A stretch of 32,000 bases of DNA from Nitrosomonas europaea (GTDB lineage: Bacteria; Pseudomonadota; Gammaproteobacteria; Burkholderiales; Nitrosomonadaceae). Location of the stretch: the NCBI RefSeq assembly GCF_900167395.1, contig NZ_FUWK01000028.1:1-32000 (forward strand), in the 5' to 3' direction. Numbering within the stretch: the first letter of the stretch is position 1; every line of letters begins with the position of its first letter. Position numbers and translations under genes: made by a program. Below the pieces are notes generated by a model. It saw only the letters and a program-made list of their open reading frames with translations, ran no database searches and had not been told where the DNA came from. Below are positions 1 through 32,000 of the stretch, in pieces.

Positions 1-279
1 ACTGGCTGTTTTCAATATCTCATTGGCTCGGCGCAGTTCCCTGTTCTCACGCTCCAACGCCTTGAGGCGATCACGTTCACTGCTTGTCAGACCTTCGCGT
101 GCGCCATTGTTAATTTCGCTACGTTTAACCCATTCCAGCAACGTGGAGGGCACACAGCCAATCTTGGGTGCAATTGATTCAACCGCCGCCCATAGCGATG
201 GATATTCGCCTCGATGTTCCTGTACCAGACGAACAGATCGTTCACGAACTTCAGGGGAAAACTTTGTTTGATTGCTCAT
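1..279 (-). CDS. IS3-family transposase OrfA, N-terminal part (partial, runs off window)
   Basis: Absent from the ORF track because it has no stop in the window. Reverse-strand translation from ATG 277-279 gives [93 protein letters not shown]. This is the HTH plus leucine-zipper layout typical of IS3 OrfA. Confidence 0.8.
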
Positions 280-329
280 GGCTCCATTCTCTCAAAAGTT
301 GGAGCCTCCTCAAAACCCGGGGCGATTCA
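1..329 (-). mobile_element. IS3-family insertion sequence, one terminus only (element continues past window start)
   Basis: The minus strand from 329 reads TGAATCGCCCCGGGTTTTGAGGAGGC. This TG-initiated end resembles IS3-family terminal repeats as I remember them (IS2/IS407-like 'TG..GCCCC'). orfA starts 50 nt further in, at 279. Confidence 0.6.
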
Positions 330-2105
330 CTTCTTCGGAACGTACAAATCCGTGATCGTACCTTCAGCCAGCTCTGCAGCAAAAAGAATGGTCTCAGACA
401 AAGTAGGATGAGGATGGATGGTCAGTCCGATGTCCTGCATATCAGCCCCCATTTCCAAAGCCAACACGGTTTCTGCAATCAGCTCTCCCGCATGCGGCCC
501 AACCATGCCAGCTCCTAAAATTCTTTTACTGACCTTATCAAAGAGTAGTTTGGTCATGCCTTCGTCGCGCGTCATGGTAATGGCACGACCACTGGCAGCC
601 CAGGGAAATACTGCTTTCTCATAAGCGATACCCTGCTTTTCGGCTTCGGTTTCTGTCAGCCCCATCCAGGCAACTTCAGGATCGGTATAGGCAACCGAGG
701 GAATGGTACGTGCATCGAATGTAACCTTGTGCCCAGCAATGACTTCCGCCGCAATCTTACCTTCATGGGATGCTTTATGCGCCAGCATGGGATCTCCGGC
801 AATATCACCAATTGCAAAAATATGCGGAACACTGGTCCGCATTTGCTTATCCACTGGAATGAATCCACGTTCATCCACATTGATACCGGCAGCTCCGGCA
901 TCGATCAGTTTTCCGTTTGGCCGACGCCCGACTGCAACCAGCACCCGATCATATCGTTGTGGCTCAGGCGCCTGTTCACCCTCGAAAAATACCTGCAAAC
1001 CTTCCTTATCCGCTTCAACCCGGCTGACACTGGTATTGAGGTAAATTGCTTCGCATTCCGTTTTCAATTTTTTGTAAAGCGGCTTGATCAGATCAGTATC
1101 GGCTCCCGGAATGAGTTGCGCCATCCGTTCCACAATGCTGATCCTGGTACCCAGCGCATGATAGACCGTAGCCATCTCCAGCCCGATGATCCCCCCTCCC
1201 AGAATAAGCATGCGTTCAGGAATCTCTGCTAATGCCAGCGCTCCGGTTGAATCAATGATGCGTTCATCGGCTGGGAGCCCCGGGATACGCGCTGCACTGG
1301 ATCCGGCCGCAATGACACAATGGTCGAACGAAATCGTTTTGATTCCATCTGATGTTTCAACTTCAATCAGATGCGGATTGACGAACTTTCCAGTACCATG
1401 GATGACAGTTACCTTGCGCTGTCTGGCAAGCATCGACAAACCCTTGGTCAGCTTGCCCACCACCGATTCTTTCCATGAGCGCAGTTTGCCAACATCGATT
1501 TCAGGTTGTCCGAAACGAATACCGTACAGACTCGCTTCTTTCGCTTCCGTAAGCGTTTTTGCGGCATGCAACAGCGCCTTGGAAGGAATACAGCCCACAT
1601 TCAGGCAAACGCCACCCAACGCGGGATAGCGCTCGATCAGCACAACCTGCTTACCCAGGTCAGCGGCGCGAAATGCCGCAGTATAGCCACCCGGACCGGC
1701 TCCCAGCACGACGACTTCAGCATGTATATCACCACGATCGGCGACAGAAGCTAACGCTACTTTCCCAGCCGTCGCTTCTGCTGCACTTGTAATGGTCGGC
1801 TGAGAATCCGGCACGGCCATGGTATCGCGAGGCGGTGTCGGCGATGCCACCTGAGTATCTGTTTCTCTGGTTTCCAGTGTGACAATGAGTGAACCTTGTG
1901 AAATTCTGTCACCCGCTTTGACATGTATCTCCCGCACAATGCCTGCCTGGGGTGCAGGCACTTCCATCGATGCTTTATCAGTTTCAAGTACCAGCAAAGG
2001 GGTTTCCTGCTCGACTTCATCACCCGGACTCACCAGGATTTCTACTACCGGAACCTCCTGGAAATCCCCAATATCGGGCAAAGTTACTTTTATAAATTGC
2101 GTCAT
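327..2105 (-). CDS. lpdA: Dihydrolipoamide dehydrogenase (E3) with N-terminal lipoyl domain
   Basis: Lipoyl domain '[14 protein letters not shown]', FAD motif '[11 protein letters not shown]', redox disulfide '[13 protein letters not shown]', NAD motif '[10 protein letters not shown]', C-terminal 'HPHPTLSE'. The ORF extends to ATG 2129, but the ATG at 2103-2105 ([15 protein letters not shown]) matches the usual N-terminus and removes the overlap with proA. Confidence 0.95.
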
Positions 2106-2109
2106 CGTT

Positions 2110-3378
2110 TTATTCTCTGATATGGCCATCGCCCAGCACGATGAATTTCTGGCTGGTCAACCCTTCCAGCCCCACCGGACCGCGTGCATGCAACTTATCT
2201 GTAGAAATACCGATTTCCGCTCCCAGACCATATTCAAATCCATCAGCAAAACGGGTCGAAGCATTTATCATAACTGAGCTGGAATCGACTTCACGCAGAA
2301 ACTGGCGGGCACGTGAATAATCTTCGGTCACGATGGCATCAGTGTGCTGTGATCCATAGGTGGCAATATGGGTAATAGCCTGATCGATATCTTCCACGAT
2401 ACGAACACTCAGTACCGGCGCAAGATATTCAGCGTACCAGTCTTCCTCCACAGCTGGTTTTATCCCGGCAACGAGTGCACGAGCAGCTTCATCCCCCCGC
2501 AGCTCCACTCCCTTTTCCAGAAGAATTTTGCAGATACGCGGCAGAAACCGTTCAGCAATTCCGGCATGGACCAGTAATGTTTCCATGGTATTACACGTAC
2601 CGTAACGCTGAGTTTTAGCGTTATCGGCCACGCGCACGGCTTTTTCCAGATCAGCCGATAAATCGACATAAACATGGCATACACCATCCAGATGCTTGAT
2701 GACCGGCACACGCGCCTCGTTTGCAATTCGCTCGATCAACCCCTTGCCGCCGCGCGGGACGACCATATCCACATACTCGCTCATGGTGATCAGTTCACCC
2801 ACCGCGGCGCGATCCGTCGTTTCCACTACCTGCACTGCGTGCTCGGGTAACCCAGCCGATCTAAGCCCTTCTTGCACACAAGCAGCAATGGCCTGGTTAC
2901 TTTGTATGGCCTCGGATCCTCCGCGCAAAATCGCTGCATTACCGGCCTTCAGGCATAAACCGGCAGCATCCGCCGTTACATTCGGGCGAGCTTCGTAAAT
3001 GATGGCAATTACTCCCAGCGGCACCCGCATCCTGCCTACCTGGATACCGGAGGGCCGATAATCCAAATCTGTTACTGCTCCTATTGGATCAGATAGTGCG
3101 GCAATCTGCTCCAGGCCGGCAGCCATGCTTGCAATCCCCTTTGGAGTCAATGTCAGGCGATCGATCATGGCAGGTTCGAGACCTTTGTTTCTGGCCTGTG
3201 CCACATCTGCAGCATTGGCCGCCAGCAACGATGCCTCATGACAACGGATAGCCCGGGCCATCGCAATGAGTGCATGATTTTTGACGGCAGTATCCGCTTT
3301 CGCGACTATTCGCGCTGCCGCACGCGCCGCACGCCCGAGAGCTTGCATGTCAGCCTGTATCTTTTCGGTTTTTTCCAT
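2110..3378 (-). CDS. proA: Gamma-glutamyl phosphate reductase
   Basis: 422 aa, full-length ProA-like: 'IYEARPNVT', '[11 protein letters not shown]', '[20 protein letters not shown]', ending 'GDGHIRE'. Confidence 0.95.
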
Positions 3379-3439
3379 GTGGAATGTTGGTTCGTCGGCA
3401 ATTAAAGGTCATTTGACAGCATAGAGTCCGGTCAACCGG

Positions 3440-4114
3440 TTATTTACCGGATCGTCCAGATGCCGATCCCCGCCATTTACCGGCCTGGATCAGTTTATTT
3501 CTGAGGCCTGGCAGCGGGTAATCGAGTGCATAAGCCTTCTCGGCATAATGACTGGCTTTTTCGTAGTTTTTCTGCTTGAAATACAGCAACCCGAGGTTAT
3601 AAAGAATCGTGGCATTGTCGGGTTCCAGATTGGCCGCTACTTCCAGCTGCTCGAGCGCTTCCTTGTTTCTGCCGCGATGCGACAAAAACGCACTGTAGAT
3701 TGATCGAACTTGCACATCTTTCATATTCATACGGATTGCTCGGTCGAAATAACATTCGACCGGGTATTTCAGGCCTTTAATACGCGTAGATTTCTCTTTA
3801 ATTGAATACTTAAATAGCGAAACCAATGCCCGATGATGATTGGGCCAGGCGTGCAAAGTGTAATTCAGATCTTTAGCAGGCGTTGAACTCGTACTTCCTC
3901 TAATCAAATCTTCGACATCGGAGGTAAAGTGAAAGTCTTCAACAATCTTCAGCTGTTCCGAATGATTAAACCGATCCATATAATCAAACGGACCATAATG
4001 AGATCCTTTCAACTCACCACAATAAATTCCCTTCTTAGCAGCTACTACTGGCAGCGGCATTAGAAAGAATACGATTATTACAAAAACTGAAGCTTTTAGA
4101 ATCTTCATAGACAT
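3440..4114 (-). CDS. Secreted TPR-repeat protein, function unknown
   Basis: N-terminal signal peptide (MSMKILKASVFVIIVFFLMPLPVVAAKK). C-terminal TPR-like repeats ('EALEQLEVAANLEPDNATILYNLGLLYFKQKNYEKASHYAEKAYAL'). The gene is AT-rich: I counted 35% GC in the 60 nt at 3781-3840. Confidence 0.7.
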   Translation of the reverse strand: MSMKILKASVFVIIVFFLMPLPVVAAKKGIYCGELKGSHYGPFDYMDRFNHSEQLKIVEDFHFTSDVEDLIRGSTSSTPAKDLNYTLHAWPNHHRALVSLFKYSIKEKSTRIKGLKYPVECYFDRAIRMNMKDVQVRSIYSAFLSHRGRNKEALEQLEVAANLEPDNATILYNLGLLYFKQKNYEKASHYAEKAYALDYPLPGLRNKLIQAGKWRGSASGRSGK

Positions 4115-4213
4115 TTCGTTTTCTCTCCAGAATTTGATGTTGCTTTCCAGTTACGGTAATGGTACCCAGCAGCTTAGTAGGAAGCTGATTGTTACATTTC
4201 GCTACCTGCAAAA

Positions 4214-4771
4214 TCAGCGGTCCGTCAACAAACACCATTTCTGCAAACGTCTATTGTAGAGGATAAGCGATACGATCGTTCTGATGAGTAAATTATGCCA
4301 CTGTGCAACAGGATAATCCGGTTGCACCATGGGATCCCTGAAATCAGCCATCCACGGAATACCCGTCAAACGCTGCAAGGTCAGCCCGATCAAATGTGCC
4401 GTTGCAATAGGATAAGTCGACCAGATTACATCCGGCTTATACTTTTTGATCAGATACCATCCTGCGGGCACTGCGCCCAGCCACCAGCTCACCCAGCGAT
4501 CCGGTAAGGCCAGCACTCGCGGATATCGCCCCATCACCTTCAGATGCCTCGCTGTATCCAGCGCAAACGCCCGATGAATACGCACTTGTTGCGGAATATC
4601 CGCCAGCTGGCCAGAATCGATCTGCTGGTAGGCGCGCGGTGAAGGCGCCAGAATAATCGGCTCCCAGCCATGATCAGGCAAATATCGGGCAAAACGCAAT
4701 GTCCGCTGCATTCCGCTGCTACCGTGCAAAGGCGGGAAATGGTAAGCGATCATCAATACACGTTTTACCAT
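4214..4771 (-). CDS. Glycosyltransferase (GT-B/GT4-like), N-terminal domain only; probably a truncated remnant
   Basis: 'KRVLMIAYHFPPLHGSSGMQRTLRFARYLPDHGWEPIIL' is a typical GT4 N-terminus, and the ORF stops after 185 aa. Only about 100 nt lie before the next gene, so there is no room for the donor-binding C-terminal domain. Its start overlaps the upstream hydrolase stop by 7 nt. Confidence 0.6.
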   Translation of the reverse strand: MVKRVLMIAYHFPPLHGSSGMQRTLRFARYLPDHGWEPIILAPSPRAYQQIDSGQLADIPQQVRIHRAFALDTARHLKVMGRYPRVLALPDRWVSWWLGAVPAGWYLIKKYKPDVIWSTYPIATAHLIGLTLQRLTGIPWMADFRDPMVQPDYPVAQWHNLLIRTIVSLILYNRRLQKWCLLTDR

Positions 4772-5637
4772 GACAACACTCGATTTGCGGTCAGTTCTGT
4801 CACCTGATCACGCCATTCACGCGTGGAAAATGTATGGTTGGCGCTTTCCATGTGGCAAAGTTCTGTCTGCTTTGTTCTCAGAGTAGCTTGCCAATCTGCC
4901 GATGAATCGACCAGATCCAGAAATTCACGCGCCGTCAGATCATTTCCACTGGTAATGATCAGTATTTTTCCCTGGAAACGCTTCAGGCCATCCAGCATAC
5001 GCTCCGGCAAAGGAACAGTCAGGTCGCATGCTGAACCAGCACTTTTTTCTGAGACAGCCGGACTTTTCCCGCCCCGCAAGCTGTTCCTGCCAAATTCATA
5101 TAAAGACCGGATAGAAGCCAGTGGATTGAATTTTCCACCCAGCAGTTTTTTCCAGAATTCCGGATCGAACAGACGTTCCAGGTAATAGTGTTTCAGGTAC
5201 GCTTTGGCAATCCCTTGTTCTGTTCGCACCCAGGGATTCAGCAACACCAGCCCGCTCACTCGCGAATCCTGGTGGGCATGGAATAACGCTGCCGATGCTG
5301 CGTCACATAATCCCCAGATCACGATATCTTCCAGAAAAGGACATTCACTGAAAAAAAAGTCGGCAGCACTGCGCAAATCCTCCCCGACATGTTCAAATGT
5401 TCGTATCTCACCGTCACTGTCCCCCATTCCCCGGAAATCGAACCGCATGACAGCAATACCGCGCTCCGCCAGATAGCGCGCCAGCAAAACAAACTGTCGG
5501 TGACTGCCAACGCGATACTGCGGCCCGCCAACGACAATCAGCACACCTCGTGTAACCGGTTGCTGCGGTAGATGTAAAACCCCGTAAAGCCAGTCGTGAT
5601 GGCAACAAAAACGTACCGCTTGTTCCTGAACATTCAT
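4765..5637 (-). CDS. Alpha/beta-fold protein, exosortase-A-system-associated hydrolase family (likely the 'hydrolase 1' type)
   Basis: 'VVGGPQYRVGSHRQFVLLARYLAERGIAVMRFDFRGMGDSDG', nucleophile elbow 'IWGLCDAAS' (Cys in the Ser position), C-terminal 'ESANHTF'. ATGA overlap with the upstream gene. Confidence 0.75.
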   Translation of the reverse strand: MNVQEQAVRFCCHHDWLYGVLHLPQQPVTRGVLIVVGGPQYRVGSHRQFVLLARYLAERGIAVMRFDFRGMGDSDGEIRTFEHVGEDLRSAADFFFSECPFLEDIVIWGLCDAASAALFHAHQDSRVSGLVLLNPWVRTEQGIAKAYLKHYYLERLFDPEFWKKLLGGKFNPLASIRSLYEFGRNSLRGGKSPAVSEKSAGSACDLTVPLPERMLDGLKRFQGKILIITSGNDLTAREFLDLVDSSADWQATLRTKQTELCHMESANHTFSTREWRDQVTELTANRVLSW

Positions 5638-6470
5638 GGCTGGATTCCGGCAAATAGCTTAGCAGTGGCTGCCAGCAGTGCCGGGCATTCGCTGATTTCC
5701 TGAGTAGCCCAGAACGGCAACCCGGGTATGAGTGTTACTTCCGGATAAACACCAGACTGGTTCCATGCCTCCACGACCGCAGCACCAGCAGGAGGAAGCC
5801 CGCGACCCGCTTCGGGCGTGATCTCAAACCAGTATATTTCACTGTTCCCGACGACCAGCTGACCCAGTTTCAACTCATCGATCGCAGCCGCCATTGCGGG
5901 AGAAAGCGTATACCCTGCTATTTCAAGCGATTTACCTGCTCTGAGTTCTTCACGAAGATGAACATTCTGAGCTTTATCCGAATCATCCGACAGGAGCTTA
6001 TTCACCAGCCGCAAACGTAAAAATTGAGTTAAAAATGATTTACCGTTGATGACAGGTTGCCAGAGTATAAACTTTGCCGAACCTGTTTCTGCCTTCCCGG
6101 CATAATCCAGTGCCAGCAGGGCTCCCAGCCGTAATCCCCAAAAATGAACCGATGTAAATCCCTGCTGTATCAACCACTGGTAAGCAAATTCAACATCGTT
6201 TTTCCAGATCTCCCAGGTAGCCTCCCCGAAATCTCCTGCGCTGTCCCCGCAACCATACAAGTCTATCTGCAGTACACCAAACCCCATCGCTGCGAACGCT
6301 TTGGCCTGCAGAGCAGCCATACGTCGGGACTTATTCATTTCTTCCGCAAACGGATGAAGATAGATAAATACCTGGTTTAATGGCGTATCCCCGGCGGGGG
6401 AGTGGTAGAGGCAGAAACGTTTTCCCGGCGAAGCATCCAGAAAGAAAGGTTCAGCCGGTGGATTTTCCAT
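5634..6470 (-). CDS. Alpha/beta-fold protein, exosortase-A-system-associated hydrolase family (likely the 'hydrolase 2' type)
   Basis: 'IYLHPFAEEMNKSRRMAALQAKAFAAMGFGVLQIDLYGCGDSAGDF', elbow 'HFWGLRLGALLAL' (Arg in the Ser position). Starts 6 nt after the ACP stop. Confidence 0.75.
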   Translation of the reverse strand: MENPPAEPFFLDASPGKRFCLYHSPAGDTPLNQVFIYLHPFAEEMNKSRRMAALQAKAFAAMGFGVLQIDLYGCGDSAGDFGEATWEIWKNDVEFAYQWLIQQGFTSVHFWGLRLGALLALDYAGKAETGSAKFILWQPVINGKSFLTQFLRLRLVNKLLSDDSDKAQNVHLREELRAGKSLEIAGYTLSPAMAAAIDELKLGQLVVGNSEIYWFEITPEAGRGLPPAGAAVVEAWNQSGVYPEVTLIPGLPFWATQEISECPALLAATAKLFAGIQP

Positions 6471-6476
6471 GCAGTC

Positions 6477-6728
6477 TCAGTGCGACAGTTTATGTTCGAC
6501 AAAAAGCGCCAGGCTTCCGAGTGTTTCAAAAGTCTGTGCACTGATTTCATCGTCATCCACCGAGAAATCGAAGTATTCCTCGAGCGCGGTAATCACATTG
6601 ACCACCGCCATCGAATCCAGCTCCGGAATATTTCCGAGTAAAACGGAACTGGCTGTCAGCGTGTGTTTTCTCTCTCCGAGATTCAACACATCACCCAAAA
6701 TGTTTCTGACTGCTTCAAGATGCTGCAT
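6477..6728 (-). CDS. Acyl carrier protein (stand-alone, exosortase-A-locus type)
   Basis: 83 aa from ATG 6726-6728, preceded by GGAG. 'LDSMAVVNVITALEEYF' fits the DSL-type phosphopantetheine attachment motif. The track ORF extends to a GTG at 6749. Confidence 0.75.
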   Translation of the reverse strand: MQHLEAVRNILGDVLNLGERKHTLTASSVLLGNIPELDSMAVVNVITALEEYFDFSVDDDEISAQTFETLGSLALFVEHKLSH

Positions 6729-6937
6729 AATCACTCCACAAAAGATCACTGCTTGATGTTGACGGCATTTTAAGACAGTTTTTTAAAACGTGCCGCATTG
6801 ATCACTCCCGCAAACAGGTTGAGGAAACACCCGTATATCATGCACAAACTGCTTATTTCCGATATTAAGCCATTGGTTCTGCTGATGTTGCATCTGCCGA
6901 TATACCTACTTCACGGGTTGACTGCCCCGGCAGCCTC

Positions 6938-8128
6938 ATGAACTGGTATGAACTGTACTGGCAACGCATCACCCCGCTGCATCTTTTTTTGTGGCCGGTC
7001 AGCCAATTGCTCATCCTGTTTCAGTCTGTCCGGCGTTTTCTTTACCGGCGCGCGATACTGACTTCGATTCACCTGCCCGTACCGATCATTATCATCGACA
7101 GTATAACCACTGACAGTCCGGTCAAAACATCACTCATCATTCAGATTGCCAATATCCTGAAAGCAGCAGGGCTGCGGCCCGGGATCATCAGCCGCGGCTA
7201 TCCCGACAACCATCGTCCGCCGACAAGGGTGACGATCAGTAGTCATCCCCATCTCACTGGTGAGAAATCACTGTTGCTCACCTACCATTTACGTGAAACC
7301 TGCCCGGTATGGATCGGTTATGACCGGATAGAAACAGCAAAGGCTTTACTAAATGCTCACAAGGAATGCAATGTGCTGATCTGTGATGATGGCTTGCAGG
7401 ATCTTCGTCTGCAGCGTGATTTCGAAGCTGTCATCGTCGATACCAGTGTCATCAATTCAGGAAATGGCCTGATCATGCCTGCCGGGCCGCTACGAGACAG
7501 TTTTGCACGTTTGAAACACACTGACGCCGTCATACTGGCCGGCCATCAAAGGCGGATACCGGATATCACGGATGAAATCAGAACGATTCACACCCGTCCA
7601 CAGAAAGAACATTTTTTCAATCTGTCATGGCCCGAGCTGACAGCCGATGCAGCGGGACTGGCAGGCAAACGCATTCATGCCATTGTCTGCGATCCGGATA
7701 CACAAAACTTTCTGGACAACCTCGAATTCCTGAAACTGACCGTCACTCCTCGTGTATTTCCGGAAAATCACCATTTTATTGCAACGGACTTCCAGTCTGA
7801 TGAAGCCGAAATCATCCTGATACCGGAAGAAGATGCAGTAAAATGTCTGAGTCTGCACGATGATCGCATCTGGGTTTTACAACAGGAATATCGTGTCGAT
7901 CCCGGGTTACGCGAAATCATACTTAAGAAGTTGAGAGAAAAATTCATGGATCCAAAACTCCTGGACATTCTGGTCTGCCCATTATGCAAAGGCTCACTTA
8001 TTTACAAAAAAGACCGGCTGGAACTGATCTGCAAGGCGGATCGGCTGGCATATCCCATTCGGGATGGCATCCCCGTCATGCTGGAGGATGAAGCCAGAAA
8101 ACTGCCTGACGAAGAAGAAATCAAATAG
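6938..8128 (+). CDS. lpxK: Tetraacyldisaccharide 4'-kinase (LpxK) homologue with divergent catalytic motifs, fused in frame to a Trm112/YcaR-like domain
   Basis: LpxK-like throughout ('[10 protein letters not shown]', '[20 protein letters not shown]', '[14 protein letters not shown]', 'EEDAVK'). The Walker A position reads '[13 protein letters not shown]'. There is no stop codon before the YcaR-like segment. Confidence 0.8.
7946..8128 (+). other. Trm112/YcaR (UPF0434) zinc-ribbon-like domain; could also be translated separately from the internal ATG
   Basis: '[53 protein letters not shown]' is the canonical 60-aa YcaR sequence. The internal ATG at 7946 has GAGAG about 8 nt upstream. Confidence 0.8.
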
Positions 8129-8168
8129 CGCCACGCTCTTTCATACCCTTTTCCATTCAGAATCATTC

Positions 8169-8190
8169 ACACGGCGGGTATCCGCCGTGT
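8169..8190. terminator. Hairpin between convergent genes (possible bidirectional terminator)
   Basis: ACACGGCGG-GTAT-CCGCCGTGT: perfect 9-bp GC-rich stem with a 4-nt loop. Only a weak T-rich tail follows (CTGTCTCTC). Confidence 0.35.
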
Positions 8191-8253
8191 CTGTCTCTCA
8201 ACCTGAATTTCCATCAGCCCGCAAGGTAAGGCCGGTTTCTGTTACCTGCAATC

Positions 8254-10758
8254 TCAATATTCGAGGCGCAAGGAACCCAGAATGGTCAGCGGAGCACCAG
8301 GATAAATACCAGCACGTGGTGGCGCATTCACGAAAGGGTCGGTAGATTCGTAATAACGTTTGTCAAGAAGATTACGGATATTGACCTGCGCGATCAGACG
8401 GGTTGGGCCGAGCTTCATCCGGTAGGCGACAAACGCATCCAGACGAACGTACCCCGGCAACGCAAAGGTATTTTCATTATCACCCTGCCGCAGTCCGGCA
8501 GCGAATATGCCCATGCCGAACTGCCATCCGTTAAGCGGCTGGTAATGACGAATGTCATACTTGAGCCACAAACTGCCGGAATGCTCAGGCACGTTACTCA
8601 GGCGATTGCCTTGCAGGCCGGAATAATCTCTGGTAATGCGGGCATCAGTAAAAGCATAATTACCAATGACGCTGAGTTCATCGGTAATCTGGCCGCTCAA
8701 ATCAAATTCGATACCCTGACTGCGTGCTTTCCCGATTGCAGCAACCGCAAAAGGATCCGGACTGTTGAAATCGCGGGTCAGAATATTTTCCTTGGTCAGA
8801 TGGTAATAAGCGAATGTCATTGTCAGCCGCTGATCGAACCATTCGGCTTTCAATCCGGCTTCGAATTGCTCGCCTCTTTCCGGATCGATCGTCGCACCAG
8901 TATTGGTAACACCATTGTTGGCTCCGAACGAAGTTGTCCAGTTACCGTAAATACTGGCCCAGGACCACGGCTGATAAAGAATGCCCACACGCGGACTGAA
9001 GCCGTTATCCTTGCGTGTCGGTAAGTTGGCTTCGGCCGCTCTGAAGGAATCACCCCGTCCGCGCCCCGTAGTCGCCCACTCATAACGGCCACCTCCCAGA
9101 ATATGGAGCTTATCCCAAAGCGTGATGTGATCCTGAAAATACACGCCATACCACTCATCCTTAGAAAAACTGTGATTTTCCCCGGCAGGGAAAGGGGTTG
9201 CCAGCGCCTGAGCGTAAAATGAAGGATCAATGCCATATACCGGGTTATAAATATCGATTTCCAGACCCGACACCGGTGACAGATAATTACCCCGCGTCAG
9301 ATAAGTGCCGGTCGAGCGCAAGTAATCGAAGCCCACCAACGTTTGATGCCGAGTGCCCAAAAACTCCAAGTTACCTGTTAAATCGAAATTCGTCGTATAG
9401 GTTTGGGATGAGGAAATTTGTGAAAAGATATTGCGCAAATAGGTGCGGTTGCCCTTGCTTGGATCCAAAAACTGCGCGACCGTGAACGCATTCGCGGGTT
9501 TAACTGAAGTGTTATCATCATCGACAAAGGACGCCAGGAACCGGTTGCGCAAAGTCCAATCGGTATTGAAGGCATGGGTCAGATTGAAACCAAGATTGAC
9601 CCGGGAATGGGTATCGACAGGATCATCGGGATCGATGAAGGAACGGGTAACTGGAATCGGCGCGGGGCGGTCCCCGATTGCGAACAGACCTCTGTCGACC
9701 TGATAGTCCTCATGCAACGCTTCCACTTCCAGGGAAAGTTCGGTGGCATCATCAGGCCGCCACGTCAAGGCAGGGTTCACCAGCACCCGGTCATTAAAAT
9801 TGAAATCCCGGAACGACCGGTTGTTCTGATAAGAACCGGAAAAGCGATAGTTGAGCGATTTGTCCTTGGTAACAGGACCCATGCCGTCCCACTCGGTCCG
9901 GTAAGAATTGTAAGAACCGAAACGTTGTTCGATGGAATAATAGGATTCGCCACGCGGTTTTTTGGTGGTCAGATTGATCAGCCCGCCGGGCTCGATCCGC
10001 CCATACAGAATTGACGCAGGCCCTTTGAGCACTTCGATGGATTCCAGATTGGCGGAATCGAACATTGATTCCTCCCCAATAGACAAGCCCAGAGCGACCA
10101 GACCGTTACGATAGACCCGGCCGTTTCTGAAACCCCGGATAATGAAAGCGTTGCTTCGGCCCAAAGACGATTGCGGCCGCACGCTGCTGACGTTTTCGAG
10201 CGCGTCCTTGATCGTCGTCGTTTTCTGGTCATTCATCACTACCCGCGGAATCACCTGTATCGACATGGGCGTTTCCATGATCGGCGTATCGGTTTTGGTT
10301 GCCGAGAACGCACTGGAGCGACGATAACTTCTGTTATCCGGCGCATCAGGATCGATCACGCTGGTTATTTTCATTTCCGGCAAAGTCACTGCCTCTGTAT
10401 TACTGTTCGTGTGCCCTGCGGGGGCAGCTTCCAGTGTGTAGCGTCCCGGCGCATTCTCGATCACGATGAGTCCGCTGCCTTTGAGCAGTTGCCCGATCGC
10501 CTGCAGGGGAGTAAAGCGTCCATTCAGTGCGGGTGCCTGTTTGCCTGCAACCAGACTGGCATCAACACCGATGAGCAAACCTGCCTGAGTGGCAAGCTGC
10601 GTGATCGCCTGTTCGAGGGGCTGTGCGGCAAGATCGATTGCAATCGTCTGCTGAGTGACGGCAGACTGCGCAACGGCACTGGCCGATACGAACAGACCCG
10701 TGGCCAGCACCGATCCCAACAAAAAACCGTGACGTAACGAAACCGTTTTTATAATCAT
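8254..10758 (-). CDS. TonB-dependent siderophore receptor/transducer with N-terminal STN signalling domain (FecA/FpvA class)
   Basis: Start ATG 10756-10758 is preceded by GGGAG. Signal peptide MIIKTVSLRHGFLLGSVLATGLFVSASAVAQ. STN domain 'LEQAITQLATQAGLLIGVDASLVAGKQAPALNGRFTPLQAIGQLLKGSGL'. Plug 'IEVLKGPASILYGRIEPGGLINLTTK'. Barrel ends 'SLRLEY'. The track ORF extends to 10806. Confidence 0.9.
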   Translation of the reverse strand: MIIKTVSLRHGFLLGSVLATGLFVSASAVAQSAVTQQTIAIDLAAQPLEQAITQLATQAGLLIGVDASLVAGKQAPALNGRFTPLQAIGQLLKGSGLIVIENAPGRYTLEAAPAGHTNSNTEAVTLPEMKITSVIDPDAPDNRSYRRSSAFSATKTDTPIMETPMSIQVIPRVVMNDQKTTTIKDALENVSSVRPQSSLGRSNAFIIRGFRNGRVYRNGLVALGLSIGEESMFDSANLESIEVLKGPASILYGRIEPGGLINLTTKKPRGESYYSIEQRFGSYNSYRTEWDGMGPVTKDKSLNYRFSGSYQNNRSFRDFNFNDRVLVNPALTWRPDDATELSLEVEALHEDYQVDRGLFAIGDRPAPIPVTRSFIDPDDPVDTHSRVNLGFNLTHAFNTDWTLRNRFLASFVDDDNTSVKPANAFTVAQFLDPSKGNRTYLRNIFSQISSSQTYTTNFDLTGNLEFLGTRHQTLVGFDYLRSTGTYLTRGNYLSPVSGLEIDIYNPVYGIDPSFYAQALATPFPAGENHSFSKDEWYGVYFQDHITLWDKLHILGGGRYEWATTGRGRGDSFRAAEANLPTRKDNGFSPRVGILYQPWSWASIYGNWTTSFGANNGVTNTGATIDPERGEQFEAGLKAEWFDQRLTMTFAYYHLTKENILTRDFNSPDPFAVAAIGKARSQGIEFDLSGQITDELSVIGNYAFTDARITRDYSGLQGNRLSNVPEHSGSLWLKYDIRHYQPLNGWQFGMGIFAAGLRQGDNENTFALPGYVRLDAFVAYRMKLGPTRLIAQVNIRNLLDKRYYESTDPFVNAPPRAGIYPGAPLTILGSLRLEY

Positions 10759-11032
10759 GAAAACTCCCTGTGTCCTGTCGATAAAAAATGTGCTTCTGTT
10801 ATCCATGACACACGAGTCGGAAAATCGGGTAGTTTTGACTGCAGAATTGTCAATGCGCTGCTCCGGTCACAGATTGCACATTGATGAAAACAGGGTGATG
10901 ATGAGGTTTAAAGTTGCATGATTCGCAAAAATGCTGCATTTGCGAACCTGAAAAGGCGAAATGATCCAGCAAGCTTTGAAAGATTGTTTTTGCTGCCGTC
11001 AGAATCTGACGAGAAATTTAAAAAATCTCTGA

Positions 11033-14000
11033 TTAAGCAGATTCCCGGGACGGAATCCACTTCCTCCATTTTCCCAGTAACGGAAAATAAAGCGCCAGGT
11101 GCATAGGGCGATCTTCCATACGCTGCAGTACTTGTGCATAGCGATCCAGTTGCGGACGGTAACGCAGCTGTTCCCGATCGAGGAATTCCTCAAGGCTGCC
11201 ACCGGTATGAGACCCCGTCTTGTAGTCGATGATCCAGCGCACACCTGCTGCATCCACGAAGGTTCGATCGATGATGCTGACAGAAATCGAGTGGCCCGCT
11301 GCAATTGCCGTTGGAACAGACAGCGCCCATTCACAACGCGCTTCCTGATGCCGATTGCTCAGAATCCAGCGGCCCGTTTCATCTTCCACACACATGGTCC
11401 TGAGGGCTCGTGCAACCTGCTGCACCGCTTTTTCCAAATGCCGGGGGGTGATACCAGATTGTATGAGTAACGACCGCCCCGCCAGTTTGAGAGCTTCCAG
11501 ATCCTGATGATCCACATTCTCGACCCCGATCAGCCCGATACGATGCAACAGGCAGTGCACGACCACCCCCACCAGTCGAGCGGGCTCACCCGCCCAATCG
11601 AAATCAACCGGCTCTTCTGTCGTGCCGGCCTCATTCGCATGCATGGCAACTGCAACGGCTTTGGGCAACGGCGGGGGTTGCCAGCCAGACACCAGGCGCA
11701 CCATGCCAACAAGCTGCAAACCTGTATGTACATTCGATGCAGGCAAATCTCCGATAGCAGCTTCGCGCGATCGTGCCAGAAAATCTGCTGCCACGGCAGG
11801 CCATAACCTGGCCAGCAGGGTATCCTCCGGTGGTTTCAACGCATCATTCTCCTGCATATCCGGATCGATCCTGAGATGCCCCAGTAAATGCAGATTGTGT
11901 TTCGCCCGGGTAACTGCCACATACAGCAATCGCGCCTCTTCCAGCGCAGTCCGTTTCTTTTCTTCAGACAGGATGTAGGCGGAAATCGGATTTTTATCGC
12001 TCCCCGCTGCACTGATCGGCGCGCACAATAAACCCGGATGCTGTGACTGATCGTGAAACTCCAGCCAGTTGAGCAGCTTCTCCTGATCCCGTCTGGGAGA
12101 TTTACCCAGCCCCGGCAGAATTACTGTATCGAACTCCAACCCTTTGGCCTTGTGCAAAGTCATGAGCTGCAATGAATCGTCTGCCGCCACATCCGGCAGA
12201 GCAAACAACCGTACCAGCCGTTCATCCAGCTCCTGGATATCGGGTCGATAGCCGGTCACATCGAAATTTTCCAGCAACTGAAAATAGACTTCGGCGTCTG
12301 CCAGATCTGTTTCATTCTGTACACTGGCGGGCCCTCCCAGACTGACCCATATGCCCTCCACGCATCTTCTCAACGACATCCTGTCGTAGAGCATCAACGC
12401 ACGCTCCAGAATCGGCAATACCCTGTTCACCCGCTGACCGCCTTCTTCACTCAAAACACCTGAACCGGCACAGGCACGCAATGAATCGATCAGCACATGC
12501 TGTGGCAGCGTATTGGCAACGGTATGTAAATCCTGCAGGGAAAGTCCGCAAAACGGGGCGCGCAATAATGCCAGCCAGGCGATACGATCAGCCGGATGCA
12601 CCAGGGCCCGGGTCAATGCCATCAAATCCCGGATCACCACCCGTTGCGCCAGCTGTTCGATTTCCACTGCCTGGAAACGCAAGCCTTTTCGCCTCAAATG
12701 CACAACGATACTCGCCAGATGGCTGCGATTACGCACGAGTACGGCAATTCTGCCATCCGGTTGTGCAGCTCTCGCCTGCGCTACGATCGCCCCCACCTGC
12801 TCCGCCTCGGCCCGATCATCTTTTTGCAGATAAGGATAAATCCTGACCGCCTCCCCGCTGGAAGCCGCATGAAACGCTACGGAACTCGCATACGACACGG
12901 CACCGGTGCTTACGCTATCCGTATCCGGCAATATCCGTGGAAAATAGCGGTTGACCCACTCGACGATCCCGCTCTGCGAACGGAAATTGACTGAAAGACG
13001 CAGAAACCTCATCTGGATCTGGCCAAAATAGCCACTATCGCGAATATCCAGAAACAACCCCACTTCAGCCTGCCGGAAGCGGTAAATCGACTGCATCGGA
13101 TCTCCTACCAGAAACAGCGTGCGGCCGTCTCCGGTCTGCCAGCCGGCAGTCAGCCGCTGCAGCAATTCGGCCTGGCTGGAAGACGTATCCTGAAATTCAT
13201 CCACCAGCAGATGGTGAATACGATAATCGAGTGCCAGTGCCAGATCGGTCGGCATTTCCGGTTCACCCAGCGCACGGACAGCCGCCATAGCAATCTCGGT
13301 AAAATCCACCTGGCCGTGCTGCCGGAAAACCAGCAGCAAATATCCGGCAGCCACCTTGAGCAGGCTGAACAGGGCCTGCAGCGTTTCCCACTCTTCATCG
13401 GTATATCGTTCCGGAGGTAACTGCCTGAGTAACTGCAACTGCTGACGAAATGTCTCCTCGCTCTGCAAAGCCACCAGCAACTCACTCATCCGCTGCTTCA
13501 TTCCGTTCAGGTATTCTTTTACGTCAGCATCACGCACTGACGATGGTGCCGGGAACCCGTTTGCCTTCGTTACCTGTTTACGCCAGTCTCCCGTTTGGGT
13601 GAGCAGGAAATCCGCCATACTCTCCCAGACAAGACGATCTTCAAGTGCGTTACCAGGCCAACGGACTGTATTGCTATCGGCTGATCCTGCTTCTGACAGA
13701 TTGACCGCGGCAAACTGCATCAACTCGATAATTTCCGACTGGCAGCCGGCAGGAACAGCATCAGCCAATCGCTCTATTGCTTCCGCAATCCGGCCTGACA
13801 GCACGGATTCCAGACGATCACGCATATCATCCGAATTAGCGGCATCAACCACACCTCGCAACCATAAATCGCGCCGCGCCAGCATATCGGCAATCAACTG
13901 CTGCAATCTATCGAGACGATTATCCAGATGACCGATCAGATGTTCGATTGCCGCAGTCCACTCACCCTCTTCCTCCAGCGCCTCGACTGTCAAACGGGCT

Positions 14001-14500
14001 GCTTCCAGATACAATCTGTCCGCATCCTCTGCCACTGATGACAAGGCGCCCTGCCGGGAACAGACCGGCATACGGTCGACCAGCCAGGCGCACAAGGAAT
14101 CGATCGTCTGGATACGCAAACGTGACGGATTTTGCAGCAACTGCCAACCCCGCGCCTGATCATGCGCCAGTACCCGGTTTGCCAGCTCCCGTAACTGGCG
14201 CTGGTAAGCATCGTTCAGCAGTGCGGTTTCACTCTCCGCATCGCTATTTATATCACCAGCTGTATCGCGCAAAGCCTGCAGAATCCGATGCTTCATTTCA
14301 CTGGCCGCCTTGCGCGTAAACGTAATGGCAACGATCTCCTCCGGTTCCTCTACCGTAGCAAGCAGCACCAGAAATCGCTGCGTCAGTAACCCTGTCTTGC
14401 CCGATCCAGCCGGCGCTTGAACGATGAAGGAATGCCACGGATCAAGCGCCTGCTGGCGTTCTCTCTGATCTGGAATCTCCTGTTGCAAGACTGTGTTCAT
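11033..14500 (-). CDS. addA: AddA-type UvrD-family helicase with C-terminal PD-(D/E)XK nuclease
   Basis: Walker A 'VQAPAGSGKTG', 'ITFTRKAASEM', motif II 'LLVDEFQDTS', 'FLVGDPMQSIYRFRQA', 'LSVNFRS', 'MTLHKAKGLEFD', 'LLYVAVTRAK', nuclease 'RWIIDYKTG'. Confidence 0.85.
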   Translation of the reverse strand: MNTVLQQEIPDQRERQQALDPWHSFIVQAPAGSGKTGLLTQRFLVLLATVEEPEEIVAITFTRKAASEMKHRILQALRDTAGDINSDAESETALLNDAYQRQLRELANRVLAHDQARGWQLLQNPSRLRIQTIDSLCAWLVDRMPVCSRQGALSSVAEDADRLYLEAARLTVEALEEEGEWTAAIEHLIGHLDNRLDRLQQLIADMLARRDLWLRGVVDAANSDDMRDRLESVLSGRIAEAIERLADAVPAGCQSEIIELMQFAAVNLSEAGSADSNTVRWPGNALEDRLVWESMADFLLTQTGDWRKQVTKANGFPAPSSVRDADVKEYLNGMKQRMSELLVALQSEETFRQQLQLLRQLPPERYTDEEWETLQALFSLLKVAAGYLLLVFRQHGQVDFTEIAMAAVRALGEPEMPTDLALALDYRIHHLLVDEFQDTSSSQAELLQRLTAGWQTGDGRTLFLVGDPMQSIYRFRQAEVGLFLDIRDSGYFGQIQMRFLRLSVNFRSQSGIVEWVNRYFPRILPDTDSVSTGAVSYASSVAFHAASSGEAVRIYPYLQKDDRAEAEQVGAIVAQARAAQPDGRIAVLVRNRSHLASIVVHLRRKGLRFQAVEIEQLAQRVVIRDLMALTRALVHPADRIAWLALLRAPFCGLSLQDLHTVANTLPQHVLIDSLRACAGSGVLSEEGGQRVNRVLPILERALMLYDRMSLRRCVEGIWVSLGGPASVQNETDLADAEVYFQLLENFDVTGYRPDIQELDERLVRLFALPDVAADDSLQLMTLHKAKGLEFDTVILPGLGKSPRRDQEKLLNWLEFHDQSQHPGLLCAPISAAGSDKNPISAYILSEEKKRTALEEARLLYVAVTRAKHNLHLLGHLRIDPDMQENDALKPPEDTLLARLWPAVAADFLARSREAAIGDLPASNVHTGLQLVGMVRLVSGWQPPPLPKAVAVAMHANEAGTTEEPVDFDWAGEPARLVGVVVHCLLHRIGLIGVENVDHQDLEALKLAGRSLLIQSGITPRHLEKAVQQVARALRTMCVEDETGRWILSNRHQEARCEWALSVPTAIAAGHSISVSIIDRTFVDAAGVRWIIDYKTGSHTGGSLEEFLDREQLRYRPQLDRYAQVLQRMEDRPMHLALYFPLLGKWRKWIPSRESA

Positions 14501-14782
14501 CGTTCTAGTCCAGGTACATTATTAGAAACCATCATTGCCAAAAGCTACTGAGCGGCCCGGGGCAGTTCACACAGCCTGAATATAAGATTCGATTTCTATT
14601 CAAAGATCGAATTTACTTGGTTATTAATAGACCAGGCTTTATATCCAATTGAGGATATACAAATGACAAACTCTTAATTAAAGCTACCCTGTAGATGCAC
14701 CTATAGAAAGTGCTAAAACAAAAAACCTGGAAACCGGTGGATACAATTGCGACGAAGACTATGACTTTTTCTCTTTGAGAGA

Positions 14783-15928
14783 TCAGCTAACAGCTTTACA
14801 CAAAACCTCAACGACCCGGTCTTGCTGCTCTACTGATAAACCAACCCAGAGGGGTAACCGAACCAATCTCTCAGATTGTTGAGTAGTAATTTTCAGGTTG
14901 CCATGTATACGTCCGTACCGTAAACCAGCCGGGGAGGAATGAAGGGGCACATAATGGAACACAGACCAAATATCGTTTCTCTTAAATTCGTCAAGTACTT
15001 CTTGCCTATCAATTTTTGATGCCAATAATACATAATACATGTGGGCATTATGCTGACACTCTTCCGGAACGATTGGACGACGCAGAATCTCTTTAGCTTC
15101 AAGTGGCCCAAGCAACTCATGATATCGTTGCCAGCTTGCCAGCCGCTCGTTAGTTATACGGTCTGCTTCTTCAAGCTGCGCCCACAGGAAGGCAGCGATC
15201 AGCTCACCCGGTAAGAATGACGAGCCCACCTCCTGCCAGGTGTACTTGTCCACTTCGCCCCTGAAGAACTGACTGCGATCGGTCCCTTTTTCGCGGATGA
15301 TCTCTGCACGAAGGCTCAGATCAGGTGTATTAACGAGTAGCGCACCGCCTTCTCCCGAGATCACATTTTTTGTTTCGTGGAAACTGTAGGCTCCAAGATC
15401 ACCAATGCTGCCGAGGGCCCGCCCTTTGTAGGTTGACATCACCCCCTGCGCTGCATCCTCAACGACCTTCAATTCATGCTTCTGGGCGATGGCCATAATC
15501 GTATCCATCTCGCACGCCACTCCCGCGTAATGCACGGGAGCAATGGCACGGGTACGCGGCGTAATGGCGGACTCAATCAGCCGTTCGTCCAAATTCAGAG
15601 TGTCTTCTCTGATATCGACAAACACAGGAACCCCACCACGTAGCACAAAGGCATTGGCGGTAGATACAAAGGTGTACGACGGCATGATGACCTCGTCACC
15701 GGGCTGAATATCCAGCAATAAAGCAGCCATCTCGAGTGCCGCCGTGCAAGAGTGAGTAAGCAGACCCTTATTACATCCAGTCCGCTCCTCCAGCCATGCA
15801 TGACAGCGCTTGGTGAAAGGCCCATCGCCTGCCAAGCTACCATTGAAGTGCGCTTCAGCGATGTAGTACAACTCCTTGCCTGTCATGTGAGGCCAGTTGA
15901 ACGGGATGCGGTGATTTGTATTTTTCAC
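14783..15928 (-). CDS. wecE: dTDP-4-keto-6-deoxyhexose 4-aminotransferase, WecE/RffA-like (DegT/DnrJ/EryC1 family)
   Basis: Long stretches match E. coli WecE as I remember it: 'LLDIQPGDEVIMPSYTFVSTANAFVLRGG', 'PVHYAGVACEMDTIMAIA', 'VVEDAAQGVMSTYKGRALGS', 'IIREKGTDRSQFFRGEVDKYTW'. The GTG start overlaps the upstream stop (GTGA). Confidence 0.9.
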   Translation of the reverse strand: MKNTNHRIPFNWPHMTGKELYYIAEAHFNGSLAGDGPFTKRCHAWLEERTGCNKGLLTHSCTAALEMAALLLDIQPGDEVIMPSYTFVSTANAFVLRGGVPVFVDIREDTLNLDERLIESAITPRTRAIAPVHYAGVACEMDTIMAIAQKHELKVVEDAAQGVMSTYKGRALGSIGDLGAYSFHETKNVISGEGGALLVNTPDLSLRAEIIREKGTDRSQFFRGEVDKYTWQEVGSSFLPGELIAAFLWAQLEEADRITNERLASWQRYHELLGPLEAKEILRRPIVPEECQHNAHMYYVLLASKIDRQEVLDEFKRNDIWSVFHYVPLHSSPAGLRYGRIHGNLKITTQQSERLVRLPLWVGLSVEQQDRVVEVLCKAVS

Positions 15929-18174
15929 ACTCTCTCCAAAACCCTGCGTCGAAACGTTTGCGAAAACTTAAAAATAATCAGAACAAACAAGAAAATCCAG
16001 AAAACATGTGCAATCCAGGCGTAGCGGGCAAGAGGCTTGAATTCGAGACGTACTCGGCGAGTTTCTTGAGGCACTAACACGCCCTGAAACACTCCATTGA
16101 CCTCCACAGTCTGCGCGGCCTGCCAACCCTGATTGGTTTCTGCAAGTGCCTCCCAGTCGCGATGAAACTTCTGACTCAATAAAAAAACAGATGGTGCGGA
16201 GGAATTTACCTCAAACTCTAATACATCACCCTGATCCAAAATCTTGACGGGTGTGTTCGTAACCATACCTCGCGGGTCATCGAGCACAAGTTTTGTCGAG
16301 CTCATATCAAGCTGCGGGGGGGTTACTTGCATGCTGTCGCCCATCCGTGAAACCACCCGGTAAAGGTGGATACCCGATTCCTCACTCAAAAACTCCAAAT
16401 TTTCATGCGCCAGCTTGCCCGACGAGAGGATCAGGCTGATATTGCTCATCCAAAACATTGTGCCGGCATAGTCTGGGTCGATGGCTCCATTCCAGCGACC
16501 ATATGTCTGCACTTCCCCACCAAGCGCCTTGATCAAGGTGTGGTATCGGGTGGAAGAGAGGCTGTTATAGCTATGCACAGAAGACAGATCGAGTGTGGCG
16601 TTAAGGTTCGGCGGCAACACTGAAATCCCTGGGGCTGCAACAGCATAACGACTGCCAGCCGGCAGATTTTCCCTAACCTTCTCAACCAGAGGCGAGGTCA
16701 TCGCTATCTGCGCCGGATCTTGCTTAAGCATCAGCGGATAAGAGGTCATACCCAGAACCAACACAAGAGCCATCATCAAAAATAACGGACGGTATCGATC
16801 GTATTGCGCGATTAGTAGCCCAGTCACCAGCAGCATTCCGATGACAATCTCCCAATGAATCGAAATATGCTGCGAAACACCGTATGCAACACCAATCGCA
16901 ATCACTACCAGCGCAACTGCCGCTCCAGCAAATACGGCGCTCGAAAATTGACGGTGATGCGTGCGCCTGGCAAGAGCATCAATACCGAACGCAGTGATAA
17001 TGGTAAGAGGAAGTGTGATACTCCCCAGTGGCGTGCTTCGCGAAAGATTGAACCCAAAGTATTTAACACCCAACACATAGAGTGGATGTACGAAGGCAAG
17101 CAGGCAAAATATAAGAATCGCCAGCCACCACCCCCAGGTTTCCTTGAATGAAGTGACTAACGCCACGACTCCAAAGAAAATAGCGATCAACGTTACGCTC
17201 AAACCGTCGTAAGAAAATGGGAAAGATGGCGCGATCGGATTGCCAAAAATTTCAGGGATTGTACTCAGTACAAAAAAGCGAACCAGCTCAGTAAAGCTGG
17301 CGAACTTTGGAAGCACCATCGTGAAAAACGAGGGATCGGGTGCAACTCGTGCAGACTCGGACGAGAGAATGAACAGATCTCGATAAACAGGAAAAGCGAG
17401 CGCGGCTCCAACAACCAGAGCAGATAAAGCAAGAGTAAGGAATTTGGCAAGTTCAAGTCGGCTGACGCGTGCCTGATGGTATGCCAACCAGAGACCATAG
17501 CCACCCAGCAGGTAGGCATGAAAGACAACCGGCTGCGGGTACGCAGTCATCAGTAGACTGTAACCGCTGAAAGCCAACACGCCCCAGCCCAAAATATCCG
17601 GGCGTTTCGCCAAACGAGTAACAGCCCACAATGCCCCCGCTGCCCAGCACCACACGGCCGGGAACATGGGAAAGGTCAGCCAGTACATGAACAACGGAGA
17701 TGTCGCCAATCCTAGTCCTGCAATCAAGCCAGCTATAGGACTTAAGCCAACTTCCCTGGTAAACAACAAGACAAATAAACCGGCAAGGAAACAGAAACCT
17801 AATGACAACGTGGTGATGAAGCGCCAAGGGCCATCAACCAATCTGGTAATCACCCAAGACGGCAGATAGGCTGAACTAAAGCCTGAAATTTGATAGAGCG
17901 GCCGCCCAAGCTCTGTATTATTTGACCAGAGAGGTAACCAACCAGATCGGGCCATCGTTAGATGCTCTGTTATTTCTGGGATATACGCATTTGTGAAGTC
18001 ACTAAACTTTCTGTTCTCAATGAGGGAGCTATCTAAGTTTACAAGCTCAACGTGACCAACCTCTATCTCCTGCCGGTGTGGTGCTACAACGTAAGAAAAA
18101 AAACCCGAAAACAGTACAGCAGCTACTGCAATGTAATAGATCAACACATGCTTGTAGGAGGAAAATGGAAGCAT
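15925..18174 (-). CDS. Large polytopic membrane protein with C-terminal soluble domain; putative GT-C glycosyltransferase (YfhO-like)
   Basis: About 750 aa. After TM1 there is a loop 'MARSGWLPLWSNNTELGRPLY' resembling the YfhO-family N-terminal loop. Roughly 12 or more hydrophobic segments are followed by a ~250-aa hydrophilic region and a final TM. ATG 18174 is preferred; a GTG at 18222 is possible. Confidence 0.5.
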   Translation of the reverse strand: MLPFSSYKHVLIYYIAVAAVLFSGFFSYVVAPHRQEIEVGHVELVNLDSSLIENRKFSDFTNAYIPEITEHLTMARSGWLPLWSNNTELGRPLYQISGFSSAYLPSWVITRLVDGPWRFITTLSLGFCFLAGLFVLLFTREVGLSPIAGLIAGLGLATSPLFMYWLTFPMFPAVWCWAAGALWAVTRLAKRPDILGWGVLAFSGYSLLMTAYPQPVVFHAYLLGGYGLWLAYHQARVSRLELAKFLTLALSALVVGAALAFPVYRDLFILSSESARVAPDPSFFTMVLPKFASFTELVRFFVLSTIPEIFGNPIAPSFPFSYDGLSVTLIAIFFGVVALVTSFKETWGWWLAILIFCLLAFVHPLYVLGVKYFGFNLSRSTPLGSITLPLTIITAFGIDALARRTHHRQFSSAVFAGAAVALVVIAIGVAYGVSQHISIHWEIVIGMLLVTGLLIAQYDRYRPLFLMMALVLVLGMTSYPLMLKQDPAQIAMTSPLVEKVRENLPAGSRYAVAAPGISVLPPNLNATLDLSSVHSYNSLSSTRYHTLIKALGGEVQTYGRWNGAIDPDYAGTMFWMSNISLILSSGKLAHENLEFLSEESGIHLYRVVSRMGDSMQVTPPQLDMSSTKLVLDDPRGMVTNTPVKILDQGDVLEFEVNSSAPSVFLLSQKFHRDWEALAETNQGWQAAQTVEVNGVFQGVLVPQETRRVRLEFKPLARYAWIAHVFWIFLFVLIIFKFSQTFRRRVLERV

Positions 18175-18181
18175 GTGAATG

Positions 18182-19057
18182 CTAAGCCGATTGTTTTTTT
18201 GCCACAACCAGCCTGGATCCACCGACGGGATAATTCATCCCAAGCCTAATCCCTGCAAGCTCTAACATCATTAAACCGTAAAAAACCTTATTCAAAGCTG
18301 CGTTGATTTTAAGTTCGCCGGCAGGATCGAAATCTTTTGTTTTTCGCTTCTGCAAGACTCGTGAAAGCATCATTACTGGCAAAAGGCTCGTTACAAAAGA
18401 ACTGCTCCTTAAAAGCTCAAAACCGGCGGTCAAAACCTTCTGCTCGATCTCGACACGCGTGTATCGGCGCACATGGCAGGCATAGTCGTCAGAAGCGCTC
18501 CACAACCGGGGATGCTGAGGAACGGTTAGCAGCAAAACACCACTAGGCTTAATGGCGTTATGAAGTTGAGCCAGGACAGTTTCATCTTCTTCGATGTGTT
18601 CCAGCACATCAAAGGCGCCAATGGCATCAAACTCTTCCACAAAAGGCACCCGACGAGCATCCATCTGCATGAAATGTGTGGAGGGAACGCGTTTAGCCGC
18701 ATGAAATAAGCCAGCCAAAAAAATCTCACTGCCATTTAATGCTATTTCAGGGCAGGCACGAGCGATACCCGACAGAACAAAGCCAGTACCACAACCCACC
18801 TCCAAAAATGCGCCAGCGTTTGGCTTGTAGGTGCGCAGCGCCCAGAGAATAAGCTCGTTACGCGCCCGAAACCAGAAATTACCCGCCTCTAATCTGGATA
18901 GCTCTGAGAAGTATTCAGGCTTAAAACCTCCGCCACCATGTGCAAACTCAGAGGCATGAGCCTCTATTCCGTTCAAGCGTTCTGGCTGATAACCGCATGA
19001 AGGACAGGCCCAATCGGCAGAAGAGAAGAAATTTTCGCACTGAAGACAAACTTTCAT
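18182..19057 (-). CDS. Class I SAM-dependent methyltransferase with N-terminal zinc ribbon
   Basis: 'CLQCENFFSSADWACPSCG' (CxxC..CxxC), SAM motif I 'LEVGCGTGF', 'AFDVLEHI'. The C-terminal tail is hydrophobic/amphipathic. ATGA overlap with GtrA. Confidence 0.8.
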   Translation of the reverse strand: MKVCLQCENFFSSADWACPSCGYQPERLNGIEAHASEFAHGGGGFKPEYFSELSRLEAGNFWFRARNELILWALRTYKPNAGAFLEVGCGTGFVLSGIARACPEIALNGSEIFLAGLFHAAKRVPSTHFMQMDARRVPFVEEFDAIGAFDVLEHIEEDETVLAQLHNAIKPSGVLLLTVPQHPRLWSASDDYACHVRRYTRVEIEQKVLTAGFELLRSSSFVTSLLPVMMLSRVLQKRKTKDFDPAGELKINAALNKVFYGLMMLELAGIRLGMNYPVGGSRLVVAKKQSA

Positions 19058-19488
19058 GAGGGAACTCCTTCGGATTCTGCCGCACTCTGCGCAAATACAA
19101 AAAACCGCGACATAACAAACAGAAAGATGGCCACCACGATGATTGCTATCGCCTGTACGATTTGATGCGGAAAACCTAACCAGTCCACAAACAACAGCAG
19201 CAAAACTAAATTCAGCAGATAGCCTGCAACTTGCGCCAGCAGGTAACGGACACCGGTAACGCCAATATGTCCGTCATGTCGAAAAGTATAACGTCGATTG
19301 GCGAAAAACCCAATTGATGCCCCTACGAAGTACAGAGCCGTCATCGTTATCTTGGGAGCGTCCCATAAATAGGTCAGGAGGAGGTAAAAGGCATAACCTA
19401 AAACATTTGTCAGAATGCCAATCAATGCATAGCTAAACAATTGCCGAAATGTTTTTCGAATGGACAAGATTCCAGAATCAGCATTCAT
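19054..19488 (-). CDS. GtrA-family membrane protein (polyprenyl-phosphate-sugar translocation family)
   Basis: 144 aa, four hydrophobic segments, 'FFANRRYTF' GtrA signature. ATGA overlap at both ends. Confidence 0.8.
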   Translation of the reverse strand: MNADSGILSIRKTFRQLFSYALIGILTNVLGYAFYLLLTYLWDAPKITMTALYFVGASIGFFANRRYTFRHDGHIGVTGVRYLLAQVAGYLLNLVLLLLFVDWLGFPHQIVQAIAIIVVAIFLFVMSRFFVFAQSAAESEGVPS

Positions 19489-20270
19489 TTTTCTTCTCTA
19501 AGATTTAAGCTGATATATATTTTTTGTCCTGATTCGTCATCTATAACGTATGCATTTTTTGAGTCTTCAAAAAATGCCAGTCCGCGAAGAAGATTAAAAA
19601 ATTCTACCCCCTGATAACTCTTGTTAAGATCTATCAGGCAGGTTTTTTCAAACTTTTCCCTGGAATAATAGTCGCCCCTTGCCCCCTTCTTTTTTTGCGT
19701 ATCCCTAAGACGGCTACCCAAGTCATAGGTCAGAAGTCGCTCTATTAATTCGTCAAAATGATGGCAAACTATATCATCGAGCCTTGACTGCAATGTTCTA
19801 GCCGTGTCGCTTAGATGTACAGGAACTTCAACTTGCATGAAAATTTCACCATCATCAATTTCTTCGTTGACGAAGTGGTAGGTGAACCCTGTTCTACGCT
19901 CTCCATTGATGATGGCCCAGTTCACGGGATAAACACCACGATATGACGGGAGTAGGCTGTAATGGAGATTTAACACGCCCTGCTTTGGAAGGCTAATTAA
20001 ATCAATGGGAATGATATGCTTCCAGCTCAAAAGCAAAAACCAATCAGCCTGCCGAATCAAACGATCAACCGAGAAAGGCGCCTCATACACAAGCAGAGGG
20101 ATATTTGCCTTCATACATATCTCGCGTACACCAGGCCACCATGCTTTTCCATTTTCGCGAGTCGTGACAACAACTGGAATTTCAAAGCGACTGGCATCAG
20201 AGTGCGTAACAAGCTTTTGAAGAAGCCTATAGCCTATCTCATGATCGACGAAAGGGACTATGCGTTGCAT
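19485..20270 (-). CDS. Sugar N-formyltransferase (Formyl_trans_N fold, ArnA-N/VioF/WbtJ-like)
   Basis: 'NLHYSLLPSYRGVYPVNWAIINGERRTGFTYHFVNEEIDDGEI' is the HxSLLPxxRG...D catalytic signature of N10-formyl-THF transferases. The gene is very AT-rich: 27% and 40% GC in the two 60-nt lines at 19501-19620. Confidence 0.85.
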   Translation of the reverse strand: MQRIVPFVDHEIGYRLLQKLVTHSDASRFEIPVVVTTRENGKAWWPGVREICMKANIPLLVYEAPFSVDRLIRQADWFLLLSWKHIIPIDLISLPKQGVLNLHYSLLPSYRGVYPVNWAIINGERRTGFTYHFVNEEIDDGEIFMQVEVPVHLSDTARTLQSRLDDIVCHHFDELIERLLTYDLGSRLRDTQKKKGARGDYYSREKFEKTCLIDLNKSYQGVEFFNLLRGLAFFEDSKNAYVIDDESGQKIYISLNLREEK

Positions 20271-20273
20271 CGT

Positions 20274-20912
20274 TCACGCCTTCCTTATCAGAATTGTGAA
20301 CTCATAAAGCCCATAGTCATGAAGTAACGCGACTTGGCGGGAATAGCGGCGCTTGCATAAATCAAACAATCGACACGGGTCAGCATAATAGAGATAGTCG
20401 CGCTTTTTGTCCTCGTCGGAGTAAGAAGTCAGGCAGTTGAAAGCGAATCCAAGACTGCTGGTTCGGTTCAGTACGTCCAATGTACCCAGCAGATAGTCAA
20501 ACCACTCAGCATCCGTTCGCTCCAGACGCACATTGAAAATGCCGCTGGCGACACCATAGTCCGCCACTTGGTCTGGTTCAGTTGAGGTGATAAAGCGAGC
20601 TTGATTGGCGGCAGTGTGTCGCTGCCTGGCAGCTTTGATCATTTCGTGGGAAACATCCACCCCGAGGTATATACAGGCTGCATACTTGTCTCGCAGATAG
20701 TCCAGCAATGCGCCATAGCCACAACCCAGGTCGTTCAAGGAAAAACCAGGCATCTTCTTCGGGTCAATCACTTTACAGAGCTGCTCAAATCGAATCGTTT
20801 GGCTTTCTTCACCATTCCAGTCGACCCCGCGAGGCGTATCACCATGTTCCGCAAGTTTTTCAGCGTAATACGTTGCAACTTCGTCGAGCAGCTTAGTCTT
20901 GTTGTTTTGCAT
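20274..20912 (-). CDS. Class I SAM-dependent methyltransferase
   Basis: Motif I 'LNDLGCGYGALLDYL', post-I 'YLGVDVS'. 212 aa. Overlaps the GT2 gene end by 20 nt. Confidence 0.75.
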   Translation of the reverse strand: MQNNKTKLLDEVATYYAEKLAEHGDTPRGVDWNGEESQTIRFEQLCKVIDPKKMPGFSLNDLGCGYGALLDYLRDKYAACIYLGVDVSHEMIKAARQRHTAANQARFITSTEPDQVADYGVASGIFNVRLERTDAEWFDYLLGTLDVLNRTSSLGFAFNCLTSYSDEDKKRDYLYYADPCRLFDLCKRRYSRQVALLHDYGLYEFTILIRKA

Positions 20913-21822
20913 AAATCTGCCTCACGATGGTATAGGGGCGCTGCTTGGTTTCCGAGAATATCTTGGATAAGTAGATGCCCACCACACCAATGAAAGAGAT
21001 AATCATCCCACCAAGAAGCCAAATAGAAGCCATTACGGATGTCCATCCGGCTAAAGGTTTTGCCAAGAAAAGCCAGTGAGTAACCAGATAAGCGATATAA
21101 GCCAAAGCAAACAACGAGATCGATATACCGATATAAAAAATGCTGACCAGTGGGGTGTTACTGAATGATGTCACCGAGTTGACCAGCAAGGACATTTTTC
21201 TGCGGAAGGTGTATGTGGTCTCGCTAGTATTGTGCTTTTTGATGACATAAGGGCGCTGGTCAAACCCGGTGATGTACCACAAGCCCGCCATAAAAACTTC
21301 CCGCTCTTCATGGCGCAGCAAAGCATTAACGTACCGACGAGTCATCAGGCGCGCGGTGACAACATTTTCCGGCAATGCAAGACCCGTCAGTGCTTTGAAA
21401 AAGCGATAGAACCACTGTCCACTCCAGCGCTCAAACCAGCTCCCTTTTCTGCGTTCCTGAATTCCGTACACCACATCACAACTCTCCTGCTCCATCTGCT
21501 GCACGAATGTCTCTAGCCATTCAGGCTCCTCCTCCAGGTCGCTATCAATCAAAAAAACTCGCTCCCCCTTTGCGTGCGCCAAGCCAGTCATCATCGCCTT
21601 GTGGTGTCCAAAATTACGCGACAAATCAACAACAACAACGTGCGAATCCTGCTCCGTGAGTTTGACGGCCAGATCCAAGCTGTTGTCTGGTGATCCGTCG
21701 TTTACAAGAACTATTTCGTAATCGTCCCCAACCAGCCGCCTTGCCGTGGCACTCGCACGCTCGTGAAATTCATTGATGTAGGGCGCAGACTGATAAAGAG
21801 TTGCGACGATCGAGAGCTTCAT
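20893..21822 (-). CDS. GT2 polyprenyl-phosphate glycosyltransferase (ArnC/GtrB/CsbB/DPM1-like)
   Basis: 'LSIVATLYQSAPYI', 'IVLVNDGSPDNS', 'LSRNFGHHKAMMTGLAHAKGERVFLIDSDLEEEPE', plus two C-terminal TM helices. This is the standard ArnC/GtrB architecture. Confidence 0.9.
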   Translation of the reverse strand: MKLSIVATLYQSAPYINEFHERASATARRLVGDDYEIVLVNDGSPDNSLDLAVKLTEQDSHVVVVDLSRNFGHHKAMMTGLAHAKGERVFLIDSDLEEEPEWLETFVQQMEQESCDVVYGIQERRKGSWFERWSGQWFYRFFKALTGLALPENVVTARLMTRRYVNALLRHEEREVFMAGLWYITGFDQRPYVIKKHNTSETTYTFRRKMSLLVNSVTSFSNTPLVSIFYIGISISLFALAYIAYLVTHWLFLAKPLAGWTSVMASIWLLGGMIISFIGVVGIYLSKIFSETKQRPYTIVRQIYAKQQD

Positions 21823-21944
21823 TTGAACAGTTGATCAAGGTTGAATGGGATATGTACTGCCAACAACCACCAAAAGGTGTGCTCAATCAACACAATCCCT
21901 TACGATTGGTTAGTTCGCCAGTAACCAGGCTGTGCAAGATCTTG

Positions 21945-22277
21945 TCATGGGTCAGTTTGCGCGTTGCAAGTGAGCGCACTTGCAGCAATGATGGCATCTG
22001 GCAGCTTTACGCGGTGGCTACGACGCAAACCAATAACCATATCTTCAATCTCTTTGGTCAGGGGCAGATACTGGAGGCAGGCCAGTTTTCCACTAATCAG
22101 AATTTCTTCTTCCGCAGTCAATCCCGGAAAGCCCAGTAACTCCATACGAGTGATTGCGCTATAGCCGCAACGCCGGGTATCAATCTGCTGATTACTGATC
22201 ATGGACAATGTTTCAGGATTGGATTTCAATAGCCCAAGAATAAAGTTGGTATCAAGCAGCCAGTCAATCCCATTCAC
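21945..22277 (-). CDS. vapC: PIN-domain toxin (VapC-like), possibly C-terminally truncated
   Basis: A GTG at 22275-22277 overlaps the antitoxin stop (GTGAATGGGATTGA). '(M)NGIDWLLDTNFILGL' carries the first acidic residue, with 'ITRMELLG' and 'LPDAIIAASAL' further on. The ORF ends abruptly at 'NAQTDP'. Confidence 0.7.
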   Translation of the reverse strand: MNGIDWLLDTNFILGLLKSNPETLSMISNQQIDTRRCGYSAITRMELLGFPGLTAEEEILISGKLACLQYLPLTKEIEDMVIGLRRSHRVKLPDAIIAASALTCNAQTDP

Positions 22278-22485
22278 GGCGCAGTGCCTCCTGTACTGCC
22301 AACGGTTCCCCGGCAAAGCAGGCTGAATGTTCCAGCCCACCGGCCATATCAATCAGCCGGAAAGGCTCATCTGGTTGCGGAAGCATGTTCTTCTGGTGTA
22401 GAAATTCGGCAAAATCCAGCAACTCTGCCAGAGCAGCAGGTGGTAGCGTACTACTGAGTTTGTAAAGCCGTTCGATTGTTGACAT
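22264..22485 (-). CDS. Antitoxin, DUF2281-like
   Basis: 'MSTIERLYKLSSTLPPAALAELLDFAEFLHQK' resembles the DUF2281 N-terminus commonly paired with PIN toxins. AAGAGGA lies 7 nt upstream of ATG 22485. The track ORF extends to a TTG at 22503. Confidence 0.6.
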   Translation of the reverse strand: MSTIERLYKLSSTLPPAALAELLDFAEFLHQKNMLPQPDEPFRLIDMAGGLEHSACFAGEPLAVQEALRREWD

Positions 22486-22562
22486 TGTCATTCCTCTTTC
22501 CAACGTATCGTATCGATTATCCGATCAAATTTCCTGCTCGTCATATCGAAATGATCGTGAGA

Positions 22563-23255
22563 TTATTCCACATACTTCATATAACGCTTCGCGTTCTTCC
22601 CGCAATTGAGCAACAAATCAAGAATGGTAACGCCATGTGTGAATTCCCCCCAGAGTTGCTGATATTCCGGATACCCGATGTAATCAAACCAGGTGAGTTT
22701 GATGCCATTCTCTTTAAAAACCTGCTCATCCACGTAATCTTTTGCCGCCGGGCCTGAGATGTACTCAGTGCCACCAGCCTGCACACAAAGGTCAGCAAGG
22801 CGTTCGGTCTTGCCATCGAGCAGGGTGTAATCCCATGAATTTTTAATTACCGTCTTGATCCCCAGGTAGTTACAGATAGCTTCAATAAATCTCCTGTTCA
22901 ATTGTGAAATATGGGTGAAGGTCTCTGCGAGATAGAGTGGCTCCAGCCATGCAGCAATCTCAGTAAAATGCGGTGAACGACGATAGTTCTGCACCAAGGC
23001 TTTCCAATGCGCAGCTGCCCAATCAGTACCGTCGATTTCGGTCTCGCGAATCTTTTGATGGTATTTACCCTTCACCAGAACCGGAACCGTGAGCCACTGA
23101 ACACCTTGAGGTGTTTTGATCTGATTACGATTTCGCCAATCGCGGCGCGTATATTGCATATCATCGTAGAGGATGAACTCATCTACGGCAGCAATCATAT
23201 CGAAGTAACCCTTCCACGGTATGTAGTTGGATTGCACGATGGCGACTTTTTTCAT
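22563..23255 (-). CDS. WbqC-family protein (function unknown; found in O-antigen/amino-sugar clusters)
   Basis: '[47 protein letters not shown]' is the characteristic WbqC-like N-terminus. ATGA overlap with the upstream membrane-protein gene. Confidence 0.75.
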
Positions 23256-24835
23256 TGTCCTGCGTTTCTCGTTTTATAGATTTGATACGCTGGATTATGT
23301 GAATTTGGCACCAATTCAAAATTGTTCAGGATAAATTGGTAAATTAACGGATGTGTATTTTTAAAACGCAGCTCGTCACGACCATCAAGAGGCAGATCAA
23401 AAATAAACGCAAAACCAGGGTCAGATGCCTTGATGCGTTCGATCTCTTTTTTCTCGAATGCTCCTGTGCGGGGAAATAATGCATAAATCTCCCACATGGG
23501 CGACCTTCGCTCCAGCAAAGCATAAGCACCAGGCCAAAAGGGTGTGGCAATAAAAGACCGTCCATCTGGAGCGAACTGATCAGTCAATTGATGGAGCAAT
23601 GCAATGTCACTCGCCGTATTTGGATCGACCTGGAGATACTTGCCAGATATATCCACATTGACGCACTGTTTGCTTGCCAGGCATTGCCACCCAGGGTGAA
23701 ACACATGCATCACCCAGAAGCTTGTCATAAATAGACCAGCAGCAAGAACCCACTTTGTTTTGCTGGACGCACTTGACGCTATGGCCAGAATCCCGATCAA
23801 AAGTGGGAATATACCTTGAGCAAGGTGCCCAACGTCAGCGCGAGAAAACGCGTAATGCGCATAAGGAAGCGCGAGAAATGCTGATGCGACCAACACTGGC
23901 GGTAAGGGCTTTTCCTTCAATCCTCGATAAACGACCCATATAACTGAAAGCCCCCCAAAGATTAGGGTTCCAATAAAGAAAATACCGATCAATACACCCC
24001 GCGCAGCATCACCGATAGAAGAGGCAGCAAAGTTGATTGTCCACGGCCAGGGCACGGGTAGTGGCAAATTAGTGGCTTTTTGTTCAAACAAAAATCGCAC
24101 ACTTTCCCAGAATGCAACTGCAAAACCTGGAATCAGGAGCGCCATGAAAATAATAGGGAGAAAGCCGATCGTAACCCCTACACTCCAAAGTACAAACCCT
24201 TTCAAAAATCCGGTATCAGAACGGTTCCTGATATTGAGCCAAGCGATAACACCAAGGCTACCTACAGCACCGTAAACGCCATGATTACGACCAAAAACAG
24301 CAATCAATCCGACACAGATGCCAGCAATAAGATAGCGTTTGGGAATGGGGTTTGAAACAAGATAAGTCAGAATTCCGATCAGAAATATAGAGATGGAAAT
24401 ATCGAAAAGCTTGTGGCGTGGAAACATCCATAACACCAGTATCGCTGCAGAGATTATCCAGAAGAGAATATCAGCTTTATCTCTGCTCTTTGTCGACTGC
24501 GCAATCAACAACAAACCAACGAATAAGCCGAGGCACTGGAAAACAGCCACTGCTATACGGACACTCATAATACCGTTGTCACCAGCAACACTCAGTAGTG
24601 CTGCAACCCAGTAATAACGACCGGGATCATAGGACATAAAATCACGAATCGGGATTTCACCCAGCAAAACTCGCTGGACGCCGTACCACAGATAGCCTTC
24701 ATCCCACAAGTTAAAGCCCTTGTTACCCTGCCAAATAAACAGTAAAAAGATGACAAGGCATGAAATCGTCAGAATCTGGATTAGTCTATATTTATTGTTT
24801 TGTATTTCTGGCTCATCCATATACGCATCCGGCAC
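23252..24835 (-). CDS. Polytopic membrane protein; putative GT-C glycosyltransferase (ArnT/PMT-like)
   Basis: About 12 hydrophobic segments. The first extracytoplasmic loop, '[34 protein letters not shown]', has an acidic DE motif where GT-C enzymes carry theirs. About 150 C-terminal residues are soluble. Start is GTG 24835 or ATG 24820. Confidence 0.45.
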
Positions 24836-24964
24836 TAAAATGCCATTGTAATCTACAGCAAAGAGAGCGTCACCTTCTCACGGATTGTTGCGAATGGCAT
24901 CAGCACGTTGCACTGGCCATCCACCAGGGTCCATAGACAAGAACAAGTAATAGCACTGCAAATA

Positions 24965-27694
24965 TCAACAATCATCCACAGCTTCCAGCGATTCACCGAT
25001 TCTGCACAGAGGTTTGAGCTCGCAGTAAGTGCAGGTTTGCGGGTATTGTTTAGGGCTCACTCTGGCTTCTCCGGCCATAAAATCCTGCACCAGTTGCTCG
25101 ATCGTCTGGCGCCAGCCGGCCAATACTTCATCCCAGCTTGCTGCTTCCCGGGTATGTCTCAGGTTTTCGAAAGATTTTATTCCCAGGATCGATACTTCTT
25201 CGCTTGCTACACCCTCAAACGCAATATCACCTGCTCTGATGCGGGCAAATGCAATCCCGGCCAGCCCGTCATCAGTAAATGCCAGACTGTATAGCGGCAA
25301 TTGCGGTTCATCGGGGCGATCGCCAAACCACGCACTTGCTTTGACTTCACCGGTTTTGTAGTCGATGAGCAGTTCACCCCCTTCTTCCAGCGTATCGATG
25401 CGGTCTATCCTCAAATTGATGCGCAGGCCGTTCAGTTCAAGCTCCGTTTCCATTTCCCGGCCTGAAACACGGAAAGGGGGGCGCTGCTTTTCCATTTCCA
25501 GCCACGCCAGCACGAGAGCATGCAATCGTTTGCTTTCAAGTGCTTGCAGACGCTCACCAAAAGTGTGCGGATAGCGCGGAGCGATTTCGTATATCGCTTC
25601 ATTCACCTTGCCGGCGACCAGTGCATTCAGCTCACCAGGGGACAAATTTGCCAGTGCTGCTAACGAATCCAGTTCAGCCCAGACCATTTCCATGACCCGG
25701 TGCAGCAAAGTGCCGCGTACCAGCGCATTCAGACCGATCTGTATGCGGCCCAGTGGACGGGCGACCAGCCGCAGTTCGGCAAATGCCCGGAACGGGCAGG
25801 CTGCCTGTAACTTGAACAGCTTGCTGCCGCCCGGAATACCCGTTCCGACAAATGTCGGGGCAACATCCTCGGACAGCACCTCCTGTTGTCGACTGTGATA
25901 CACGCTGTCTCGCCAGGCGGATTGCGTACCCATGGCGAGCATTTCTTCACTCAACGCCGGGAAAGCATCGATCAGTGGACTGGAATCGAGGATTTCATCG
26001 CCCTTACGCTGCGGATAGCTGATGACAACCTCAGTAGCATTCGTGGTAATTCGCTGCAACAGCGCTGCTGCCACACGTAATTCACGCCTGGCGCTGGAAT
26101 GCGGCGCATCAACCTCACGCTGCAAGGTCAGAGGAAGAAACGGATTGGGCCGGGATGATGCGGGAAATACGCCGTCATGCAATCCCATGATCCAGAGATA
26201 GTCGAACTGCAGCCCGCTGGTTTCAAACAACCCCAATACCTGCACAGGCGCCTCCGCTGATTCCGGCTGAAAAATCGTACCGGCAACCATGTGCCTGAGT
26301 TGCTGCAGCGCTTCAGTCAAACTGACCGACCGAATTACCCAGTCCAGCGTGGAAAATTCTCTCAGTACCCCCTGCCATGCCTGGATAACCTGATATTCCT
26401 CGCTGGACAATCCTCGCTCACCTGGCCAGCCGATTGCTTTCAGCCACTGTCCGAATCGCTGCGCCCACTCTCCCGGGCTCGTTGGCGCAAGTGATACTTT
26501 CACCTGCTTCATCAAATTACTCAGACATTCGGCCAGCAGTGGACACGAATAGGGCTGGCCACTGCGAGCCGCATTCGTCAGCAGCTTTTGCAGGGTCAGA
26601 TTCCATTCACCCGATTCGCGCAGACGAGCATCCAGCAAGGCGCGCGCATTCATTTCCCGATCCCCGCCCGCAATGAAAGAAGAACGCAGCACACGACTGA
26701 CATGCGGCAACTCGATGACAGTTTCTGATAAACCGAGAACATCCAGCGCCAGACTGACGGGTGGATAGCGGTCGAGCGGCTTGCCAAGCGACAAATTGTA
26801 AGAACGCACCCGATCATGATGCTCCGGCTGCAATGCTTGTGGAATCAGCACTTCATCCAGTGTCTGGCAGATCATTTCCCGCTGTGCGGCCAGTTCCGGC
26901 ACGACCAGCGCAATCCTCGCCGCCGGATTTTCCTCCAAACGTTGCCGTATCCAGCGCGCCGCCTGCCGGATCTCGTCACGACCGTCTGCGCACGCCAGCT
27001 TGCCGATACGATCCGGCTGACCGGATAACTGTAACCACTGCAATGAGCATCCCGTCTGTTCGAATGCACGCAGAAACGATGATTGCTGCGGTGTCCACTC
27101 ATCGAAACCGGTCAACACAAGCTCGTTCGGCACTGACAGGCTGTCGATCTGCACGTATTTCTGCAATATTCCGGGCAGAACGGCGACTGAAAGCCAGCTA
27201 TTTTTCCGGCATTTCGCTTCGAACATCGAGGCCAGTTGCCAGAACAACCGGGTATCGGCGTTATGACCGAAATCCGCTTCCCGGCAGGGAATACACCATG
27301 CATGCAGTGTCTGCCATGCTTCCATGATACGAGCGACAGTCTCGTTGGTGGCCTGTAACGGAACATCGCCGGACTGTTCTGCCAGAATTTCCTGCCAGAC
27401 GAAATACTCCTGATGGGAAGTCAGTAACACCCCCGGGGCCGATTCAATCCGGCTGGAAATGACCACCTCCTGCCACAGCTGCTGCAACCATGCATCCCAG
27501 GGCAGAATATCCGGTGCGGGCCATGCCCCGTGTCCTTCCGCAGACCTGGCCTGATTGAATGCCTGATGAAGGGCACGCGCCAGCCGCCGGTTTCCGGTCA
27601 CAATCGTTGCACAGCCATCCAGTCTTTGGATAAGATCGGTGATGTTAGTCTGTCGGGCGTCGAACGGGCGGGTCGTCATGGCCGGATTTTCCAT
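24965..27694 (-). CDS. addB: AddB-type PD-(D/E)XK nuclease subunit with Fe-S cluster cysteines
   Basis: N-terminus 'TIVTGNRRLARAL'. Nuclease 'LLIDYKTGEV...EPQLPLYSL'. Cys set 'AACPFRAF' plus 'QTCTYCELKPLC' (four Cys, AddB/Cas4-like). ATG 27694 is preferred; the track uses a TTG at 27703. Confidence 0.8.
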   Translation of the reverse strand: MENPAMTTRPFDARQTNITDLIQRLDGCATIVTGNRRLARALHQAFNQARSAEGHGAWPAPDILPWDAWLQQLWQEVVISSRIESAPGVLLTSHQEYFVWQEILAEQSGDVPLQATNETVARIMEAWQTLHAWCIPCREADFGHNADTRLFWQLASMFEAKCRKNSWLSVAVLPGILQKYVQIDSLSVPNELVLTGFDEWTPQQSSFLRAFEQTGCSLQWLQLSGQPDRIGKLACADGRDEIRQAARWIRQRLEENPAARIALVVPELAAQREMICQTLDEVLIPQALQPEHHDRVRSYNLSLGKPLDRYPPVSLALDVLGLSETVIELPHVSRVLRSSFIAGGDREMNARALLDARLRESGEWNLTLQKLLTNAARSGQPYSCPLLAECLSNLMKQVKVSLAPTSPGEWAQRFGQWLKAIGWPGERGLSSEEYQVIQAWQGVLREFSTLDWVIRSVSLTEALQQLRHMVAGTIFQPESAEAPVQVLGLFETSGLQFDYLWIMGLHDGVFPASSRPNPFLPLTLQREVDAPHSSARRELRVAAALLQRITTNATEVVISYPQRKGDEILDSSPLIDAFPALSEEMLAMGTQSAWRDSVYHSRQQEVLSEDVAPTFVGTGIPGGSKLFKLQAACPFRAFAELRLVARPLGRIQIGLNALVRGTLLHRVMEMVWAELDSLAALANLSPGELNALVAGKVNEAIYEIAPRYPHTFGERLQALESKRLHALVLAWLEMEKQRPPFRVSGREMETELELNGLRINLRIDRIDTLEEGGELLIDYKTGEVKASAWFGDRPDEPQLPLYSLAFTDDGLAGIAFARIRAGDIAFEGVASEEVSILGIKSFENLRHTREAASWDEVLAGWRQTIEQLVQDFMAGEARVSPKQYPQTCTYCELKPLCRIGESLEAVDDC

Positions 27695-27780
27695 GTTTCG
27701 CAAACAGTCTGATAATCAATGCTGTACGCAGGCAGAGTAATACAATTCAATTTTTGAAACAGTTTTTATCAGGAGAACCA

Positions 27781-28320
27781 ATGAACAGAATAGGAAACGG
27801 GCTGCTGGTCGCCATGGCGATCACCTGGTCCGGTATGGTTTTTTCAGCAGTGCAAAACTTGCCTCAACCGGTTTTCTCAGGCCAGGATGGTGAACAGGCA
27901 GCAGCCGACAATGCAGCATCACCTGCTCCCGCGGAACAAGCCGCACCGGCCTCGACAGAAGCAGAAACTGCAGCGAAGGCAGAAGAACAGGCACTGCCCA
28001 GCGGCATCGGCTGGAAACTGGTACGCAGCCTCGAAATGGGAGACTCGGGCAAGTTTGTGCACATGGTACTGATCGAAAAAGGACGCCAGGCGGATAAAAC
28101 CATCTACAGCTCCGCCATTCACAGATTATGTGCCAAGGAAAAAGAATTTTGCCGGATACGTTTCTGGGTTCAGTCATACCTCATACCGGAAAAAGTCTCA
28201 CTCACACTGGAACAGCAAAAAACCCAGCAGGCAGATCACCTGTTCAATCGCGCTGCCGGTATCCACCGAACGTTATGGGCCTGCACCGTCGATTCGACGA
28301 GTGAATCGTGCATTCAATAA
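27781..28320 (+). CDS. Hypothetical secreted protein
   Basis: ATG 27781 is preceded by AGGAG. Signal peptide MNRIGNGLLVAMAITWSGMVFSAVQ. An Ala/Glu/Pro-rich linker is followed by a ~110-aa domain with four Cys. I recognise no family. Confidence 0.6.
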   Translation: MNRIGNGLLVAMAITWSGMVFSAVQNLPQPVFSGQDGEQAAADNAASPAPAEQAAPASTEAETAAKAEEQALPSGIGWKLVRSLEMGDSGKFVHMVLIEKGRQADKTIYSSAIHRLCAKEKEFCRIRFWVQSYLIPEKVSLTLEQQKTQQADHLFNRAAGIHRTLWACTVDSTSESCIQ

Positions 28321-28329
28321 ACGTAAACA

Positions 28330-29391
28330 TCATCCTGCTGAACCTGCCGGACGTATCGAGTCCATGTAGGTCAGCAACATTGCCTCCAGAAACAGTCTGG
28401 GGTTGAGCGGATGGCGCGCCAGTTGCTGCGAGGCAATCAGGTTGCGCCACAAAAACCCAAAAGCAACCGGATCGATGACAGCCGCCTGCTGCCGGATGAC
28501 CGCCACCTGCTTCAGATGGTAACGCACCCGCCCGCTGGTACGGCAGCTCATCAGGTCATAACACCATTTCTGCAACCAGCCGGTCACGCTGGATAAATCC
28601 AGCTTGTGCAGCTTTTCCGCCAGCTCGATCGGATCGAACCTCTCCGGTGCACACAAGCACTGGATGAAATCAGTGTGAGAAGCAGCCAGCCGTTCATCGT
28701 ACTGCAATGCCAGCAATGGTGAAAAACCTGACATGGCGAGATGAAAATCAGGATCGGTGATTCCCTGGTGAATAAGCCAATCCTTTGCCATTTCATGATC
28801 CGGCCCCGGCATGGCGGTCTGCCGGCAGCGGCTCAGAACCGTAGGTGGAATCAGTGAAACATTATGTGTCACCAGAATGAACAGCACTTCTGGTGGCGGC
28901 TCCTCCAGTTTTTTCAGCAGCGCATTGGCAGCCGCCGTATTCATCGCTTCGGCTGGATGAATCAGCACCACCTTGTCACGCGCCTGGTGAGCACTCAGGT
29001 AAATGAAATCGTCCAGCGCACGAATCTGCGCAATACTGATCTGCTGACTTGGCTTCCTGCCTGATTTCGTACTCCCGGCTTCTCGCCGGTTTTCTTCATC
29101 ATCCTTGTCTGTAGCACCTTCCTGCGCTGATAACGCCTCCGGCTCCAGCAGGCGAAAATTCGGATGCAACCCCTGTTCGAACCAGTAACAATCCTGGCAC
29201 TTCCCGCACGCCACACCCGCTGCATCCCCCTGCCCGCACAATATGGATTTCGCCAGAGCAAGGGCAAAACCCAGCTTGCCAATTCCCCGACGCCCCTTCA
29301 GCAACAGCGCATGATGTCGCTGCGCACTACCTGACTGTCTGGCCTGCTGCCAGATCACCCGCTGCCATGGAAAAATTTCGGCTGTGGCCAT
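28330..29391 (-). CDS. holB: DNA polymerase III delta' subunit
   Basis: 'HHALLLKGRRGIGKLGFALALAKSILC', zinc module 'CGKCQDCYWFEQGLHPNF', 'AANALLKKLEEPP', 'SRCR'. Confidence 0.9.
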   Translation of the reverse strand: MATAEIFPWQRVIWQQARQSGSAQRHHALLLKGRRGIGKLGFALALAKSILCGQGDAAGVACGKCQDCYWFEQGLHPNFRLLEPEALSAQEGATDKDDEENRREAGSTKSGRKPSQQISIAQIRALDDFIYLSAHQARDKVVLIHPAEAMNTAAANALLKKLEEPPPEVLFILVTHNVSLIPPTVLSRCRQTAMPGPDHEMAKDWLIHQGITDPDFHLAMSGFSPLLALQYDERLAASHTDFIQCLCAPERFDPIELAEKLHKLDLSSVTGWLQKWCYDLMSCRTSGRVRYHLKQVAVIRQQAAVIDPVAFGFLWRNLIASQQLARHPLNPRLFLEAMLLTYMDSIRPAGSAG

Positions 29392-29516
29392 TCCTGAAAT
29401 TGTCCCGTTTTGAAAGATAATTTTTACTGAATCGAAAAAAAGCAGATTGGGATGAGAAATCGCAGTTTATCGTGAATTCTCTGATAGCTGCGAAAGGGAG
29501 CAAATTTCGAACCCAT

Positions 29517-30206
29517 TCACCCTCTGAACTGCGTATCCGACAGATCTGACCAGAAATCCTCCACAATTTCCGCTACAGCTGTTTTGACTTCTGCCAGCAG
29601 CCGGCTGCCGTCCACCACCCGAATTCTTTGCGGAAACTGTTCTGCACGTTGCAGATAGGCTTGTCGTACCCGCTCGAAAAACAGATTGGATTCCATTTCG
29701 AAACGATCGGCAACTCTGGTGGATTGCAGCCGTTCGCGACCCACTATGACGGGTACGTCGAAGTACACTGTCAGATCAGGAGAAAGTTCTGCCTGCACCC
29801 ACTGTTCCAAATTATCCAGTTTACTTTGTGCCACTCCTCTGCCCCCGCCCTGGTAGGCAAAACTGGCATCCGTAAAACGATCGGAAACCACCCAGGCACC
29901 GCGGTCCAGCGCAGGCAGTATTACTTTGTCCAAATGCTCCCGTCGCGCAGCAAACATCAGTAAAGCCTCGGTTTCAGGGTGCATCGCCTGGCGATGATCC
30001 AGCAGCAACTGTCGTAATGCTTCGCCCAGCGCTGTACCACCCGGCTCACGTGTCACGACTACCTCCAATCCCTTGTCCTGCAGGAAACGCTCCAACCATG
30101 CCAGATGCGTACTTTTTCCTGCTCCATCAATCCCTTCAACAGTAATAAATTTTCCGCGCTGCAAGATAATCGCTCTATTAAAATGATTTACAAAATTCCC
30201 GATCAA
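29517..30206 (-). CDS. tmk: Thymidylate kinase
   Basis: '[16 protein letters not shown]' P-loop, 'TREPGGT', '[14 protein letters not shown]'. There is no ATG start. The candidates are TTG 30206 (track) or TTG 30164, which gives the usual (M)QRGKFI N-terminus. Confidence 0.9.
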
Positions 30207-30241
30207 GAAACTGGCATCTCATACTGTCATTACCAACCCTG

Positions 30242-30793
30242 ATGTCCATGCTAATCGATGCTGAAGGCCGCCTTGTCCCAGCTCGCTACATACCTTCGCC
30301 CAATTGTGACGAACGGCCGGACCGGAACGACATCAGCCTGCTGGTGATTCACGCCATCAGCCTGCCGCCGGAAGAATTTGGTAGTGATAGTGTCATCGAA
30401 CTTTTCACCAACCGGCTCGATCCACAAGCACATCCGTATTATCAGGGATTGCAGGATTTGAAAGTCTCCAGTCATTTTTTCATTCGTCGTAATGGAGAAA
30501 TCATTCAGTTCGTCCCTTGTACTCTGCGCGCCTGGCACGCCGGTATATCCTGCTGGCAGGAGCGCCCCCGCTGTAATGATTTCTCGATCGGCATCGAGCT
30601 GGAAGGCAGTGACAACCAGCCGTTCGAGCTCATGCAATATAACCGGTTGATAGAACTCACCCGGGCAATACAGGCAGCTTACCCTGTCAGTGATATCGTC
30701 GGCCATGCCGATATTGCGCCACAAAGAAAAACCGATCCCGGTCCTTATTTCGACTGGCAAAGTTATCGCCAGGCACTTGAAACAAATCGATAA
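30242..30793 (+). CDS. ampD: 1,6-anhydro-N-acetylmuramyl-L-alanine amidase
   Basis: 'IPSPNCDERP', 'LLVIHAISLPPEEFG', 'SSHFFIRRNGEIIQFV', 'RAWHAG', 'GHADIAPQRKTDPGPYFDW'. Confidence 0.9.
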   Translation: MSMLIDAEGRLVPARYIPSPNCDERPDRNDISLLVIHAISLPPEEFGSDSVIELFTNRLDPQAHPYYQGLQDLKVSSHFFIRRNGEIIQFVPCTLRAWHAGISCWQERPRCNDFSIGIELEGSDNQPFELMQYNRLIELTRAIQAAYPVSDIVGHADIAPQRKTDPGPYFDWQSYRQALETNR

Positions 30794-30950
30794 CCACACG
30801 ATTGATCACTCCATACTACCCGGTCCGGTTGTCACACAGGTGCCTGCAGCATCTGATTTGCCATAATCATAATTCAGCAACCCTTCAACAACCAGAAGGG
30901 AGTGATAGAATCCGGGGTTATTTTCAGCAAACAAACAGATAAATCACGAA

Positions 30951-31355
30951 ATGATCGGCATTCTGATCATCAGTCATGAACAGTTGGGAACCAGTCTGAT
31001 CGACTGCATCATCCATATCCTGGGCGAGCGTCCCCCGCTGCTGATCAATCATATCGTTTCCTCCACTGAGGGTCCGGATAGCGGATCAGTTAGGCTGCAG
31101 GTGACCCTCGAGCAGTTGGATCAGGGCAGTGGTGTCCTGATTTTGACGGATATTTTTGGTGCAACGCCGGCCAATATCGCCCGCAAGCAGATCCGGAGCG
31201 GGCGGATCGAATGCCTGGCCGGACTGAATCTGCCCATGTTACTGCGTGCCGTGCAATATCGGCATCAGCCCCTGCCGCAGTTGATCGACAAAATCCTGGC
31301 CGGTGGCCGGGAAAGTATCTTCCAGATATCTCCGGAAAACAGCAATGCAAACTGA
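30951..31355 (+). CDS. PTS EIIA component, mannose/fructose family
   Basis: 'MIGILIISHEQLGTSLI' (His phosphorylation site context), 'ILTDIFGATPANIA', 'GLNLPMLL'. Confidence 0.85.
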   Translation: MIGILIISHEQLGTSLIDCIIHILGERPPLLINHIVSSTEGPDSGSVRLQVTLEQLDQGSGVLILTDIFGATPANIARKQIRSGRIECLAGLNLPMLLRAVQYRHQPLPQLIDKILAGGRESIFQISPENSNAN

Positions 31356-31614
31356 ATCATTGACCATCCTCAATAAGCTGGGCCTGCATGCACGTGCCTC
31401 GGCCAAGCTGACACAACTGGCCGGCAAGTTCGAAAGCGAAGTCTGGCTTACGCGTAACGGCCGCCGGGTGAATGCCAAAAGTATCATGGGTGTCATGACC
31501 CTTGCTGCAAGTATAGGCACAGTCGTCGAACTGGAAACGTCCGGCCCCGATGAAGTTCAGGCCATGGAAGCATTGAAAGCCCTGATCAACGATTACTTCG
31601 GGGAAGGTGAATGA
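31345..31614 (+). CDS. ptsH: Phosphocarrier protein HPr
   Basis: From ATG 31345: 'MQTESLTILNKLGLHARASAKL' (His15 context) and 'NAKSIMGVMTLAA' (Ser46 context). 89 aa. Overlaps the EIIA gene by 11 nt. Confidence 0.9.
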   Translation: MQTESLTILNKLGLHARASAKLTQLAGKFESEVWLTRNGRRVNAKSIMGVMTLAASIGTVVELETSGPDEVQAMEALKALINDYFGEGE

Positions 31615-32000
31615 GTTTCATCCTTTACGGCACAGGCGTATCCGATGGCATTGCGATCGGGCATGCTCACTTGGCTTCATCCGCCACATTGAATGTTCCC
31701 CATTATCTGCTGCCGAAAAACCAGATCAACGCTGAACTGACCCGGTTGCGCAATGCATTTTCCACCGTGCGGCTGGAGCTGGAAACATTGAAAACTTCCG
31801 CTGCACAGGTATCCGGCCTGGCCGAGTTCAACGCTTTCCTGGAACTGCACCAGATGATTCTGGATGATCCGACACTTTCCCATGCAGCTCTGGAAACGGT
31901 TGAACAGGCACAATGCAACGCGGAATGGGCCATTACGCAGCAGATGGAAGTATTGGTTGCTCGCTTCGAAGAGATAGAAGATGCTTACCTGCGCGAGCGT
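31611..32000 (+). CDS. ptsI: PTS Enzyme I, N-terminal part (partial, runs off window)
   Basis: ATGA overlap with the ptsH stop. Translation 'MSFILYGTGVSDGIAIGHAHL...FLELHQMILDDPTL...EEIEDAYLRER' matches the EI N-terminal domain. Not in the ORF track because there is no stop in the window. Confidence 0.85.
   Translation, partial: MSFILYGTGVSDGIAIGHAHLASSATLNVPHYLLPKNQINAELTRLRNAFSTVRLELETLKTSAAQVSGLAEFNAFLELHQMILDDPTLSHAALETVEQAQCNAEWAITQQMEVLVARFEEIEDAYLRER

Follow-up and report, generated by a model that had tools for sequence, protein, structure and literature searches.

LpxK is regarded as an essential and invariant enzyme and as a Gram-negative drug target. An open reading frame of Nitrosomonas europaea is homologous to LpxK over its full length, but its catalytic motifs are eroded and it continues in frame into a YcaR/Trm112-like domain. 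What such a protein can still do is the question that this locus raises. An earlier note on the same DNA offered three answers: a pseudo-kinase paralogue, a lineage-specific LpxK with an unusual ATP site, or a regulatory fusion. The evidence set out below comes from the window (the whole stretch of 32,000 nucleotides that was analysed), from the genome to which it belongs and from related genomes. It favours, at a probability of roughly 0.6, an LpxK-derived, non-catalytic pseudoenzyme that has been kept by selection, a reading drawn from sequence comparison.

An LpxK-like domain in frame with YcaR

The open reading frame and its two domains are as follows:

6938..8128, + strand: whole open reading frame, 396 amino acids plus stop, an LpxK-like domain in frame with a YcaR/Trm112 domain
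6938..7945, + strand: LpxK-like domain, amino acids 1-336, with the two-domain LpxK fold (PF02606, TIGR00682, AF2 model, Foldseek)
7946..8128, + strand: YcaR/Trm112-like zinc-ribbon domain, amino acids 337-396 plus stop (PF03966, 2hf1, fold match)

The LpxK domain of Pfam (PF02606) is found at residues 15-332 with 277 bits against a cut-off of 27, covering profile positions 2-327 of 328, and the NCBIfam model TIGR00682 scores 129.3 bits against a cut-off of 91.95. The N-terminal part of the protein also matches Aquifex LpxK (4ehw/4ehx). A Trm112p domain (PF03966, 58.7 bits) follows at residues 338-377 in the same frame with no stop between, which bears out the fusion described in the earlier note. 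The last 60 residues resemble YcaR-type proteins of known structure (2hf1, E 2e-21; 2js4, E 2e-18) and contain the YcaR zinc-knuckle signature CPxC...CxxD as CPLCKG...ICKAD; the YcaR model NF008806 gives 79.8 bits, short of the 126 that its E. coli-specific cut-off requires. The junction is not an artefact of sequencing or assembly. Contigs from RNA libraries of four independent studies (Logan) span 6400-8296 with zero differences, which confirms the sequence only, and the in-frame junction is found again in about 25 other species genomes.

In E. coli the gene order is lpxK-ycaR-kdsB. The domain order of the window protein is alike, whereas kdsB has moved: as had been observed earlier, it is not at this locus, where a convergent STN/Plug/TonB-dependent receptor gene lies downstream instead, and a KdsB homologue is encoded elsewhere in the same genome. 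Near the 3' end of the receptor gene, at 8253-8298, contigs from the RNA libraries of three or four studies stop and a 44-base stretch runs on into other contigs (loose ends at 8253), suggesting a short repeat that overlaps this end of the gene.

Upstream of the open reading frame, an ACP gene and two alpha/beta-hydrolase genes are oriented divergently (4765-6749, - strand). In another sublineage, 18 loci likewise have a divergent alpha/beta-hydrolase gene ahead of the LpxK-like gene. Across the genus no conserved operon partner was found. The flanking genes vary by sublineage and include alpha/beta hydrolase, DUF4126, aspartokinase-like, ZipA, AddA-like and LeuRS genes. A scan for promoters and terminators returned none above shuffle expectation. 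The missing conserved neighbour gives no hint of a partner, and this counts against a pseudoenzyme.

Catalytic motifs of the window protein

[quoted passage not shown] H261 is the catalytic base, supported by D99; K280 reaches the phosphates through a water molecule; and R72, R119 and H143 bind the 1-phosphate of the lipid. Mutating K51, T52, H261, D138 or D139 lowers the kcat of Aquifex LpxK 850- to 8100-fold (PMC6286764). The Aquifex numbering was transferred to the window protein through an alignment to Aquifex LpxK 4ehw together with an alignment with canonical relatives. The altered motifs are:

7097..7129, + strand: eroded Walker A/P-loop, amino acids 54-64 (alignments with canonical relatives and Aquifex)
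7259..7270, + strand: GEKS in place of GDEP, amino acids 108-111 (D99E and E100K, at E109 and K110)
7382..7402, + strand: Walker B region CDDGLQD, amino acids 149-155 (DD pair kept here, H143 replaced by D)
7688..7711, + strand: CDPDTQNF in place of GIGHPERF, amino acids 251-258 (C-domain glycine motif gone)
7760..7774, + strand: PENHH in place of PDHH, amino acids 275-279 (catalytic-base position H261 is N277)
7823..7843, + strand: PEEDAVK in place of TEKDAVK, amino acids 296-302 (K280E charge reversal, at E298)

The canonical P-loop GNISVGGTGKTP is replaced by a differing 12-residue stretch at residues 54-65. Its substitutions are G42D, N43S, G47D, G48S, S49P and G50V, while K51 and T52 are kept; every glycine of the Walker A pattern GNxxxGGxGK(T/S) has thus been replaced. 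S49P in addition removes one backbone NH that faces the beta-phosphate. The P-loop erosion with its retained K-T, as first read from the letters of the sequence, is upheld by alignment both to canonical relatives and to Aquifex 4ehw, and the other five motif readings hold in the same alignments.

In the Walker B region, DDGLQH has become DDGLQD (residues 150-155) with both aspartates present as D150 and D151 (D138 and D139); across the genus D138 is D in 55/135 sequences and N in 52/135. The glycines of the C-domain GIG motif are replaced by C251 and P253 (G234C, G236P). The change from PDHH to PENH followed by H is a substitution without an insertion when aligned to close relatives with MAFFT, whereas a gapped phmmer alignment to Aquifex pairs H279 with H261 instead. 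R72, Y74, R119, D138, D139 and R171 are kept. The segment RPGIISRGY and a second, 13-residue scaffold segment are intact, as had also been claimed.

The window protein therefore differs from LpxK in its P-loop glycines, D99, E100, H143, H261, K280 and the C-domain GxG. Judged from these residues, productive binding of Mg-ATP or phosphorylation of a lipid is most likely absent. The E100K and K280E swaps together with the acidic residues of the P-loop may fill the former ATP site. T52, D138 and D139 are still present and D99E is conservative, which counts against a pseudoenzyme.

Erosion across Nitrosomonas

Homologues of the window protein are those of Nitrosomonas, for example at 80% identity in N. 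eutropha, 67% in N. halophila, 56% in N. communis and 40% in N. aestuarii. Two sets were compared. One comprises 49 genus sequences, namely the window and 48 genes extracted from Nitrosomonas species genomes. The other comprises 135 sequences selected by D at the G42 position, so that D54 is circular in this set while the other positions are not. Whether relatives share the substitutions had been raised as a point to check, and they do: all 49 species sequences are eroded, and D replaces G42 (D54) in 49/49.

In the 34 nearest canonical relatives the functional residues listed in PMC6286764 are invariant (34/34). Among the 135 Nitrosomonas-type sequences, lysine replaces E100 in 108 and glutamate replaces K280 in 123; D99 varies among G, N, S, D and E; H261 is replaced by N, D or E, with H in only 10; and T52, D138 and H143 are variable. 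Among representatives of the nearest 50%-identity clusters, 144/149 have the canonical G[NDS]xxxGGxGK[ST]. The clear Walker A exceptions are Nitrosomonas-type sequences, one of them without even the lysine. Taken together, the invariance in the 34 relatives and the 144/149 canonical motifs place the erosion far beyond chance. The most eroded member seen is a cluster representative of 341 amino acids (P0128), whose P-loop reads IDRITVDDSALLP, with the lysine gone.

The Nitrosomonas clade is monophyletic (SH-aLRT 99) and goes back by vertical descent to the LpxK of Betaproteobacteria. Patristic distances average 1.35 within the clade and 0.64 among canonical sequences, which indicates that the Nitrosomonas form evolves faster, by about twofold.

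Not all of these data favour the loss of activity. The P-loop lysine is almost universal (131 K and 4 R of 135), 108/135 retain a His beside the lost H261, and proteins named pseudokinases have repeatedly proved active with unusual chemistry. Each of these points counts against a pseudoenzyme. Some sublineages also retain GDEP (L011) or the GGKTP end of the P-loop, so that residual nucleotide binding by LpxK-like proteins may, on sequence grounds, persist.

Such observations could instead point to a protein that is still catalytic, as a phosphotransferase or some other enzyme, with a remodelled site and a different membrane lipid as its substrate, for example a ceramide-phosphoglycerate intermediate. 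The near-invariant K51, the newly fixed D54 and S55, the mostly retained R171 and R119 and the purifying selection described below would all suit such an enzyme, and acidic P-loop residues are tolerated in some active kinases (thymidylate kinase, RecA). The Mg ligand E100 is now K, however, and the base H261 is lost. Moreover, the sublineages differ in which catalytic residues are missing; one keeps GDEP, but EK(L/S/I) ends its P-loop. In the 49 genome sequences the median entropy at 16 catalytic or nucleotide positions is 1.55 bits, as variable as the protein-wide 1.59 bits, and other canonical-invariant sites have 0.80 bits. This variability at former active-site positions is not what an enzyme that had settled on a new active site should show, and a remodelled enzyme is considered unlikely.

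Absence of the lipid A pathway

The 100%-complete genome of the window has a single LpxK homologue and no second, canonical lpxK. LpxC, LpxB and WaaA have no match in this genome, and LpxA and LpxD reach 23-26 bits at best against cut-offs of 231-242, through hexapeptide-repeat matches only. The window protein is thus unlike LpxK in that the pathway enzymes up- and downstream of it are absent. The absence of LpxC extends to all four genera of the Nitrosomonadaceae (0/120 genomes), whereas 57/59 of the order's other genomes have LpxC (a tally that includes the unpublished genome G141; 56/58 without it).

That lpxK is an orphan in this organism has been reported before: of nine Kdo2-lipid A genes it was the sole one found in N. 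europaea by Opiyo et al. 2010 (PMC3087551). The gene and the organism group are the same as here; the accessible part of that paper does not mention the motif erosion, the YcaR fusion, the selection or the confinement to a single genus.

The LpxK-like gene is present in 74/75 Nitrosomonas genomes and in 0/44 of the family's other three genera. The order has two further genomes without LpxC (G139, G161), which were considered as possible sources of more degenerate copies, and neither has any LpxK. Loss together with the pathway thus appears to be the rule, and retention in Nitrosomonas the exception. One of the two, G161 (family f43, one contig of 2.1 Mb), is a free-living-sized genome without LpxC and LpxK, and is possibly a second LPS-less lineage.

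These results bear on two of the original options. A paralogue is refuted by the sole homologue in a complete genome and by vertical descent. A lineage-specific LpxK with an unusual ATP site is unlikely, as the genome has no LpxA, LpxC, LpxD, LpxB or WaaA for its substrate. The corresponding explanation, that the protein is a functional lipid A 4'-kinase whose ATP site is merely unusual, can point to a full-length match above the PF02606 and TIGR00682 cut-offs and to the database name, tetraacyldisaccharide 4'-kinase. It is nevertheless extremely improbable: the pathway is missing, and residues on which Aquifex LpxK depends (its kcat falls 850- to 8100-fold when they are mutated) are replaced or variable in the genus. 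The automatic label 'tetraacyldisaccharide 4'-kinase' can accordingly mislead metabolic reconstructions of ammonia oxidisers.

Selection on the LpxK-like gene

Among the 75 Nitrosomonas genomes the LpxK-like match is full length, spanning the whole profile, in all 74 that have one. The median dN/dS of the LpxK-like domain is 0.149 (Nei-Gojobori, 66 pairs, dS 0.15-1.5), and by the same pairwise method the fused YcaR part has 0.053. In identical genome pairs the values are 0.156 for the LpxK-like domain and 0.064 for KdsB.

The LpxK-like part might be a functionless relic, either a mere N-terminal carrier of a needed YcaR or a gene not yet decayed. The fused YcaR is indeed the sole copy in the genome and strongly constrained, and nonsynonymous sites of the LpxK-like domain change 2.3 times faster than those of KdsB. 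In one species the TGG codon of a conserved Trp that directly follows the P-loop has become the stop codon TAG (L009, G084:C14:9750-13700), and a 99% complete Nitrosomonas genome (G036) lacks the gene, which together suggest that its role is dispensable in some species. Yet a dN/dS near 0.15 lies far below the neutral value, and G084 holds the only internal stop in a gene that has stayed full length despite the mean patristic distance of 1.35. A carrier role fits poorly with the 25/49 species sequences that are unfused, with YcaR encoded elsewhere, and where both YcaR copies occur decay strikes the fused YcaR rather than the LpxK-like part. A relic is judged improbable.

The pseudo-kinase half of the original proposal thus stands, given the genus-wide loss of residues, the missing substrate pathway and purifying selection, even though its paralogue half does not. 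Pseudoenzymes that have a P-loop NTPase or kinase fold minus the catalytic residues are a general class. The Nitrosomonas protein resembles them in its kept fold, lost catalytic residues and continuing purifying selection; it departs from them in that its catalytic residues went together with the entire substrate pathway. That a genus keeps LpxK under selection with neither substrate pathway nor catalytic residues hints at a non-kinase property of the LpxK scaffold.

Retained fold and possible role

The AF2 model of the window protein (pLDDT 85.3, pTM 0.85) shows the two Rossmann-like domains and the N-terminal amphipathic helix of LpxK, and Foldseek aligns it to Aquifex LpxK 4lkv/4ehx/4itn with TMt 0.84-0.86 at an rmsd of about 3 Å. 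Full-length homology (PF02606, TIGR00682), fold (TMt 0.85) and N-terminal helix are therefore all like those of LpxK from Aquifex (4EHX/4ITL/4LKV) and E. coli, as are the GNG...PAGPLR loop and the P-loop lysine. The YcaR part of the model matches the fold of 2hf1/2pk7 (TMt 0.74-0.81). Two retained elements stand out:

6938..7045, + strand: N-terminal amphipathic membrane-interface helix, amino acids 1-36, as conserved as in canonical LpxK
7460..7495, + strand: conserved 12-residue GNG...PAGPLR loop, amino acids 175-186, including the R171 equivalent

The model predicts a helix at residues 13-37. In the N-terminal helix, W8, R10, T12, P13, L14, H15, L18, P20 and S22 are conserved in both the Nitrosomonas and the canonical group, with a mean entropy of 0.94 and 0.91 bits, respectively. 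Conserved in both groups as well are G175, N176, G177 and P181-R186 of the loop, K63, and R160, D161, E163 and D168.

A pseudoenzyme could have arisen as follows. The ancestor of the Nitrosomonadaceae would have lost the Raetz lipid A pathway, after which most lineages would have dropped lpxK too while Nitrosomonas retained it. The two-domain fold, the membrane-interface helix and the lipid-side loop with R171 have been kept; the P-loop glycines and the H261/D99 proton relay have been lost, with E100 now K and K280 now E. The protein probably works without catalysis on the cytoplasmic side of the inner membrane, where it would bind or scaffold either an anionic lipid or another protein as its partner.

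Envelope context

LptD and KdsB are each present in 120/120 Nitrosomonadaceae genomes. KdsB, the CMP-Kdo synthetase, is kept while candidate users of CMP-Kdo were not found, namely WaaA in the window's own genome and the capsule Kdo transferases KpsC/KpsS in 40 genomes (0/40); KpsC/KpsS are thereby ruled out as the reason for its retention.

The genome's only LptF/LptG pair lies within a ceramide/CPG-type cluster (L079, G000:C56:50500-66500, at about 4938-12312). The cluster encodes, in order, a GNAT-like CerS candidate, NTP_transf_3, LptF, LptG, CDP-OH_P_transf, DAGK_cat and a 321-amino-acid protein without a family. The ceramide/CPG phosphosphingolipid cluster of Caulobacter has reported orthologues in N. 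eutropha (PMC11324152). From the position of LptF/LptG in a cluster matching that of Caulobacter, the Lpt system here plausibly exports sphingolipid rather than LPS. Nitrosomonadaceae thus come into view as proteobacteria without the Raetz pathway, with LptF/LptG genes inside a sphingolipid cluster.

The cluster bears on a remodelled enzyme in both directions. It could supply a lipid substrate, all the more so as steps of the pathway are still unassigned (PMC11324152). Against this, the family's other genera lack the LpxK-like gene, and if they carry the sphingolipid cluster the protein is not required there. For the preferred non-catalytic protein, a speculative and rather doubtful extension is that anionic sphingolipids replaced lipid A in the Nitrosomonadaceae, that the Lpt permease genes moved into the ceramide/CPG cluster, and that Nitrosomonas then exapted the inactive LpxK at the membrane interface, where it would be a receptor or chaperone serving the new lipid of the outer membrane or the machinery that exports it. 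If true, a former LPS enzyme would have been reused non-catalytically in sphingolipid envelope biogenesis, possibly with YcaR.

The YcaR fusion

An LpxK-YcaR fusion as such is already in databases. YcaR is joined to three of the 34 canonical relatives (P0060, P0066, P0102; UniRef 'Multifunctional fusion protein'), and the N. halophila protein is labelled 'Multifunctional fusion protein' in one source. The window protein shares domain order and junction sequence with these betaproteobacterial fusions; they differ in keeping VGNI(S/T)xGG(T/S)GKTP, whereas the Nitrosomonas kinase half appears dead. The fused lineages of Nitrosomonas are europaea, eutropha, halophila and communis-type. In 25 of the 49 genus sequences the eroded LpxK is unfused, with 333-344 amino acids and no ycaR nearby. 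A regulatory fusion as the cause of the erosion is not supported, given fusions with intact P-loops, eroded copies without a fusion and a separate ycaR gene in nearly all other members of the family, and the fusion is a matter separate from kinase erosion.

A YcaR-like open reading frame is present in 118/120 Nitrosomonadaceae genomes; the LptD, KdsB and YcaR tallies include the unpublished G063 and G069 and become 118/118, 118/118 and 116/118 without them. A stand-alone YcaR of 60-67 amino acids occurs wherever the LpxK-like gene is absent or unfused. Together with the unfused eroded copies, this indicates that the two halves are separable in fate and that YcaR is independent of lipid A. The function of bacterial Trm112/YcaR is unknown according to a review (PMC5372719), and the retention of YcaR throughout a family without lipid A offers a natural handle on it.

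The window's genome has no YcaR other than the fused one (single genome match C32:7946-8116), whose domain starts with a retained internal ATG at 7946. The YcaR module would be tethered to the membrane through the fusion, or the internal ATG may also yield free YcaR. In genomes with two YcaR copies the fused one is degenerate. A diverged (26-53 bits) or decayed fused YcaR beside a stand-alone ycaR is seen at L013, L026, L029, L031 and L046, and in genomes G003, G073, G081, G083, G115 and G118; L026 has a 373-amino-acid frame with a YcaR remnant, and in G073 a TAA lies inside the fused YcaR module.

Follow-up and report, generated by a model that had tools for sequence, protein, structure and literature searches.

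Organization of the addB–addA locus

The window, a 32,000-nt stretch of Nitrosomonas europaea contig NZ_FUWK01000028.1, contains genes for the two subunits of an AddAB-type enzyme on the minus strand, addB (NE2178, 24965–27694) and addA (NE2166, 11033–14500). Gene names NE2165–NE2178 follow N. europaea ATCC 19718 (AL954747.1). The two genes are not adjacent here but 10,464 bp apart, and the gap between them holds 11 genes, all co-directional on the minus strand. From the addB side, these genes encode a 522/527-aa membrane protein, a WbqC family protein, a DUF2281 antitoxin, a PIN toxin, a GT2 glycosyltransferase, a methyltransferase, a formyltransferase, a GtrA protein, a second methyltransferase, a 749/765-aa membrane protein, and a DegT aminotransferase. 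An earlier note on this DNA had described 11 unrelated same-strand genes over 10,464 bp, and its coordinates and gene identities all held. The 282-bp spacer at 14501–14782, which it called AT-rich, had a measured GC content of 38.3%; the 129-bp spacer at 24836–24964 becomes 144 bp if the true start of NE2177 is the ATG at 24820; and the five hand-counted GC samples were reproduced exactly (26.7, 40.0, 38.3, 53.3, and 55.0%). Two complete genomes (AL954747.1 and CP054389.1) show the same island junctions, as do more than 10 metagenome assemblies of independent origin, leaving a negligible chance of an assembly or scaffolding artefact.

NE2178 encodes an AddB-type protein with a C-terminal PD-(D/E)XK nuclease and a predicted four-cysteine Fe-S cluster (Pfam PDDEXK_1, 3e-26, residues 634–901). 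In an alignment of 24 sequences, C633, C888, C891, and C897, the predicted ligands of the cluster, were invariant, as was the nuclease motif D764..D778-Y-K. NE2166 encodes a full-length UvrD-type helicase with a C-terminal PD-(D/E)XK nuclease (UvrD-helicase, 2e-42; UvrD_C, 3e-30; PDDEXK_1 at residues 974–1132), residues 9–1148 of which aligned with its relatives. The Pfam domains, the invariant Fe-S cysteines, and the nuclease motif bear out the assignment of the two genes to AddAB-type subunits. The dN/dS was 0.16–0.20 for addB among the island-bearing strains compared and 0.10 for addA between two island-bearing strains, indicating that both genes are intact and have been under purifying selection after the split. 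On the basis of the full-length genes, the conserved motifs, and the dN/dS range of 0.10–0.20, we propose that addB and addA are still functional.

Proteins encoded in the island

Two large polytopic membrane proteins are encoded near the two ends of the island. NE2177 (23252–24820), consisting of 522 amino acid residues, has about nine hydrophobic segments, a C-terminal soluble domain, and an invariant W-D-E motif (W39, D40, and E41) after TM1. The best Foldseek matches of its AF2 model (pLDDT 81) were STT3, AglB, AftA, ArnT, and Emb (E 1e-6 to 5e-4, TM 0.4–0.5). NE2168 (15925–18174), consisting of 749 amino acid residues, has an invariant D59 in the first loop, and its best matches (AF2 pLDDT 78.8) were AftD, STT3, ArnT, EmbA/B, PglB, and AglB (E 5e-6 to 1e-3). 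The two proteins are unrelated in sequence, and neither matched any model in Pfam or NCBIfam. The NCBI label of NE2168, "YfhO family" (PF09586), was not reproduced: no profile match was found in Pfam even at E ≤ 10, nor in NCBIfam. All significant Foldseek matches of both proteins were GT-C enzymes, with modest TM-scores of 0.3–0.5, and NE2168 and NE2177 are predicted by fold alone to be GT-C glycosyltransferases. Homologs of NE2168 with 53–94% identity occur in Desulfobulbus, Allohahella, Hydrogenophaga, and Labrenzia, and its homologs at E ≤ 1e-30 form 271 50%-clusters.

NE2176 (22563–23255) belongs to the WbqC family (PF08889, 7e-85), which occurs in O-antigen/EPS loci and is described in the literature only as uncharacterised; its 90%-identity cluster covers Nitrosomonas, Desulfobulbus, Aeromonas, and Ca. 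Phycosocius. NE2173 (20893–21822) is a GT2 glycosyltransferase of the GtrB/ArnC/PgfS type (Glycos_transf_2, 2e-29) with two C-terminal TM helices (residues 222–290), and its best NCBIfam matches were PgfS (188 bits) and ArnC (136 bits), both under the cut-off. NE2170 (19054–19488) is a small membrane protein of the GtrA family (GtrA_DPMS_TM, 1e-18), a putative flippase for a lipid-linked sugar. NE2167 (14783–15928; Pfam DegT, 4e-85) is a WecE-type dTDP-4-amino-4,6-dideoxyhexose aminotransferase, scoring 701 bits against TIGR02379 (cut-off 435) and 631 bits against PRK11706 (cut-off 375). Two SAM-dependent methyltransferases are encoded by NE2172 (20274–20912; 212 aa; Pfam Methyltransf_25/12/11) and NE2169 (18182–19057; 291 aa; Pfam Methyltransf_23/11/25).

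NE2171 (19485–20270), a sugar N-formyltransferase (Pfam Formyl_trans_N and N_formyltrans_C), resembles the N-terminal domain of ArnA and dTDP-4-amino-4,6-dideoxyglucose formyltransferase, with scores under the NCBIfam cut-offs. It has the lowest GC content in the island (42.5%) and is the variable module of the cassette. In L092, an island-bearing locus with a divergent allele, and in the cassette copies L093, L095, and L096, its position is occupied by a hexapeptide acyltransferase and an ORF of about 305 aa, and nucleotide homology to L092 was absent from 19489–20279. The GtrA slot is filled by an EamA-type protein in L094–L096.

The island also holds a toxin-antitoxin (TA) pair, as the earlier note had claimed, although it proved to be a later insert with a frameshifted toxin. 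NE2175 (22264–22503) is a DUF2281 antitoxin (Pfam; weak VapB match) preceded by a promoter-like site (22544–22516), and NE2174 (21945–22277) is a VapC-like PIN toxin (Pfam PIN, 4e-8); the genes overlap and are candidates for a type II VapBC-like pair, whose toxin would have to be intact. In this strain, the toxin is truncated by a 2-bp deletion near 21956 (TT lost), and the C-terminal 23 aa (LLTHDKIL...) found in the L004 and L092 alleles are missing. The pair is absent from the cassettes L093–L096, in which the WbqC and GT2 genes abut, indicating that it is a secondary insertion into the cassette and not an ancestral part of it.

Insertion of the island into an ancestral addB–addA pair

Synteny was compared at 78 informative loci from Nitrosomonas, Nitrosospira, Nitrosovibrio, other Beta/Gammaproteobacteria, Acidobacteriota, and Gemmatimonadota. 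In all 78 relatives, addA directly followed addB, with island genes in none; the spacing ranged from −146 to 438 nt (median −2), versus 10,464 in N. europaea. In the three closest outgroups, L089, L090, and L091, whose AddB proteins are 88, 83, and 72% identical, addB, addA, and lpxK are contiguous. The island was present on every sampled contig of the N. europaea lineage, including those retrieved via AddB. Colocalisation of addA and addB was previously found in 13 of 13 proteobacteria (Rocha et al., PMC1193525). The assertion that the two genes are normally adjacent was thus sustained by the 78 loci and the three nearest outgroups; adjacency is typical, not a functional requirement. Neither of the findings that the earlier note had named as contrary to an insertion, relatives with routinely unlinked genes or the same genes across the clade with host-like composition, was obtained.

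On the left side, homology with island-free relatives stops at the hexamer GCTGTG (24977–24982, minus strand). The local alignments to L089 and L090 end at ..GGAAGCTGTG, and the blastn end points are 24977 and 24984. The last three codons and the stop of the current addB (24965–24976, DDC-stop) are insert-derived, and its product ends in ..SLEAVDDC versus ..SLEAMRDTEQ in the nearest island-free relative. The right junction (14501–14575, minus strand) comprises a second GCTGTG (14570–14575) followed by a relic, now diverged, of the old addB 3′-end and then by the ancestral addB–addA spacer and the addA ribosome-binding region, as recognised by MAFFT and local alignments against the L089 and L090 intergenic regions; blastn homology restarts at 14516. 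The inserted DNA spans about 14576–24976 (10,401 bp) and replaced the last five addB codons, and the relic lies downstream of the island and upstream of addA.

A spacer lies at each end of the insert, read here on the minus strand. The left spacer (24821–24976) contains a promoter-like site (24873–24845, GTGACG-17-TACAAT) with its −10 inside an 18-bp block (24855–24838) identical to the cassette upstream region of Nitrosomonas sp. GH22 (L096); this 18-nt exact match is also present upstream in L097. The right spacer (14576–14782) is AT-rich, had no counterpart in the other cassette copies or the island-free relatives, and is at least 99.6% conserved in island-bearing N. europaea loci, the only loci that contain it. 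Both junction spacers are at least 97% identical across all island-bearing loci. No source sequence was identified for a 120-bp left segment and a 207-bp right segment.

No tRNA, integrase (Pfam), long flanking repeat, or terminal inverted repeats were found at the island. Of the integrase, tRNA/tmRNA target, and repeats of at least 15 bp that mark a classical integrase-type island, none was found, and only the 6-bp GCTGTG lies at both junctions. The statement in the earlier note that no integrase, tRNA, or direct repeat was visible stands for the first two and for long repeats, but the hexamer does bracket the insert. From these absences and the hexamer, we infer an illegitimate, microhomology-assisted integration rather than a site-specific one; the bracket is short and could have arisen by chance.

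If the split arrangement were ancestral, the island would have been cleanly deleted in the relatives, and deletion between short repeats could in principle restore adjacency; nothing specific speaks for such an event. This reading requires that the island was precisely and independently lost in three successive outgroups and is missing from 78 further lineages. It is also at odds with the diverged addB 3′-end relic downstream of the island, from which the current addB tail differs, and with cassette genes that are far closer to those of Desulfobulbus and Allohahella than host genes are to those of other Nitrosomonas. We regard an ancestral split as highly improbable and effectively refuted. 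The split instead points to a single insertion of a foreign cassette of about 10.4 kb into an ancestor of the whole species-level lineage of N. europaea, five codons ahead of the addB stop and in the orientation of the addB–addA operon.

Foreign origin and probable allelic exchange of the cassette

The cassette DNA shares 82–86% nucleotide identity with its counterparts in L093, L094 (Desulfobulbus), and L096 (Nitrosomonas sp. GH22, where it sits at a different locus), and Desulfobulbus, Allohahella, and Nitrosomonas sp. GH22 show the same gene order at other loci. A Desulfobulbus protein is 82% identical to NE2168 and an Allohahella protein 71%; AddB of the host and its ortholog in N. halophila share only 57%. 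The GC content is 47.7% in the island versus 52.5% in the rest of the window, and the codon usage of the island fits the host more poorly. Composition, to which the earlier note had pointed, is weak evidence of foreignness, and addA and addB themselves lie on the GC-rich side. What decides for insertion of foreign DNA in these sequence comparisons is synteny together with near-identity across phyla, not composition. The island shows the sporadic distribution and atypical composition of a genomic island, and at the addB–addA site it occurs only in the N. europaea lineage. Searches of IMG/VR viral contigs, PLSDB plasmids, and INPHARED phages did not recover the cassette.

The cassette also varies within the lineage. 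Against L092, dS was 0.28–0.46 for DegT, MT291, NE2177, and NE2168 versus 0.07–0.08 for addA and addB, and the formyltransferase module is replaced in that locus. In L007, the island is 100% identical and the flanks differ. After the insertion, the conserved addB and addA flanks probably served as homology arms for recombinational swapping of divergent cassette alleles, and such swapping would generate serotype-like variation. The DUF2281–PIN pair would have joined the cassette later.

The juxtaposition itself might be functional, with AddAB, which degrades foreign linear DNA, the glycan modifier, and the TA pair co-selected as a variable anti-phage hotspot. Glycan modification by gtrABC is a known way to mask a phage receptor. 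The neighbourhood is variable and holds genes of a defence type in sister strains: L090 carries a cluster of type I R-M, AAA_15, and Fic genes, and L004 and L099 carry a DEAD/MZB helicase. A TIR-domain gene adjoins the Desulfobulbus copy. In every other organism examined, however, the cassette occurs without AddAB at unrelated loci, beside rve fragments, Wzm/Wzt genes, or phage-like genes. The PADLOC matches of the island proteins were to generic methyltransferases only, and the toxin is frameshifted in this strain. We consider co-selection for defence unlikely.

Expression of addA

The earlier note had left addA to be expressed either by read-through or from a new promoter in the 282-bp spacer. 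The genes all point the same way, and neighbours overlap or have short junctions. No sigma-70-like site was found in the spacer by strict or lenient consensus scanning, and no terminator hairpin was found after DegT, the last island gene. Scans of this kind predict poorly, above all in bacteria other than E. coli, and the AT-rich spacer could contain a promoter that they miss. Because neither a promoter consensus nor a terminator was found there, transcription of addA by read-through from the addB, cassette, or TA promoters appears likelier, and addA would be translated from its retained ancestral ribosome-binding region.

Transcription of addA from its own promoter, independently of the island, is a possibility to which we give less than even weight. 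The spacer is AT-rich, a kind of DNA that often has promoter activity, and is highly conserved in the only lineage that has it, but this conservation says little, as the strains are nearly identical throughout the region. In close relatives, the genes do not overlap but are separated by a gap of 40–50 nt, which means that addA translation was already independent. On the other hand, no −35/−10 pair reached 8/12 matches on the coding strand of 14480–14900, and without a terminator after DegT nothing makes a new promoter necessary. Read-through remains the reading that we prefer.

Predicted glycosylation pathway

The description of the insert as a glycan-modification island was upheld by the GT2, the GtrA protein, the sugar tailoring enzymes, and the two membrane proteins with a GT-C fold. 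All parts of a three-component system are present: a GT2 with C-terminal TM helices, a GtrA protein, and a predicted GT-C fold whose first extracytoplasmic loop carries a conserved acidic residue. The cassette probably encodes a periplasmic glycosylation system composed of the GT2, GtrA, and two GT-C enzymes, as judged from domain content and predicted structures. The WecE-type aminotransferase would convert host dTDP-4-keto-6-deoxyhexose into a 4-amino-4,6-dideoxyhexose, which the formyltransferase would N-formylate and which, in other alleles, the hexapeptide acyltransferase would acylate. The membrane-anchored GT2 would place the sugar on undecaprenyl phosphate, and GtrA would flip the lipid-linked sugar across the membrane. 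The unrelated GT-C enzymes NE2168 and NE2177 would then pass it to an envelope acceptor, which may be LPS, another glycan, or protein, and the two methyltransferases and WbqC may contribute to additional decoration, either adding it or preparing for it. Since the GT2 and the formyltransferase score under the cut-offs of every named NCBIfam equivalog, the nucleotide-sugar and the product named here are guesses.

A pathway of the Arn (PmrHFIJKLM) type, adding aminoarabinose to lipid A for cationic-peptide resistance, has analogous parts: an ArnB-like aminotransferase (199 bits), an ArnA-N-like formyltransferase (98 bits), an ArnC-like GT2 (136 bits), a small flippase, and GT-C proteins with ArnT (5f15) among the fold matches. 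lpxK is nearby. These scores are far from the cut-offs (631, 529, and 777 for ArnB, ArnC, and ArnA), the aminotransferase passes the WecE models instead, and the island lacks the C-terminal UDP-GlcA decarboxylase domain of ArnA and the ArnD deformylase. Other alleles carry an acyltransferase instead of the formyltransferase, and the proximity of lpxK is older than the insertion. An Arn-type function is quite unlikely, and we retain the periplasmic glycosylation system described above.

Taken together, we hold it probable that the whole account is correct: a single foreign insertion, periplasmic glycosylation, allele swapping, later acquisition of the TA pair, and addA read-through. More tentatively, the island may be one allele of a widely transferred, uncharacterised ten-gene periplasmic glycosylation system, comprising two GT-C families that lack a profile model, WbqC, and an exchangeable N-formyl/N-acyl module, that puts a 4-acylamido-4,6-dideoxyhexose on the envelope, with the AddAB cistrons co-opted as homology arms for serotype-like switching and possibly phage evasion.

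The split of addB and addA is an ordinary kind of genome-island event and introduces no new principle. It nevertheless constitutes a clean, datable natural experiment, in which an obligate two-subunit repair enzyme tolerates a 10-kb co-directional insertion. Elsewhere in bacteria, almost without exception, the two genes overlap or lie end to end, and the retention of purifying selection on both in N. europaea bears on the real importance of operon contiguity and translational coupling. The cassette itself is a broadly spread glycan-modification unit, with 82–86% nucleotide identity between Betaproteobacteria and Desulfobacterota, and it holds two predicted GT-C enzymes invisible to Pfam and a member of the long-orphaned WbqC family. 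In N. europaea, a mainstay of wastewater treatment, surface decoration that varies among strains could influence aggregation and susceptibility to phage.

Comparison with known systems

The scheme in which a GT2 makes a polyprenyl-phosphate sugar, GtrA flips it, and a GT-C enzyme transfers the sugar outside the cytoplasm is established (PMC5836110, PMC8035078, PMC7389260). The island shares this logic with GtrA/GtrB/GtrC of Shigella and Salmonella O-antigen seroconversion and with CsbB/GtcA/YfhO of Bacillus and Listeria teichoic-acid glycosylation, and gtr clusters are horizontally mobile and allelically variable, as the island is. In contrast to the three genes of those systems, the island has ten core genes. 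It carries its own sugar-tailoring enzymes, a WecE-type aminotransferase and a swappable formyl/acyl transferase, together with two methyltransferases, WbqC, and a pair of GT-C proteins that are unrelated to each other and for which neither Pfam nor NCBIfam, YfhO included, gave a match. Its cassette was not found on the phages and plasmids searched. The Arn pathway has the same order of chemistry, namely a 4-aminotransferase, an N-formyltransferase, a GT2 acting on undecaprenyl phosphate, flipping, and a GT-C enzyme, whereas the island has a WecE-type aminotransferase, two GT-C proteins, methyltransferases, and WbqC, and has neither decarboxylase nor deformylase.

The Pgf O-glycosylation machinery of Streptococcus mutans (PgfS, PgfM1, PgfE, and PgfM2) likewise combines one GT2 with two large membrane proteins (PMC5856776). 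PgfS is the best NCBIfam match of the island GT2, at 188 bits far under the cut-off of 500; unlike the Pgf system, the island has no PgfE epimerase and resides in a Gram-negative host.

With regard to the locus, O-antigen clusters between galF and gnd in Enterobacteriaceae similarly place divergent alleles at one site between conserved housekeeping flanks, and as there, the island is more diverged than its flanks (dS up to 0.46 versus 0.07) and lower in GC. The flanks of the island differ from galF and gnd in being two cistrons of one operon for an obligate two-subunit enzyme. A precedent for separated subunit genes is recC-ptr-recB-recD of E. coli, in which the unrelated ptr (protease III) lies between subunit genes of the analogous helicase-nuclease for double-strand breaks with function kept. 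In that case, the intervening DNA is a single gene conserved across enterics, whereas in N. europaea it is an 11-gene, horizontally transferred cassette that occupies this site in one species only.

Gene layout of the addB–addA region

The window corresponds to approximately 2.35–2.37 Mb of AL954747.1, and the locus tags from NE2165 (TonB-dependent receptor) to NE2178 (addB) were derived from the accession order and the label "NE2168". ORF listing and Pfam/NCBIfam scans recovered every element described in the earlier note. addB (24965–27694) codes for a PD-(D/E)XK domain with four invariant cysteines and a D..DYK motif, and addA (11033–14500) for UvrD helicase domains and a C-terminal PD-(D/E)XK nuclease. 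Their public labels are "conserved hypothetical / PD-(D/E)XK nuclease family protein" and "UvrD-helicase domain-containing protein", respectively, and the pair is thus unlabelled as AddAB in the records. Eleven genes, all on the minus strand (NE2167–NE2177), were counted between the two, both spacers were present as described, and the GC values counted by hand were reproduced exactly on recomputation. The reported lack of an integrase and of a tRNA gene was borne out by domain scans and a tRNA scan. A repeat search over 10.8–28.4 kb yielded only short repeats at chance level, none of which flanked the island, and Rfam gave zero matches at gathering thresholds. CP054389.1, another complete genome, and numerous independent assemblies have the same layout, which excludes an assembly artefact. 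Divergently oriented between addB and holB is an ORF of 179 aa (27781–28320, plus strand) that belongs to no Pfam family and is kept in all close relatives, down to N. halophila, with 40–57% identity.

Adjacency of addB and addA in relatives

An AddB profile scan of one genome per species gave 80 loci, which span N. halophila, Nitrosomonas sp. ANs5, other Nitrosomonas MAGs, Nitrosospira, Nitrosovibrio, many Beta- and Gammaproteobacteria, Acidobacteriota, Gemmatimonadota, and Latescibacterota. These loci were searched by tblastn with AddA and every island protein as queries. addA was located immediately downstream of addB in 78 of the 78 loci extending far enough, with a median projected spacing of −2 nt (range, −146 to 438 nt), and none of the island proteins had a match. 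The claim that the two genes are normally adjacent, for which a synteny comparison had been suggested, is borne out. Rocha et al. 2005 (PMC1193525) reported colocalisation of addA and addB for 13/13 proteobacteria and 20/21 firmicutes, without discussing the case of N. europaea.

The three nearest island-free relatives, whose AddB proteins are 88, 83, and 72% identical to that of the window, have the gene order holB-orf179-addB-addA-lpxK, with addB–addA gaps of 49 nt and 39 nt and one overlap. The island was present in every contig with an AddB at least 97% identical, including eight retrieved via AddB itself. Together with the adjacency in relatives, this indicates that the split is a derived state of the N. 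europaea species-level lineage.

Several other differences were observed around this locus. In N. halophila Nm1, the addB–addA spacer carries an extra element of ~165 bp relative to Nitrosomonas sp. ANs5 (~12950–13130 of locus L009). Inverted repeats of 18 bp (GAGGCTGTCCGAGAATAG / CTATTCTCGGACAGCCTC) and a CTAG duplication bound this element, which therefore resembles a MITE, and the same site between the two genes was independently a target in another Nitrosomonas. In the window, addA and lpxK are separated by NE2165 (8254–10806, minus strand), which encodes a TonB-dependent receptor bearing an STN signalling domain at its N-terminus. This gene is missing in the three nearest relatives, where addA is followed directly by lpxK, and represents a second lineage-specific insertion adjoining the first. 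lpxK itself (6938–8128, plus strand) encodes a fused C-terminal Trm112p-like zinc-ribbon domain (residues 338–377), and this fusion is conserved in close relatives. A 185-aa ORF (4214–4771, minus strand) is what remains of a GT4 glycosyltransferase of 416 aa, which the three nearest relatives have in intact form; residues 1–154 alone survive, with 92% identity, and ~0.3 kb in the window stands in place of ~0.9 kb in these relatives. Upstream of holB, the DNA is strain-variable and carries defence-type genes: a 1757-aa DEAD/Helicase_C/MZB protein in two sister strains (L004 1–3155 and L099 1–1594), and AAA_15 and Fic-like genes alongside a type I R-M system in one of the nearest relatives (L090 1–7985). 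The window has tmk-amidase-PTS genes there.

Junctions and mode of integration

On the left side, homology with two of the nearest relatives (L089 and L090) continues to ..GGAAGCTGTG (window 24977). The window sequence then reads GATGATTGTTGA, so that its AddB ends in ..EAVDDC* instead of the ancestral ..EAMRDTEQ*. On the right side, unambiguous homology starts ~17 nt before the addA ATG (blastn, from 14516), and in a multiple alignment it reaches back to ..CAGGCTGTG|TGAACTGCCCCGGGCCGCTCAGTAG, a stretch resembling a diverged copy of the ancestral addB end with its stop codon. The inserted DNA comprises 14576–24976 (10,401 bp). The earlier note had seen no flanking direct repeat; this is right for long repeats, but a GCTGTG hexamer is present at both junctions (24977–24982 and 14570–14575). 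Six bases are too short to prove a target-site duplication. Given that there is no integrase, tRNA, or inverted ends, we infer a microhomology-assisted illegitimate integration. Both junction spacers are at least 97% identical among all island-bearing loci, which argues for a single insertion event. A comparison of the regions flanking five copies of the cassette revealed a single common element, an 18-bp block 5′ of the first gene; their downstream flanks had no sequence in common.

Integrity of AddAB and transcription of addA

Both addA and addB are full length with conserved motifs. The dN/dS values between island-bearing strains were 0.10 for addA and 0.16–0.20 for addB, equal to those against island-free relatives. 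These low values indicate that the AddAB enzyme has been under selection ever since the split.

The ancestral ~75 nt 5′ of addA, including the ribosome-binding region, are kept. Terminator scans found no intrinsic terminator on the coding strand in the NE2167–addA interval, and promoter scans found no sigma-70-like site in this spacer, even with a lenient threshold. Promoter-like sites were located upstream of NE2177 (24873–24845), with the −10 element inside the 18-bp block common to the cassette of Nitrosomonas sp. GH22, and upstream of the antitoxin gene (22544–22516). On these grounds, addA is rather probably transcribed by read-through, and a new promoter is the less likely route, although such scans are weak evidence.

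Foreign origin and copies of the cassette

Homologs of NE2168, a membrane protein of 749 aa, occur in very different taxa with 94–53% identity, including Desulfobulbus (82%), a betaproteobacterial MAG (76%), Allohahella (71%), Hydrogenophaga (67%), Neisseriaceae (63%), and Labrenzia (58%); the host AddB and its N. halophila ortholog share only 57%. The NE2168 family comprises ~271 clusters at 50% identity (E ≤ 1e-30). NE2177 has the same cross-taxon pattern, and Desulfobulbus, Aeromonas veronii, and Ca. Phycosocius are all represented in the WbqC cluster formed at 90% identity.

Four foreign copies of the cassette (L093–L096) follow the same gene order: GT-C(52x), WbqC, GT2, MTase, an acyl/formyl transferase with or without a ~305-aa ORF, GtrA/EamA, MTase, GT-C(749), and DegT. 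They are located at unrelated loci, adjoining rve integrase fragments (L093), phage-like genes, a serine recombinase, and a TIR gene (L094, Desulfobulbus), Wzm/Wzt O-antigen export genes (L095, Allohahella), and a ChpA-like kinase (L096, GH22). Across GT2–MTase and GtrA–DegT, their nucleotide identity to the window is 82–86%, equal to that between N. europaea and its sister species in core genes. In GH22, three short ORFs (231, 180, and 94 aa; L096 6117–7737) take the place of the 749-aa GT-C, which suggests that this gene is degraded.

The GC content is 47.7% in the island and 52.5% in the remainder of the window (formyltransferase, 42.5%; addA/addB, 55.5–56%), and the codon fit of the island to host genes is slightly poorer. 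Composition agrees with a foreign origin, but it is weak evidence and, being insufficient alone, was dropped as the primary argument. The Desulfobulbus context suggested a phage-borne, gtr-like vehicle; this idea was abandoned because searches of IMG/VR viral contigs, PLSDB plasmids, and INPHARED phages yielded no relative of NE2168. PADLOC defence models gave only generic methyltransferase matches.

Predicted function of the cassette

NE2167 (DegT aminotransferase) scored above the curated cut-offs for WecE-type dTDP-4-amino-4,6-dideoxyhexose transaminases (701 and 631 bits). NE2171 is a sugar N-formyltransferase (Formyl_trans_N and N_formyltrans_C), NE2173 a GT2 with C-terminal transmembrane helices and top matches to PgfS and ArnC, and NE2170 a GtrA-family protein. 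NE2168 and NE2177 are polytopic membrane proteins with no Pfam or NCBIfam match, and nothing meaningful appeared in Pfam even at E ≤ 10; a PDB sequence search with both and WbqC likewise gave no match. All significant structure matches of their AlphaFold models (pLDDT 78.8 and 81.2) were GT-C enzymes (STT3, PglB, AglB, ArnT, AftA, AftD, and Emb), and in both proteins TM1 is followed by an invariant acidic residue. They were excluded as paralogs, since the two families are unrelated in sequence (hhalign).

From these assignments, a lipid-linked 4-formamido-4,6-dideoxyhexose would be produced in the cytoplasm, flipped, and passed to an envelope acceptor, and its N-acyl group may vary among cassette alleles. 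The Arn pathway was ruled out, as the cassette has neither the decarboxylase nor the deformylase and scored below the equivalog cut-offs. The architecture is the same as in the established GT2/GtrA/GT-C scheme of transmembrane glycosylation (PMC5836110, PMC8035078, and PMC7389260), which the cassette extends by dedicated sugar tailoring. NE2166, NE2168, NE2171, NE2173, NE2177, and NE2178 are mentioned in no paper in the literature, where WbqC is described solely as uncharacterised.

Evolution after insertion

dS was computed between the window and L092, an N. europaea-type contig that shares its junctions. It was 0.07 for the flanking addA, and 0.45, 0.46, 0.32, 0.28, 0.20, and 0.035 for DegT, the 291-aa methyltransferase, NE2177, NE2168, GT2, and WbqC, respectively; for addB, the other flank, it was 0.08 against two further loci (L098 and L007). 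L092 carries a hexapeptide acyltransferase and a 302-aa ORF in place of the formyltransferase. In L007, the island proteins are 100% identical and the flank proteins 93–97%. Mosaics of this kind are seen at surface-polysaccharide loci whose contents are swapped by homologous recombination across conserved flanking genes; in the present case, these are addB and addA.

The DUF2281-PIN pair is missing from all foreign copies, in which WbqC and GT2 abut, and is thus a later addition to the cassette. Compared with the alleles of CP054389.1 and L092, the PIN gene (21945–22277, minus strand) has a 2-bp (TT) deletion at ~21956, which shortens the VapC-like toxin from 130 to 110 aa with loss of the C-terminal 23 residues ("LLTHD..."). 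The toxin is therefore probably inactive in ATCC 19718.

Conclusions

The proposed insertion into a normally contiguous operon was correct. A glycan-modification cassette that spreads by horizontal transfer was inserted in this one lineage; it lacks classical island hallmarks, and allelic exchange came later. What is most original is the cassette, a widespread and uncharacterised unit with high conservation across phyla. The finding as a whole is a tidy example and not a surprise: the recC-ptr-recB-recD arrangement of E. coli is a precedent for an unrelated gene within a recombination-nuclease operon, and polysaccharide cassettes between conserved flanks are already familiar.

Follow-up and report, generated by a model that had tools for sequence, protein, structure and literature searches.

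A conserved gene cassette inserted between addB and addA of Nitrosomonas europaea, with a probable role in lipid-carrier-dependent decoration of an envelope glycan

We analysed a stretch of 32,000 nucleotides of Nitrosomonas europaea DNA (hereafter the window; contig NZ_FUWK01000028.1, positions 1 to 32,000), in which a block of ~10.5 kb separates addB from addA. The features of this block are as follows.

14501..24964, minus strand: whole inserted block, between the addB stop (24965) and the addA start (14500)
23252..24820, minus strand: P527, polytopic membrane protein with a predicted GT-C fold, 522 aa (AF2 and Foldseek); alternative GTG start at 24835, minus strand
22563..23255, minus strand: WbqC-family protein, soluble, core member of the cassette (PF08889, E 6.7e-85)
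22264..22503, minus strand: DUF2281 antitoxin-like gene (PF10047, E 1.1e-14)
21945..22352, minus strand: PIN-domain (VapC-like) toxin gene (PF01850, E 4.3e-8)
20893..21822, minus strand: GT2 polyprenyl-phosphate glycosyltransferase of the GtrB/ArnC/PgfS type, 309 aa (PF00535)
20274..20912, minus strand: MT212, class I SAM methyltransferase, 212 aa (Methyltransf_25/12/11)
19485..20270, minus strand: FT261, sugar N-formyltransferase in the variable N-acylation slot, 261 aa (Pfam and PDB)
19054..19488, minus strand: GtrA-family small membrane protein, 144 aa (PF04138, GtrA_DPMS_TM, E 1e-18)
18182..19057, minus strand: MT291, SAM methyltransferase with an N-terminal zinc ribbon, 291 aa (Methyltransf_23/11/25/12)
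15925..18174, minus strand: Big749 (NE2168), membrane protein with a GT-C fold in its model, 749 aa from ATG 18174 (AF2 and Foldseek); alternative GTG start at 18222, minus strand (ORF 15925-18222, 765 aa)
14783..15928, minus strand: WecE-type dTDP-4-keto-6-deoxy-D-glucose 4-aminotransferase, 381 aa (profiles and E. coli WecE)

The addB and addA genes of N. communis (CP011451) share a 4-nt overlap. The GC content of the block is 0.43-0.52, against 0.55-0.57 for addA and addB. The block is horizontally acquired in N. europaea (NE2167 onward). Our literature search returned no paper that mentions NE2167-NE2176. No O-antigen genes flank the cassette in the window; lpxK is present in the window, outside the block.

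The original prediction described seven coupled genes with tight junctions between 14783 and 21822, and the ORF listing places all seven minus-strand ORFs and every junction as described: a 20-nt overlap, a 3-nt gap, ATGA, ATGA, a 7-nt gap and GTGA, the 7-nt gap between MT291 and Big749 holding with the ATG start of the 749-aa gene. The 20-nt GT2/MT212 overlap is seen again in three distant genomes (L007, L009, L010), indicating that it is a conserved feature rather than chance. Six of the seven proposed families stand, namely the WecE-type aminotransferase, the sugar N-formyltransferase, GtrA, the GtrB/ArnC-type GT2 and the two SAM methyltransferases; for the 749-aa protein, the AlphaFold model supports a GT-C fold, while membership of the YfhO family was not borne out.

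The 381-aa aminotransferase belongs to Pfam DegT_DnrJ_EryC1 (E 3.6e-85). Its score is 701 bits with TIGR02379, whose cut-off is 435, and the comparison with E. coli WecE (4piw) gives 513 bits. It had been called WecE-like rather than ArnB-type, and equivalog profiles agree: it passes WecE NF008687 (631 bits, cut-off 375) and fails ArnB (199 bits, cut-off 631). Its identity is 75-88% across phyla. We predict that its product is dTDP-Fuc4N; of the two sugar types first proposed, Fuc4N (galacto) is more likely than Qui4N. The assignment of the 261-aa protein to the sugar N-formyltransferases was likewise sound: FT261 carries Formyl_trans_N (E 5e-27) and N_formyltrans_C (E 8e-13), and its PDB matches include the ArnA N-domain, 6nbp, WbkC, VioF, WbtJ, Rv3404c and dTDP-Qui4N formyltransferases. 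Its substrate could nevertheless be something other than the sugar 4-amine.

GT2 matches Glycos_transf_2 (PF00535) with an E-value of 2.1e-29, ends in a pair of TM helices, and its alignments with Synechocystis GtrB (5ekp, 164 bits) and ArnC (9hwj, 137 bits) span the full length. Its best NCBIfam match is PgfS (188 bits), with ArnC at 136 bits; it remains under the cut-off of these and every other NCBIfam equivalog, so that its donor specificity is not fixed by profiles. Judging from homology, it is predicted to make Und-P-(N-formyl-Fuc4N). The GtrA-family protein is the presumed Und-P-sugar flippase. A 124-aa EamA/SMR-type protein stands in its position in 6-7 related loci, a swap expected if the role is that of a flippase, and a flippase of one or the other type is always present in the cassette. 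The Pfam matches of MT212 are confined to its SAM-binding N-terminal part, and homologues occur in 12 of the 34 loci compared, each time after GT2. MT291 begins with CxxC...CxxC ahead of its methyltransferase domain, as expected of the zinc-ribbon SAM methyltransferase it had been taken for; its homologues (15/34 loci) usually lie immediately upstream of the 749-aa gene.

Big749 had been described as a YfhO-like GT-C protein, to be checked with PF09586 (YfhO) and PF13231. Neither profile matched, nor did any other Pfam or NCBIfam model or PDB sequence profile. Its family has 1596 cluster representatives (E<=1e-3). No family member reaches the Pfam YfhO threshold; only a distant Chloroflexota relative matches the C-terminal end of that Pfam model, at E=0.027. 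The YfhO part of the description rests on topology and on the RefSeq and UniProt labels, which read YfhO. Its GT-C part is supported by the AF2 model (pLDDT 78.8, pTM 0.82), which has numerous TM helices and, towards the C terminus, a periplasmic beta-sandwich domain before one last TM helix. The best 26 Foldseek matches are all GT-C enzymes, led by AftD (1.7e-6) and ArnT (3.7e-6), with STT3/PglB and Emb also matched. Catalytic loop 1 is modelled with low confidence and contains four invariant residues (E53, N54, K56, D59). From this model we predict that Big749 is the periplasmic transferase of a lipid-linked sugar. P527 also lacks matches in Pfam, NCBIfam and PDB sequence searches. Its AF2 model (pLDDT 78, pTM 0.79) has STT3, AftA, ArnT, EmbA/B, PglB and ALG9 as top Foldseek matches (E 8e-5 to 1e-2, probability 1.0), and a WDEG motif (W39 D40 E41 G42) after TM1 is invariant. 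For both GT-C models, the global superposition on the matched structures is loose (TM 0.33-0.49).

We compared the cassette across 34 loci from genomes of many phyla. The conserved order is P527, WbqC, GT2, MT212, a variable N-acylation slot, the flippase, MT291, the GT-C protein and WecE, and it is kept in betaproteobacterial, gammaproteobacterial, deltaproteobacterial, alphaproteobacterial, Phycisphaerae and cyanobacterial genomes; the WecE gene adjoins that of Big749 in most loci. The seven genes are real, but the bounds first drawn around them are too narrow: in other genomes P527 and WbqC directly abut GT2. P527 homologues occur in 16 loci, each immediately upstream of WbqC, so that P527 opens the cassette; by its modelled fold it is predicted to stand for another GT-C family, so far unclassified. 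WbqC, whose start overlaps the P527 stop (ATGA), has homologues in 19 loci; neither sequence nor profile searches gave a PDB relative, and the literature gives no function for the family. The formyltransferase, listed among the original seven genes, is not a core part and is one of several occupants of its slot. A clear FT261 homologue is found there in L007 only (49% identity); elsewhere the slot holds a hexapeptide acyltransferase (LbH) with a 306-aa protein, an ATP-grasp enzyme, or an AMP-ligase/GNAT/SDR set. The N-acyl group would be exchangeable between genomes, with formyl in this cassette and acetyl or acyls of greater complexity elsewhere.

Taken together, these data make it fairly probable that the cassette encodes a three-component system, dependent on a lipid carrier, for the decoration of an envelope glycan outside the cytoplasm via Und-P-Fuc4NFo. 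The GT2 + GtrA + GT-C logic originally proposed is upheld by the full-length GtrB/ArnC alignment of GT2 and by the 749-aa model, which matches only GT-C enzymes. RmlA and RmlB encoded elsewhere in the genome would supply dTDP-4-keto-6-deoxy-D-glucose; as had been noted, rmlA/rmlB, a 4,6-dehydratase and an ArnD-type deacetylase are lacking, none being identified in a window ORF of 130 aa or more. The WecE orthologue would aminate this precursor to dTDP-Fuc4N, FT261 would N-formylate it with N10-formyl-THF, GT2 would transfer the sugar to undecaprenyl phosphate and GtrA would flip the lipid-linked sugar, for transfer to the acceptor by Big749 and probably also by P527 (522 aa). Both methyltransferases probably work on the cytoplasmic side, methylating either the sugar itself or the sugar once linked to nucleotide or lipid, and WbqC may carry out a conserved step within the pathway. 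For the acceptor, O-polysaccharide carried on Und-PP or the LPS core is most likely, since the cassette of other genomes adjoins Wzm and Wzt with a Wzt_C domain (L007, L009, L010, L012) and ManC-RmlD-RmlC-RmlA-RmlB (L012).

The cassette could instead change the charge of lipid A in Arn fashion: Und-P-Fuc4NFo would lose its formyl group at the membrane, the phosphates of lipid A would receive the cationic Fuc4N, and resistance to cationic peptides would be the outcome. The parallel is extensive: aminotransferase, formyltransferase, polyprenyl-P GT2, small flippase and GT-C protein correspond to ArnB/ArnA/ArnC/ArnEF/ArnT, ArnC is a full-length homologue of GT2, both GT-C models have ArnT near the top of their structural matches, and some relatives have an ArnE/F-like SMR/EamA-type protein instead of GtrA. 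We nevertheless judge this reading distinctly improbable, as neither the window nor the conserved cassette contains an ArnD- or NaxD-type deacylase and the acyl group, variable and sometimes complex in other genomes, is more in keeping with a decoration that stays in place than with protection that is later removed. This reading would also give no role to the two methyltransferases or to the large, carbohydrate-binding-like domain in the periplasm, and the cassette accompanies wzm/wzt rather than lipid A genes, lpxK lying outside the block.

Decoration of a non-LPS acceptor, whether by O-glycosylation of periplasmic or surface proteins (PgfS/PgfM or PMT style) or on capsule/EPS or peptidoglycan, is unlikely. 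The sub-threshold match of GT2 to PgfS, a Streptococcus protein-glycosylation enzyme, the OST/PglB and Pmt enzymes among the structural matches, and the lack of flanking O-antigen genes in N. europaea are in its favour, but structural matches at this level do not tell acceptors apart, and the informative genomic context is ABC-transporter O-polysaccharide export with rml genes. That the cassette is a fragment of conventional polysaccharide assembly in the cytoplasm, with GT2 adding a sugar directly to a growing Und-PP repeat unit and the big membrane proteins being of polymerase, ligase or export type, seems highly improbable. GT2 enzymes are indeed very diverse and both large membrane proteins lack a sequence-family assignment; however, GT2 matches GtrB/ArnC with the C-terminal membrane domain included, a GtrA or SMR-type flippase is never missing, Foldseek returns only GT-C enzymes and no Wzy/WaaL-type or transporter folds at significant E-values, and an initiating phosphoglycosyltransferase, Wzx and Wzy are all absent from the cassette.

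The envelope-decoration system that we favour is a new form of a mechanism already well known in bacteria. The original prediction knew of no characterised pathway with this composition, and our literature search found no published characterisation of the cassette. With the Arn pathway (ArnB, ArnA, ArnC, ArnD, ArnE/F, ArnT) it shares the order of 4-amination, N-formylation, GT2 transfer to Und-P, flipping and GT-C transfer, and detectable homologues of ArnC (GT2) and the ArnA N-domain (FT261). The resemblance first proposed is one of logic, not of membership: the aminotransferase passes the WecE and not the ArnB equivalog, the ArnA decarboxylase domain and ArnD deformylase are missing, the sequences of the GT-C proteins fall outside the PMT/ArnT family, the sugar would be a dTDP-6-deoxyhexose rather than a UDP-pentose, and two methyltransferases and WbqC are extra. 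In the Francisella FlmF2/NaxD/FlmK system, which modifies lipid A with galactosamine, an N-acylated amino sugar is likewise placed on Und-P by a GT2 and moved by a GT-C enzyme; that system needs the deacetylase NaxD, of which we found no equivalent in the cassette or window. The layout described for YfhO consists of numerous TM helices, then an extracytoplasmic domain towards the C terminus and one last TM helix; Big749 resembles it by description. CsbB/GtcA/YfhO, a teichoic acid glycosylation system (PMC8035078, PMC7389260), similarly combines a GT2, a GtrA-family flippase and a large GT-C enzyme; the cassette differs in its Gram-negative host, its sugar and the failure of Big749 relatives to meet the Pfam YfhO threshold.

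Three-component periplasmic modification of O-polysaccharides has published precedents, including the Citrobacter pentofuranose system (PMC11127046). With this and other Gtr systems (Shigella/Salmonella phage GtrA/GtrB/GtrC; Klebsiella gmlABC), the cassette shares a GT2 synthase that ends in a membrane domain, a small flippase (GtrA, replaced by an SMR-type protein in relatives) and a transferase of GT-C fold that would act in the periplasm, and like gmlABC it adjoins wzm/wzt, in other genomes. Gtr donors are UDP-Glc, UDP-Gal or PRPP, whereas the donor here is predicted to come from a dTDP-linked N-acyl-4-amino-4,6-dideoxyhexose; unlike Gtr systems, the cassette encodes sugar-tailoring enzymes (aminotransferase, formyltransferase, two methyltransferases, WbqC) and two GT-C proteins from families absent from Pfam. 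The O-antigen of Xanthomonas campestris is of the ABC-transporter type, and its wxcO translocase is GtrA-like. Fuc3NAc side branches of its rhamnan O-antigen are attributed to wxcK-wxcO in the LPS3 region, which encode a transaminase (wxcK), a glycosyltransferase (wxcL), an acetyltransferase/isomerase (wxcM), a sugar transferase (wxcN) and a sugar translocase (wxcO) (PMC12573098). Compared by logic, this is the closest precedent, a dTDP-aminodideoxyhexose aminotransferase, N-acyltransferase, glycosyltransferase and translocase adding an N-acylated aminodideoxyhexose branch. There, the sugar is a 3-amino sugar (FdtB-type aminotransferase and isomerase) bearing acetyl, against a predicted 4-amino sugar (WecE-type) and formyl here, and the cassette adds WbqC, two methyltransferases and two large GT-C proteins.

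In the window, a VapBC-like DUF2281/PIN toxin-antitoxin pair sits between WbqC and GT2. It is absent at this position from all other genomes examined, and the pair is inserted after WbqC in this lineage. In identical contigs, the DUF2281 gene is called as 73 aa, and gene callers give the PIN toxin a shorter start (110 or 130 aa).

Using an ORF listing, we confirmed that the window carries the seven minus-strand genes which the original prediction had described as an Arn-like operon (14783-21822), and that their junctions are as predicted: a 20-nt overlap between the glycosyltransferase GT2 and the SAM methyltransferase MT212, a 3-nt gap, ATGA, ATGA, a 7-nt gap, which is obtained when the large membrane protein Big749 starts at the ATG at 18174, and GTGA. 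The 20-nt overlap is seen again in genomes from other classes; hence, the GT2/MT212 coupling is a conserved trait. A genome-wide scan returned 34 loci encoding Big749 relatives, onto which we mapped the window proteins. Across these loci, from Beta-, Gamma-, Delta- and Alphaproteobacteria, Phycisphaerae and Cyanobacteria, we found the recurrent order P527, WbqC, GT2, MT212, a variable slot, GtrA or a 124-aa EamA/SMR protein, MT291, a Big749-family GT-C protein and WecE.

Genes of the recurrent cassette and their frequency among the 34 loci
23252-24820, minus strand: P527, a second GT-C-like membrane protein (16 of 34)
22563-23255, minus strand: WbqC (19 of 34)
20893-21822, minus strand: GT2, glycosyltransferase (22 of 34)
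following GT2, minus strand: MT212, SAM methyltransferase (12 of 34)
variable slot, minus strand: FT261, 261-aa sugar N-formyltransferase (clear homologue at 1 of 34, L007)
variable slot, L009 8637-9554, L013 7673-8593 and 14 other loci: ~306-aa protein
19054-19488, minus strand: GtrA, predicted small flippase
following GtrA, minus strand: MT291, SAM methyltransferase (15 of 34)
15925-18174, minus strand: Big749, 749-aa membrane protein
14783-15928, minus strand: WecE, aminotransferase (23 of 34)

Judged from this gene order, the true unit is larger than seven genes and takes in P527 and WbqC too. The original interpretation is partly supported, but its boundaries were too narrow and the formyltransferase does not belong to the core. 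A DUF2281 antitoxin/PIN-domain toxin pair (21945-22503, minus strand) splits WbqC from GT2 in the window only, the two genes being contiguous in every other genome examined; this insertion is lineage-specific and could stabilise the cassette that it splits. Rfam and tRNA scans found no Rfam family and no tRNA in the window, and promoter and terminator scans came out at or below the shuffled expectation.

Pfam and NCBIfam together confirmed the predicted families of six of the seven genes. The aminotransferase is WecE-like, as proposed: it scores above the NCBIfam equivalog NF008687 (630.9 bits, cut-off 375) and TIGR02379 (700.7 bits, cut-off 434.85), it falls below the ArnB equivalog NF008658 (198.7 bits, cut-off 631), and its closest solved structure is E. 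coli WecE (PDB 4piw, 513 bits over residues 5-376). Because it passes the WecE models, fails that of ArnB and has E. coli WecE as its nearest structure, dTDP-Fuc4N is the more likely product, rather than Qui4N. GT2 matches PF00535 (E 2e-29) and, over residues 2-304, aligns at full length with Synechocystis GtrB (5ekp, 164 bits) and with ArnC (137 bits). By these alignments it qualifies as a polyprenyl-phosphate glycosyltransferase with a C-terminal membrane domain, and it lies below every NCBIfam equivalog cut-off. GtrA matches PF04138 (E 1e-18); its flippase role is supported by relatives in which an unrelated small transporter, the 124-aa EamA-type protein, takes its position. MT212 and MT291 are both generic class I methyltransferases, and the zinc ribbon predicted for MT291 is present as CxxC...CxxC at the N-terminus.

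The 261-aa protein FT261 is indeed a sugar N-formyltransferase (PF00551 at 95 bits and PF18216 at 48 bits, both over threshold). It consists of a Formyl_trans_N core and a small C-terminal dimerisation domain, a combination typical of such enzymes; its PDB matches include the ArnA N-domain, VioF, WbtJ, Rv3404c and 6nbp, and the last four run on into the C-terminal domain. It stays under the dTDP-Qui4N formyltransferase equivalog NF005755 (84 bits, cut-off 238). As a core part of the pathway, which it had been taken to be, the formyltransferase does not stand: it is one occupant of a slot between MT212 and the flippase whose content varies by genome, and it occurs there in the window and, as a clear homologue, in L007 only. 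A hexapeptide (LbH) acyltransferase fills the slot at 12 loci. The ~306-aa protein, which has no Pfam match, is found at 16 loci including all 12 of these, and is absent where the formyltransferase occupies the slot. In L011 the slot holds an ATP-grasp enzyme together with a phosphoesterase and a methyltransferase, and an SDR, GNAT and AMP-ligase are added in L017, L028 and L037. This distribution fits a swappable module that would N-acylate the 4-amino group.

Exact protein look-ups assign the window to Nitrosomonas europaea ATCC 19718 and identify the large protein, Big749, as NE2168/CAD86079. Big749 had been called a YfhO-like GT-C enzyme, of which the GT-C part is upheld by predicted structure while membership of the YfhO family is not established by profile. 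Big749 and 22 aligned homologues match no Pfam or NCBIfam family, YfhO and PMT_2 included, and permissive thresholds brought up nothing consistent; Big749 itself gives no match to the YfhO model PF09586 at E<=10 and so does not reach its gathering threshold, and one of the 23 homologues matches it at E=5. RefSeq and UniProt label the protein YfhO, and a distant Chloroflexota relative matches the YfhO model at E=0.027 (13.3 bits, cut-off 28.5); these database labels, a similar topology and this single sub-threshold match are what the family name rests on, and they do not establish it. Searching PDB sequences with the Big749 family profile found nothing. We built an AlphaFold model from the 23 homologues (pLDDT 78.8, pTM 0.82), which shows ~13 TM helices followed by a C-terminal beta-sandwich domain and a last TM helix. 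With this model, the top 26 Foldseek matches are all GT-C enzymes (AftD, ArnT, STT3/PglB, Emb, Pmt4, AftB), with E-values of 1.7e-6 to 1e-3 for AftD, ArnT, STT3, PglB and Emb, which supports a GT-C assignment at the level of the predicted fold. An exhaustive profile search counts 1596 cluster representatives in the family at E<=1e-3, of which 270 remain when the cut is tightened to E<=1e-30; as delimited by this search, the family is substantial and is missed by current profile libraries. Three tandem Big749-family paralogues lie on a Roseiflexaceae contig (L034, 1071-7461), suggesting that the family diversified for different acceptors or donors.

P527 behaves similarly: Foldseek with its model (pLDDT 78) matches GT-C enzymes only (STT3, AftA, ArnT), its WDEG motif following TM1 is invariant, P527 and 22 aligned homologues give nothing consistent in Pfam or NCBIfam at permissive thresholds, and its family profile finds nothing among PDB sequences. 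No relationship between the Big749 and P527 families was detectable by hhalign. Directly upstream of the Big749-family gene at some loci (L015, 8391-9995; L017, 7748-9451; L018, 8403-9992) lies a third unclassified membrane protein of ~530 aa, which carries a conserved WETNDD motif following TM1 and has no sequence kinship with P527.

The three-component logic of the original prediction is borne out: GT2 has its membrane domain, a small flippase is present, and a GT-C fold is seen by predicted structure. A three-component periplasmic glycosylation system is the best-supported reading of the cassette. WecE would convert dTDP-4-keto-6-deoxyglucose to dTDP-Fuc4N, which FT261 would formylate to dTDP-Fuc4NFo; GT2 would transfer this sugar to give Und-P-Fuc4NFo, GtrA would flip it, and the GT-C enzymes would move the flipped sugar onto a glycan. 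The families are assigned and the GT-C fold is modelled; substrates and acceptor are those that we infer. The wzm and wzt genes (wzt with a Wzt_C domain) adjoin the cassette in L007, L009, L010 and L012, and in L012 manC-rmlD-rmlC-rmlA-rmlB also lie beside it; these neighbours support a precursor of the dTDP-sugar type and O-polysaccharide as the acceptor. The same logic governs the Gtr and gmlABC systems and the recently described pentofuranose three-component systems (PMC11127046). The nearest precedent is Xanthomonas wxcK-O, whose genes are associated with Fuc3NAc branches (PMC12573098).

We weighed two known pathways as alternatives. The resemblance to the Arn pathway holds for a common chemistry logic, but membership fails on four defining features, with ArnC and ArnT counted as one, and we rejected it: by sequence, the cassette proteins do not qualify as ArnB, the ArnA decarboxylase, ArnD, the ArnC equivalog or ArnT. 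FT261 is far from the bifunctional ArnA, a formyltransferase and UDP-GlcA decarboxylase (97.6 bits, model cut-off 777), and GT2 from the ArnC equivalog (135.6 bits, cut-off 529). No ArnD-type polysaccharide deacetylase occurs among the window ORFs or the recurrent cassette genes elsewhere, and neither Big749 nor P527 has a sequence match to the PMT/ArnT family. The enterobacterial common antigen locus was likewise rejected: WecE alone is common to both, and WecD, WecF, WzxE, WzyE and the remaining ECA families are absent from the window. Literature searches returned nothing on these genes, on NE21xx locus tags or on a characterised Und-P-Qui4N/Fuc4N system.

A bolder reading, which we consider improbable, takes the cassette as a sugar-capping module that is self-contained, has been transferred widely and relies on two previously unrecognised GT-C families, with WbqC performing a new tailoring of the 4-amino sugar. 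WbqC could add an amino acid to the sugar amine, possibly in an aminoacyl-tRNA-dependent manner; the slot enzyme could then cap that amino acid (with formyl here), giving a Qui4N(N-acetylglycyl)-type sugar as in E. coli O121. We take WbqC to be named after the O121-type O-antigen gene cluster of E. coli. In the literature, O121 has N-acetyl-glycine, and WbqC-domain proteins are found in an E. coli O-antigen cluster. Amino-acid transfer is hinted at by this origin of the name, by the constancy of WbqC while the acyl module changes, and by Streptomyces operons in which a WbqC gene adjoins a dedicated ProRS, a tRNA and LmbE (PMC10404621). Literature searches found no WbqC function, and the WbqC family profile found nothing among PDB sequences.

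The block from 24964 to 14501 sits between addB and addA (24965-27703 and 11033-14500, respectively), which are encoded on the same strand as the cassette. The two genes overlap by 4 nt, addB stop over addA start, in N. communis (CP011451), and the G+C of the block is lower than that of its flanks; the block is thus an insertion, and the cassette has split an ancestrally coupled addBA operon. Unrelated genes precede addA in a closer relative (GCA_009612875.1, AddA 85% identical), and the addB/addA junction is suggested to be a rearrangement hotspot. Horizontal spread is indicated since WecE and WbqC are 75-90% identical in unrelated phyla. By tblastn, plasmid and phage collections contain no Big749 match, hence no evidence of plasmid- or phage-borne spread, and a search for island-boundary repeats found short, chance-level repeats only. 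Downstream of addA, a gene at 8254-10806 (minus strand) encodes a TonB-dependent receptor of the FecA type that has an STN domain. In near-identical strains its place is taken by a phage-type integrase in L005 and by other genes in L006; the region beside addA is therefore variable.

The mechanism is an expected variation and no new principle. It would widen three-component periplasmic glycosylation to take in a dTDP-derived N-acyl-4-amino-6-deoxyhexose donor whose acyl group is modular. The cassette defines two sizeable GT-C families outside Pfam and NCBIfam, one with ~1,600 cluster representatives, and places the orphan WbqC family in a pathway context that is tightly conserved and testable. 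To our knowledge, the surface glycans of N. europaea, a model ammonia oxidiser, are poorly described. A specific envelope decoration obtained by horizontal transfer is predicted for this organism, and could affect phage susceptibility, aggregation or biofilm behaviour in wastewater systems.

Elsewhere in the window, an AmpD-type amidase ORF (30242-30799, plus strand) is nearly co-extensive with a 182-aa minus-strand ORF without family match, which is probably spurious. A 185-aa ORF (4214-4771, minus strand) contains an N-terminal Glyco_trans_4 domain only, and its syntenic counterpart in a Nitrosomonas relative (L041) is 418 aa long; the window ORF looks like a truncated GT4 remnant in a neighbouring cluster, which contains two alpha/beta hydrolases and a TPR protein. 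Finally, LpxK (6938-8128, plus strand, 396 aa) carries a Trm112p-like zinc-finger domain as a C-terminal fusion, and the same fusion is found in the related Nitrosomonas contig (L041).
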